From Octopus vulgaris (lineage: Eukaryota): DNA of 64,000 nucleotides. This document shows positions 1-64,000 of the stretch, one piece after another (the first letter of the stretch is position 1; the number at the start of each line of letters is the position of its first letter). Both the position numbers and the translations under genes were made by a program. The notes beneath the pieces were generated by a model. That model ran no database searches. It was not told where the DNA came from and worked only from the letters and a program-made list of their open reading frames with translations. The stretch lies in contig OX597818.1 of the NCBI GenBank assembly GCA_951406725.2, forward strand, positions 22,320,001 through 22,384,000, given 5' to 3'.

Positions 1-549
1 GTGCTGTGGGGTTGAACCAAGGGACATTATGATAGTGAAGTAAACTTCTTGACCACTTAATCACACCTACATTTCTGCTTGGGCAATTCAACAAACTCAG
101 ACTGCATGACCAATAAAGCCCTGTCTTTTGTGTGGCTAAAGAAAACAGGTGTTATTATTTGTCTCCAAGTCACTTCTGATTGAGCAGATTTATGATCAGA
201 TATTCCAGCTGTGACATTCCTGTTACTTTTCATGCATAGAGCCATCAAGGGAGTTAAATCTACATTTTTAGACTAACAAAGCAGGCACTATATTGTTGCT
301 CAATTTATTAGAAATAGAAGCGAAATCTTCTTGAAATCATATCTTAGTGTTTATTTTTCACCTCATCCTGTATTGTAATATTTGTGCATGTATCTTCTTA
401 ATGGAATTGGATTTAGTAAATTCTTATCAATGATCGATTTCAACCATCTTATCCCTAAGACTGGTAAAGGTAGTTGACAAAAACAGTATTATATTTTTCC
501 TGCAGGGCTTCAGTCATAGTTGAAAGATGTTGTTATTATGTAGGGAGAT

Positions 550-965
550 AGACCAGCAGAATTGTTAGTGTTGAACAAAGTGTTTTGTGGTGTTTAGTTG
601 CATCTCTTTATGTTCTCAGTTCAAATCTCACTGAGATCGGCTTTGCCTTTTATCCATCTGGGTTTGATAAGTCCCAATCAATTACTGAAGAAATTTTCAT
701 TGATTATACTCCCCATCAAAAATAAAATTTGTGGTCTAATATGTGAAAATCGTTATTTCTTGGTGAATTTAGGTTGGTGGATTGGTAGAATCATTAGAAC
801 ACTGGATAAAATGCCTTGCAATTTTTAATTATTGCTCTTCAAATCATTCTGAAGTTTCCTTTGCTTTTCATCTTTCTGGGGTCAATAAACTAAAATACCA
901 GTCAAGTACTGGGTTGATAGTATTGGCTATTCCCTCTAAATATGCTACAAACAATCATTATTACT
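550..965 (+). mobile_element. Two decayed tandem copies of a tRNA-derived SINE (same family as the 31877-32995 cluster)
   Basis: Motifs gcagaattgttag / gttcaaatc / ttgccttttatcc / gataa...tacca match the better-preserved copy at 32086-32290. Confidence 0.65.
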
Positions 966-1113
966 AGAAATCTCTCATTGTTTGGCTTACCACAGTCCTG
1001 TCAAATGAAACTTGTTAATTCTTTACACATTCTTTTAATACTATTTAGATCTAAAAAAAAACCCTGTTTTTTTTCCTCTGTCATTTCTAACTAATAATAA
1101 ATAATATGTATTT

Positions 1114-1560
1114 AGGGTGCAGGTATAGCTGTGTCAAGAAATTTGTTTCCCCAACCACATACTTCCAAGTTCAGTCCGACCACACAGCACATTAGTCAAG
1201 TGTCTTCTACTATTCTACTATAGTCCTGAGTTGACCAAAGCCTTATAAATAAATCTAGTATATGGATACTGAAAGAAGCTTGTCATAAATATATATTTGT
1301 GTGCACATGGGTGAGTGTGTGTGTTTGTGTTTCCTTGCCATGACATTGCAAGATAATTGTGAATGAGTATCACCATCTTAAAAATAGTGTTGATTGTTTC
1401 CAACTTTCCAAGAAAAGCATGTCTGAAAATGGGGAAATATTACCTTGCTTGTTAAAAGATAAGGGTTGGCAAGAGGAAGGGCATCTAGCCATAAAAAATG
1501 TGCTGTAACAGATTTCATCTCATTCATGCAAGCAAGGATAAGTTGACATCAAAGTTATGA
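1114..1560 (+). mobile_element. Decayed second-family tRNA-derived SINE with downstream tail
   Basis: gctgtgt...aagaa...ccaaccacat...gttcagtcc...caagtgtcttctactat...ccaaagcctt...ctgaaagaagc; the same motifs recur at about 2340-2730 and 3393-3540. Confidence 0.6.
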
Positions 1561-2339
1561 TGATATATATACACACACACACTTTAAGTTTTATATTTTA
1601 GACTTGCATTACTGCATGTTACTGTTTTTCCCCATAACTAAGATTTTATTATTAATCTCATAATAAAATCTTAGTCATGTGACAAAATGACAAAAGACCA
1701 AGATACCCAGTGCCTTGCTGTACTCAAGAAGATCCATTCTCCACTGCAGAAATGTTAAGGCTAGTGAAGAAGATTGTGTTGTGAGAATCCTGTGCCAGTG
1801 CCATGTTAAAAGCACCCAGCACACACTCTAAAATGGTTGGCATTAGGAAGGACATCAAGCCATAGAAAGCAAGCCATATCAGACTGGAACTTGGTGCAGC
1901 TTGCCAGCTCTGGTCAAACCATCCAATCCTTGCCAGCAGGGATGTTAAAAGGATGATGATGATAATGTGAAATGCAGTAATATAAAACTCAGTATAAAAT
2001 GTCCATCTTTAATTTTTTAATACTAACTCAAGGTGAATATATTGGGAAATTCTGTCTTAATTTGTGTGTGTGTATGTATAGTTACACACACGCACACACA
2101 TATATATACTCACACATACACAAAGCGTACCATCTCCAGGCAAGGCTTGTTCTTTTCCTTAATGGCATGCCAACTTTGGAGAATTTCATTATTATTGAGA
2201 TTATCTCCCCTTCTCACCTGAAGCTGCTCTTAATTGCCATTTGGTGATTATGATACATCCTCTAGTGACAGAAGTAATTTTAATAAGTCAAGAATTTGTT
2301 GTAGAGTAGTTGATACAGCTACCTGTATTTGTTTATACA

Positions 2340-2735
2340 TGCACACCACATGGCTTTTTGTTCAGTGTTTCTCTTCCTGACACCTTGAGCAAGTGTCTTT
2401 TACTATCAAAGCCTCAAGGAGTGGATTTGGTTGGTGGAAACTGAAAGAAGCATATTGTGTATATAATATGTAAATGTGTGTGTTAGTATATTCTTTTCTT
2501 GACGTCCACATTGATCGTAATTGAATGTCACCTTTGTACAAGCAGTGTTGTTTGCTTGCAATCCTCTATATTGTTTGTGTTCAAAGGAATAGGGGAAATA
2601 CAACTTTACTTGGAGACAGGTGAAGGTTGGCAACTGGAAGAGCATCCAGCCATAGAAAATCTACCTCAGTGAATTTCGTTTGACCTGTGCGAATATGGAA
2701 AAGTTGATGTTAAATTAATGATGATAAGGGATGAT
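2340..2735 (+). mobile_element. Decayed second-family SINE copy
   Basis: caccttgagcaagtgtcttttactat...gtggatttggttggtggaaactgaaagaagc...aggttggcaactggaagagcatccagccatagaaaatc, similar to 1114-1560. Confidence 0.6.
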
Positions 2736-3979
2736 GCTGATATGTGTGTATATGTATTTATGTTTCCACTACTATTATTGTTGTTTATGCTGTGTCCTTT
2801 TATGTCCTGTATCTTAGTGGATTGACAAATGTTATTGATAGATATTTCTTATACAGAAATAAGCATTAAGGTTGATATGATTGGCTAAACCTTTGATGAC
2901 ACATCCTCAGTATGACCATAGTCCATTGACTGAAATGAATGAAAGAATAAAAGAATATACATACATTCCATAGCATCTCACTCTGTCTACACACACATGC
3001 AGCCACACACACAAACATAAGTATCTGACTAACTTTCTTTCACTCTGTCTCTCTCCCTTTATGTATACACACATACACATAACACTACATAAATGTACAT
3101 TTGTGTGTTTGTGTATATATAAATATGAAACGAGAGCAGAGACATCAAAATGTAGCCCTTTTCTTTATCATCACTGGTTTTCTGTCTACTTTTCCCTTGT
3201 GACATAAGCTGAATAGTTCTAAAAGACAGCAGCTTTGCTTGCATCTTGTTGCTGGTCCTGCATCTTTCTTGTATTGAATGAAGTTTCGATTGAGATGGGC
3301 TTTTGTTGTTGTTTGTTTAATGAGTTGATACTCTTGCTATTGTCAATCAGAACATTTAAACAGATGAATTAGTAATTTGATAAAGACAATATAGGTGTGG
3401 ACATGGCCATGTAGTTAAGAACTTCTGTTTTGACCCTTCTACATGGCACCTTGGGCAAATTCTTTTCTACTGTGTAATCTCAGGTTGAACACGAGTGAAT
3501 GAAATTTGGTTGCCAGAAAATGAAGGTAAACTGTCAAAGGAAGCTTTCCTATTTTGAGATGGTAGACTTAATTGCTGCCAAGTTGAAACAGTCACCTGGT
3601 CCAAGAGTGTCTTTGGTATTGTTCACTCTGTTGCAAGCATTCAAGTGAGATTTTAAGTCTGAACATGACTTCTTTCTATGAGTCTTAGGGGTGAGGGTCT
3701 TGCAAAGGGTCAAGGGCACTGCCTTTTCAACTCTGACTAAGCTATAAGAATATATGAATAAATATAAAACGCACTAATGCTATCAGCTAACTGCCATCTT
3801 AACAAACTAACTTCAAATTCTTTTACATGCAAAGTTCACAGTGAACCACCTACTCTTCAGATATTCTTGGTTTTGGTGAAAGTAATTATATAGAAAATGC
3901 AAAAACTGGTGTCTGAAATATTGTCATCAAACTTCAGTGAATTGAACTTAAATTATTCCCAATTGTAATTGTTATTCTT

Positions 3980-5060
3980 AGATTGGTGGACAGTAGAATT
4001 GGTAGATTACCTGACAAAATACTTTGTGATATTTATTTTCTGTTAATTTTACATTCTAATTTGAAATACTGTTGAGTTTAATTTTGCTTTTCACTCTTTT
4101 GAAAGTGATGATATAAAAACCAGTCATATAATGGAGTTGACTCAGTTCACTATACTCTTTTCTCTTGAATGTTGTGAATTTGTGCCTGTGTCATCACTGT
4201 TATTATTATTGAACTGACAGAACCTTTAGCATGCTGGGCAAAATTGCTTTTCTTACTTTTGAGATTGATAAAATAAGTACCAGTTGAGCACTGATTCAAT
4301 GTAATTAACTGACTTAATACCTCTCCTGAGCTTGCTGGCTCTGTGCCAAAATTTGAAACCATTATTATTAAGGCGGCAAGCTGGCTGAATCGTTAGCATG
4401 CTAGACAAAATACTTAGCAGTATTTCATCCATCTTTATGTTCAAATTCCGCTGAGGCTGACTAAGGCTTTGCCTTTCATCCTTTCAGGCTTGATAAAATA
4501 AGTACCAGTTGAGCACTTGGGTCAGTGTAATTGACAAGCCCCCTTCCCCAAATTTCAGGCCTTGTGCCTATAATAGAAAGGGTTATTATTATTATCATTA
4601 TTATATAAGTGGATCTGTGGACTGATACAACTGGTGGAACACTGAACTAAATAATTTCAAGTATTTATATTTTATTATATCTGAGTTCAAATCTTCCCAG
4701 GGTTGATGTTACTCTTCAATCACCACCCTCTCTAGGATCAAGAAAAAAAACAAACTAGTTAGTAACTATAGGTGGCTGCATAAATCATCCCCTTCCTGAG
4801 TTTGTATATATGACTAGGACTGCAAATCATCATCATCATCATTATCATTAGAAAGTTGATAACAAGGCAGAATCAGTATAATGGAGGGCAAAATACTTTG
4901 CAGTATTTTGTTATGTTCCTTTACATCTTGGTTTCAAATCCAGTTGGAGACAACTTTTACTTTTCATTCCTCTTGGGAGCTGGGTTGATAAAATAGATAT
5001 CAGTTATATGTTGGGGTTTGATTCAATCAGCTATACACACAAATTTGTGCACTTATGCCA
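3980..5060 (+). mobile_element. Tandem cluster of about 5 tRNA-derived SINE copies (best copy 4371-4590)
   Basis: Repeated ggcggcaagctggctgaatcgttagc (A-box-like), gttcaaattcc (B-box), ttgcctttcatcc and gataaaataagtaccagttgagcact. Confidence 0.75.
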
Positions 5061-5236
5061 ATGTAATAAATTATTATCATTATTATTTATTTATTTATTC
5101 TCTTTATTATCACTCTTTCTAATTCGGTGTAAAATAAATAAATTAATTAAAAAAAAAAAACAGAATATTAACAAAACATTAATAAAACAAAAAGTAACAT
5201 TATTTATTTAATTTTTAGCGTGCTGATTTAATAAAG

Positions 5237-5274
<38 letters not shown>

Positions 5275-5599
5275 AATTTATGTAATATTTATAGATATTT
5301 ATAGATAACACTCCGCTACATTCACAGCTATTCTGCAGCCTTATTTAAAACTTCAATTTAATCACTTGAAAATGAAAAATAATAAGTGTCTAAGCCACAA
5401 CAGAAGGGGCACAAACATGTTTATAGTATAAAATTCTAAATACAGTAATATATATTATAATGTAGTATGTATATTTCAAATGCAGCAACCACAGTTGCTA
5501 GCAGCACGCTAAAGGTTAATTTTTTTTTTTAAAGCTATATATAAATATATGTATATATTTATATAGCAAATTTACTTTACATTAATGTTCTTTTCCACG

Positions 5600-5630
5600 T
5601 AGAAATTCTTTAATGTTCATCTTGTTTTAG
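5600..5630 (+). promoter_or_regulatory. Candidate 3' splice acceptor for an upstream (5'UTR) exon of the first zinc-finger gene; alternative candidate at 6545-6568
   Basis: Pyrimidine-rich tract ending cttgttttAG|G. Inference only, no transcript data. Confidence 0.3.
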
Positions 5631-7210
5631 GTTGGAATTCCTTCCTGGTTGGTCGGTCAGGTCAGTGGCTGCTGTTTGATTGGTTGATTTATAAAACAAA
5701 AGTGGAAAACAACAAACACAAAAAAAAAAGAATAAACAAAATAACTCTCACCAATGCGGCTCAAGGAATTTTAAAAAAATACATAAACTATTCAAAAAAA
5801 AAAAGCCAAATATTTGTGTGTTTCTTTGCTGATGTCACAAATTTAAAACTTAGAAGAAGATACATACATACACATATATATATATAAAAATACTCACCGA
5901 CAAAAACACACACTTTTGCTTGGCCATCTAGCTGAAATGTTCATCTGTTGCAAATTTTAGTTGGGGGCTACATGTTCTCTCTCTTTTTTCGTCTGCAAAA
6001 CCTGACATCCAGCTGCACTGTTGTAATGTGCTTCCATCATAGTACCAACTTTGAATAAATATATACTCATGCACAAATATATAGATATTTGTATATATAT
6101 ATGACACACGCAAACTTAAAAAAATTTTGAGAAGTATTCCTTGAATACATGCACACGCACATATATATATTTACATACACAAACTTTATCACCATCATTC
6201 TTCAGAACTATTCTTTGATTGCTCTTGCTGTTTCTGCTCTCTTGATTCTACAACAGCCCAAGATCACACCCGCTTGTTCCTATTTTCCAAACTACCATCT
6301 CTATAAGTTTCAAATAAGCAGCCCTAATTCCACACTGTTCACTTATAGTACTTTAATTTTGTCATCACTGAGAAGCCAAATTTAATTCAATAATAAATAT
6401 AATAATAATGATAATTTAAAACACAAGCACACACACACACATATTACTTGGGGTTTGATCTATATATTATTTTTGTCTGTGGATTTCTGGGGTTTTAAAT
6501 TTTGGTGTAACTGTCTGTGTGTTTGATGTAAAAAAAAAATTCCATTGATTTATTTTCTGGTTTTGTAGGATACCCCTATCTTGTCCCCTCAACTAACATT
6601 TCACAAGAAAAGACGGCACTTAATATTTTTCTCAGTTTTCTCCCTTCGCCTTTTAGCTCTTTATTTTTAAAAAATAATTCCTTTTTATGATTAGAATGTG
6701 AAAGTGTTACTTTTGATATATATATCAAAACAATCTGTGATAATCTTGTACTGATTGTGTGTGGTATTTTACATATATGTATATAATTTTGAGCATAACT
6801 TGTGTGGTTAAGCATCATACGTACAAGGATAGATACCTTTCTTACTCTTTCAATGCTAGACAAATTGAAAGCTAAGTATTAATTACTTTCTTAAGGGACC
6901 CATAACTTTTCCAAAACATTGAAAGTTTAACTGAACTTGATCATATTTTTTTCCTTTCTCCCTTTACTCCTATTCCCACATGATGTATTAGAAACGAACA
7001 GGAACAAAGTTAACTAATCTCCATGTTATTTATGTCAAATTCAGGGGTTTTATTTAACCTCCAAATTGAAATGTTAAAATTGATGAAATGTCTAAATATC
7101 ATGAAAGCAAGGACCCTCCTGAATGCGGAGTTGCCAGTTAAGAGCAGTCACTTGCTACTGAGAACCTTGAACATTGAAAGAAGTGGTCTTTGAATATCTG
7201 GTGAGAAAGG

Positions 7211-9205
7211 ATGCATTCCGTTGAAAAATTGCCAGTTTTGCCATCGATACTATCTCATTCGATAGAAAAACTGCCAGTTCTCTCAGCAGCAATGCCGTTC
7301 CAGGCAGATGGAAATACTCTTGCAAATGTCCCCAAATCTCCTGGCATTGAGTCTTTTCTTTTTGAAAACCAAGAATTTAACAACCCTAATAATAATGATA
7401 ATATCAGCAGCAGCAGCAACAACAACAATAACAACAACAACAACAGTGATAATATTAACAACAACAACGGGAAAGTAGAACAGTCTACTATTTTAAATGA
7501 AACCACTACCAACAGTTGTGGTGAAAATGACCAAAGTAACATTAAAGATAATGATGACAACAACAACAACAGTAGCAACAACAGCAACAACCACAACAGA
7601 AGTAGTAGTGGCAATGGTTCTGGAATGTTTGAGTGTAAATTCTGTTTGAAGCATTTCTCTCATTCTGGTCATTTCAATGAACACCTTCGAACACACACTG
7701 GTGTTAAGCCATACCAGTGTAAGTTTTGTCCCAAGACATTTTCACAAAGTGGTCACTTAACAATTCACTTGAGAACTCATACAGGAGAGAGGCCATTTGT
7801 ATGTAGTTACTGTCAAAAATCGTTTTCCCAGTCAGGCACGCTTTCATCTCATCTACGAATTCACACCGAAGAGAAGCCGTACGAATGCCCTTACTGTCTC
7901 AAACTGTTCTCACGAACGAGTTACTTAATAACACATCTGCGAGTCCACACTGAAGAGAAGCCATTTGAATGCAAGTTCTGTCAAAAAAGATTTTCTCAAA
8001 GCGGGCATTTGAATGGTCACTTGAAGATTCATACTGGAGAGAAACCTTACACTTGTGATTTCTGCCAAAAGTCCTTCTCATTATCAGGCAACTTGACGAA
8101 GCACTTGAGAATTCACACTGGGGAACGTCCGTATGAATGTGACTTCTGCCAAAAGTCCTTCTCTCAGTCAAACTCACTAGTTGTTCATCTTCGTATACAT
8201 ACTGGAGAAAAGCCATTTGAATGTCAATATTGTTTGAAAACTTTCTCGCGTGCTAACTATCTCTCCACTCACATGACTGTTCACACTCGAGAGAAACATT
8301 ACGAGTGTACTCATTGCAAGAAAACATTTGCCCAGGCCAGTCATTTAAAAGAACATATAAAAGTTCACACTGGAGAAAGACCATACACATGTTCAGTGTG
8401 CAAGAAAACATTTGCACAATCCGGGAACTTGACGAAACATATGAGAGTTCATTCTGGTGAGAGGCCGTACCAATGTCCTTACTGTCCTGAGGATCGCAAA
8501 AAATGTTTTTCTCAGTCTTATAGCTTGACCACTCACTTAAGGCAACAGCATGGGGCTGTAGTTGACATCAATGTTGATGTAATTGGGCCCCTGGCAAACA
8601 AATGCAATGCTTCTGATAGAAATGGATGCAGTAGCCACACTATTGTTGCTGGCAGCTGCACACCAGCAAATACAACTAGGATGTTTAAGTGCAATTTCTG
8701 TGGCAAAGAATTTCTCCGTTCTAGTCAGCTCTGGACACATGTAAAAGCTCATTCAATGACAGACCAGCCAGTGAATCCACTCAGTAAGACGACGACCAAT
8801 ACTGAGCCAACCACCACTGAGAGTGTTGTGAGCCACAATAACAGCGGACTGCTGTTTCCAACTTCTTTGTCTCTTTTGTCACCATCTCCTTCACTGGGTG
8901 GTACTGAGTTCAGTTCTGCTCTCATGACAATGTCCGACATGATGGCAAGCCCCTTTGGAGGGTTAGCTTCCAGCATGGGCAGTTCGTCTAATACTGAACC
9001 AACGTCAGGAGGTGGAGAAGGTAGCCGGGAAGATATTGAAGCTGCACTTGATTCAATTGAGAAAGATTGCAGTAAAACGAAAACTGAGAAACCATATTCC
9101 AAGGAGAAGTTGATGGCTGTGATGGAATTAACTCCGACTGAAAAACCATTAGATACCAATTTAGATACAGAACTCTTAACTCCAGCACCACTTAACCTTG
9201 GTTAA
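7211..9205 (+). CDS. C2H2 (Kruppel-type) multi-zinc-finger protein, 664 aa, uninterrupted ORF; poly-Asn N-terminus, 11 tandem fingers plus 1 isolated finger, Ser/Thr-rich tail
   Basis: Long ORF with repeated CxxC-x12-HxxxH units joined by TGEKP/TGERP linkers (FECKFC...HLRTH through YQCPYC...HLRQQH, plus FKCNFC...HVKAH). No KRAB, BTB or SCAN domain recognised. Confidence 0.93.
   Translation: MHSVEKLPVLPSILSHSIEKLPVLSAAMPFQADGNTLANVPKSPGIESFLFENQEFNNPNNNDNISSSSNNNNNNNNNSDNINNNNGKVEQSTILNETTTNSCGENDQSNIKDNDDNNNNSSNNSNNHNRSSSGNGSGMFECKFCLKHFSHSGHFNEHLRTHTGVKPYQCKFCPKTFSQSGHLTIHLRTHTGERPFVCSYCQKSFSQSGTLSSHLRIHTEEKPYECPYCLKLFSRTSYLITHLRVHTEEKPFECKFCQKRFSQSGHLNGHLKIHTGEKPYTCDFCQKSFSLSGNLTKHLRIHTGERPYECDFCQKSFSQSNSLVVHLRIHTGEKPFECQYCLKTFSRANYLSTHMTVHTREKHYECTHCKKTFAQASHLKEHIKVHTGERPYTCSVCKKTFAQSGNLTKHMRVHSGERPYQCPYCPEDRKKCFSQSYSLTTHLRQQHGAVVDINVDVIGPLANKCNASDRNGCSSHTIVAGSCTPANTTRMFKCNFCGKEFLRSSQLWTHVKAHSMTDQPVNPLSKTTTNTEPTTTESVVSHNNSGLLFPTSLSLLSPSPSLGGTEFSSALMTMSDMMASPFGGLASSMGSSSNTEPTSGGGEGSREDIEAALDSIEKDCSKTKTEKPYSKEKLMAVMELTPTEKPLDTNLDTELLTPAPLNLG
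7380..7600 (+). repeat. (AAC/AAT/AGC)n coding trinucleotide repeats giving poly-Asn/Ser
   Basis: Directly visible aacaacaac runs inside the ORF. Confidence 0.9.
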
Positions 9206-9213
9206 AACATCTA

Positions 9214-9244
<31 letters not shown>

Positions 9245-10096
9245 GTAAATTTAGACCAGGTGTCAATCACATTATGTGTGTAATAATTGAAGCTTAGATA
9301 TATGTGGTACCAATTCGGAAGTGGCTTGGGTAAAGGAAAGAAGAAAGAAAGGAAAAACAAAATATAAAAACATATTGACTCATCAAATCACACTGATTAT
9401 TTTCTTTATTAACAAGGTAGTCTGGAGGGTGTTCACTCTCTGTATAATTGATACTGTTTACAAAATGGTACTTCATAAATTGGAATATCCTTTTTTTTTT
9501 CCTCCTAACACTAATCTTCGTATCTTTTGAACTCACAAACACCATCAGTTATGATAATGAAGTTTCACAAACACGTACTTATCTGTCACACACACACACA
9601 CACGAACACACACACATACACACTTATCAGTGGTTTATACTAAAGCTTTGTCATCGGAAATTTAAACAAACTTTGCTTTATAAAAACAGGAGAATATAAA
9701 TCAAGAAAAGGAAAATCATGATATGAGACAAAATTTACAAACCCCACTCCCTAAAAAAAACAAAACAAAAAAGAAAAAAAATCACGTTTGCAAATTCTTC
9801 ATTGTGTAAGAACTGTGTTGGAACTACTTGCTTGAACTATGTTTATTTCATGCATTATACTGCGACTATTCCTTTGTTTCCACGGTCCGTTCCTTTTAGG
9901 GACCTCAAGTTCACTCTCTAACTCTGTTTTCAGCCTAGCTGAAATGGACTCAGAATGTTTGTAAAGAAAAAGGGAAAAACTGTCAGAAAGGAATGATCCT
10001 GTTATTTTTTTTCCATGTCTCTTTGAGCGATGTAAAACGGTGTAAGGGACGTAACTCCATTGGAATGATGTCAAGACCTCCGCTTTTTGTGCTTGT

Positions 10097-10513
10097 ATAT
10101 GCGTGTGTGTGTGCATGTATGTATATAGTATACACATGTATATATATGTGTATATATTTGTGTGTGTATATATATATATGTATATATATTGTATGCATAT
10201 ATTCTATATATATACACATATATTGTATATATGTATATATATATATACACATTATATATAAATATATATATATATATATTATATATGTCATCATATGCTT
10301 GTATTGTATATATATTATATATGCATGTATTATATATATGTATGCATATATTATATATATGCATGTATTATATATATGTATGCATATATTATATATATGC
10401 ATATATTATATGTATGCATATATTCTATATACATATATATTAAATATATGTATATATATATATACATATTAAATATATTATATGTATATATATATATATA
10501 CATATTAAATATA

Positions 10514-10556
<43 letters not shown>

Positions 10557-10675
10557 GCATATATTGTATATACATATATTGTTTGTATGTATATATATAT
10601 AAGCATATATTGTGTGTGTATATATATATCTTGCATATATTGTGTATATATATGTATATGCATATATTGCGTGTG

Positions 10676-10729
<54 letters not shown>

Positions 10730-11682
10730 TATATATGCATATATTATCTGTGTGTATATATATATGTATGTATATATTTTGTATATGTATGTATATATAT
10801 ACATATATTGTATTTATATATATTTGCATATATATATATTGTATCTATGTATATATACATGTTATATATATATGTATAATGTATATATGCATGTTATATG
10901 TATAATGTATATATGCATGTTATATATATATGTATAAATACATATTGTATATATATATATATATATATATATTGTGTATATATATATATACATATTGTAT
11001 ATGTATAAATACATATTGTATATATATATATATATATTGTGTATATATATATATACATATTGTATATGTATATATACATATTGCATATATAAATACATAT
11101 TGTATATATGTATATGTATATGTATATATTATATATATGTATATATACATATTGTATTCATGTATATATACATATTGTATACATGCATATATTCCTATTT
11201 TATAGCTGTATATATACATATTGGATATATATAGGCATATTGTATATATATATATTATATATATACACACACATATTGTATTTATGTATAAATACATATT
11301 GTATATATTTATATATACATATTGTACATATGTATATATACATATGTATATATGTATATATATATAGTGTATATATGTATAGCATGTATAGGTATATATA
11401 AACATATATGAATATGTATTGTGTTTATATGTGTATATGTATAGCGTATATGTGTTATATGTATAGTGTGTATATGTATGTATATTGTATACATGTATAT
11501 ATATAATGTATACATGTATATATAGTGTATATGTATATATATATATTGTGTATATGCATATATATATATATATAGTGTGTATATGTAGGTATATGAATAT
11601 GTAGTTAATATATGTCTATGTATGAATATATAGTGTATATATGTATGTATATATTATGTATATATGTATATAAATATATATG

Positions 11683-11721
<39 letters not shown>

Positions 11722-12074
11722 TGTTTAATATATCTGTAATTATATTGTATGTATATATACATATTTAATATATCTGCAATTATATATATATATATATATA
11801 TTTGTTTGTATGTATGTATGTATGTATGTATGTATGTATATATATATATATTGTAATATGCACAAATATATATATTGTGTATATGCACATATATATGTTG
11901 TGTATATGCACATATAGTATATATGCATGTATATACATATAGTATATATACATGCACATGTGTTGTATATATTGACATATATGTATTGTATATATGCATG
12001 TATATTGTATATATATGCATACATATTGTATATATAAGTATTCTGTATATATATATATATTGTATTTATGGAGA

Positions 12075-12114
<40 letters not shown>

Positions 12115-12425
12115 GAAATATACATGTATATATGCATGTTTTATATATGCATATATATTGTATAATGCATATATATATATAGTATATATATATCTTGTAG
12201 ATATGTACATACACACACACACACATATATCTATGTATTATGTATATTGTATATATGCACAGTCATATATATGTGTGTATATATTCACGTGTTTGTGTAT
12301 ATACATATATATTTTATATTTGCATATAGATATATGTACATGAATATATGCATAAGTGTGTGTACATGTGTGTTTGTGAGTGCATATATATATATATATG
12401 TATCCACACATATATATATATGTTT
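10097..12425. repeat. 2.3-kb complex (TA)/(TG)/(CA) microsatellite
   Basis: Continuous alternating purine-pyrimidine low-complexity sequence with recurring catatattgtatatat sub-units. Confidence 0.97.
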
Positions 12426-13724
12426 TGATAGGTTAAATAGCTGTAATGTGTGTCCTATAAGTTCTGTTAGATTGAATGTAAACTAAATGTTATTTCATAT
12501 TTTTAAAGATAAACATCTAAATATGAAAATATCCATTAATTCCATATACACTAGTTAGCAACATAAATTATTATTTATTATGCGCTATTCTTTTTAACAT
12601 TTCTTTTGACACTATAGTTCGAACATTTTGAGTAGTCACAAGTTTTGTATCATGAATTATCTGGTTTGCTATCTCTGTAATCCTGTAAAGCAACGTCTGT
12701 TAAAATAAGTGTTTAGTGTGTGTATGTGTGTACATATTTATGTGAGTGTAGGTATGGAAGTTGCGTGTGTGTGTATGTATATAATATCAAAGAGTTTTAT
12801 TTATTTATTTATGTTTTCTTGGTGTTCAGTTGAAATTATCAGCTGAAATAGAAAAAGAGAAATTATTTATTCAAATTTTCTTTGTCTATTCCTCACTTTC
12901 AAGCGCAAAAATGATTTCTTGAACAGGGATTGAGCAACTAGATTTGTTTGAGTAGCAAAGTGAAACCTGTTACATACAGGCCTGCATGCATCATCACACA
13001 ATACATAGACATATATCGAATAGGCACAAAGCAGGTAGATTTCTTTGTGTCTTGCTAAACGAAAGTTATCCACATGCATACATAAATAATATAAAGACCT
13101 TCAAATATGTATACCTATGAATAGGTAATTAAACATCTACATGCATGCACCAGCTCACAAACATTTATATGGATACTGCCACACATACATACTTAAGTAG
13201 AAGTGAAATTTTATATAAAACCATTCTGTGATTTGATTCATTTAACACATAAATTCCCCAAACAGTCTTACTTGTGTTATTCAGAAAAGTACTCTCACCC
13301 CTTATTAACTGTCAAACTCAAAGAAAGCACTATAAATGACATTTACAAATTTGTACCATATTTAGTTTTAAAAAAAAAAGTAACAACAAAAACATTTACC
13401 TTTAAATGGACTTTAATTAAGCTACATAGTAGCTTTAAGTCCTCATTAAGGTAACCCTTCAATCCCGGTTTGATTGACATTTTGAAGTCTCCTCACTTCA
13501 GTAGAGTAAGGGGTTAAGCTTCACAACATCCCATTTCCTCTGTCCCCTCGCCCCAAATATTTTTTTCTTTTTAAGCTTAATGTAAGAAACTATTACACTG
13601 CTTTTTTTTTTTTTTTGATTTATGTAATATTCTTTTACTGCTTTCAGTTGTTGGGACAGTGGCCACGAGAAGACACCATGCATACACACATAACTTTATA
13701 TGTGTGTGTGTGTGTAAATATATA

Positions 13725-13780
<56 letters not shown>

Positions 13781-15819
13781 TCTCTTAATTTTATTGTTTC
13801 CTTGATATGGATTAACTAAGGAAAGGATTCATGGTCTTTATTTTATCTGTATGGGATGTTTTTGTTTGTTTATTGTTGTTCTCTTTCACTGTGAATGGGG
13901 TAATGTATTTACAAAGTAGCTCAGTGGAGAAAGTATTGTACTACGAACTTACTGCTGTCATATTGAATTTCTGAATGAGGCCCTTGAATCTGGATCCCTC
14001 TGCCAAAATAGCTAACCTCTCAGAACAACTGGGTATATTCATACATACCTGGAGAAGGCAATGACAAACATATTAATTGTTTGTTTCTTTGTCTACAATA
14101 TTCTGTAAATCTGCATGTTCATCAGAAGTTGCTTTCAAATAAATGACATATTTATCTTAGGTTCTTGAGAAAGGCATAATTACATATTCTAACTTGTCCT
14201 GCCTGCCTCCTATAGTTCCAAAGAAAGTGCAGATGGCTAAGTCAATTCAAAATTATCAATCATGAGGGTTCCCAGTTTTTCTTGTCACCACTGTGTCTTT
14301 GATTTTTGATGTTCAACTTTTAAAAGACCTTGTCCACCAATGCAAAATAGTTCAGTAATGGCTGTAAAAGTGATGAATATTTTGTTAGCATGCAGTATCT
14401 GGATCAACAAGATCTCTGCTTATATCTCAAGTATTGGATATGTCTAGCTGATTTGCTGCCTAGATATATCACATATATCAGACAAAGATACACTACATGA
14501 AGAAGATCAGTTCATTAATGCTATTCTTATAATGGCCTAGCAACTTATGAGACTCACTGTAAATCCAAGAGTTCATGCCCACTTCAGTGTATCTATACAA
14601 AATCTTGTATATAATCAGCTGGAGTTGCCTTTCAACTTGCTGACTCATTTAACTTACATTTTGGTATAAGAAGGAAGTCACTGGGATTTAAAGATGGCAG
14701 TATTAAACCTTCTCCACTGTAGCAACTTTATATTAACTGCTTCTATCTGAACTTTACAACATTTTTTTCATTTATTCACCCAACTCTTCAAGCTGTGAGA
14801 TAAATAATTACATCAAGAAGTTTCATGTTACTAGCAGGCATCTGAAAAAAGTAATAAAATCAATATAATTTATCTCATGGTTGTTGTGAGAGGGCCTGTG
14901 GATAAGGTAGTGTTGGTAGTTAGCTCTCCTACCAAACTGAATGTGTAACTTGGGCTGGATTCCCAGATGCAGCTTTTTACTTCACTTACTTTGCTAATGC
15001 TGTTGGAAAAGGCATGCATATTACAACCTCCATTTCAATATCCCCTAAAGTCAAAAGAGCTGACTTATGATCAAAAAGTGTCTAGTAAATTCCAAGGGTC
15101 ATGCATGACTTATTTGATAGGACACTAGTCAATCGAATGGTAAGTGTTTTGTGTTCTCATGCTGACACTACATGCTGTGTTAGGGTGGTACATTTTATTA
15201 CAGTAAGCAGTGGAAGCATTGTAAAATTGTCAAGTGTTTTCTTTGGATTGTAATACTGAACTCTTGTGAGTGCAACCCAAATATGGAATTTTGTGCACTG
15301 GTTTCATCTATGAGTCAGCAGTGGCCAGGTTGCCATGCAGTGGTGGATATTTACATCATGAAAATTCAAACTATTGATGAATCATCTGAAAATTTATCAT
15401 TTTATTTTAGTGATCTTGTGTGTGTGTGTGTGTTTTTTTTTTGCTTTGATTTTTCCCTGTTTGATCATTGTGGTGGTGAGAGGATCAAGTGAAAAAGGTT
15501 TTGAACTAGATTCTCAAAGGCATCAATTCAAATCCACTGCACACACATTTCTTGCTTCTAGGCTGAGCAATTTGTTATATACATTGCTTGTGTTCACTTG
15601 TGTTTTTTGTAAATATGAACCAGCTTGTTATTGACTGTCCAAGAAGAGATTAATCTCTTACCCACTTAATACCGTGAAATATCAGCTAAGCACCAGTACT
15701 TCAAAAACCCTTACCACCACCATCACATACACCTCTAAAACTAGAGAGGAATTTACAGTTTTTTGACTATGGTAAGGTGATTATCATTGTTGTCACAGTG
15801 GTGTAAATGGTAAAGCCTA

Positions 15820-16035
15820 TTGTTACAATGGTGTTGGTGATGGCTGCTGTCACTGTAGCAATCATATTAATGGTGATGGTGGTGATAGTGGAGATGGTTG
15901 TTGTCTATGGTGGTTAGGGTGATGGCTCTTGTCACCATGGTGACATTGATGACAATGGTAATGGCTCTTGTCACAATATGCTGTCATTGATGTTAATGGT
16001 AATGGTAGATCTTGTCACAGTGATGATGGTGATAC
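15820..16035. repeat. Degenerate (GGT/GAT)-rich tandem repeat
   Basis: Recurring atggctcttgtcac / gtcac units with ggtgatggt runs. Confidence 0.6.
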
Positions 16036-17558
16036 CTTGGTTGAAGATTCTTCATAAGGGGTCTGATTTAGCTTAATGTCTTTTTGTGGTTCTTGATCAT
16101 GAGGATTCTGATTGTGTGTTAGATGGTGACCTTTACCATTTTCATTCCTCCTGGAGTGTTAATAAAATAAAATCACCATTAATAATATATATATATATAT
16201 ATATATATATTAATTCCTCTCTCTCTTTAATAAAATAGGAGATTAAATTCTATTTTAATTCCCTCTCACTGTTAACAAGAATCAAAAGAAACCATTGTGT
16301 GCCTCATTAAAAGAATTACTTGTATTCTGTTAAGGATGGTGGTGGTGGTGGTATTATTATTATAAAAGAATGAGGGTAGGGATGATGGTTGGAAGAGTTA
16401 CGGACTGGCCTTAAAATAACTTGTAAAATAAAACAAGATCTAATAGTTCACTGGATTAATTTGCTCTTAAAATATAAGCAAGGAAGATTTATGAGTGTCA
16501 CATTGATGCTGAAGTAAAAGAAAAATTACATTTAATAACAATTTCAGCCTTAATTAAAAGGTTAAAAAAATAAGTATCTGAGGTAACTTTTGATCATCTG
16601 CATCAGGTAAAAAACAATTTTGAAATTTGTAGAAAAAATAAAAATAAATTTGTGTGCTGTGAGAAAAGGTGAATTTTCTCTGACATTTTGGGTTGAGCTC
16701 TGAAATTTTAACAGATTTTTATCAATATTTCAGTGTACTACCCAAATCATCAGACCCCTCTCCCCATCCCTGCTCACAACACACCGGACCTTATCTTACA
16801 TATTGTATAAAGGAAAAAGTCCAAGGAAACTATTGTTGAAAAGAAGTGTTCTAGCATTTCACGGTTTGTAATGCCAGAATTAAACTCTCCTTATATTGCA
16901 CAAACTTACATGATTTTACAAATTTTACAATTAATGCTAATTAACAGCACCACTTCCTTTTTACTTTTCTATTCATTATTTCACTTTTGCATTGTTGTGT
17001 TTTTTGTTTTTTTTAATAAGTTGTTTCTGTACCTGGATGTCCTTCCAGTCACTAACTATTTAACTATAAAGGAGATATAGGACTGTTTTTTTAAAAAATA
17101 TTTTAAAGCATTCTACAGTAACCAGTGATATATTTCTCTCTGGAAACTCAACACAACAGTTGCTGTGAGATTTGAAATACAGCCACTTAATAGTCTTACA
17201 CTCTGTTTTGACCTCACAGTCAGCATAACAAATAGAATCAACAGATTTATTCAGTCTTTCTTGAGCATTGAGATGACTTTCCTCTTTCTTCTTTACTAAA
17301 GTTGTTATTATTGGAAAGCTGTGCTCAACCTCTAAAAGAGTGGTCATTTGACATTGAAGTAGCTATTTTAATGCTTCAATTTTCCCCTTTATACCCATCT
17401 AATCTTTGTTGTGGAACCTAAGATCTGTGACTTAAAATATATAGTCATCCATTTAGCTACTAAATTTAATGGGTGGTTATCATTTATTCCTGGGCCAATG
17501 CTGATCTATTGGACCTATAGCGCTTAAATAAGTTTAAGTAAATTGGTGTGAGCTGCTT

Positions 17559-17589
<31 letters not shown>

Positions 17590-17799
17590 TTACATATACA
17601 CACACCATACCTCCCCTTGGTGGAGAACCATAGTGTGTACTCAGACAGATCGTGGTTTATCATCTGGGGTACTGTGTGGTAGTCTGGACATCACATTTTC
17701 TCCATTGTCCACTGGTTTCTGTATACTTCTTATTGATATGAAGGTATTTATTTGTTTATCTCCAAGTTGGCCCTAATCCAACAGGCCTATGATTGAAGG

Positions 17800-18290
17800 C
17801 TTTCCATCCATAATCATTTTTGAGCAGTCATATAAAGGCCCCATTGTAGGTAGTTTAAACAACTAGGTCCACATGTCCATTGTCCCAGATATATCATGCC
17901 CCTACCTAGTGGAGAACCACACTGAGTTATGCAGTGGATTATTTCTCTATTGCCCAGTCTGTTCTTGTATGCCTGTAGGTTCTGGCGATAGACACAAGAG
18001 GTGGGCAAGGTGGACTTGGTCAGAGAACAGCTGTCACTGTTCCTCTGCATTTATCTCTGGTGGTGTGCATCTTAGCACAGTATTTGGAAATTAAAGAGGT
18101 TGTTGATGCTGCTGCTTTTTCTGTGTAATGTGCTTGATTGCACCCGTAGTCCTCCTTGTGAATGCAGAGGGTCAAACTTGATAGGGTATGTTTTGAGTGG
18201 TTGTTAGTTCATAACCTGTCGCAAGCACTGTTGTGATATACCCTTGGTCAAGACATCAGCTTTCACCAGCCCCGTCCACCTGGCTGCAGG
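17800..18290 (-). mobile_element. Possible decayed non-LTR retrotransposon 3' region
   Basis: Minus-strand translation ...STL...LQAYKNRL...C resembles the C-terminal Cys-His region of LINE ORF2 proteins; heavily degraded. Confidence 0.3.
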
Positions 18291-18994
18291 TAGGTGTGTT
18301 GACAATGAAAACTAAAATTCATTACTGTAAGAAGCAGAAGCTTCAATAAAAACTGATGAGTGATTTGTTAGCTTGTAGTGCCAAGTTCGGTTCTACCCAC
18401 AGGAATAGTTGCCTGCGATAGACTGGCATCCCATTCAGGAGGTGATTGTGTCTCTTCTCATGATAACCTTTCCTTTTTGTAGAGGAAAAGTAATGCATCT
18501 CTCTTTCCCCACTCCTCACTAAATCCTCAAGTTAGTAGAAAGAATGAATGGCCTGTGTGTGTGTGTGTGTGGATGCACATTTAATGTATATAGCTATACA
18601 TGCACACTTTGTCTTTAATGCCATCAACTTCACTCATATTTACCTACCATGATTCAGACCTCAAAAGGGGCTGCCTTCCATATACAGAGAGGATATAAAT
18701 GAATAAATAAGGAGCACTAGTTGTTAACTGTTTAAAATTTTTAATATTCAAAAATTTTGAACAATGATTCACAGCTTAACCATACAGCTATTATTATACC
18801 TTGCATATAAGGCACAATGAATAAAGTTTGAATCTTAAGACAACCAGTGTTGTTCCTCTGAGCAAGGTATCTGTAAGCAGTACTTTTGTGGAGAAAACCT
18901 CCACACTTTGTATCCAACTCCCCATTGCACATACTGAATAAACCTCTTTCTGCTCCACCAGGTTCACCACAGCACATACATAGGAAGTGCAAAA

Positions 18995-20370
18995 GCTTCT
19001 CTGTATATTAAAGCCAACATAAGTACTGATAATATTCCTTCCATTACCTTCAAACAATATGCATCAGAGCTATCCTTGCCCTCACCAAACAGTTCACCTC
19101 TTTCTCTCTATTGAGATATATCCTGCTCTTTGGAAACACTACAGTGTAACCCTTTCTCATGAAGAGCAACACTTCTGAGACCATGCCAGTTAATCATCTT
19201 ATTGCATTTATTTCCAACATCTAAAAGGTCATGGAAATAACCACTTATGTTTCCCTTTTGCATCTTCTCTATTTCTTTCCCTCTTTACTGACCAAATGAC
19301 GCGTAGCATAGCTTCAATGAATCCAGATCTATTGGAAATTGTTCTGTTTGGTTATTCACTAGTGGATTCTTGCTCTCAAGAAATTTGGTAAAAACAGGTG
19401 TCATTGCCCTTGATATCAGCAAGGCTTTCAACTGTGGCATGTAGATCTCCAGGTAAAAACTGGATTGGTTGCTTCTTGTTGGATTTGACATCATGCAGTG
19501 TACCGATGAAGCTCTCTTGCCTTAATTCTTATGTGACCCAGGGCTTGGTTCTGCCTGCCCTTTCCTCCTGTATATCAATTACCTACTTCCAATAACATCC
19601 TCTCTTATGCAGATGGTACCATCCTTCAATCCCTGCCTAACCTTCCACATCTAAGTATCATCCACATGTTACATAGTCACCTCAAGCCAAATTTGCATTG
19701 AATCCATGAATAGAAATGCTGAAAATATTCATAATGGTGTCATGTCAATCTTGTCTGCTTTAATAGCACAAGAGCTCATTAACTACACATATCTAGAAAA
19801 TAGTATTGTATGTCTCTTCCTCTAAGCATTGACAGTATACTGCTAAAACCCCAAAATGCGAGGCCTCCTGGTAAATGCACATTCTCAACAGAATTAAAAC
19901 TGCATCACAAATACTGGTCTTCAACTTCAGGGCCAGAAAATATCTTAACTCTCAACCTTATTAACTTGCACAATGGAGGACACATTTGGGACTCTGCTGC
20001 TGCTACATGCACAGACATCCTAGATCACATCCAAATGATGGCCATCACACTGGTTGGTAGGCAGTTATTCAATGGCACACTCCAGCATCTGGTTCACAGA
20101 TGTACTGTCACCTTTTTTTTTTTTTTTGTACAAGTGTGACCTCTGTTTCTTGGAGCTGGTTGGTTTCATGCTACCTCCACTGAGGTACTCCCAACTTGTT
20201 GTTTTTCCTCTTTCTGTCGTATACCTTCTCCTTCAGGCTCTGCATAAATTATGCTACTATGCCCAGTATTTCCTTCCCAGAATGTTTCTCACCCCCCCCC
20301 ATCGAGATTCTCATATTTTTTTAAAGTTGCTCAAGAGGAGTGTTAACAGCATTAATCTAACTAGTTATAG
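18995..20370 (+). mobile_element. Decayed non-LTR retrotransposon (LINE) reverse transcriptase and 3' part
   Basis: Fragmentary RT motifs: VIALDISKAF (19398), V-QG-VL-P-LF-LYIN (about 19530-19580), SYADGT (YADD-like, about 19605), HIWDSAA; many stops and frameshifts. Confidence 0.75.
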
Positions 20371-20880
20371 AGTCCCCATGCAGGCCATAAGCACTTCCTC
20401 TATACCTTACCCTTATAAAATAAAAACCCTTTTAGATCTGATTTTTATTGCTCCAGTTGGCTTGAAAACAGGCTCCACTCCCCGATTCACAGTTCAGTAG
20501 TTATCAGTAGGTTAATAGTTATTGTAAGCCATCCCACCCATGAAAACGGAAATATATACAATATAGTGAGAAATAAATGGCTAATTATGAAAAAATGCCT
20601 GGTCATTGGAGAGTACAATTTGTAGTTGTAGCACACTCCAGCTTTCAGTCCCCTGCAGCAACAACATATTTTGTTTCTAACTGAAGATCTCATTACCATT
20701 GAGTTGCCTTGTACCACAGCTGTGTCTGCTAACTGCAAACTTAGTGGTCAGATGGTGTATCTACAGTTTACTGTTGCTGGTAGCCTTGTGTAATGGATAC
20801 TATGACTGCTGCTTAAAAATTCTGTCTGGAAACCTTGTCAGTTAACCCTTCCACAGGCCATAACTGCAGGCATCACTGTA

Positions 20881-20927
20881 ACTACTACTACTACTACCAC
20901 TACCACCACCACCACCACCACCACCAT

Positions 20928-20963
<36 letters not shown>

Positions 20964-20970
20964 ATCACCA
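20881..20970. repeat. (CTA)n/(CCA)n compound trinucleotide microsatellite
   Basis: Directly visible. Confidence 0.9.
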
Positions 20971-22898
20971 CCTATTCTCTCGGTAAACCCTGTTGTTACT
21001 TGACTCTTTCATAGGCTCTCACATTATGTAATTACTATTACAAGAAACATGGTCATGAAAACTGAATTGTGTGACTTGGATGCAACAGGCATAAAATACG
21101 AGCAACCATACAGAAGACACTTGCCCTTTCACTGGCTTCCAGTAGATTAAAAAAAAAGAAGTTTTTGTTATTAGTTTATTGTTGAACTCTTGCTCCTTGT
21201 ACACTTATATGTTGTGGGTCAACTATAATTGTTCCTATTACAATGGAAACCAATTTGTTTGTGGTTTCTTCTAATACCCATTTCTGAATGTTGTAGTGAA
21301 GTTGCTGAGTGAAATGTGGGTTTTACCATTAATCAAGGTGATCAAGCAGCAGCCAAACAAAATTCTTCTCTAGTTTGAGAGATTTTAAGTTTAGCAACCC
21401 AGGAAGCATGGATTAATAAAGACGACTTTATCCCCACAATACAAGTTGAAACCACTTTTCCACCTTAATCCTTCTGATACAACCAACCTAAGGCCACCTT
21501 ACATTCTTTAATGATGATGATGATGATGATTTCTCCTAAATGTACTACAAGATTGTAAGTTGTGGGAGTAAGGGTATGGGTGGGTGGGCCACTTAAATTA
21601 TGATGTAGTATATGATTAGTCTTTCTTCAATCAGAGAGAGCTGAAAGGCAAAGCCAAACCTGGTATGATTTGAGATCAGAGTGAAGAAGACAAAACTATA
21701 TTCTGTAAAATATTTAGTCTGATGCCTCAATATTTCTTGCAAACTGGATATTCCCATAGATAATAATGATTATTTTACATTGTCACAAGGTCACATATTA
21801 ATTGAGGCAGTGTAAGGTGATTTTTTTTTCAGCCCAAGTTGGTACATACTGGGTATATTTTATCCATTTGGTCAGATTGTATAAGTCCCATGTCTGTATT
21901 TACTTCTGTCTATGATTTGATTTGAACTTAACACACAATGATAGAATTCGATATTGCTCTGTATCAAAATGATAAAAAAATAATTTTAAGAATTATTTCT
22001 AACATTGGCCCAGTTCCACAAAGTTTGGAAGAGGTGAAAGGCAAAGTTGACCTCAGTGGAGAAATTGAACTTAAAACAAAGAGATGTATCCAAATTCTGC
22101 AAGAAATTTCATTTCATTATTCTGCTGTTTCAGCTACCCACTATAATAATAATAATGATAATAATAATACTTTTTACTATAGGCACGAGGCTTGGAGTAA
22201 TAATAATATCTAACATATATACTGTCCCATAAGCTCAGAAGCTGAGAGCTGTGAAATTGTCTCCATTACTTGATCAGTGTCTTATATTATCAAGCTGCGG
22301 TAGATGGAAAAGCTAAGCACCAGCTGGCAAAATTTGAATTCAAAACAAAGAAATAACATAACCAAAATAAATAAATAAATAAATAAAAAATTTCAAAGTG
22401 GCTTGTAGACTTAGTCCATTGCCCATTTTAATATCATCACCTGGTCCCAGTGGAATCTCTTTCAAACTTTCAGGCCAAGTCTCCAGTCCAAGGATAATTC
22501 TTCCCCTCTTTTGCCTCATTAATATTAGAGGCCCTGCAAAAAAAAAAAAAAATGTGTATGGGGGTGGTTATAGTTGTTGCCCTTCCTCCCATGGCTAAGC
22601 CATAGAAAATTATAAAAAAGACATTTTGACCAGCATTTTAGCAATTCTACCATCCACCACCATTAGTGATAATAATGATAATAAAAATAATTTCATTTTT
22701 TTCTCACATTTTTGCATTGTCTACCTCAGTATGTATAATGAAGTACTTGCATCATTCCAAGCTGGATGTGGTCTTTACATATCTCATTCCATGTTCCATT
22801 AAGTTTCTCCTTTCTTTTTCTTTATCTTTGTTACATTGTTTGATTTTATCCTACTGCTAAGATTTATAAGTGGCTATGCCTTAGATATGTGTCTATGT

Positions 22899-22938
<40 letters not shown>

Positions 22939-24152
22939 GTGTATGTGTATTACTTTGTGTGTGTGTATGTGTCAGTGTATGTTCCTTTATATACATACAC
23001 CTACTCACACAGAACATCATTATATAATATAGACATACGTCTGTGTATATACATACACATATGCTTAGTGCCTGTTGTTACTGATGTCTATGAAGTTGAG
23101 GGGACAAGACCATTGTATGGACATTGGCTCTATAGGAGACCAAATGTCAGCCAGCATGTGCAAACTGATTTGCTGGATTCTGGCTGCACTGCACCTGAAT
23201 TGATAGTGTCATGAATAAAAGCATGCAAAAATGGTAAAATGGTACAGTGTTGCTCCAATCCCTAACAAAATACAGGAAGCCCATCTGTGCTGGCACAACC
23301 TCATACTGGCCCAGTACATAGATGTTGCTGGTGTGAATCTTTTAAGACCCTATAGATTGTATAAAATAGTGGAAGAAATGTAAACAGGCAGAATAAATGC
23401 CAGGACAGGTAAAAAAAATTACTTGCATACTATGGTTTCCAGGTATTTGGACACAGTTATCTTCAGCAGATTTTTGTATGTTTTTTCAACTACTGCAAAA
23501 TTCTGCTGAAGATTGGAGTGCCTAAATACCTGAACCTTATCATGAAATCATAGTATGGAAATAACTACAGACACGATACGCACATACATTCACATTCTAT
23601 GTTCTGAGTATTCAGTACTTTAATATTTTATTACACACACATACCCACTTATTCCTAACCTGCTTTTTAGACCATATATATATATTTTTGTTGTGGTGTG
23701 TTGTGTGTGCATGAGTGCATATGTACTCATATAACTGAAGTTTATTGACACATAGCAGATACAGACACCCAGATATTAATCTATACTTGTCAATATATAT
23801 ATATATAGTCTGTGTTATATACCAAAGGCCATGGGTTTTGAATATCTTAAAAAAAAAGATTGTGTGTGTGTTTGTGTAGGGCTATGTATAAGAAAAAATG
23901 GATGCACATGCACATAGGGAAATGCACTCACACACTCATGCCAAATGTATTTATATGTATATATCTGGGTGACTGCTTTTGTAAAATAAAAGTTCATTTA
24001 TAAAAGTGTATGTGTGTGTGTGCATACAAGCAAAAGGCTGACCTTTTCCTTTTAAAAGTTTAATAAACATGTACTTACTTTCAAGTATTGAGTACTCCTT
24101 CAGTTTAATATTAAATTGTTTTTATATATGATATAAAAACAAACAAGTTTTA

Positions 24153-24203
<51 letters not shown>

Positions 24204-27200
24204 GTTTAGTGTTTACTGTCAGAAGAAAGAGTACTTGATACTAAACTAGAAATTAATATTTTTTATTTTGGTTGAATCAGTTTCTTGCTACTCTGAGTTT
24301 CACCTGTGGATACACAGGGTCTTCAGGCAACGCACACACATACACACACACACACATGTGTGTGTGTCAAAAATTAAAAGGCAACTGTTCACTTTATTTT
24401 CTGTCTTCATTTAAACCATATCAGTATGTTTATGTGCCTGTATATTATACAGCAGGTTTTTATAAATAAAAGCTTGCTTTTGTTTTTGTATGTTTTTTCC
24501 TGATCCTTTCCCCCCTTTATTCTTCCCTGCCTTCCTCTACACTAAATTCAAATTGTATTATAATTAACCTCTTTTTTCTTAATTATTTATTTGTACATTT
24601 AAAACAAGAAAAAAAAAAATGAAGAGAAACAACAGAAGTAAACAAATAAATAAATACAGTAAAAAATTAATAAATAAAACAGTTTTTTTTTATTGAATCA
24701 TTGCATCAATATTGCATCAGAATGAGAATTAATTTTGAAGTGTATTATATCACATATGCAACACAGGCATTTATCATATGTAATATGGATATTAGTTATG
24801 TTAACTGAGATATTGACAGTGTTGCTATGCAATATTTACCATGTTGCCATATGTTACAGATTTATGTTAATTGTGTAATCTTCATTTCAAATATGGACAG
24901 AGGACCATTAATGTGTGTGGGGGTGGGAGATAACCATTTATACAAGCACCTAATACTTCACTGGTACCTATTTTGTCACTCTTCAAGAAAGATGAGAATA
25001 AAATTGAACCTTATTGGGACGTTGATTCAAAATGTAAACGGTTTTAATTAAATATTGCATACTCTAATTATTCTGTCCAACAGCTGCCTTAATGTTTAGT
25101 GATACTGACTCTGCTGTATGTAAAATTGAATTCTTACATTGGCACAGTTCCAAGGTCATAGATTTGAGAGGGAGAGGTGTTGTTATAGGCATATTGCCTT
25201 GACTGGAAACAAGAAAGGTGAAGTTGTCCAAGGCAGGGTGTGCCTTGAAATGTAAAGGGACACTCTGCAATGCATTTTGTTCAGTAGTTGACTTTTCCTA
25301 TCAATCGCTGCTCAAATGATTATATAATACTGACTTTACCTTTTTGTGATCATATTTGAACCAAAATATTCAGTGTTTTTCTATTAATTTTCAAAATAAC
25401 AAGAATCTAAAGTGAGAATTCATAAAATAGCTAACATTTAAAAAAAATTATTGGTCAGAACACAAAACATTTTTGTGTAATATGCTCTCACAGAATTTTG
25501 TCATGGTAGCAAATTGGATTTCAGAGTGGAGAGTGAAAGACGTGTTTAAGGTTGCTATAAACCTCCATCATCCAGTGTCCATGGAAAATACTTGACTTGG
25601 AACAGTGAGACAGTTCATAGATTCATTTGTGTAGAAGTCTATAGGCACTAAGAATTTTCTTAGGAAGAAAAAATGTTAAAGACTTTCAAACCATTACCAT
25701 CTTTTCTTTCTAAGATGTACAGTGAGATTTGATTGCTAACTCAAGTAGGTCGAGAGATCATGTTAGACGTTCCCTCTTGACTTTACACTGTTGAAACTGG
25801 TAGTGAAAACGAACAATTATTTCAGAATTTCGGTAAATAAAATGAAAAAAAAATCAAGAGGAGATAACTTTACTGTTATTGCAAGAGTTTCTATTTTCTA
25901 TTTCAATGCATGTAGGATAACGAACAAACAGAAAAGTTGGGGAGAAAAGAGAAGTTGGTTAAAATAGGAAAATTTGTAATGAAACTATAATTCACTAGTT
26001 AACAATTGGTAAATGTTACTATCAGCGATCTACAAGTGGAATTTCAATATTTGTGAATAAACAATTTGGAGAATTTATAGGCATCCTTGAAAATTAAGAT
26101 GGCTTGGCTTCCTTTACAGTTTTGTATGTTGGCAAACTTTTTACAACGAGCGGGGAGATCATGGGTTCAACTTTGCATTTCATCCTTTCAGGTTCAATGA
26201 AATGAATACCTGCTATATACTGATGTCAATTGCACCACTCATATCATATGTTATTTTGTTAATGATTTAAATTATTAACAAAATTTAATTGCTGCACATT
26301 GAATTCGTTGTTGCCGCATTTTTGTCAATATCAGTTAATTCTTTCCAAAGTCCTCAGTTAATGTCAACAGATCCCGTAGTATTATAAAGTTACGTATATC
26401 TAAAGAGTCTGTGACACGTATTAGCTGATTCAGTTGACGGAATTTTTGTACAGTCTTCCGATCTGCTAGAAATAGCAATCACCTCTTTTAGATCCTACCC
26501 TAATATCTTAAAAAAGAAGGACATGTTGAATAATGTCGTCCATAACACATTGTTTAAACAACGGCTGGAAGTTTTTTTCTTTTTGTATTGGCCCGAAAGG
26601 AGAACCAGCAACGATTTTGCTGTCAAGAGTTACCTCCCTTAAACACGTTTACCAGGCTGTTGCAATATAGTTTCGCCAATAATTCTTTTAAGCACGTCTT
26701 ACTGCTGACACTCGAGTTGGCTTTAATTGAACGGACTTATAACCAAATGTGTTCCAGCGATACCCATATCGTTTCATTATCCAATGAAATGCAAGTGTGA
26801 TTGAAAGATTTGGCTGCTATTTCTACTTGATCAAATGACCACGTCGGTACTTGAAAGGTTAATAGAAACTAGTTCTCAGTTTATTTCTTGTGTTTATTTA
26901 AAACGTATCAGCTTCCTATTCCCATCAAACACGTTTATGTGATCAGTGCCATTGGATCACGTGCAATACAGATTTTGGGCGTTGCATACTACGTCTCGTA
27001 AAAATATGACAATGAAATTGAGGATAGAGAGCGAAAGAGTATCGTTATAATTAAGGCCAGTGCATGTATTTAGTTGATACAACTGTTAATGTAATTCTAT
27101 GTATCTTCAGTCCACTACTGTCATAATCTTTGTAGTTTAACATTTACAACCTTAATCAGACGGTTTTTCACAACAGTTTCTTTTTCAAACATGGTGACAG

Positions 27201-27540
27201 GAATTTAGAGAAGGGAGATAATTCCAGGTGTTTAATGTGAATGCTTTGTGAAATAAATGAAAGATCACTTTAAACATCAAAAATATCTTTTAGAGAGAAA
27301 AAAAAAATATCCATAGAATACAAATAAAAACTTAATTTAATTGTGTGTGCATATTAACATATGCATCCAGTATTTTGCATGAAAATGTACTTTTTAAGTC
27401 GATGTTTATCTATTACGTTGAATCTAAGACGAATTAGAAAGGAAGTTTTATTGTTTTTTTTTTGTTTTTAAAATGTTTTCATGGCTACTAATTGTTGAAA
27501 AATTCATTTATTGGAACTATGAAAAACATTGACTGAATCT

Positions 27541-27561
27541 GTGACTCATAATTTGAGTCAC
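27541..27561. promoter_or_regulatory. Palindromic pair of AP-1 consensus sites (gTGACTCA-taatt-TGAGTCAc)
   Basis: Two perfect TGA(C/G)TCA heptamers forming an 8-bp-arm inverted repeat, 1.7 kb upstream of the second zinc-finger ORF. Confidence 0.4.
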
Positions 27562-28860
27562 GGACAGCTCAGGAAACGTTATTGTCCTGTTGCGTTAAGT
27601 GATATTGGGATTAGGGACCATCAACCTCTAAGTTAAACCAGTGGGAGAAGAGTTGAGGTCAGTACTACCAGCTGATAGAATACTCATTTGAACTTAAGTA
27701 GTTAACTGACCTATCTTGTGATAACTATGTGGACTGAGGCTGTTTGGTTAAATTAGTTGACTTGAACATCAATCGTTAATAACAATATTAACTACTGACC
27801 CTCCTGTTGATAACTCGGCATTTTGTTCAAATTATGCACACACAGACACGCCCGTGTGTGTTAGTAAATTGATGAAGACTCTCCCCCCTATAAATAGTTC
27901 GATCCAATGCAGATCCTATTTCATCCTTAGCTTCTGAGTAGAATTTTCAAATATGGTATATGAAAGGAAGTTCAATAAAATTACTTGAAAGTTTATATTT
28001 GTACATCAATTATTGAGTTATCTCAGCTTGGACATGTAATTTATGGGACTTTTGTTGATGCAGTTGTTTTTATAGCTAGATAAAATGCTCTTCTCGATAT
28101 TATTAATTGAATCTTAATCATAAATTATGAACAAATTTAATCTGTGGTTATACCACGAGAGTAAGCTGGGTTACGCCCCTTGTCGGATAATGGAGATGAC
28201 GTGCTGAACTCGACGACGGATGTATTGGGAAGTTTTAAACACTTGATTCTGCCTTTTGACCAGTAATTTAGTTAGTGTTAACACATTCAATGGATGGGGC
28301 ATTAAAATGAAACAAGAAACAATTATCTGATGGGCAGTGGGTGGGGAGACAAACAAACGAAGAGATCAAAAGTTAATGGTATGGCTGATGACTGGACATA
28401 TTTTCGTATCATTTCTGACCTTAGGTAAATGCTATGAGGAAGATTTTTTGCTGATAAGGTTACGTTAAAAGGGAAACGTATGGGGATGCCTGCCGTACCT
28501 GTACGAAAACAATATTAGTCATTGAAAATATTTTTTCATCACCACATATTTATTATTTCTAGTTAACTTTTTAGTGCTCTTAGCACTAAATATGTTAAGA
28601 CGAATTTAACCAGAGTTTTTCACGTGGCATCTGTAAATGATATAGTCCAGTATCTTAGTATACCAGCGTGTCTGTTTCTGTTCATTAATTAAAATAAAGT
28701 GGTAGCCGGCCTTCATAGTTTTATGGTTTGCATCCTGTTATTTTAAAATAAATGTTTCTTTTTATTTATTTTAGTTGCAATTTTTTTTATTTTATGTATA
28801 TATATACTTTCCTCCTCCACATCCACAGTAAGTAAACTGTTTTTCCTCTCAGACAGAAAT

Positions 28861-28884
28861 CTTTCCCATCTTTGTATTTCACAG
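28861..28884 (+). promoter_or_regulatory. Candidate splice acceptor upstream of the second zinc-finger coding exon
   Basis: ctttcccatctttgtatttcacAG|Gt is a strong polypyrimidine tract plus CAG/G. Confidence 0.45.
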
Positions 28885-29262
28885 GTGCAACTTCCTCTGA
28901 TTTTTCTCCTTCAATCCCGAAGCGCTGTCAAATGCTGTTATGGAATTTGTTGCTGTAATATCTGGACTGACTTAGCTGTAGCTGTTGTTGTTGTTGTTGC
29001 TGCAGCGTTGAAGAAAACTTAGTTTGGAGTCAACATATACAGACAGAGATTCTTAAACATTGTAGTTGTTGGGAATAATACAAATACGGACGAATCTTTA
29101 TTCATTTAAACTAAAATAGTGATTAAAAAAAAATTATCTTAAACAAAGCCATAGAAAGTTGCACAGCAATAGTTCCAATTTTTTTGTACATGTGAGGAAG
29201 AACATGTTTTGTACATTTGCATTTTTTAATATAGACTTTGCAGTAACAACAATATAAGCACC

Positions 29263-31491
29263 ATGGCAAAACATTCATCTCGAAAAGCAAGCAAACAAAG
29301 GAACACTAACGTTGATTACGTCCTTCCTCCAACCCGAGGAGAATCTATTCACCCTTCTCCACCATCAGCTTTGGACACCAGTATGCACCAGAAGACGTCA
29401 GCTTCTCACTCAGTTCCAAATATGTCATCGCTGAGTCTTGGGGAGGCGACCATTCAAGACAAAATATCGTCTTTACCCAAGAACAAGTTAATGATAAAAG
29501 TGAAAGAGGAACTAGAATGTTCCGAATGCCAGAAAACGTTTACACAACGGAAACTCCTGAAAGAGCACATGAAAACACATGTGAGTGAGAAATCCAACGA
29601 ATGCTTGATTTGCAACAAGGCTTTCAAAAGTTTAGGTGAACTAACCAAGCATCTGAAAACACACTCGAAGGGTAATTCCTCTAAGAAGAATTCGGATTTC
29701 ACCCAGTTCTTATCCACAATTCTTTCTCAAGGCTTAAACTCTTTTGAATGCCCAATATGCCTGAAAGGTTTTTCTCAAGCTAGTTCTCTGACAACTCATC
29801 TCAAGGTTCACACGGGTGAACACAACTTTCAGTGTCATATATGCAAGAAGACATTCATGCAGTCAAGTCATCTAGCAGGCCACCTGAAGGTGCACACAGG
29901 TGAAAAGCCGTACACCTGCGATTACTGCAAGAAACAGTTTGCTCATTCTGGTAACCTAACGAAACACTTGAGAGTCCACACAGGAGAACGTCCATTTAAA
30001 TGTGACCGCTGCCCCAAGTCATTTTCCCAGTCAAACTCTTTAGCTGTGCACCTCAGAATCCATACTGGTGAAAAACCATTCAAGTGTAACCATTGTGAGA
30101 AATCATTTTCTCGGGCTAATTACCTGGCTATACACATGACAGTACATACTGGAGACAAAAACTTCCAGTGCAGGTTATGTAACAAGTTATTTGCACAATC
30201 GTGCCACTTGACTGAACACTTTAAAATCCATACAGGTGAAAAACCCTTCAAATGTAAATACTGTCAAAAGGATTTTGCACAATCGGGTAATTTGACCAAA
30301 CATCTTCGGGTCCACACGGGCGAAAAACCATACAGGTGCCCACAATGCTCGAAAGCGTTCTCTCAGTCTAACTCTTTAACGGCACATCTTCGCATCCATT
30401 CCGGTGAGAAGCCGTATGAATGTAAGTACTGTCTCAAACTGTTCTCTCGGTCTGGCTATCTGCGTGCCCATCTCAAGATCCACGTAGCGGAAGGGTTATT
30501 GCCTGCCTCAGCACTGGAATCATCGCGTAGTCAGCAAGCTGCTGCAATTTCTTACGATGTGCCTTTATTGCAACAAGACTATAACCAAGAACCGCAACAG
30601 ACTTTGCGTTCCAAACAGAAAATGTCACGTGGTAGGGGGAAAGGTCGTGGACGAGGTCGCGGTTCTGGTCGGGGTCGGAGCAGAGGTCGAGCAGTGAAAT
30701 CAGGCAGTACAAGGAAACAGGCAAAACCTCTCCCTGCTGATGATATACAGGACGTAGAACAAGTTACACACCGTCAACAGCAGAACAACAATGGTTACAC
30801 CAAACGTAATGTGAACGTAATCTATCCTGCTACTCAGTCATCTTCCAGTGTCGTGAAAGAGGAGATAATGGAGATGGAAGGAGAAGGGGACCAAAGCCCA
30901 AATCGTTCCGTGTCCTCTTACGATGGTAGTTCCTGTTCTGTGGGACAAAACTCGGTAGATGACGCATCACGGGAGGGAAGCGTCTATTCCGAGGCTTCTC
31001 ACGGAAGTTACGATGATGATCAGGGGAACGAAGATGATGGAAGAGAGATGGAAGTCGTCAGTGGAGAAGAAGAATATGAAGAGGAAGAAGAAGAAGACGA
31101 TGGACAAGTAGAAGGAGGAGACGAAGAGGCTGATCAAGAAGACGAAGAGGAAGAAGGGAATAGCGCCTCCGACATATCAGACAATGGCAGTGAGGAAGAA
31201 GCTGATCAAAGGGCTCCTCATATCGCTTCGGTTATTAGGCGGGGTAGGAAGGGCTCGCGATTCGTGGAAAAGAGACCGACCTTATCAGATTATTACAGAC
31301 AAGCTGTAGACAAACAGGCAGTACCCAAGCATCAGATATCACAACATGGAGCTGTATGCATGGAGCCGGCTAGGAGCAAGATGCAGGCGTTCGGACATCC
31401 AGTGGATCCAAATCACAGCGCAACACGAGGCCCAGAGCTTCTGAAGCCAACACCCCTGAATGCCCCCAAAAAGAGAGGCTATAGACGTTAA
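29263..31491 (+). CDS. C2H2 multi-zinc-finger protein, 742 aa, uninterrupted ORF; 2 N-terminal plus 9 tandem fingers, RG-rich segment and acidic D/E tract; paralogue of the 7211-9205 gene
   Basis: Long ORF starting in a good Kozak context (gcaccATGG). 11 CxxC...HxxxH fingers with TGEKP linkers, SRGRGKGRGRGRGSGRGRSRGR at about 30625-30690, and an E/D-rich stretch at about 31010-31205. Confidence 0.93.
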   Translation: MAKHSSRKASKQRNTNVDYVLPPTRGESIHPSPPSALDTSMHQKTSASHSVPNMSSLSLGEATIQDKISSLPKNKLMIKVKEELECSECQKTFTQRKLLKEHMKTHVSEKSNECLICNKAFKSLGELTKHLKTHSKGNSSKKNSDFTQFLSTILSQGLNSFECPICLKGFSQASSLTTHLKVHTGEHNFQCHICKKTFMQSSHLAGHLKVHTGEKPYTCDYCKKQFAHSGNLTKHLRVHTGERPFKCDRCPKSFSQSNSLAVHLRIHTGEKPFKCNHCEKSFSRANYLAIHMTVHTGDKNFQCRLCNKLFAQSCHLTEHFKIHTGEKPFKCKYCQKDFAQSGNLTKHLRVHTGEKPYRCPQCSKAFSQSNSLTAHLRIHSGEKPYECKYCLKLFSRSGYLRAHLKIHVAEGLLPASALESSRSQQAAAISYDVPLLQQDYNQEPQQTLRSKQKMSRGRGKGRGRGRGSGRGRSRGRAVKSGSTRKQAKPLPADDIQDVEQVTHRQQQNNNGYTKRNVNVIYPATQSSSSVVKEEIMEMEGEGDQSPNRSVSSYDGSSCSVGQNSVDDASREGSVYSEASHGSYDDDQGNEDDGREMEVVSGEEEYEEEEEEDDGQVEGGDEEADQEDEEEEGNSASDISDNGSEEEADQRAPHIASVIRRGRKGSRFVEKRPTLSDYYRQAVDKQAVPKHQISQHGAVCMEPARSKMQAFGHPVDPNHSATRGPELLKPTPLNAPKKRGYRR

Positions 31492-31876
31492 AACAAAAAA
31501 CTTGACCGAAGGTTTTTTTTCCAAGCATTCTTTTAACGTTATCTTTTGTTTTGTTTTTGTCCTATTTCTCTCTTTTTTTTTGTAGTCTTTATTGAAGAGA
31601 TGTATGTATAAGAAAATGTGTATGCGTGTGTTTATAAGCCCTAGCATGTATGAAAGGAATTAAAAAGAATCAATTTATTTTTAACATTCTTTGATTTGCT
31701 CTTGTTTCTAAAAACATACGAACTTATTTTCCATCATTATTTTCTTCTATTAACACTTCATGACTTAATTTTCTCACCCACATATTATTCATGTAAAACA
31801 TGGCAAATTGAACATTAAAAGAGAAAAAAAAAAGAAAACGATCGAAAAAAATCACGTGTTATTGTTATTATTTAAA

Positions 31877-32995
31877 GGGTAGTGAAGTGACTGAATCGTT
31901 AGAGTTTCGCACAAAATGGCTTACGGTATTTTTAGTTTGACGCTTTACGTTCTGTGTTCAAATCCCGCCGATGTTAACTTTACCGTTCATCCATCTGGGA
32001 TAGAAAATATATCGTACCAGTCGACTAAAACCGCTATTAAAATTACTGGCCTTGCGCCTATATTAGAAATTATTAGGAATACGAAAGGCGGTGAGCTGGC
32101 AAAATCGTTAGCACGTCGGGGAAAATGCGTAGAGGTATTTCGTCCGTCTTCACGTTCTGAGTTCAAATTCCGCCGAGGTCGACTTTGCTTTTCATCCTTT
32201 CGGGAGCGATAAAATAAGTACCAGTTGAGTACTGGGGTCGATGTAATCGACTTACTCCTTCCCCGGAATTGCTGGCCTTATGCTAACATTTGAAATCTTT
32301 ATTCGGAAGGCGAGGACCTGGCAGAATCGTTATTACGTCGGGAAATATGCTTCGCAGGATTTCTTCTGGCTTTTTACGTTTTGAGTTCAAATACTGCCAA
32401 AGTCAGTTTTGCCTTTCATCCTTTCACCAGTTGATCACTGAGGTCGACGTAATCGACTTGTCCCCTCCCTTTAAAATTGCTGGCCTTGTGCAAAGAATTT
32501 GAGGCAAAGGCGGCGAACTCGCGGAATCGTTAGCACTGGGATCGATGTAATCATCTGCCCTCCCCACTCCGCCAAATTTTTGAGGCCTTGTGCTTATAGT
32601 AGAAGGAATCAAGAAGGCAGAGAGTTGGCAGAATCGCTAGAGACGGACAAAAATATCTTGTTTCAGCTCTTTTCATTTTGAATTCAAATCCCACCAAGGT
32701 CGACCTTGCTTTCCTTCCTTGTAGGGTCAGTTCAATCGACTAACCTCACAAGCTTTTGCATATGTTAGAAATTTAAGGGTGATAAACTTGCAGAATCAAT
32801 AGTAAGATAAAGTACTTTGCGGCATTTGTTCGGTTCTTTACGTGCTGAGTTCAAATCCGCTAAAGTCAACTTGCCCTTCATCCTTCTCGGTGTGAATGTC
32901 AGTAAAATAAAGTACCAGTGAGTACTAGAATCAATATGATCGACTAACCCCCTTCCCTCAAATTCCTGATATTGTGTCTAAATTTAAAATAATTT
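31877..32995 (+). mobile_element. Head-to-tail cluster of about 6 tRNA-derived SINE copies (best copy 32086-32290)
   Basis: Repeated ggcggtgagctggc(a/g)aatcgttag (A-box), gagttcaaattcc (B-box), gtcgactttgc...catcctttc, gataaaataagtaccagt and gtcgatgtaatcgac; copy starts near 31877, 32086, 32308, 32507, 32614 and 32776. Confidence 0.85.
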
Positions 32996-33189
32996 TTATT
33001 GCTGCTGGCGGCAGAGTTCTTGAGAAAGCAGACAATATATCTTGTCCATCCTCCAAAACTTTTGAGTGGCAATAAAATTTCCTTTTGAGCTGCATTTGCA
33101 ACTCGGTTTCAGTTCCTGTTTGTAGCTAAGCCAGTTCAATTTTCAATTCATTCCCAGCCGAGACAATCGACGGCTCATATTTGCAATAT

Positions 33190-34540
33190 CCACCGAGTCA
33201 GCCAGAGAATACCTCCTCTATTTAAGGCTTTTTACAGCTCAAACCGAATTTCCTCCTCTCTAGTGACCTTGCTGCATTTGAGCGCTTTAATCGCCTTTAT
33301 GACTTCAGCCTCTGTGACGTTAACCTTCGCCTCTAGATGGCACCCTGTGTCCATCAGATTTTATCATGACCGAATTCAGGAGATTAGCAAAAATTCCTAG
33401 CTACTTTCCAAAAATGCTCCTTTCTGTAGAGGGAAGAACCCCAGTCGAGTTCTTAATGGCAAGTATAGAAGAGGCTTTCTTACGAATTTGGCAGATTGTC
33501 TGACTTTAGACTGGCCAATAAAGTATTCTGACAAAGTCCAGCTTAACTACAAAGTTCTATAACTTAACCTTGGACGTTTTTACTGTTTCTGCAGCAATTT
33601 TCACGCCAATGTGTACCACCTACACTGAAGGGGAGACTGGTTTCCAAGCCAAGCTTTGTAAGCCTCCTTTGCTCAGATGGCATTTTAAACTTCCTGGTTA
33701 AACTTGGGGTTTCTTTTACTAGCTAGCACCACACCGCTTTTGTTCAAAGCATTATACAGTTGAAGAAACTACCAAACAAAATCTCCACTCCATTTCATAT
33801 CCTCAGTTTGTTCAGTAAAGTTTCTGTATTTAGATACATATTTGTTTCTGATCCTATCATCCACCAGAGCTTCCTGCTTTATCCTGTGAGTCGTATTGGA
33901 CTTACCAGTTTTGAGAGTTCTTCCTGTTGTAGATAATCTCACATTGCAGACAGCTAGGTGGTCAGTTGATAGCTCCATCTTTATTACACAAAAAGGTCCA
34001 GTACAGAATCACAGAGGTCAGAGACGATAATAAAACCTGTCAGTGACATCTGTCCCAAAGATACTAAATATACTTATGGATGTCCTTGACTTGGAGGATC
34101 GTGTTAATAAAGGAGAGCTCATTTCCAACTTAGAACTCTGGTAAGGCCTCTCCATTCACAGAGTTCAGGGTCACCATTCTTCCTAGTCACTCCTTTGTGT
34201 GTCCAGTGATCAGTGTCAACATGTGCTTTGAAGTTCCCTTTACAAATGATCCAGTTTTAACTATATAAAGTTGCAGTGATTTCCTGAAGGAAGGATTTGG
34301 ACCCGCTGTTTGGTGTATATACTTGCAATAGCCAGTGGTCCTTTCAGTTTAAGCTTGAGGAGGCTAGTGTGATCCATTGTATATCACAATCTGTCAGAGG
34401 CTTGTGAATATCCTACCTGTGCATAGTTGACATCACACCTGAATAGTGGACTTCCCATCCTCCATCCAAATCTGTATCAGAGCCACGGAACATTTGAGGA
34501 GACACTGACCGTATATGCTGTATGTGTATAGGAAAAGTTC
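33190..34540 (-). mobile_element. Decayed RTE-clade LINE, apurinic-endonuclease and linker region
   Basis: Minus-strand motifs DLDGGWEVHYSGV and ELSTDHLAVCNVRL (APE domain end, SDH/TDH motif); disrupted. Confidence 0.7.
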
Positions 34541-35959
34541 AGCTTCGTTTGTTACGATGTTCCTTTGACACTATGGGACCATCTGTAACCAAAAATCGCA
34601 AAAATGATAGGACCTATGCAAGGATCACTCAAGCACTATCCCTAGTAAATATTCCATCTGCCACTAAAATCAGAAAACATTTCCCCCCTACTGAATTTAT
34701 ACTGATTTCCGTAGCAGCAGGGTTCACTGCCCTTCATCTAATAACACAAAATGTGTTTCCTCACTTTTGTTTTTTAGCACTATGCCACTAAATACGCGTC
34801 TTACCTATGACTAGAACACTGACGTATAGAAATTATCAACCAATCGTGGTTGCCTAGTACCCAAGCGACTCTGCTGTCGGTGGATTACCACGATATCCTT
34901 TACCTCTGTGGAAGACGTCATGAGATTTTAATTTGTAAAGTCCTTTTCGAATCGGAACTTAAATATAGTCGAAATATATTTTAAGACCCGATTGGAATCC
35001 TTATCGTTAGCCATTATATTTGTATGCTGGCAAGTTCAGTCATATGATCCATTGGGAGAAAGCAAAAAAAATCGGACTTTAGTGAAAAATATTTTTAAAC
35101 CATTAAGAATTGTTCAATAAGGATTTAATTTGAAACGAGTTACATCTACAAAGTTATAAATAATAGAGTTATGTCCCCAGGAAGTTAGTCTCGCTGTGAA
35201 ATTAGCATCTCCACCACAGAGGTAATGTTCAATAACTGGGGATAAAGACCCAACCAACTGGTTTCATAGTTTATTCATGATCAGTGTTGCATATTCTATC
35301 CCCCATCCAGGCTATCTTTATTTTATTGATCCTCAAAAGTGAAAAAAAAAAAAACTTAGTCAAATATGGTAGATAGCAAAGGATAAATTATATCATCTAT
35401 CTCTGAAATACGGCCTCCAATTTTAGATAAAAACCAATATTAGATATTTTGTCTGTAGTATTAGTGCTCTAAACAAACCACTTGCACCCACACCCAGTAT
35501 TTTAGACATTTTGTTGCTGGGCTGTCACGTGGTGATGGACAAATTTAATTAGAATATATCATTCCCATGTCAACTGACAAATCTTGGTCTGAGCGTTTTA
35601 GAGTGCAGTGAATTTACAGAGTTTCAAAATTAATTTTTGTCTATTGTAAAGCAACCCAGATCGTGTGCTTCACTTTGGTATGATACTTTCCTACGGCGGC
35701 TGTCGGTTTATTCTACCTTAAGCTTTCTCTTAAGTTATATTTATTTAGGCTTTCCTCCGAGTAAGGGAAAATATGATTTATCGTCACTTATACTAAAGTG
35801 TTATCATTGTATCTTTAACCCTAACTGCAGTTGTAACGTCATATTGACATATACGCATGGAACGCTAACTCAACGACCATGTATGTTGAATATTTTAATC
35901 GTGTCCTTTAAACCGCTATAAGAAACATAAAACAAAGATTACAGAAATGCATATTTATC

Positions 35960-38900
35960 TATGCTCAGTTGAAAAACAAACGTGAAGAGAAACATTTTCT
36001 TTTTAATTATTTTATTTATATAAATATAACATTTTATATTTATTTACAAGAAGAAAGATAACTTAGTCGTGAAGAAAAACGACTTTAAATTCCTTAGCTA
36101 ATTTCTTTTTCTATCTTATACGTTAACCAACAAATCAAAATAGATTTGTGATTAACGTAGACATGGCATAAAAATTTACCGATGTCTCCAAAAGAGTGAG
36201 TGTCGTGGAGTTGAATGACTACCGAACGAACACTAAAGTCTTCCCAAATCCAGGGTTTTTATAACTGCTCAACCTGATCAAAAAAAATCGAAACTTCAGG
36301 ACAAACATTCTTTTCGAAACTTCTAGAATCTTTATACGAGCAGTTACAGTAACCAATGGGAAAAGAACGAAAATGACAATTCCTCGGCAAAGACATTACG
36401 TCATATTGCCAATTCGCGCCACATTTCAAAATGGCTATTGCTACATCAGCCTCTCGCCAGAAAAATTGTTAAAATTTTGCGAAAGGAAATTTGTAATACA
36501 TATTTTTTTTATACAACATTTGAATTAATGGTTACAACATATCTATATATACAAATGCATTCATAATTTACATGTTAAACATATGAAATTAGCCTTTCCA
36601 ATACGGCTTACAATTATAATGTTCATATATATAATTCATTTCATTTCACTGGAAAAATTTTTTAAAAATTTTTTATATAATCCAGGAATATAAAAACTTT
36701 TTTAAAAATCTTCAAACAAACTGAGAAAGTTTTTTTGGAAAATGTACCATTCTACCACTTCTAGTCTTTTTCACATCTGTAGGTAATTTCAAAATTGACT
36801 GTTTTTCCATTAACATTGGATTTGTTTCTTTGAATATCATTTTGTTTCAAGTTATGTTGATATGTATTGCTCACATCTTCATTTTCATGACATGAATGTT
36901 GGTCGAAAATAAGCTTTTTTTACTCTGTCGACACTGACAATTTCTTTTTTTCCATTCATTTCCAAAGTCATAGTTTTGTCCCTAACTGACAAGACTTTAA
37001 AAGGTCCGGTGTATTTATATTTCAGTGAATTATGAGCAACATCGTTACGTACAAATACATGTGTCCAAGATTTTATATCAGAAGGAACGAAGCTTTTAAC
37101 ATTTTGCAATTTTCTTGTAAAAGAAGGAATATCTGTAAGAAATCTCTTAAGACGAGTTACATAATCATAACATCTCCATTGAAAGAATTAGTTTCTTCGA
37201 ACATTTGAGCAGGTAGAGTTAATGTTGTTCCGTACAAAAGTTCAACAGGAGAATATTGTATATTTTCTTTAACAGCACTTCTAATTCCTAACAACACTAC
37301 TGGTAAGGCTTCTAGCCAACTGTTAGAATCAGAAGAAGCACATGAACATTTAAAAAATTTTTTCGAAAGATTGACGAATTTTGGCATTGTGATAAATCCA
37401 TCGAAGTGTATTTTTGGTGAACTCACCATATCTTTTCTGGGTCATCTTATAGATAAAGATGGAATTCGCCCATTACCAGAAAAAGTTGAAGCAATAAAAA
37501 ACTTTCCTGTACCGAATAATGTAAGGAAGCTCAGAGAATTTTTAGGGATAGTTAATTTTTACAGAAAGTTTATTCCTAAAGTCACGGAAACCTTATATCC
37601 CTTAACTGAGCTATTGAAAACTAGAAAGAAAAAAATGAAGCCATAACTTTAAAAGTAACAGAATTACAAGCTTTAAAAAAAATTAAAGAGAAACTGTGTA
37701 AAGCAACACTTCTAAACCATCAGGTTCCTGAAGCAAAATTATCATTAATAGTTGATGCTTCCGATGTTGGAATCGGTGGCGTTCTACAGCAATTTCATTG
37801 TAATTCCTGGCAACCCTTAGCATTTTTTTCAAAAAAATTCAAGGCACCAGAAACTAAATACAGTGTGTTCGGCAGAGAATTGTTGGCAGCTTATTTGTCA
37901 ATTAAGCATTTCAGACATCTTGAAGGTAGGTCATTTACTTTATTCACTGACCATAAACCATTAACATATGCGTTAAAAAGTTCTTCGGAGAAATATTCTC
38001 CTAGAGAAATTAGACACCTTGATTTTATTTCACAGTTTACTGTGGATATACGTTATATCAAGGGTGTTGTTAAAAATTCAGCAGCAGATGCACTTTCTAG
38101 AATGAATGTAGATGCATTAAATTCACTAAACACTATAAATTTGGAAGTAATGTCTAAGGATCAAGTTGCAGATAAAGAATTTTCTTTATATAAAAATTTC
38201 AATTCAACTTCTTTAAAATTTAAAATGTTGCCGATCCATTCGTGTAATTCACATATTTGGTGTGATATTTCTACAGGTTTTTCGAGACCATTTGTGCCTG
38301 AAAAGCATAGAAAAAAATGCTTTTTTCTAGCTTACATAATTTATCTCATCCAGGTATAGAAGCTTCATTAAAGTTGATATCAAGTCGTTTTGTTTGGCCT
38401 GGTATGAATAAAGATATTCGTTCTTGGGTTAAGTCATGTATGCAATGTCAAAAATCAAAAGTACAGCGTCATATCAAAGCACCATTAGGTACATTTGCAA
38501 ATCCAGATGCGAGATTCCAACATATCCACATCGATATAGTTGGACCTTTAACTCCATGTGAGTATAATTTATATTTGTTGACGTATCGATCGCTTTTCGA
38601 GATGGCCCGAGGCTTATCCGATAAAAGACGTATCTGCAGTAACTATAGCAAAAACCTTATTTACCAATTGGATGTCTAGATTTGGCATTCCAAATACAGT
38701 GACAACAGATCGTGGTAGACAATTTGAGTCTAGCCTGTTCGCAGAATTCAATAAATTGTTGGGGATTAATAGAATTCGTACAACTTCATATCACCCACAA
38801 TCTATCATTCCGTTAGATTGTGGGTGATATGAAGTTGTACGAAACTTCTAGAATCTTTATACGAGCAGTTACAGTAACCAATGGGAAAAGAACGAAAATG

Positions 38901-38979
38901 ACAATTCCTCGGCAAAGACATTACGTCATATTGCCAATTCGCGCCACATTTCAAAATGGCTAAAATGGCTATTGCTACA
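35960..38979 (-). mobile_element. Ty3/Gypsy LTR retrotransposon, rearranged: truncated 5' LTR 38979-38840, inverted pol segment 37347-38804, integrase C-terminus 37346-36720, PPT and 3' LTR starting at 36445
   Basis: Both LTR copies start TGTAGCAATAGCC on the minus strand (36315-36445 is nearly identical to 38840-38979). A purine-rich ctggcgagaggctga precedes the 3' LTR. Motifs: RT (INPSKCIFG, FLGH, FLGIVNFYRKF), RNase H (DAS, RELLAAY, FTDHKPL), integrase (HPG...[26 protein letters not shown]) and minus-strand WLEALPVVLLGIRS, YTGPFKV, VSVDRVK, TRSGR. Left end of the 3' LTR is approximate. Confidence 0.88.
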
Positions 38980-39619
38980 ATACCAATCATCAATGCATTT
39001 ACGCTTTTGGTCCAACTGTACTGGATATATTTAAGGAGAAAATGAAAATACACATTTTAAAATCAGATAACACCATATAAGATGAATCAATACAAAAATT
39101 CAAGCAAATACTCTTATTTACAATGGTATTAATATATTTCGTTTTTACAATAACTTTGAATTTATACATCATTTGGTGCTATACATCATTTTATGATTTG
39201 TATATAACATGATTTTTGACATCGGGCTCTATTATGAGCGCTCGAAGTACTGTTTGTTGAAAAAACATGCAAACTTCTGCAATCTATTACGAGGCTGATA
39301 TTAGTAAACACTTGTTGCTGGAACAACTCAATGTTAAATCATTAGCCACAAATGTTTACGAAAACCTGGCCCAAATGCTTGCAACAGAATTAACGTTAAA
39401 AAAAAAAAAAAAGCCAGAACTAAGTGGTGGCATTAAAGCGAGCAACATATTAAGCGTACCAACCAAAAATTCAGAACAAAGAGCAGAGCAAATACCGCAG
39501 GATATTTTGTCTTGTGCTCTAAAGAGTGCAAATTTACCTTCGGAGAAACACTTTAGGCTGGTGACTAGGCTTCATGATGAAAACTATATAAAGCCTGTTA
39601 GAATTATTGTTCACGGTAA

Positions 39620-39895
39620 CTATGTATCAGCTCTGACCATAGCTCTGCAGGCATTGCCATTTATACAAATCGCTCTGTCTTGTTTACAAATACGAGCATG
39701 AATAAATATTTACATTTGACAGATTTGTCCTCATCTTGTTTATTGTTACCAACGTTTCAGGTGTCCTGAGGGAATTTCGAACCTGGTTCTCATTCCTAAG
39801 GTATTTTTCCGATATTATTATTCTGGTCACTGCCTAAAATTGAACTCGAAATCTTGGGGTTAGCTCGCTCTCTTAACCACTACGCCATATATCCG
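39620..39895 (-). mobile_element. tRNA-derived SINE-like repeat (third family)
   Basis: Minus strand begins atatggcgtagtggttaagag (A-box-like) and continues to gagttcaa (B-box-like). Confidence 0.5.
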
Positions 39896-42480
39896 TGGAC
39901 AATTATAAAGTGAATTTTAGGGCTTATAAATCTATTATTTTCCTATCCTTCCTTAATACCGGTTCCCATATGCTATTCATATCTGCACCTAATTACCCAC
40001 AACCATTTCAACGAAAGTATGAACCAACTGAAATAGATATCATTTGGGGCCTGTTTCTAATATTTTGCTCTGCAAAATAGATTTTTTTTTATACACCATT
40101 GAAGCGACTGACTTGTTTCACCAGCTAATAGAACAGCAATTTAATCAACCTATTGGCTAAAGATGTGGTGGATGTAGTAAATGACCACCATTTAGGTTAA
40201 TTGGTTGGATTCTATAGAGAAAGTTGAACGCTTGTGATTTAGAAACAATCATTAGAAAGCGTTATTAATGTAATTTTTTGATGAATTCTCATGTGATATG
40301 TTCTGGAAACTAAATAATGGAAGGGAAAAAAATGGAAAAAAAAAAGAAAAAATTCTGAGGCAATATGGCATTCAGTCAACTTTCCGATAGTTTTAAATGT
40401 AGGAGTGAAAAATTAAGAATCTCGTCCGTAAAAACACTAAGACTAGACCATAATATTAAGAGTAGTCATTTCATTAAGCTCAAAGAATGCCCATGGGCCT
40501 GTGCATATTCCAGTTTTGATCTAGGACGTCATAACGTTCGTCAAAGCTTAAGTGCGATACGTTACAATACATTAATGCATGGACCTTCTGTAAAAAGAGT
40601 ATCAAATTTGCTTTCATAAAAAGGGCAATTTTAATCCATTTTGTAAAACCTAGAATGTCAGGTCACTTTCGAGTGCTACTGGTAACATGTAACCCAGTAC
40701 AACCTGTTGCATGGTCGGGTCGTCGGCGACTAAACCGGCAACCCCACCAAGCTTGCTTGGTGAGGAGGGTGTTTATTGGACACCCTGCGGGATGAAAAAT
40801 AAAACCCGTCAAAGGGCGGAGGACCTCTTGAGAGTCAACGGCCAGCCAATAAATGTTAGCACGGGTACGCAGAAATTCCGGGGTGATGTCCGGCGTGCTG
40901 AAAGACCACTGGGAGTGAGGCGCCCCTCAGCTTTTGTTAAAGCATGCCTCTAGGATAAGGTCACTGATATAAAACCAGATATGCAGGAAATGGCATTGGA
41001 CATTTTGGGGATCTTTGGTTTGTGTTAGAGATCACGGCGCTCCCACATCCCTGAGCCTGCGACTCATTGGCACCAGACATCTTGCTCCGGCTTGTCTCTG
41101 GATAATGTCAAAGTGGAGAGGGTCTATGAGGTGTTGTGCAAGCCTTATTGGATCTAAAACTCTGCACAGGCATTGCCGACCTCTGCTCGATATGTGCATT
41201 TTTTTTATTGCGACCTACACCTCAGCACCAATGCAAAACGAAATCCTCGAATTGTTGAGAAGACACACTGTCAGGTTCGTGGTCGATGTTTATTTGAAAT
41301 TATATAAAAATAATGTTTAAAGATTTGGCTGTTATCTCTAGCATATAGAAATACCTTTTAGGCTTAACTATTTGCTTCTTGAAAATCATTAAAAAATATT
41401 TGAGTCGATACATTCAACTAAAAATTCGAGGTGATGCCCCAGCATGGCCTCAGTTATTACAGCAAATAAAATATAAAAAACAATACAATTTATATCAGAA
41501 GTTTTGACCAGGTTAGGCGTCAAGAAATGTGGGGGCGAAAAAAACCCCGAAAAATGTAAGCATGGGACTTTTGTCCACTTTCACACTTTAAGTAGGAGCT
41601 TTTGTCCGTACCCCTGTTCAGCACCCCCAGTTGCAATCGGCTAGCTACGTGGCTGCTAGTGACTTAGAAGTAATCAGACGTTAGCAATAATTTTCAGATG
41701 AATTTACACGTTATGAAAACTAAAACTAATGAAAAAAAAAAAAAAAGCGAATACAGAAGATGGAAATATGCCATTCAGTGAACATTCTGATCATTTTAAA
41801 TGTAGGTGTGAAACATTTGCTGTCCTCATTTTCATAGTCCCCTTCGTAAAAAATATTGGGAGTAACGGTCTCCAATGTCAAGTTCCAATATCATGATCTA
41901 ATTTTCTGGTGAATTGACTTGCGACATGTTCAGAAAACTATAAATAACGACAAAAAAAAAAAAAAAAAAAAGAGACTAGGCCACAACAGAGACTAGATCA
42001 TCCAACACTAGTTCAAGTAAATTTGAACCAACTGAAAACAAGCATCATTTGGTGTCAAAATATTTTTATGCACCAATGATTCTACTATTTACTGGCTCGT
42101 TTCACCAGCTAGTAACAAGAATCTGGCTAGTTTAACAGATTTAGAAGCAATCGTTAGAAATATACGTTTATAAAGAATTCACATGCGATATGTTCTGAAA
42201 ACTATAAATACAGGAAAAGGAAAAACGATATAAAAATAAATGTGGAACTTCTTGTCAATATACCATTCGGTCAATGACCTTCAGATAATTGTAAACGTAT
42301 GAATAAATTCGGAGTCCTCATTTATAGAATCTTGTCCGCAAAAATCTCGAGGCCAGTCCTCCCATCGAGATCAAACGATACACTTGGACTGTATATCCCA
42401 GTTTTGAAAATGGTACATTAGCACAATGATGTCCACGTAGGTCATATGCGGCATCTACATCCGAACTAGATCGTGATATC

Positions 42481-44481
42481 TCTCGAGGGACAACGCATGT
42501 AAGACCGAAACTCCCGGGGCTAGAAATAGCCTTTCTCGACCTAGCCAAAGCCTTCGATACTGTCTCGCATTCCCTCGTTTTTGCGGGCATGAGGAGGCTC
42601 GGTTACCACGACCACCTGATTCGATTAGTGTACCACTACCTTCACGATAGGGACCGGTAGTAGCGCGCCCATTGAGATAAAGCGCGGTGTTCGACAGGGA
42701 GACGCCCTATCACCCTTTTAACATCGCGACCGATCCACTGCTGGACAGCCTGCCCGCAAATATGGGTCTGCAGGTCGGAGGTGCGGTCGTGGCGGGCCTC
42801 GCATACGCGGATGACTTAGTGCTAGTCTCCGGCTCTAGCCGGGGTCTACAGTGCCTCTTAGATCGGTGCTCGGAGTTCTACCAAGCGGTGGGGCTCTCCA
42901 TTAACGTTTCCAAGTGCGCGTGGTTCTCCATTCGAAATTGGAGAAAGTCTTTAGTCAATGCGTCATCGCCGCCGACACTATGGTTGTCCGGTACCACGAG
43001 TCGAGCCGGATGAAAGCGTGCCGTACTTAGGGATGAGGGTTCGTCCCCGGTCGGCACAGAATAGGGGAACATCAGATGAGAACATAACGCGATGCATAAA
43101 CGAACTACGCCGGGCACCGCTAAAGCCCCGTCAGAAGTTTTTGATGCTACAACAGTATTACCTGCCTAGTCTGTTTTACAGGCTGACACAGGCGATACCC
43201 ACTAAGGTGGCGTTAGAGAAATTGGATATGATTGTACGAGGTGGGGCGCGAAGAATGCTCCATCTCCCGGACTCGACCTCGAAAAGCTTCCTGTACAGCG
43301 CAAGAAGGGACGGAGGGTTGAACCTCTGTCAGTTGGCGCGCGCTATACCGAAGAACGTGATTCGTAGGAACCTGCGTTTACTGGGCTCCGAATATGATGC
43401 TGTTCGCATGATAGCTCAGGCTGCCGATCTCGCCCATCAAAACGAGGAGCTATCCGCCCTGTTCGATCTACCATCTGTCCGAAATGATGGCAATCCATAC
43501 GCCCCTGACCTCCGCCTCATCCATGCCAAGAGATGGGCCTCGCAACCGGTCCAGGGTGTGTGTGCTGCCGCCTTCAAATCGGACCCGATTGGAAACAGTT
43601 GGCTGACACGACTGGGTTGAATCTCGGAGGGATGCTACTTGGGGATACTCAAGATGAGGACCAACACGTTTCCCACACGTGAATGCCTCACCCGTGGAGG
43701 TCGTGGCGATAGCACCTGCAAAAGGTGCGGAAGTGCGTCTGAAACGATCTCCCACATCAGTGGCCAGTGCTCACGCCTCAAAACAAAGAGACTGACCAGG
43801 TACACTCGAATATGCCGACTGTTGGCTAGGGAAGCCGAGCGGTATGGGTGGATGACCGGCTGGGAGCCGGTTTATCGAGTATCGGGGTCCAGATACATCC
43901 CCGATTTAGTGTTTCACAGTTCGAGCGAGGTTGTCATCGTTGATGTTACCGTCCGATATGAGCAGGACACGGCGTTGAGTGACGCTGCGCGCGAGAAAGA
44001 GAGAAAATACCGGCCGCTGATTCCGCTCCTCCGAGGGGAGCTGGGTGTACCGGTACGAGTGTTCGGCTGCCCGATAGGGGCCTGCGGCGCATGGTGCTCA
44101 GAGGCCGAGGAAGCATTGGCAGCACTGCACAATAAAGACAAACGTTTCATGAGGCTGCTAAGCAGAACTGCAATGATCTGCACGTTTAACATGTTAAGGA
44201 ATTGATAGGCTTAAGGAATTGATGCCACTCGAGTTCCTGTCGGATCCGACACGGAATACCCCTTCGATGAGGTCCTCACCTGGATTCTTTTTTGAGGACT
44301 GGTGTGTCGGAGACCCCTCAATTTTAAAAAAATTTTTAAAGTTTTATTTAATTTTTTTTCTACGAGGTGGTAGCAAGGCCTGTGTACCTTGCTTCGGCAG
44401 GAACTTTGATTTATATACCGATTTTGAAGAAAATTTTGTAGTGTCCCATCTATGTCGCCCCCTAGTGAGTAATAAAAAAAA
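42481..44481 (+). mobile_element. 5'-truncated R2-like non-LTR retrotransposon (family A): RT, CCHC knuckle, restriction-like endonuclease, 3'UTR and short poly(A)
   Basis: FLDLAKAFDTVSH, GVRQGD, LAYADDLVL, YLG, LKPRQK, DGGL, CKRCGSASETISHISGQC, YIPDLV...IVDVTV...EKERKY, PIGACGAW; ends aataaaaaaaa at about 44471-44481. Confidence 0.88.
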
Positions 44482-45017
44482 TCATTTGCAACACCACTAT
44501 CTCCTTCACCAATTCGTTGTAGAAAAGAGCGAAATTAAAAGTACTAAACTGCTGAGAATTTGTTTAAGAAACTTCTCGTCAAATATCTCTTATAGACCAA
44601 CAATACGGAAACCTAAAGGTAAGTTCACCGTGAAGAAAATTCACCGAGGAAATATATCCATAGTAAGAGTTAAAAACTATTTTATCGGAAAAGAGAAAAA
44701 ACGGTGAATTTTCTTTGAGATGAATTTATAGCGGTGAACTTACTGGATATAGCTCTTTTTTTTTTTTTACTTTGAATTTATTCGATATATTTTTAAATAT
44801 TCAAATGCTTGTAAGAATTGTAAACTGACTTTATAATTATTTTTTTAATTTTATGTGCTAACATAGTAATGGAATGGTTTGGATTCAGTAGATTACATTG
44901 TAATTTTATCTTGCAGTAACATTCTATCCAGGTGTAAAAAAATTTCTCTCGCAAATATTAATTCAAAAATGTATTAATTTCAATGAATACTGTCTTTCAA
45001 ATTACGGTACTACGTGC

Positions 45018-45268
45018 GACAGACGAGAATACCAAGCGACGCCACACCACTGATGCCACTCAGGGAGCGTTCAGATGGACCCGACGGGGGAGAGGAAAAC
45101 CCTGGACTCGACATAAGAAAGAAAGAGAAGAGGAAAAAGGAAAGAAGAAAAGAGACAACAATCGTCTGACAGACGAGAATACCAAGCGACGCCACACCAC
45201 GGATGCCGCCCAGGGGGCGTTCAGATGGACCTGACGGGGGAGAGGAAAACCCTGGACTCGACATAAGA
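45018..45268 (+). repeat. Two ~101-bp direct repeats (45018-45118 and 45168-45268) separated by a purine-rich spacer
   Basis: gacagacgagaataccaagcgacgccacacc...ggaaaaccctggactcgacataaga occurs twice with few mismatches. Confidence 0.9.
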
Positions 45269-46079
45269 CCCGGTTATGACAACCGCCGAAATGAAGTCTG
45301 GCGCCGTGAATTCGATCACTGGCCATGGCAGAGCGGGACGGGCAAACATCGGATGGACAGCGTGCGCGTCGCTATCGACGGAGTGCGTGTGAGACCGCCC
45401 ACATAAAATAACAGGGAAAGGTTGCTGAATCGCAAGTGCGAGAAAAGTATTTACGTACCAGACGACACAAAAAATCTCGAGGCCAATCCTCCCATCGAGA
45501 TCAAACGATACACTTGGACTGTATATCCCAGTTTTGAAAATGGAACATTAGCGCAATGTCGTCCACATACACCATATGCGACATCTCCACCCAAGCTAGG
45601 ATGTCATAACGCTCGTCAAAGGCAAAGTGTGATAAATTACTTCGCCAGAAAACACAATGCCACCACTAGTTCAACGAAAGTGAACCAACTGATGCATATC
45701 TGCGATATCATTTAAAATATTGAGACTAGCTCGGGAAATTGGGGTTGCATCTCCTATTCAGCACTATCGATACACTTGGGTTCTGTATATCCTAGTTTTG
45801 AAAGTGGAACATTAACGCAATGATGTCCACGTAGGCCATATGCGACATCTACATCCGAACTAGGTCGTGATATCACTGGTCATAGATAGAGTGTGAGAAA
45901 AGTATTCACATACCAGACGACACAATGCATAGACTGTCTGAATCCGTGTAAAATTTTTCTCCAGTATGAAAGTCGATTTTATTAATTTTTTTCTAAAATC
46001 TAAAACATTTTCAAAGCAAGCACCGCACAGGACTCGGTTGTTCAGTGTCAAGCTCATCTTTTAGTACAGAGAAAGAAAG

Positions 46080-46666
46080 CCATAGTGGAATGACAACGAA
46101 AATACAGATTTAACGTAAGAAGGAACATTGAGGTGGCGAGTTTAGCAACTGGCGAAGTGAATAACAAAATGAAAGGCGTGAATTTTGCAGCAGCGGCAGG
46201 GAGTAAAACTCGAAAGATAAATACCAATAATTAAAAAAATTACAGAGTTGTTAACAAAGGAGGGGACTGAAGTGAAAGTGGTCCCTCAAAATATCCAAAC
46301 TGACGTGTTAGAAAGAACAGTGATATTCAAAACATACGTGGAGAAAAAGAAAATCGATTACGTCAACGAAAAAGAAATTGAAAAATGTTTAAAGCCAATA
46401 TGGCAACACACAAAATACGTAATTCAAGGGAAAAAGTATGCAACAATAGAGGTTCGTATGGAGTCGGCCGAGAAGGTGAAATAGTACTCGCTCGAGCCAT
46501 TGCGAACAGAGGTGGTGGTACTCCTTCAGATATACATGGGGAGGAGAACCTCGAGGATCAGAATAGCGAACGTTCCGCCGGAAATGGAATCAGAATGGTT
46601 TGTGGCAGCAGTCTTACTAAATTTAGAAGAAATACTGCTGCTATCAGCCGAAGAGCAGACAACCTG
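46080..46666 (+). mobile_element. Tx1/L1-clade LINE ORF1 fragment (copy a, 5' part), interrupted by an R2-28S insert
   Basis: NFAAAAG, RTVIFKTY...EKEIEKCLKPIW...YATIEVR and YMGRRTSRIRIANVPPE; homologous to the ORF1 at 50573-51300. Confidence 0.75.
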
Positions 46667-48348
46667 GACATGGTCCTGGTTGCGAAATCGCACGATGGTC
46701 TTCAGGCTCTTATCGACAGATGCTTGGAGTTCTATCGTGGGGTGGGCTGGGACTTAATGTTGGAAAGTGTGCGTGGTTCTCCATCCGCGGCAGGAGCAAG
46801 TCCTGCCTAGTCAATCATAATACTCCGCCGAGCATTGATGGTATCGCTATAAAACAAGTAGAACCAGGGGAAAGAGCATCCTATCTAGGTTTGAACATTC
46901 CCACTTGCACTTCAAACTCATGTCGGGAGTTTAGTTTAGAACCAGTGGAGCATATGTCTCTGGATATAAATAAAATATGCAGAGCTCTGCTGAAACCCCG
47001 ACAGAAGTTTCTCTTGCTGCAGCAATATTACCTGCTTAGGCTCTTTCATAGTCTAGTACAGGTGCTGCCGTCAAGGGAATTCTTGAGCGGCTTGACACGG
47101 CCATCCGTGAGGGGGCTAGGAGGATGTAACATCTCCCTGAAACTACGTCCTCTTCCTTCCTCTATTGCAGCCTGCGTGACGGTGGGTTGAGTCTTCACCA
47201 GATGGTGAGACATACTAAAGTGCGCCATTCGCCGTAACCTTCGCCTGCTGACCTCTTATTATGTCTGTTAGGAAGGTTGCGGATTCTGCATGATTAACCG
47301 AACAGAACCAGCAACTTATAGTATCCTACGATTTGCCGTTGCTAGCTGCGGGCGCTACCGAGTACAACCCTGATATCCGGCTGGTTCACTTCCACAGATG
47401 GGCGGCCCAGCCGGTGTATGGAGCGAGCGCGGCGGCGTATCGTGGCGATGCAATCGGTAATAGTTGGATAAGTAGGCCGGGTAGGATTACGGAGGGGTGC
47501 TACTTGGGTTTACTCAAGATGCGCTCTAACGTGTATCCTACCCGAGAAACTGACACGTGGTCTCTGTGGCGATTCCACGTGTCCGAGATGTAGATTAGGA
47601 GCAGAGACCATCTTTCACGTCAGCGGAGTATGTGGCGCTCTTAAAGGGCCACGACTCGCCAGGCATAAGATATGTAGCCTGATGGCGAAGGAAGCTGTGG
47701 ACTATGGCTGGAGTGTCAGTGTGGAGCCTTCCTACATTGTAGGTGGCTCCAGGCTGATCCCTGATCTGGTCTTTAGCCGTCCGGAAAAGTAGTGGTAGTC
47801 GATATGACCGTCAGATTGGAACAAGGGGATGCCTTGAAAGAGGCATCCCTAGAGAAAATGCGCAAGTACCGACCGCTCGTACAATTGCATTTGCAGGAGT
47901 TCGATCGGCCGGTGGAGGTGCATGGGCTCCCAATCGGTGCCTGTGGTGCTTGGTGCAGACCTGCGAGTATGGCACTGGACGCCCTGGGCATAAAAGACAG
48001 GTCATTTCGACGACTACTTAGCCGGACGGCTATGATCCTAATGTACAATATGCTGAGAGACTAGCTCTCAGCATCGGGGGATTCATGCATGACCCCAGTA
48101 CGATGACATTAGCTTAACCCAACTGAAAACGATAATAAAAAGAAAACCGAACTGACTTGTAAATACCGATACCCGCCTTAGAGAATATTTTAGCTATTTT
48201 TTATCTGTTTTAATATTGTTCGGGACAGTGGGATCGTCTTGGCTTGGCATTTATGCCTGTATCCTGTGCGCGTCACTAACGGCGAAGCATAAAGTGGGAC
48301 CACCCACTATAAATAAAGGGAAGAGAGACTAAAAAGTCTATAATACCA
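46667..48348 (+). mobile_element. 5'-truncated R2 retrotransposon (family B, copy 1)
   Basis: DMVLVA...LQALIDRC, SYLG, LKPRQK, RDGGL, ETIFHVSGVC, IPDLV...VVDMTV...EKMRKY, PIGACGAW; the 3' end abuts TAGCCAAATGCC, the R2 site in 28S rRNA. Confidence 0.92.
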
Positions 48349-48481
48349 TAGCCAAATGCCTCGTCATCTAATTAGTGATGCGCATGAACGGATCAACGAG
48401 ATTCCTACTTTCCCTATCTACTGTCTAGCGAACGGGCTTGGACGGATCGGCGGGGAAAGAAAACCCTGTTGAGCTTGACTC
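48349..48481 (+). rRNA. Non-functional 28S rRNA fragment (133 bp) immediately downstream of the R2 insertion site
   Basis: tagccaaatgcctcgtcatctaattagtga...aacgagattcc...tccctatcta...ggggaaagaa-accctgttgagcttgactc matches the conserved eukaryotic 28S sequence, with a 16-nt internal deletion and substitutions. Confidence 0.95.
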
Positions 48482-49420
48482 AGAAGTCATAGACATTATG
48501 AACACAAAACTGGGAGTGATAGTTGAGAGAAAACCTCGCTGTTTTAAATGTGGGCTTTGAAGGTCACGTAAGGACTGAATGCAAGAAAGAAACAGAAAAA
48601 GAAGGCGAGGAGGAAGACAACCAAGTGGCAACAAAAGAAATAGAGAAACAGAATGATAATCAACAGTTATCGCCAAGCTAATTTGGCAGTCCATAAATAT
48701 AAGACTGCAGATGCCTGACCAGCAAGGGGAAGCGGCTGACCTCCCTTTTCAATGGTTATAATGGACACATGTTCGTGTGTCATATAGCTAGCTAGAGGCG
48801 ATGGCCTCTTGGAGCTAATCAACGGCAGCTTTAGTCTTATAGTTCACTTGGTCAGTTACAGTGATCATAAATTTGTCATTTGTAAGCTGGAACTAGATAA
48901 GTTAAATAGTAGAGGCTCCGGCTACTGCAAACTCAATAAGTCCCTTTTGGCGATTGAGGAGTATACGAAACGGATTAAGTTATTGATATAGAGGGCATTG
49001 ACAAGAAGCATAATTTACAATAAAAGGTAGTACGCCCTAAAAAAAGCCATCAAATTTGAGTATTAGATATAGCATAGGTTTAGTGAACGTAAGAGGGAAG
49101 TAGAACTAGCTAAGACCTTAGAGGAAGCCGTGATGACTGGCAGTACATCTCAGGTGAAGGCAAAGAGACTGGAATTAAACCAGCACCTCGAAGCCAAACA
49201 CATGGGGTGTATTGTCAGGGCTAGACTTCGTGCAATGGGTTGCGAGGGGATCAGAGCCGCTGGATGGGCCCCGAGTGGTGGAAGCCCAACGTGGAAATGA
49301 TTCCACAATTCGATCTTTGGAGAACCTACAAGGTGAGTTGGTAAACGAGCCTGAGGAGATATGTAAGACTTTTCAGGAGCACTTCGCCCAGCATTTCGGG
49401 GGTGGGGAGCGATGGACCGG
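48482..49420 (+). mobile_element. Tx1/L1-clade LINE copy a, continuation: ORF1 zinc knuckle and ORF2 endonuclease C-terminus/linker
   Basis: RKPRCFKCG...GHVRTEC (CCHC, one frameshift), SDHKFV...GSGYCKLNKSLL, and RARLRA. Confidence 0.75.
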
Positions 49421-50399
49421 ATAGTGCTTCTCGGAAAGCACACGATGAACGAAAGTCTGAACCAACTGAAATATGTGTTATCAGTTGGGGGTTTCTTTCT
49501 GCTGGATTTTGCAAAATATTACTTTTTATACACTATTGTATCCACTGACTAATAACACAGCAATCTAACCAATCTGCTGGTTAACGATGTCATGGATGCT
49601 ATATATGATCACCACCACTAGAGGGACATTTATCTTAACTTTTCCAATGGGTTGGACTACGCAGAAACACTAGTTGAGTATAAGAAATTTAGAAGCAATC
49701 ATTAGTGACCGTTGGCAATAGAATTTTCTGATCAATTTACATGTAATATATTTTTAATAATAAAAGCAAATATGGAACAAATTTAGAATTCCAAGACAAA
49801 AACATTCAGTCGACGAATTTCAGAATGAAAAATTAAATGTCCTCATTTTCATATTCTCGTCTGCAAAAATATTTCGGCTAGATCACAATATTGAAAAATT
49901 TGAAATAAATTTAGGATTTCTAGGCATTATACCATTCAGTCGACTTTCAGATCGTTTGTACCGTACGAGTGAAAAATTTAGTGTCTTCATTTACAGAATC
50001 TTGTCCGTAAATTCTCGAGACAAGACCTCCCATTGAAATCAAACGATACATTTGAGCTCTGTATATCCCAGTTTTGAAAGTGGAATATTAGCGCAATGAT
50101 GTCCATGTACTCAATACGTGAAATCTGTTAGGGTGTCATATCGGTCATCAAAGTGAGATAAATGAGTTAGGCCTGTAACAGACATGATTTGGGGCTGGTT
50201 TCAGCAGTATTTTGCTGGGAAAAATATTACATTTTTTTTATCGACTGGCTCGTTTAAGAGATTTCGAAGTAATCATTAGAGACCATTAGCAATATAGGTT
50301 TATCAAGAATCTACAAGTGTTAAGTTCTGAAAACTATAAATACAAAAGAAAATCGATATCAAAATAATTTTAGAACTTCGTGGCAAGATACCGTTAGAT

Positions 50400-52190
50400 C
50401 AGTCATCAATGGCCAGGTCGAATTTTCTCGTCTGTGTTATTCTTGATAGCTGAACCAACTGTTTTTGAGTGTGTTTTCTGGATTGTTAAATTGTTTACCC
50501 TTGTTATTTGGATTTTACCGTGGATTGTTATTTGTTGCCTTTTTTGAAGGAAGGGTAGGCCTAATGATGGCCAGCCCGACGGCGGACCTAACTAAGGAAA
50601 GCAAAAGCCCAGCTAGCCGAATGGCGAGCCCAGAAAAGGAGCCAGAAAGAATGGGTATACCCATTTTCTCAGACACCGACGAGGAGGAGGAGAGTGCGAC
50701 TAAAAAAGAAAAAATACGTGTTCGCTGGAATATTGACGTGCCAAGCCTGGCAAGAAAGCAATTGAATTTTGCCGAAGCGGCGGGCACGAAGGAGAAAAAA
50801 ATCGAACTCTCAAAATTAGACGACCTGAAGAAAAACAAAAAAAGAAGGATACGAAATCAAAATATTGCAACCACAAGAAGTTAAAGACATAGAGAAGAAG
50901 CCTATAAACTACAAAACCTACAGAAACAAAGAAAAGAAAATAGAATTTTCGTCAGAAAAAGAAATTGAAGTCTGTTTGAAACCCATCTGGGATAAAATAA
51001 AGTACATAACAAGAGGTAAAAGATATGGAAACGTGGAAGTAAGGTTCGAATCAGAGGAGGAAGCAAGAATACAATCATTGAATCCAGTAAGAACAGAGAC
51101 TGTAACACTCCTTCCCGTCTATAGGGGCAGGAGAATTTCGAGGGTTACAGTGATGAACATTCCCCGGAGATAGAGCCAGAAAGGATAGTGGCAGCAATCA
51201 CCATAGGACGAGGAAAAATTAGAGATGCCACTGTAGAGGATGCCAAAAAGTGGCAGGACCAGAAAGTCAAAATAATGCTACAGGCAGAGCCGGCCGTACT
51301 CGAGGAGTACCACCGCAGCTTTTTATTGTACGTTGGTAGAGGCCGGAAATGACGATGCCATAGGAAGGACCTTGGGCCTCGATAATAATTAGTTAGACAG
51401 CCTGTTCCAAAGGACATTCGGGCCGAAGACGCTGGATAATTTTCAGAAGTCTTTGACCTGGCAATGTTTCAGAGGAGCCTTACTCGTTCGGGATAAGCTC
51501 ACAAGGCATGATCACGGTGGACCACATCGAACTGTCCAATATGCGAGCGGGATGTGGAAACTGTCCCGCACGCTATTGCTCAGTGTCCGGAAATTTCGGA
51601 CATGTGGGTTTATGCAGAACACCTGTTGTCAGACGGAAGAAGAGTACAGCTATTGGCTGAGACAATTCTAAAAATTGACTCGCCTAGCTTTTTGACAAGC
51701 GAAGGTAAGCATTGCTTTCTCATCATAGTAGCAGTAGCGAAAGAGTGTATATGGAGGACTAGAATGAAAGGTATAAAGACAGACACCATGATCTCTGGCT
51801 CCGCCTCGGTGAACGTTTTTAAGTTCCACCTAAAAAGAAAGGTGGAGCTAGAGAAAAGGTGTCTGTCAGTATGCGAGTTCGAAAAAAGATGGAAGCGTGT
51901 CGCACGATTGCTGAGAGTGAAAGTGACCACATGAACACGCTGTAAGTCAGCTGCCAAGTTTCAGTGGGAAAAACAGGGCTCGTGGGGTCAGCAATCCTGG
52001 TTTTCCCACTTCATGCGTCGTTTAATGTTTGTAGTGTAAAAGTGTGTATCATTCGATTTTCTCGATTTTTGCAAATTTTTACCGTATTTTTCACGTTCAT
52101 TTTTATGTAATTACCATTGTTTTAACATGACCCCAAATCATGTGTTGTCCCCTTCTATGTTGGCCCCTAGTGGGCAATAAAGAAATTCAA
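50400..52190 (+). mobile_element. Internally deleted Tx1/L1-clade LINE (copy b): 5'UTR and ORF1 5' half fused to ORF2 C-terminal zf-RVT region and 3'UTR
   Basis: ORF1 NFAEAAG...EKEIEVCLKPIW...YRGRRISRVTVMNIP; from about 51305 ORF2 W...RGALLVRDKL...CPIC..ETVPHAIAQCP...W; 3' end cccctagtgggcaataaagaa. Confidence 0.8.
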
Positions 52191-53279
52191 TGGAAGAATA
52201 AATTGGTTGTCCTCATTTGCAGGGTCTGGTACGTAAAGGTCACGTGAGTAGACTGTAAACTCGAAGTCAGACCCCCCCCCCGCCACGTCGAAATCAAACG
52301 ATACACTTGGGTTCAGTAGGTTCCAGTTTTGAAAGTGGAACATTAGTGTAATGGTATCCATGTACACCATACGTGAAATCTCTGGTTAGAGTGTCAAAGA
52401 AATTACCAGTCAACGCCTGAATGCATGGACAATTTTCAAAAGAGTAGCAAATTTTCCTTCAATAAAAAGGCAATTTCGAACATTTTTGGAAAATCTAGAA
52501 CGTTTTCAAGCAAGCACTGCACAGGACACGATCAATCAGTGTCGAGCTCATCTTTTAGTATTGAGAAAGACAGTAGTACTCTCGGTGATATCATGAAACT
52601 AGCAAAGCTACTCAATCAGCTCACAAGGAATAAGCAGCTAATCATCCACGACCATTTCAAAGAAAATCTGAAGCAACTGAAGCCGGTCATTTATTTGTGG
52701 GATGATATACGGTTTGTTTTTGCTGAGGAAAATATTCCTTTTAAAGCTACTCTCTACTGAATTGTTTCACCAGCTAGTAGCACAGCAATTTAACCAATCT
52801 ACTGACTACCGATGTGACGGATGCAATACATGACCGTTAGTGGAGGACATTCATTTTAACTTTGCTTCTAAATCTAGTGTTCAAAAGTTTCTGTATAAAA
52901 TCCAACCAATTGGCAGAGCCCGTTACCAAAATCATTTTCTGATCAATTTACATGCGATATATTTTCAATAAAAGCAAATAAATAAATAAAAGGCATCGGA
53001 GGGGTGATGCATACACGGTGCGCAGATAAATTTCTTTAATTGTATGGCTGACAATGCGTTACTTACACATGCTTTTAATTGTATTGAATTAATTTCACCG
53101 GAGTATAAATATCTATAATGGTGATACTAAAAAAATAAATAAAATAATCAGCTCTTAAACGAATCCCTCGAATTCAGTGTACACAGAGTCGCATATGTAT
53201 GCATGCATGCATGTTCTTGCTCCCTTCATGATGAAATGTCTTTCAGGCTGCAAAGAACAACTGGTTCCTTCAGGTCTCG

Positions 53280-53710
53280 AGTCGTGTCTGGTTCCAACAT
53301 GGCATCACAAGGCGAACAAAAATTGCTGTGTACCGTGCATGTGTACTGACATCGCTCATTTACTCATGTGAGACATGGACCCTTTACAAACGCCATGTAA
53401 AGATCCTTGAACGCTTCCGTCAGAGATGTCCGAGACATTCTGAATGTTGGCCGGACCTTAAAAACCACAGATACACAGGTCCTGAGGAAAGCCGATATCC
53501 TGAGTATTGAGGCTATGGTGCACAGACACCGGTTACGATGGACTGGACACCTTGTTAGAATGAATGATAGCAGGATCCCTAAACAGATGCTATATGGGTA
53601 ACTTGTTAGGGAAAAGCGACCCCGGCAGAAGCCAAGAGAGCGATTTAAGGACTGTGTAAAGTCCTCATTAAAGGCCTGTGAAATGCCGGAGGCTGACTGG
53701 AAGCTACATA
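53280..53710 (+). mobile_element. RTE-clade (BovB-like) LINE 3' fragment
   Basis: YRACVLTSLIYSCETWTLY, RLRWTGHLVRMNDSRIPKQMLYG and R-KD-VK-SLK. Confidence 0.85.
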
Positions 53711-53868
53711 GGTTTGTCAAGAACAGGGAGCACAAGTTTAAAGTATAAGGTAGTCTTGGACACACAATGTACCTAAAGGTCAGTAATGGTGTCTACTCAC
53801 ATAGGTACACTATGAGCTATACATACGCCGACGAAAATATGACCATTTTGCTTATCGGGAAATTTGTA

Positions 53869-54938
53869 CTGCAAGGTAGAAAGTGGTCCACAGATTAATG
53901 ACGTGACCGGTGTCGGGTGCTCTATATTGCGCCCGACTGTGATCTATACCAGAAATAGAGCGGGCATATTTAGGCTAGATTACACAACACAATCTCTGAT
54001 AGTGAAAGGTTTTCAGCTCCCGCTTAGTGGGGACCATGTAGTGTATGGGTGATCCTGATTGGGAGGTGTGAGCCTCCCCGCTAGGGTGGGTAGGCAGCCG
54101 CTGTTCTGCCCACTAGTAGTCCCGAGGTGGCTAATTAAATGCTGGCCAGGTTTAGCTTTCCTTCATTTAATGTGCAGGATGTGAGGGTTCCCATCGGGAA
54201 CACTAGGAATTTGGTCGGATCCATTCTTAGAATTACTGGGTGTTATCCTGGTTGTCTGGGAGGGACTTGATTAGGTTTCTGATGACTGAGTGTTTGTTGG
54301 GTTGGCCTGGGACACTTCGGGTGGTTCCTCGATAGGGATCGCTAGGTTGCTCTTGGACCCGATTGACAATGACTGGCAGTTATGACCCAGCTAGTGGTTA
54401 GTACTCGCGATAGACCACTTCTGGCAACGGGTGGATGCACTGTCAGACGGAGCCTTTCGCGGCTTGCAATTGAGTGTTGGTTAGTTGGCCGGTGGGTACT
54501 CTAGTCGGTTGGGGCGGTGGTTGCTAGCCTAACTAGGTGGGGGTAGTTTCACGCCATTTTTTAAAGTTTAAATTAATCGGTTCGGCCATGTATTCATGGA
54601 AATTGTCGCATAGATATAAGTATGAGAAACTAAGAGTTACTAAACATACAGTAGCCAGGCGCCGTTAAACTGGTGGCCTGTGGGTTCGGCACAGGGCCAG
54701 CAGGTCAGGCTGGACGTAATACCCAAATACGTTCGGCCGATTCGCGACCTTCCCCTGTAGTGGACAACGGGCTATCTCCACTGCAAGGTAGAGTTAGTGC
54801 CCCACAGATTAATGACGTGACCGGTATCGAGTGCTCTATATTGCGCCCGACAGTGATCTATACCAGAAATAGAGCGGACATATTTAGGCTAGATTACACA
54901 ACACATTCTCTGGTAGTGAAAGGTTTTCAGCTCCCGCT
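53869..54938 (+). repeat. ~155-bp direct repeat (53869-54024 and 54781-54938) at the 5' end of the long R2 copy
   Basis: ctgcaaggtaga...cagattaatgacgtgaccgg...gtgaaaggttttcagctcccgct occurs twice with few mismatches. Confidence 0.88.
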
Positions 54939-57900
54939 GGACCTAATACATGACCCCATCCATGACGTCCATTCTCTTACTTTAGAAATGGACCGAGAGG
55001 AGGTAGTGAGGGTATCAAGCCTCACTCCAGCAGGGAGCAAATTTTTGCTGCCTATTCCCGGCACGTCGTGCTCAATAGCCTGTCCGCTATGTCCTCTGCG
55101 CTTCTCTTCTCCCCAACGATAGGGAGAACATAGAATGTAGGCATGGTATTAAACCTGTCTACAGATGTAGCAAATGTAGGGAAAGCAGACACCTCTATTC
55201 GATGATGTGTGACGCCGGCTTGTGTAATGGTGCATCTGATGCGCCTGCCCCTAGTCCTACTCGGTCCTTCTTCCAATGTGACCACTGCAGCCGTTCTTTT
55301 TTGACGGCTGCAGGCCGATCACAGCACGAACGCCATAAACACCTTGTGGCTGCGAATGCGCGCAGGATGGCTGCTCAGAAAGAGTGGCTGGCAAAGAAGC
55401 GTGCTGATCGGGCAGCCGCTGCCGAGGCCTTAGACGGAAGACGCAGAGGCTGTTGGTCAGACGAGGAAGTAACGGTCCTCGTCGAGAAGGGGGCCGAGTT
55501 CTTGAAGGCAGGGGTTAGGTTAATCAATGCAACCATTGCACGGTTCCTACCGGGCAAGACTGCCAAGCAGGTAGGTTCCAAGAGGGCGGCCCTGGCCAAA
55601 AAGGACTCGTGAGTCATCAAGGGTCAGGGCTGCTCGTGGCTGATTCCCAGCCACAAGTTGAAGGAGGACCCCAGTCTGGTTTAGACTGGAGAGATCGCTT
55701 CCTCGACGATGCATGTCTCGGGCATACCCATTGGTCAGCGGTCTTCTCCGAGGCCCTATCGGAACTCGTGGAAGACAGGACAACGGCCGCCTGGGGCTCC
55801 TTTGTCAGAAGAGTAGAGGACTGGGCAGAGCACTTTAAGATGCGTAGGGAAGATGCTGCCAGAGGAAATAGTAATAATATAGCTAAATATAAGCCTAACT
55901 TTCGGCGGCGGGGTAAGCTCATAAGATACGCCCGCCACCAGGACTTGTATAAGAAGGATAGGAAGAGGCTCTTTGCGGTTGTGCTAGGCGAGGATACGGA
56001 GCAGGGATGCCCAATCCCTATGTATGCTATAGAAGAGATCTATAGGGGAAGGCCAACTGCTGCAGGCCCTGAGGTCGATCTCTCCGACTACTCTTCCTCC
56101 TCCCAGGTTGAGAACGGCCCTATTTTGCGGCCGTTCACGGTGGAGGAGGTTAAAATTAGTCGGAGACGAATGAACACCATCTCAGCGACGGGTCCTGATG
56201 GACTCACAATTAGTGAGATTAAATCCATGGAACCAGTTATCCTCGCGAATGTTTGCAACTGCATGCTGCTGGCGAGTAAAATACCCGATATCCTGAAGCA
56301 TGGTAGATCCGTCCACGTATCAAAGAGGGCGGAAGATCTATATGATCTTACAAATTGGTGACCATTGACGATATGATCCGCGGTATATCGTCTTTTTACT
56401 AAAATGGTCGCCAAACGTATGCTTCAGGTAACTCCCCTTAATCCAAGCCAGCGTGACTTTATCCGCGCTGAGGGCTGCAGTGAAAACTCGTTTCTCCTTC
56501 GGCAGCTCGTCAGCCGCGCGATGGAGAGGCCAGCACGACTGAGAATACCGCGGCTGGAGGTTGCCTTCATGGATCTCTCCAAGACCTTTGACATAGTCTC
56601 GCACTCTTTAGTGTATGTGGGACAGCGAAGACTTTGGTTCCACGAGCATATAATAAAACTCGTGGAGGGGATCTACGAAGGCAGCACTATCAGATTCTCA
56701 TCCGTGGGCAAGTTAGCGAACCCATCCAGAATCGCCGGGGTGTTTGACAGGGGGACGCGCTCTCACCGTTCCTCTTCAATATTGCAACTGTTGAGGGGAT
56801 CCGGATGGATGGAATCGCATACGCCGATGACATGGTCTTCAGACTCTTATCGACAGATGCTTGGAGTTCTATCGTGGGGTGGGCTGGGACTTAATGTCGG
56901 AAAGTGTGCGTGGTTCTCCATCCGCGGCTTGGGCAAGTCCTACCTAGTCAATCATAATACTCCGCCGAGCATTGATGGTGTCGCTATAAAACATTCCCAC
57001 TTGGACTTCGAACTCATGTCGGGAGTTTAGTTTATAATCAGTGGAGCATGTGTCTCTGGATATAAATAAAATATGCAGAGCTCTGCTGAAACCCCGACAG
57101 AAGTTTCTCTTGCTGCAGCAATATTACCTGCCTAGGCTCTTTCATAGTCTAGCACAGGTACTGCCTGCAAGGCGAATACTTGATAGGCTTGACACGGCCA
57201 TCCGTGAGGGGGCTAGGAGGATGTAACATCTCCCCGAAACTACGTCCTCTTCCTTCCTCTATTGCAGCCTGCGTGACGGTGGGCTGAGTCTTCACCAGAT
57301 GGTGAGACTTATACCAAAGTGCGCCTTTCGCCGTAACCTTCGCCTGCTGACCTTTGGATATGACTATTAGGAAGTTGGCGGATTCTGCAGGATTAGTCGA
57401 ACAGAACCAGCAACTTACAGTATCCTACGATTTGCCGTTGCTAGCTGCGGGCGCTACCGAGTACAACCCTGATATCCGGCTGGTGCATTCCCATACATGG
57501 GCGGCCCAGCCGGTGCATGGAGCGTATGTGGCGGCGTATCGTGGGGATGCAATTGGCAATAGTTGGATAAGTAGGCCGGTTATGGTTTACGGAGGGGTGC
57601 TACTTCGGTCTTCTCAAGGTGCGCTGCAATGTGTATCCCACCCGAGAAACTGACATGTGGGTCCCGTGGGGAATCCACGTGACAGATGTAGATTAGGAGC
57701 AGAGACCATTTCTCATATCAGTGGAGTGTTTGGCGCTCTTAAAGGGCCACAACTTGCCAGGCATGACAAGATATGTAGCCTGGTGGCGAAAGAATCTGTA
57801 GACTATGGCTGGAGTGTCAGTGTGGAGCCTTCCTACATTGTAGGCGGCTCCAGGCTGATCCCTTTAGCCGTCCGGAAAAAGTAGTGGTTGTTAATATGGC

Positions 57901-58446
57901 CGTCCGATTGAAGCAATCAGATGCCTTGAAAGAGGCATCTCTAGAGAAAATGCGCAAATACCGACCGCTCATACAATTACTATTATAGTAGTTTGATCGG
58001 CCGGTTGAGGTGCATGGACTCCCAATCGGTGCCTGTGGTGCCTGGTGCCGTCCAGTAAGTGTGGCACTGGACGCCCTGGGCATTCGTGACAGGTCATTTC
58101 GACGATTACTCAACCGGGCGGCAATGTTACTTATGTACAATATGCCGAGGGACTGGCTCTCAGCATGGGGGTCCTGCATACATGACCCCAGTACGATGAC
58201 ATAGGTTCGACCTAACCAAGAAAAACAAATTAAAAAGAAAACTGGCTATGACTAAATAACGATACCGTTTCAGAGGATGTTTTAGCTTTTTTTTTAACGC
58301 TTTTAAATATTGTTTGGGACAGTGGGATCGTCTTGGCTAAGAATAAAGTAATGCCTTATGTCCTGTGCGCGTCACTAAGACGAGGCATGAGTGGGACCAC
58401 CAACTATAAATAAAAGGAATCGGTGACTTAAATGTCCATTTCAAAC
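54781..58446 (+). mobile_element. Near full-length, disrupted R2 retrotransposon (family B, copy 2) with three N-terminal zinc fingers and a Myb motif (R2-A-type architecture)
   Basis: CPLC...GEH..CRH, YRCSKC...MMCDAGLC, FQCDHC...GRSQHERHKH, Myb WSDEEV...LPGKTAKQV, SATGPDG, EGCSEN, FMDLSKTFDIVSH, AYADDMV, LKPRQK, ETISHISG, RHD, EKMRKY; ends at TAGCCAAATGCC. The 5' boundary is uncertain and may extend to about 53870. Confidence 0.92.

Positions 58447-58481
<35 letters not shown>
58447..58481 (+). rRNA. 35-bp 28S rRNA fragment downstream of the R2 insertion site (non-functional)
   Basis: tagccaaatgcctcgtcatctaattagtgacgcgc matches the conserved 28S sequence 3' of the R2 cleavage site. Confidence 0.93.
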
Positions 58482-58852
58482 GAATTCATGGACAGTTTAC
58501 AAAAGTGTAGCAAAATTTTCCTTCAATAAAAAGTGCAATTTCAATAATTTTTGGAAAATCTAGAACGTTTTCAAAGCAAGCACTGCACAGGACACGATCA
58601 ATCAGTGTCGAGCTCATCTTTTAGTATTGAGAAAGACAGCAGCAGTCTCGGTGAGATCATGAAATTAGCAACGCAACTCGATCAGCTCAAAGAACGAGCA
58701 CTTAATCATCCACAACCATTTCAAAGAAAATCTGAAGCAACTGTGGGACGATTTACGGTTTCTGTTGTAGTTTGCCGGGCAAAATATTTCTTTTGAAGCT
58801 ACTGAATTGTTTTACCAGCTAGTAGCACAGCATTTAACCAATCTACTGATTA

Positions 58853-60107
58853 CGGAGGAAAGATTTGAACCTGTGTGATTATTTTTATGAACTGTAGCCT
58901 GTTAATTTAGAAAAATTTATTGTATTTTTCTGTTACGAAAAAATGTCAATTGAAATTAAAGCGTGAATGGCTCTAGTTGAAGAAACTCCAAAAACAACTA
59001 TGGCAAGTACAGCTGCCAGAGATTTTGCGGCAACGGTCGCGGTACATCAAGAAAACATGTCGATCCCACGGTCGGAGTACCAGACAGATTATGAAAAGTT
59101 AACGCTGAGGCCGAGGCATCTGAGGTACTACCTAGTTGGTGAACAGCAGTGGTCTCCGTTCGTCAGATGGCTGCTTCCTAGGTTCACTAGCTTTAGAGAA
59201 CTAGAACATTGGATCCATCGTAGACCAAAGTACGGCGAATGGCACTTGGAGTGTCGACAGGCACTCTAGTTTCTCTCTCACACGGGCAATGCCAGCGGCG
59301 GGGGCTCTACGTCGTTCTTCCATAGAAGATTGGTAGAGGCGAGGAATGATGACGGCCTGGGGGAGACTAGGCTTCGACGAAAATCAGTTAGCCTGTTCCG
59401 AAGAACATTCGGGCCAGGGTCTTTGGATAACCTCCAGAGATCTAACCTAGCAATGCTTCCGAGGCGCGCTACCGGTTCGCAATAAACTCGCAAAGCATGG
59501 TGGCTCCTGTTCACCCCTGTGCCCAACATGCAAACAGGACAGGGAAACCGTTCTGCACGCGATTGTGCAATGCCCCAAAATTATTGAAATGTGGGTTTAT
59601 GTAGAAAGTCTGTTGTCACGACTGGCAAGAGTACAGCTGTCTTCCGAGTCAATCATAAAAATTGTCCCTTCTTCCTTTCATAAAGAAGGTAAGGCTTGTT
59701 TTCTCACTGTAGTAGCTATTGCGAAAGAAGTCGTGTGGAAGACCCGTGCGAAAGGTATCGTGACAGGCACTTTCATCTCGAGCCTTGGATTGGTGAGGTT
59801 CTTATCCTTGCACCTATAAAGGAATGATAGAGAAGGAGTGCCTTTCGCCGGACGTATACAAGATGTAAGGTTGTCACGAGTGAAGGTCACCACCTAAGAG
59901 TGTACAGAAAGTCTTTCTAAAGGTAGCAGTAGCGAATCGGGGCTTGCGGGGCCGAAAGCAGAACCCGTCCCCACTTCATTTTGTGTCGTAATTTCATCCG
60001 ATTTTATTATGAAAAAAGATTTTTCATAGTTATGTTTTTTCATCCTGGCCCCACTTCATTGTATCGTCCCCTCTATGTCTGCTCCCCTGTGGGCAATTAA
60101 GAATTAA
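58853..60107 (+). mobile_element. Internally deleted Tx1/L1-clade LINE (copy c): 5'UTR and ORF1 start fused to ORF2 C-terminus and 3'UTR
   Basis: MALVEE...RDFAA start; LFQRTFGPGSLDN, CPTC...ETVLHAIVQCPKIIEMWVYVE; 3' end cccctgtgggcaattaagaa parallels copy b. Confidence 0.75.
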
Positions 60108-61164
60108 GTCGTTGTAGAGTCATTGTACGAGTTAAGATGGAGTTAGTGTAGTTACATATTTGTTGTCAAAGTGTGATAGAGTTACCGGGCAACACCTTAA
60201 TGCATGGACTGTTTGCATAAGAGTATCAAATCTTATTTCTCTATAAAGGGCAATTTTAATCATGTTTGGAAAATCTAGAACGGCTTGAAACTAGCACCGC
60301 ACAGGACTCGGTCGATCAGTGTCGAGGTAATCTTTTAGTATTGGGGAAAGACAACAATAGTCTCAATGAAGTCATGAAACAAACTTGTCGATCAGCTCAC
60401 GAAGAGCAAGCACCTAATCATCTAACACCAGTTCAAGCAAAGTCTGAACCAACTGAAACATTTGCGATATTAGGGATTTGTTTCTACTGTGAAAAATCTT
60501 ACTTTTTATATACACCATTGAAGCCACTGCCTTGTTTCACGAGCTAATTTCACAGCAATTTAAACAATCTACTGGCTAACGATGCGATGGATGCTATACA
60601 TGATGACCAGTGGATTAACATTCATCTTCAATTTACTAATTAGTTGGAGTCTATACAGAAACTTGTTAAACAGCTATGTAGAAGTAGTCATTAGAGACCG
60701 TTAAAATATAATTTAATAAATTTACATGTACTAATTTCTGAAAACTATGAATAAGGAAAATAAAGAAAATGAATACGGAAGAAATTTAGAATCTCTAGGC
60801 AATATGCTGTTCAGTCAACGACTTTTAGGATGTTCTAAACGTACGAGTGAAAAATTTAGTGTAACTTTCAAATCCTCGTCGGTAATAAATTTGAAATTAG
60901 ATCATGATATTGAGACTAGACAATCCATTCAGTTCAGACGCCATATGCGAAATCTCCACCCTAGCTAGGATGTCAAAGTTCCCCAAATTTAAAGAGTGAT
61001 AAAGGAATTACCAGACAATGCATGCACTGTCTGCAAAAGTGATTAAAATAGCTCTTTTAATGAAGAAAACTAATTTAAAATCTGGAATGTTTTGAAAATA
61101 GCACTACACTGGACTCGATCGATCAAGATGAACTGTCGCTAAAGGCAAAGACAGGAAGAAAAAA

Positions 61165-61525
61165 TATGTATACCCCTTAAAGCGGATCTGGGTTATTCTT
61201 CTGCTGAACTGCTGTAAGGAGTTATTGCCTGGCCAGATGTTAGCATCAACGGTTACGTCTACTCAGGATCTTTCCATCCATGTTAACCGATTGTGGCCAT
61301 ACTTCTGATCTACCGTCGATGAAAACTGTTACAATCTGTGAAATCCGCCGTCCCGAAGGACATTGCTTCGTGAACCCACTTATTCTTGCGCAATGACTAT
61401 GACACGCCCTCTCACACCATCATATACAGGACCTTATTGGGGTTCTTCCTCATAGACAAGCTCTTCACTATTGACATTAATGGTAGGAAAGAGACTGTAT
61501 CGGTGGATAGACTTAAGGCGTTATC
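61165..61525 (+). mobile_element. Gypsy integrase C-terminal fragment
   Basis: LKADLGYSSAELL, VPKDI...THLFLRND, SYTGPY and FTIDINGRKETVSVDRLKA; homologous to the minus-strand segment at 36885-37346. Confidence 0.75.
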
Positions 61526-63433
61526 ACAAAATAAAACCCCTAAGTGAAAGAGAAATTTAAAACAAAATTTAGCATACCCCATTGATGTTTTATACAAGAG
61601 AAAAAAGTTGAATGAGGAAAAAATAAGCTCTAATTCTAATTTATTTAGCTCAATAGAGTTTGCTCAGCTGGAGAGGGTTGTATTAAACTCATTAGATGGA
61701 AGAGAATAATTAGAGCACCAAAATAGAAAGGGGTTTTGCTTTCAAAACAGTTTAAGATAACCTGCGGACATCCTTTTGGTATCCGTTCACCCTCATCAAC
61801 TGAGGAAGACAAACGTAGTGGAAGATTTGGTGAAAATAAAACTATTGAATTACAGGTTAGTAAGCCCAATAGCATTTTCCCCTATTGTGATAAGACTAGT
61901 GTTGCACAGTCTTGATAGCCAATAGCAACTCAACATAATTTAGACAAAGAATCTCTGATGAATACTCCAACTCGGGGTTTGCTGAAAGAATGAGTTGAAA
62001 AAAGGAAAAACTACCACCAATGAAGTATATAGACATATATATGGACATATTTGACTTGACCTATCAACGCTCTGTAAGCCGGCCTGTCTTGCACGATCAA
62101 ATCTCCAGGCCACGCAACTATTTCAGCAAGTCATTCACAGAAAATATTCATCAGATATAAAACCCACAGAGACAAAAATGTCAAATGGATGAGATGTTTA
62201 CAGAACTGAAAAATTCTTTTGACTAGAAATGCCTATTTTGTAGAAGATAAACCCAGTTAAGGCGAGTTAAGAACGTAGCAATGTCATGATTATCGTACAA
62301 ATTAACTGGTGCACAAACTGTCCAACGGCGTACCAATGCAGAAAAGCAAGTAATTTAATGTGTAAAAATAAAACCTGTATTTGGAGGAGCACATGACAAA
62401 TACAACGCAGTAACACAGAGCGAGACTTTTTCGGATCAAATTCTGTCTTTTTTCCTCGTATAGATTTTATGAATATTTGTAATTTTTCCCCATGAGATAA
62501 CGTAGTAATCTTTATCAGGTAAAAATTGTGAAAATTTTATGAACAGAATAGGAGCAATTAGTAGCGGTTACACTAACAACCGCAAGGTAAAATACTGTAT
62601 ATCACATGCGAGTTGGAAAACCTCAATCAACTGGGATTACCCAAATCGGACAAAAACTCCCTAATGGAGATCAAAGTCTAAATACAAAGCGAGATAATGC
62701 CAATAAATTCAATTGCTCTGAACAGAAAAAAGGGCAGCGTCAGTGGGAGGGGTAACCTTTATTGTATAAATTCTACCGATGTAACTAAAATCTAAGTAAT
62801 TCGGGTGTTCTGTACCACTAAATAGATTGTAACAAATTTGACTAACCACTTCGCGAAGGCGATCGTTAGCTGCTCAAATTACTCGAAATTGGACAATACA
62901 AAGAATGGGCTGAAAGAACGTTTGCACGTACCCGAGTCCTTACTGCAGATAGATTATTTTTTCCAACGCAGATCACTTCCACCAGCTCCTTCGGATTCCA
63001 GATTTTACTGTATTACAGTAAATTGCGACTTTCTCTTAATATTCATCATCTAACGCTTCTCAAGTTTTACTAATACACAAAAAGTATCTACATGTTCACA
63101 CACCGAATAAATCGTATTGACATCCCCCGTTCATCTCGATGACGCCTTGCACAGTTAACCGACATCTCTTCGATTTCTTGAACACAAACTAAATTCACAG
63201 CTTGCTGAAACCCGATTTTTTAAATGGAATATTTTAAATGGAATTCGTTTTTCTTTTATTTTTCATTTAGAGAAAATACATGATTCTGTATGAAATTAAG
63301 TAAAATTAAATACTTACAGGGAAGGCAACAAATGAGGTACGAATACTTTCACTAAAATAGTAAAAACTAATAGTAAATTCACAAATACACTTGAATCTTA
63401 AGCATCAGGGGAAATCTTGACAATGTTAAAATA

Positions 63434-64000
63434 TCAGGTTGGTGCAAAAGTGATGTCCGATTTCCAGAAAAAATGTTTGAGAGCGAATTTATCAATTTTT
63501 TAACCTCTTATAGTTTTAAGAGATCTCTGTGTCTAATTTGTACTATTTTCTTTCAGATTATCTAACTTCTGACCTTAATTCTCAGAAAATTTTACCACTA
63601 TGTTTGTCCCATTTAAAGATCACATAAGAAATATTTTACTCTACAAGTTTCATAAAGATGTTAATGCAAGTGTGGCAGCAAGATCCATTCAGAGCACTTA
63701 TGGGGACGATGAAGTGAATGAAAGAATGCAGGAGGTGGTTTTCCCGCTTCCGAAGTAGCGATTTCACTTTGAAAGAGGACCCGAAAGAAGGTCGTCCAAA
63801 AAAACTTGATTCCGAAATGTTGGAAGCTCTTGTTTCAGAGAATCCGACCGTTACCACCAGGGAACTTTCAGAACAGTTAAACGTGGCCCATACAACCGTA
63901 TACGCCTGCTAAAACACATTGGAAAGGTTTCAGTGTCTGGAAAATGTGTCCCTCACGAGCTGTCTCCATAGAATCGACAACAGTGTGCTGCTTGTTGTCA
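63434..64000 (+). mobile_element. mariner (Tc1/mariner) DNA transposon: left TIR and disrupted transposase N-terminus, running off the window
   Basis: TA followed by tcaggttggtgcaaaagt (Hsmar1-like TIR). From about 63600: HIRNILLYKF...YGD...CRRWFSRFRSSDFTLKEDPKEGRP...TTRELSEQLNVAHTTV...GKCVPHEL, with frameshifts. Confidence 0.9.

Follow-up and report, generated by a model that had tools for sequence, protein, structure and literature searches.

A 24-kb archive of co-oriented transposon fragments on an amplified RhoGEF pseudogene in Octopus vulgaris, a candidate uni-strand piRNA source

A 24-kb archive of co-oriented transposon fragments, set in a tandemly amplified processed pseudogene of a RhoGEF gene, occupies the right-hand part of the window, a stretch of 64,000 nucleotides of Octopus vulgaris DNA (contig OX597818.1). 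We tentatively regard it as a uni-strand piRNA source transcribed from the minus strand, a reading to which we give somewhat less than an even chance; in layout it appears best to resemble the uni-strand clusters of slugs and the downstream-of-gene clusters of mammals. The one-way domain extends from 39.98 to 64.1 kb, with ordinary repeat content to either side, and is bounded at approximately 39.8 kb and 64.2-64.4 kb by tRNA-headed SINEs, which we take from their A/B-box motifs to lie on the minus strand. A literature search confined to main texts found no paper that maps this locus or any individual piRNA cluster of a cephalopod; octopus small-RNA data exist, according to the accessible part of PMC12479628.

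Coding fragments were located by tblastn with a library of element proteins from the same genome (R2, Tx1, RTE, R4/Dong, CR1, Penelope, Tc/mariner, Merlin and four Gypsy pieces; 55 candidates checked by Pfam). All nine fragments that an earlier note had listed were recovered on the plus strand (9/9), close to where it had put them. Every library match in 40-65 kb is on this strand, and no minus-strand coding match was found between 40 and 72 kb with a library that lacks hAT, Helitron, BEL and DIRS, so that minus-strand pieces of such groups could be missed. Pfam identified RVT_1 and zf-RVT pieces and the Mos1 HTH at the mariner, and gave no significant match in most of the remaining gaps. The labels Tx1 and RTE are clades that we presume from domain layout. 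Two further pieces, a 5' UTR from a young LINE and the 3' tail of a Tx1, were missing from the list of nine and, like the retrocopy that forms the scaffold (sense on plus), share the orientation. The elements, with the left neighbour, are as follows.

29,230-31,491, plus: C2H2 zinc-finger gene, left neighbour, pointing towards the archive
40,655-41,209, plus: young high-copy LINE, 5' UTR only, 92-96% to 39 other scored copies (2,074 candidates)
42,486-45,437, plus: R2 family A, 5'-truncated, interrupted by other pieces (ORF piece 42,475-44,202; 3' UTR end 45,254-45,437)
44,436-44,500, plus: Tx1 3' tail nested in the family-A R2 3' UTR, 86% to the tail that separates two ORF1 units of Tx1 in L226
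46,086-49,430, plus: Tx1, of which an ORF1 piece and ORF2 residues ~224-411 survive, without the 3' end; R2 family B copy 1 is nested within it
46,660-48,348, plus: R2 family B copy 1, 5'-truncated in RT
48,349-48,481, plus: 28S rRNA sequence, 133 nt, downstream of the R2 target site (Rfam LSU_rRNA_eukarya E 9e-4, below gathering score)
50,400-52,186, plus: Tx1, ORF1 joined to the 3' end of an ORF2 that is mostly missing; AATAAA in the 3' tail at 52,176
53,271-53,703, plus: RTE-type LINE, ORF 3' piece, 40-48% amino-acid identity to RTE-type library proteins
53,868-58,446, plus: R2 family B copy 2, from 5' end (54,024) to 3' end, preceded by a duplicated 5'-region piece
58,447-58,481, plus: 28S rRNA tail, 35 nt, joined directly to scaffold
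58,853-60,108, plus: Tx1, short 5' part joined to ORF2 residues ~864-1110 and 3' tail
61,128-61,854, plus: Gypsy-type integrase C-terminal piece (tblastn 48%), purine tract and likely 3' LTR (61,679-61,854)
63,434-64,000, plus: mariner transposase piece, continuing to ~64,836 (Pfam HTH_48 E 1.6e-7)

Regarding single elements, an endonuclease-type ORF follows the young LINE 5' UTR on the same strand in 6 of 11 fetched copies, a second AATAAA follows the Tx1 of 50,400-52,186 at 52,197, the 3' LTR is proposed from motifs alone, and no other copy of 61,600-63,430 was found. Deletion among the elements is heavy, large deletions included, and target-site duplications were found at none of the eight junction pairs tested.

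Density sets the region apart. Transposon-coding sequence makes up 47-53% of the region; in 40 random windows of 20 kb drawn from 16 large contigs (76 elements, same library) the mean is 9%. The element count is 8-10, against at most 5 per random window. Common repeats number 0 in 40-64 kb and 7-31 per random 20 kb. Adjacent element pairs in the random windows were concordant in 22 cases and discordant in 22, that is, without strand clustering.

The degenerate repeat of approximately 1 kb that the earlier note had described as the scaffold is real, although its origin had gone unrecognised: to judge from a missing intron, it is an amplified processed pseudogene of the spliced 3' end of a RhoGEF gene on contig C2. 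The scaffold copies lack a GT-AG interval of 2,689 nt, an intron of the parent as judged from its sequence. Six copies span the splice junction, and joined exons outscore either exon-intron boundary at 7/7 places (one marginal). Homology ends at a genomic A-rich tract of the parent, the original ends being blurred by amplification. Seven scaffold copies were delimited.

39,985-40,636, plus: copy 1, retrocopy and start of next unit, 70.6% over 473 columns to parent exons, across the splice junction
41,700-42,485, plus: copy 2, rearranged
45,440-46,085, plus: copy 3, mostly the unit part without identified source
49,430-50,395, plus: copy 4, two splice-junction pieces
52,290-52,970, plus: copy 5, 72% to parent across the junction
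58,480-58,850, plus: copy 6, 65.5% to parent across the junction
60,160-61,130, plus: copy 7, most complete retrocopy, 72.4% over 591 columns (RhoGEF C-terminus, tblastn E 1e-10)

A search for the source of the remaining ~450 nt of the unit found none. Two other readings of the scaffold were rejected. Against a structural-RNA array or site-specific target, Rfam in 28-64 kb returned only the 28S piece, and ARAGORN found no tRNA in the window; against a family of coding genes, codon periodicity is lacking, stops are shared across all six frames, and Pfam gave no significant match. Because the A-richness of the scaffold is inherited from the mRNA, it was left out of the strand evidence. As the earlier note had observed, element junctions fall at differing points of the unit. 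Scaffold and junction sequences are unique in the genome and map unambiguously.

Three R2 pieces lie within 16 kb. The family-A piece shows 79-87% amino-acid identity to open R2 ORFs of 1,276 and 1,311 aa; its 3' end, placed by a 3' UTR match, bears no 28S tail, and its relatives L033, L035 and L037 carry both 28S flanks. The family-B copies are sisters among the 17 pieces compared (90.3% identity, support 0.99), which bears out a suspicion in the earlier note that they might not be independent. Both end in 28S downstream sequence at the canonical 28S site, the 133-nt tail being 85-87% identical to the 28S flank of rDNA-associated R2 copies. Their plus orientation was reported correctly, their placement less so: the copy at 46,660 is nested in a Tx1 that starts at ~46,086 and resumes at ~48,485, and the copy placed at 54,781 starts at 54,024, where three relatives also start. 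The R2 pieces of the region share 63-81% identity with the five rDNA-associated copies compared, which makes the suggested defence against present rDNA R2 doubtful.

Contigs of four of 24 sequencing runs were examined over 48,500-58,400, and those of probable RNA runs cover part of it; the contigs carry no strand, and bins without cover were given no weight. The main cover is the following.

48,812-52,152, strand not given: near-continuous cover by contigs of X1 and X2 (two studies), across element-scaffold junctions

These contigs bridge locus-specific junctions with few differences (X2 record 24 spans 49,126-50,322 with 4 differences), and cover by X17 reaches 57.4 kb. Such bridging favours a piRNA source, although DNA carry-over may also have produced the contigs. 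A>G and T>C differences are balanced. Substitutions give contradictory strand signals, with G>T 13 against C>A 0 and T>A 13 against A>T 4 in the family-B R2 copies, and C>T 26/337 against G>A 10/267 and G>T 3 against C>A 8 in the scaffold. Among the contig ends listed, those of X1 and X2 coincide at 52,152, 24 nt short of an AATAAA on the plus strand, and this counts against a minus-strand source. The coincidence hints weakly at plus-strand RNA, and a graph fork or another haplotype would give the same shared stop.

The stop is one reason for considering that the region is read on the plus strand and owes its orientation to the mode of insertion, which we think unlikely. Promoter-bearing 5' ends (young LINE, Tx1) or read-through from the zinc-finger gene would drive sense RNA, and start-site-seeking or chain-forming Tx1 and R2 would land head to tail. 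In keeping with this, contigs of the two probable RNA runs break off shortly before the poly(A) signals of the Tx1 on plus, several pieces are 5' ends, and elements are nested in each other. However, the mariner, Gypsy and RTE pieces are on plus as well, the junctions vary within the unit, X17 covers across 52.2 kb (X15 and X17 contigs both run on past 52,152), and the TATA-like word nearest to the Tx1 at ~50,400, whose 5' end is placed approximately, is at 50,335, at least ~65 nt upstream and not ~30.

Several features point to the minus strand and favour the piRNA source. Left of 40 kb, 11 of 12 bins have a negative AT skew; to the right, 15 of 18 have a positive one. The right neighbour is a minus-strand plexin-like receptor kinase gene that points at the array, its last coding exon ending 25 kb right of the window; since the gene ends at window-equivalent 88,980, a position of the region within one of its introns was rejected. 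One SINE family counts 1 plus and 4 minus in 65-89 kb, a bias like that inside the kinase gene (3 plus, 9 minus). The 24 kb between gene and array, which hold a minus-strand Tx1, are ordinary and not transposon-dense, unlike typical downstream-of-gene clusters, and this weighs against the piRNA reading.

An ordinary minus-strand non-coding or read-through transcript, from which sense insertions were removed just for terminating or mis-splicing the RNA, as in introns, and which yields no piRNAs of consequence, would account for part of this pattern. Skew and SINEs fit such a domain, four of five retroelement matches inside the neighbouring gene are likewise on plus, and most reversed pseudogenes in primate clusters look like by-products in the accessible part of PMC6461890. 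Such a transcript explains neither the fivefold excess in transposon density nor the occurrence of three R2 pieces within 16 kb; nor does it explain why common repeats are absent and why contigs C6 and C18 bear the same signature. We hold this account, too, to be improbable.

For a uni-strand piRNA source, the following course may be proposed. A LINE would have copied the 3' end of the RhoGEF mRNA, priming at the A-rich tract of the 3' UTR, and the retrocopy, with flanking DNA, would then have multiplied to about seven units. The array would be crossed by a transcript of the minus strand, which might be read-through from the kinase gene. Insertions antisense to this transcript would be kept, as they do not terminate it and supply antisense guides; sense insertions would be purged, and deletions would trim the rest. 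The precursor would be cut into primary piRNAs against LINEs, R2 and, via the tails, 28S sequence. Against this, the predicted guides match the parent gene poorly (66 of 4,864 28-mers within 2 mismatches), and the match to rDNA-associated R2 is just that given above.

The earlier note had put the probability of nine co-oriented insertions at 1/256. Co-orientation holds, but the nine fragments represent eight independent events, and extrapolation to ~140,000 windows gives 0.9-2.8 windows with at least eight co-oriented elements by chance and 0.09-0.5 with at least nine; 1/256 alone is therefore not decisive, and the raw count, expected in 0.5-3 windows genome-wide, speaks against the piRNA reading. 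The case is carried instead by density, the extra pieces and sister loci. Seven stray-R2 loci were examined over at least 20 kb, with borders chosen after looking. Library elements lie on one strand in 17 of 18 cases at C6:94.56-94.61 Mb (mixed families), in 12 of 13 at C18:79.79-79.85 Mb and in 7 of 7 at C1:194.37-194.39 Mb, and common repeats are likewise absent from the C6 and C18 loci. With these similar loci, the proposed status of a master locus falls. On the other side, three of the seven loci are mixed and one has just 3 elements, and at C18 the array may have come from R2 inserting repeatedly at a degenerate target that resembles 28S. A neutral, deletion-prone graveyard, in which local duplication left fewer independent events and the remainder arose by chance, to be picked up by scanning the whole genome, would suit the sister R2 copies, the lack of target-site duplications, the large deletions and the chance expectation for eight elements, but is rendered quite improbable by ~11 independent orientable events, all on plus once retrocopy, LINE 5' UTR and Tx1 tail are included (two-sided p ~0.001, for one window), and by the repetition of the pattern with mixed families at C6.

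The layouts of slug and mammalian clusters also favour a piRNA source. In slugs, according to the accessible text of PMC11615739, most clusters are uni-strand, and in one example minus-strand piRNAs cover transposons that lie on plus. The clusters of Arion vulgaris (PMC11615739) and Deroceras laeve (PMC12506671) are alike in host phylum, in dense one-strand transposon fragments and in being one of many loci; there, piRNAs and strand were measured, whereas the octopus locus is known from its layout, and the available parts of these papers do not mention a retrocopy scaffold or 28S-tailed R2. Mammalian piRNA clusters often lie downstream of genes, and in such piC-DoGs, as far as the same source (PMC11615739) extends, a gene faces the array from the strand opposite the transposons, among them mixed young LINE and LTR elements; the octopus array, in contrast, is separated from the last coding exon by ~24 kb of ordinary DNA, and read-through is hypothetical.

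The proposal of a uni-strand piRNA cluster holds as to layout, which is far from background; the likeness to flamenco fails. Flamenco and flam-like clusters share strand-biased broken transposons, but the accessible part of PMC10643416 gives 227-1,085 kb for syntenic flam loci outside the melanogaster subgroup, with a bias driven by Gypsy, and counts R2 among the families controlled by dual-strand clusters; the octopus locus has 24 kb, mostly LINEs, one 0.7-kb Gypsy piece, a mariner and a retrocopy. Reversed pseudogenes of primate piRNA clusters (PMC6461890, in part) are likewise host-gene pseudogenes, and the octopus copies would similarly be antisense to the cluster transcript; here, however, a processed piece was amplified ~sevenfold as the backbone, and at 65-72% it would hardly target its parent. 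Stray, incomplete R2 and R1 copies outside the rDNA are described from Drosophila, R1 copies with short 28S flanks among them (PMC2718515, in part), whereas in the octopus R2 carries 28S tails of up to 133 nt and its stray copies are concentrated in one-way loci.

A wider and decidedly speculative proposal is that a piRNA cluster was seeded by a host-gene retrocopy lying antisense within a read-through transcript, and that this retrocopy became an amplified landing array, now one of a class of octopus loci that trap escaped R2-28S co-transcripts one way, with guides silencing R2-bearing rDNA units in trans. Even if the piRNA reading is false, the locus clearly exemplifies a processed pseudogene that has become a local tandem array. 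If it is true, the locus would show how an amplified retrocopy can give rise to a cluster, and by what route an element confined to rDNA comes to be recorded elsewhere.

The archive, as we call the co-oriented transposon fragments at about 40-64 kb of the window, was searched with a library of element proteins built from this genome, which includes pieces of the window itself and of the control windows and for which 55 candidate proteins were checked with Pfam. The nine coding fragments that an earlier note had placed on the plus strand (three R2, three Tx1/L1, one RTE, one Gypsy and one mariner) were all recovered on that strand; no minus-strand match was found in 40-72 kb with this library, from which several superfamilies are absent. 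Two features are additional to these nine:

40,655-41,209, plus strand, 5' UTR of a young LINE
44,436-44,500, plus strand, tail of a Tx1 element

The elements sit inside one another and have suffered large deletions, with most of ORF2 missing from two Tx1 copies and the 3' end from another; target-site duplications were found at 0 of 8 junction pairs tested. Several junctions are bridged by contigs assembled from X15 (52,163-52,573 and 53,646-54,682) and X17 (53,315-55,024), each a large or probable RNA run, which argues against an assembly artefact at those junctions. The 1.8-kb interval 61,600-63,430 is unique sequence and includes a likely LTR; neither a second copy nor a Pfam match was found for it.

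The degenerate repeat of approximately 1 kb between the elements (the scaffold) was found at the archive locus only, apart from one match on contig C2, which consists of two segments 2,689 nt apart inside a minus-strand gene. The first segment corresponds to the 3' end of the final coding exon in a C1-DH-PH RhoGEF gene (91% to P0013), presumably of Lbc type; the interval begins with GT, and the second segment is preceded by a polypyrimidine-AG acceptor. The two segments are directly joined in the scaffold: the joined form outscores both exon-intron boundaries at each of the 7 places (at one of them marginally), six scaffold copies span the splice junction with 65-78% identity, and homology to the parent stops at an A-rich tract of the RhoGEF gene. 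The unit thus consists of approximately 590 nt of spliced RhoGEF mRNA 3' end, sense on the plus strand, and approximately 450 nt of other DNA for which no source was found; the whole unit is amplified about sevenfold and long dead. The RhoGEF gene (L020:981-3,671) appears to have an intron immediately past the stop codon, in the 3' UTR.

The window spans G000:C5:22,320,001-22,384,000, and its flanks were inspected for 80 kb on the left side and 150 kb on the right; the genome measures 2.8 Gb, and proteins of the neighbouring genes have 91-98% identity to proteins named from Octopus bimaculoides. Two C2H2 zinc-finger genes lie at 7.2 and 29.2 kb, both on the plus strand, and the coding exons of a minus-strand plexin-like receptor kinase gene (Sema, PSI, TIG and tyrosine-kinase domains) run from 142,887 to 88,980 in window-equivalent coordinates. 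Since these exons end at 88,980, the archive lies between converging genes, outside any intron. The kinase gene (L001-L008) is labelled plexin-A1 in the database; it has the tyrosine-kinase domain and lacks the plexin cytoplasmic domain, a layout that we take to be MET/RON-like. A degenerate (TA)n array of 2 kb occupies 10,118-12,193. At 36,315-38,962 lies a plus-strand Gypsy-type pol piece accompanied by an integrase piece in inverted orientation (36,888-37,187) and bordered by an exact 123-nt direct repeat without TG...CA ends, which looks like DNA-repair capture rather than LTRs.

None of the 24 sequencing runs is recorded as RNA; contigs of 4 of them were compared with 48,500-58,400 only. 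With few differences and hardly a gap, contigs of X1 and X2 (probable RNA, two studies) span 48.8-52.15 kb and cross element-scaffold junctions, a strandless cover to which DNA carry-over may contribute; the cover of X17 (RNA-like size, kind not recorded) reaches 57.4 kb. Both X1 and X2 stop at 52,152, shortly ahead of AATAAA words on the plus strand (52,176 and 52,197), a weak hint of a sense (plus-strand) transcript. AT skew changes sign at about 40 kb, and one SINE family has the same orientation in 65-89 kb as inside the kinase gene, two weak signals of a minus-strand domain. Substitution asymmetries give conflicting strand signals. The likeliest account, at a little under even odds, is that the archive, a candidate locus, works like a uni-strand piRNA cluster. 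Chains of sense-strand insertions are a rather improbable account of the archive, and plain transcription-linked selection is an equally improbable one.

Chance plus duplication, the least probable account, was weighed against 40 random 20-kb windows drawn from 16 large contigs. These hold 76 elements in total (at most 5 per window), with 22 neighbouring pairs concordant and 22 discordant in strand, and their transposon-coding cover is 9%, against 47-53% in the archive. The earlier note had doubted the independence of the two family-B R2 copies (46,660 and 53,868-58,446) with good reason: at 90.3% identity they are sisters in a set of 17 pieces and were therefore counted as one event. Over approximately 140,000 windows, chance predicts 0.9-2.8 windows with at least eight co-oriented elements and 0.09-0.5 with at least nine; the probability of 1/256 offered for the co-orientation is therefore not decisive by itself. 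Independently of orientation, repeats found in at least 4 random windows number 0 in 40.0-64.0 kb versus 7-31 per random window (this threshold excludes a 66-nt remnant of a repeat at 41.39 kb), and low-complexity DNA makes up 6-9% of the archive versus 12-40% of the flanks. The archive is a real and unusual feature.

The other R2 copy of the window, R2-A (from 42,486), gave at least 88 matches genome-wide when used as a probe (150 of 1,033 candidates scored). Among its family-A relatives are two open frames (1,276 and 1,311 aa), and those at L033, L035 and L037 lie between 28S flanks on both sides and are thus true 28S elements. R2-bearing 28S sequence (L033-L038, two of these loci with the open R2 frames) occurs on several chromosomes (C20, C5, C11, C2, C33 and others) as dispersed rDNA units or orphons. 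A preprint (10.1101/2025.04.30.651568) reportedly deals with repression by Piwi of rRNA genes bearing R2. The two family-B copies end in 3' tails of 133 and 35 nt of 28S sequence past the target site, and neither has 28S sequence on its upstream side. As stray R2 copies (those outside rDNA) elsewhere also have 28S tails (24, 45 and 84 nt), the tail is a genome-wide habit, which probably arises when co-transcripts of R2 and 28S are reverse-transcribed. In loci that bear rDNA, the R2 target of 28S recurs in degenerate form 3' of the 28S gene (L033:~1,469, L035:~1,389, L037:~1,454, L034:~9,500), and sites like it are present among the family-B R2 copies of the C18 array (L040:~7,626, L042:~433), which suggests a second, spacer-like R2 target. 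The C18 array may have formed as R2 inserted more than once at a degenerate 28S-like site.

Seven stray-R2 loci were examined over at least 20 kb, with borders set after inspection. One-way loci lie on C6 (17 of 18 library elements co-oriented), C18 (12 of 13) and C1 (7 of 7 over 20 kb); the C7 locus has 3 elements only, all plus, and those on C22, C26 and at C5:126.7 Mb are of mixed strands. The C6 locus (G000:C6:94.56-94.61 Mb; L187 and L088-L091, with L087 left out) is a SINE-poor, one-way archive 51 kb long, made up of R2, Tx1, RTE, mariner and Penelope pieces, and is a stronger candidate than that of the window. It also has one minus-strand ORF without Pfam match, which we take to resemble hAT; a 415-aa minus-strand ORF lies 10 kb away, directed at the C6 locus.

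The papers cited here describe slug piRNA clusters as mostly uni-strand (PMC11615739, PMC12506671), with a pictured example of plus-strand transposons under minus-strand piRNAs and with mammalian clusters often downstream of genes (PMC11615739); they also report broad piRNA expression in molluscs (PMC6128900), a Piwi-like transcript from octopus (PMC9115989), reversed pseudogenes that are for the most part by-products in primate clusters (PMC6461890), and stray R2 copies in Drosophila (PMC2718515). The flamenco-like label proposed earlier fails, because flam-like loci are Gypsy-driven and far larger than the window's archive (PMC10643416). New here are the amplified RhoGEF retrocopy that forms the backbone and the accumulation of R2 copies with 28S tails.

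Predicted guides were defined as 28-mers with at most 2 mismatches to fetched loci. Matches were obtained for 463 of 528 28-mers of the young LINE 5' UTR, 1,021 of 1,690 of R2-A (mainly to other stray copies), 623 of 1,662 and 1,520 of 4,396 of the R2-B copies, 548 of 1,760 of one Tx1, 87 of 106 of the 28S tail and 66 of 4,864 of the scaffold; the count was 0 for each of the RTE, Gypsy and mariner pieces, the fetched set being without their relatives. Identity to five rDNA-associated R2 copies was 78-81% for the R2-A ORF and 63-73% for the R2-B pieces. Regulation of RhoGEF by the archive seems unlikely. The 28-mer counts and the rDNA-R2 identities suggest that the archive could act on the young LINE, but that it is largely a record of older R2 lineages.

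Follow-up and report, generated by a model that had tools for sequence, protein, structure and literature searches.

How does the 3' end of an R2 element, still joined to a piece of 28S rRNA gene, come to lie outside the rDNA and inside the reading frame of another retroelement? The question was raised by an earlier note on 64,000 nucleotides of Octopus vulgaris DNA (GenBank assembly GCA_951406725.2, contig OX597818.1, positions 22,320,001 to 22,384,000), a stretch referred to here as the window and used for all positions below. The decayed 3' third of an R2 element occupies 46667-48348 and is followed by 28S sequence that begins exactly at the R2 site. Its ORF (46667-48064, plus strand) is truncated at the 5' side and lacks the N-terminus; the coding part starts just past the catalytic motif of the RT, comprises the end of that domain, a CCHC motif and a restriction-like endonuclease, and reaches a stop at 48064. 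Eight stops or frameshifts interrupt these 1.4 kb, the frame reference being the third R2 of the window. The frames at 47472-47789 and 47780-48058 have R2 proteins as their only significant PDB matches (best 9nl2, E 1.5e-07 and 1.6e-06, respectively), and the coding part is followed by a 3' UTR of 284 bp (48065-48348, plus strand) without poly(A). The features that define R2, namely RT, CCHC and C-terminal restriction-like endonuclease, are found through PDB matches in this copy and in a sister copy described below, and both show the 3' junction at the conserved 28S site. What characterises an active rDNA-resident R2 is missing: the ORF of the first copy is broken, and neither upstream 28S nor a full rDNA context is present in the window. 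The insert at 46667-48481 is an old, dead R2 fossil. Its existence in the assembly was confirmed, and its joins are known from the assembled sequence alone.

The 28S stub (48349-48481, plus strand, 133 bp) matches the Rfam model LSU_rRNA_eukarya at about positions 2280-2428 with 109 bits (E 1e-27) and one internal 16-nt deletion. The alignment starts at the R2 site and extends to 48481, so that the R2 junction at 48349 and the length of 28S proposed at the outset are both upheld; the downstream half of the target alone is present. The stub departs from the Rfam consensus at about 13 positions. Reading all 13 as decay was rejected, since by-eye comparison with the published O. vulgaris downstream 28S (Table S2 of PMC13188248, excerpt) shows nine of them to be common to the species, leaving four substitutions in 133 and the 16-nt deletion, which is bounded by a 3-nt repeat. 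Where Octopus departs from mussel and scallop in the same excerpted table, the stub has, again by eye, the Octopus states. Judged by this likeness to the species' rDNA, the stub is a decayed bit of the host's own rDNA, and neither contamination nor live rDNA. The end of the tail was also considered as the product of the octopus-specific break in the 28S, and this was rejected: the R2 site presumably lies several hundred bases before that break. The break is located in helix 88 (PMC13321053, excerpt).

The absence of rDNA upstream of the insert, another claim of the earlier note, was borne out by searches of different reach. A scan of the whole window at gathering level gave no rRNA match, a weak test that missed the stub too. 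A search down to E 2 found none in 39500-48300 or in 48500-58400, and, even when as many as 3 mismatches are tolerated, the upstream-28S motif is absent from the plus strand of 36-64 kb.

On either side of the insert lie the two parts of an L1/Tx1-like ORF1, both on the plus strand: the 5' half at 46090-46666 (start approximate; profile 54-202) and the 3' half at 48482-48640 (end approximate; profile 225-250 and 250-286). The left half has 239 relatives at E <=0.001, and a zinc-knuckle pattern was found in 13 among the best 150 of these; for the spacing set, P0132 was dropped as spurious and P0029 was added by eye. In every one of the 13 relatives examined over both halves, 74-76 residues separate the xPP motif from the Cys of the knuckle, as against 51 in the window. 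On the profile built from these relatives the left flank occupies 141-202 and the right flank 225-250 (E 8.4e-05) and 250-286 (E 0.0018), and the gap between them puts the loss at the insert at about 22 codons, or about 66 bp. By this alignment the two flanks lie collinearly within a single ORF1, as the earlier note had proposed, and do not belong to different elements; the suspected loss of ORF1 sequence is now sized. The CCHC knuckle quoted after the insert is indeed present, but one frameshift is needed to read it. Seven of ten relatives looked up carried an organism name, and these were six Octopus proteins and one from Argonauta; in the Atlas an ORF1 relative lies near the zf-CCHC and ZCCHC3-like RNA-binding clusters (0.90-0.92).

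An ORF1 of the CCHC type is known from L1/Tx1 elements (PMC5203782, excerpt). The host ORF1 shares their knuckle and has both flanks from one frame, which makes the Tx1 label plausible, while in this copy ORF2 is mostly deleted. Broken pieces at 48746-49420 (plus strand) show endonuclease-end-like motifs by eye and are taken by us to be ORF2-like; they gave no Pfam or PDB match. The host repeat in which the element sits stops at 46086, before the 5' half of ORF1.

The manner of the interruption leaves little trace. No target-site duplication (TSD) is present, in agreement with what was first noticed: the flanks overlap by 0, and the longest word shared by the 40-bp flanks is 5 nt, against a random mean of 5.07. 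The first copy thus shows neither of the classical signs of TPRT at a foreign site, a TSD or poly(A). R2 itself usually makes neither.

Such a structure could have been produced in the assembly, by joining an rDNA read to a repeat; the region is rich in repeats and the joins are seen in the assembly alone. Against this, the stub is decayed and so not live rDNA, the two flanks align collinearly to a single ORF, and the same kind of junction recurs in a second, diverged copy, all of which makes misassembly very improbable. Of the 24 sequencing runs listed, 13 contain half or more of the words sampled from 44000-52000; these runs come from 8 studies, or 7 without the best holder, which is a possible source. 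These matches show that the DNA of the interval exists, and do not show the joins; no RNA run is among the listed holders, which has no bearing on expression.

The insert is not a singular event. Self-comparison revealed a stretch at 56832-58481, 10 kb away, that is 85% identical to the first copy and forms the 3' part of a near-full-length, decayed R2 (54025-58446, plus strand, 5' limit approximate). This sister encodes three zinc fingers, Myb, RT and endonuclease; its best PDB matches are 9nl3 and R2Tg 9dou (E 1e-13 to 1e-14), and its fingers and Myb together with these matches assign it to the A clade. Two of the fingers and the Myb appear in the alignment with R2Tg, and the third finger was recognised by eye. 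The element ends in a 28S stub of its own (58447-58481, plus strand), which starts at the R2 site, is 35 bp long and agrees with the first stub at 34 of 35 positions; host repeat follows. No upstream 28S precedes the sister; instead, a 157-bp duplicate of its own internal part 54780-54938 is placed before it (53868-54024, plus strand; 8 substitutions and a 2-nt gap). Its 5' end gave no Rfam ribozyme match and the cephalopod ribozyme core motif was not found there; a candidate ribozyme at about 54027-54135 had a descriptor score of 12, was beaten by 53 of 60 shuffled sequences and was rejected. Just upstream, at 53235-53750, lies what by eye we take to be the 3' piece of an RTE-like LINE, without a Pfam match. 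A 23-nt pattern in the 3' UTR common to the two tailed copies had 0 matches in metagenome contigs. The window also contains a third R2, of another family, 5'-truncated (42480-44205, plus strand; Pfam RVT_1 and zf-RVT), in which no 28S tail was seen. In matched blocks its amino-acid sequence is about 45-70% identical to those of the other copies; it has few disablements, and by eye it is followed by a 3' end like that of the neighbouring L1/Tx1-like elements.

The two tailed copies have in common a 1-nt loss at 46743/56880, a stop at 47129/57226 and a 2-nt loss at 47549/57649, and probably a fourth lesion at 47263/57365. These three clear and one likely disablements, spread over the first 0.85 kb or so, mean that the copies are not fully independent. 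Between the copies, 46697-47490 is near-neutral (247 codons, pS 0.08, pN 0.065, pN/pS 0.80, p 0.28), whereas the endonuclease region at 47490-48062 diverged under selection (184 codons, pS 0.254, pN 0.088, pN/pS 0.35, p below 1e-4). Divergence steps up near 47255, from 24 of 519 sites to 100 of 795, a change reached by 0 of 300 permutations. Since the 3' parts diverged under selection and their GC by codon position is like that of the 5' part, two source lineages are indicated.

The common lesions, the near-neutral stretch and the step in divergence would also be expected from a single escape, in which the copy at 46667 was built from its dead neighbour by duplication or template-switch repair and acquired the 3' end of another R2. 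We hold this to be improbable. Because the 3' parts were under selection and the two tails are of unequal length, a second 28S-joined template is needed anyway, and the first copy contains stretches of 25 and 41 bp that are absent from the sister. The comparison suggests instead two escapes from separate active lineages that were later partly homogenised; the simplest reading would be two insertions, each with its own tail, and conversion of the 5' part once both copies were dead. The common frameshift at 47549 lies within 47447-47597, where pN/pS is 0.53 (p 0.12). As it sits where selection already shows, the conversion tract would be patchy, or the mosaic would have formed in the rDNA before escape.

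The claim that the insert was captured ectopically stands as the best reading of the locus; whether the source was RNA or DNA, which the earlier note left as alternatives, leans towards RNA and is not decided. Our preferred explanation, to which we give about an even chance of being right, is that a break outside the rDNA received cDNA made from an R2-28S read-through RNA. R2 is co-transcribed with 28S and its 5' end is freed by a ribozyme (PMC12203849 and PMC3774820, excerpts), so its RNA could run on into the downstream 28S. For avian A-clade R2 proteins an rRNA tail on the template is required and is not copied on target (PMC11371274, excerpt), and in zebrafish read-through tails help (PMC6530143, excerpt). 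At the normal site the tail would pair with the target and stay uncopied, while at a foreign nick or break the cDNA would start at the end of the RNA and the tail would be copied. Here the cDNA would have stopped within the RT region and been joined to the target with the loss of about 66 bp. The same event in a separate second active lineage would have left the 35-bp tail. After the death of both, gene conversion between the neighbours would have given the common first 0.85 kb or so, and each copy would have decayed by about 3% since.

Several observations fit this capture of RNA. The tails, of 133 and 35 bp, are both short and both begin at the R2 site. Upstream 28S is missing from the two copies, including the near-full-length one; pieces broken at random from an rDNA unit would be expected only rarely to end this close to the element. 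The stub differs at 4 of 133 positions, the R2 bodies by a pS of 0.08 between the copies, about 4% in each, and the internal duplicates at 8 of 157, about 2.5% each; since the decay of stub and body is so close, R2 and tail probably arrived together. The 157-bp duplicate before the sister resembles a template jump of the RT, and such jumps by the R2 RT occur in vivo (PMC3414825, excerpt). Other observations count against it. The junction bears no positive mark of RNA, as it has no TSD and no poly(A); because the target bases are lost, the likeness of the target to 28S cannot be judged. The third R2 is tailless, the searches of the sister's 5' end gave no ribozyme, and the tailed copies are only two. 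Moreover, many deletions have since affected the region, and an originally longer piece of DNA could have been shortened by them.

That last point leads to the reading in which pieces of R2-bearing rDNA units, released by breakage or as extrachromosomal rDNA, were patched into breaks as DNA and later trimmed by deletion. Break repair accounts for the missing TSD and poly(A) and for the target loss; dead R2 amplified as DNA inside the rDNA (PMC4370867, excerpt) could give common disablements and mosaics, and in birds many R2 remnants adjoin pieces of 28S or non-rRNA sequence (PMC5035012, excerpt). It is the one-sidedness and shortness of both tails, together with the lack of any rRNA piece other than the stubs in 39.5-58.4 kb, that speak against such fragments, and we consider this origin possible though on the unlikely side. 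A different order of events, in which R2 inserted site-specifically into a 28S fragment already present inside ORF1, with deletion of the upstream 28S at that time or later, would explain the exact 3' junction, and upstream 28S is often lost at the 5' junctions of R2 (PMC3774820, excerpt). However, two separate 28S islands would be required within 10 kb, both without their upstream 28S, and the decay of the stub is no greater than that of the R2 body. We give this order of events only a slim chance; in its favour, a 1988 report by Xiong et al. is said, from its title, to describe R2 inserting sequence-specifically outside 28S.

Octopus R2 and stray R2 copies outside the rDNA, the latter in flies and birds, are already in print. 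R2 is listed for O. vulgaris, O. sinensis, O. rubescens, Eledone, Sepia and Sepiola (PMC13188248, excerpt). The octopod A-clade elements R2-1_OVu, R2-1_OSi, R2-1_ORu and R2-1_ECi of that source have the same 28S junction and the octopus-type downstream 28S of the window copies. They also have, like R2Tg 9dou, 9nl2 and 9nl3, the three zinc fingers with Myb, RT, CCHC and endonuclease seen here, whereas the window copies are dead, lie outside the rDNA and have no upstream 28S. Compared by eye with table extracts of about 400 characters (PMC13188248), the 3' UTR of the window copies starts unlike that of R2-1_OVu and R2-1_OSi, and the N-terminus of the sister looks nearer to R2-1_ECi. The window copies thus seem to belong to other, perhaps extinct, octopod R2 lineages, and to preserve sequences distinct from the published rDNA ones. 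In the excerpt of Table S2 of PMC13188248 the 28S flanks of R2-1_ECi themselves show, by eye, substitutions and a deletion relative to the Octopus rows, and the published Eledone copy may itself lie in decayed 28S.

Copies of R2 outside the rDNA are known in five Drosophila species (PMC2718515, excerpt). There the non-rDNA R1 and R2 are incomplete, diverged and often in repeated DNA, and some R1 carry downstream 28S, as here; the authors invoke read-through RNA for R1 with up to 14 nt of it. The R1 cases differ in having TSDs of 3-14 bp and these tails of at most 14 nt, while the octopus R2 copies have tails of 35 and 133 nt and no TSD. That 133 nt far exceeds the 14 nt reported for R1 would, by this analogy, count against the capture of a read-through RNA. 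The avian remnants are severely mutated A-clade elements with 28S on at least one side, like the window copies; that study (PMC5035012, excerpt) put no mechanism to the test, and in octopus two lineages lie side by side, nested in other retroelements. R2NS-1_SMed and R2NS-1_CSi are likewise R2 outside the rDNA (PMC5035012, excerpt), but the R2NS families have lost target specificity and include copies more than 98% identical to the consensus. A non-specific R2 would be expected to have 3' ends free of 28S, whereas two of the three R2 copies of the window keep a 28S tail, which points to an rDNA-resident source. A literature search that covered open papers, with few subscription papers and no Repbase, returned no report of tailed non-rDNA R2 copies in cephalopods.

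Tailed strays of this kind are likely to be recurring fossil debris rather than a new system, and the locus itself is likely functionless, both elements being dead. The modest value of such strays is as a record of the 3' ends of R2 RNA. We propose tentatively, and as rather less than probable, that the natural 3' termini of R2 template RNA are preserved as fossils in the R2 strays of octopus genomes. On this view extinct A-clade lineages would repeatedly have inserted 28S-tailed read-through transcripts, with tens to more than 100 bases of tail, at foreign breaks, which here lie in a trap of retroelements on the same strand. To our knowledge, the natural 3' end of R2 RNA is not defined. If the proposal is true, a genome-wide census of tails would show the native R2 RNA ends and a route by which R2 goes off target; should the tails prove short and one-sided throughout the genome, the ends of natural templates would be mapped. 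Tools for gene insertion are being developed from R2 proteins, with a short 28S tail on the template (PMC11371274, excerpt), and both the natural tail length and the behaviour of R2 at foreign breaks bear on these tools.

Between 37209 and 63909 every recognised mobile-element piece lies on the plus strand; the ORF1s, the host repeat and all three R2 copies have this orientation. Of 132 frames of at least 62 aa, 82 were scanned against Pfam; 10 of the 52 on the plus strand gave a match and 0 of the 30 on the minus strand. With this strand bias, the interval may be a trap for transposons in one orientation, for example a piRNA cluster. The retroelements are set within a degenerate tandem repeat (39982-61156) with a unit of roughly 1 kb in at least 6 partial copies, all on the plus strand. 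The repeat was also considered as protein-coding from open-frame traces at 52377-52760, which was rejected, as no weighty Pfam match was found and Atlas scores did not exceed 0.86. Two more L1/Tx1-like elements, each missing most of ORF2, lie at 50450-52185 and 58960-60100; the ORF1 profile matches at 50829 (E 2e-39), and zf-RVT was found at 51512 and 59451. A broken LTR-retrotransposon pol with RT, RNase H and integrase occupies 37209-38824, and a 123-bp sequence is present in exact duplicate at 36315-36437 and 38840-38962. At 45018-45268 there is a direct repeat of about 101 bp with 95% identity, its copies 150 bp apart. Two long single-frame C2H2 zinc-finger ORFs of 666 and 753 aa, at 7205-9205 and 29230-31491, are in keeping with the zinc-finger expansion of octopus, and an AT-rich simple-repeat tract of 2.3 kb with 17% GC extends over 10093-12430.
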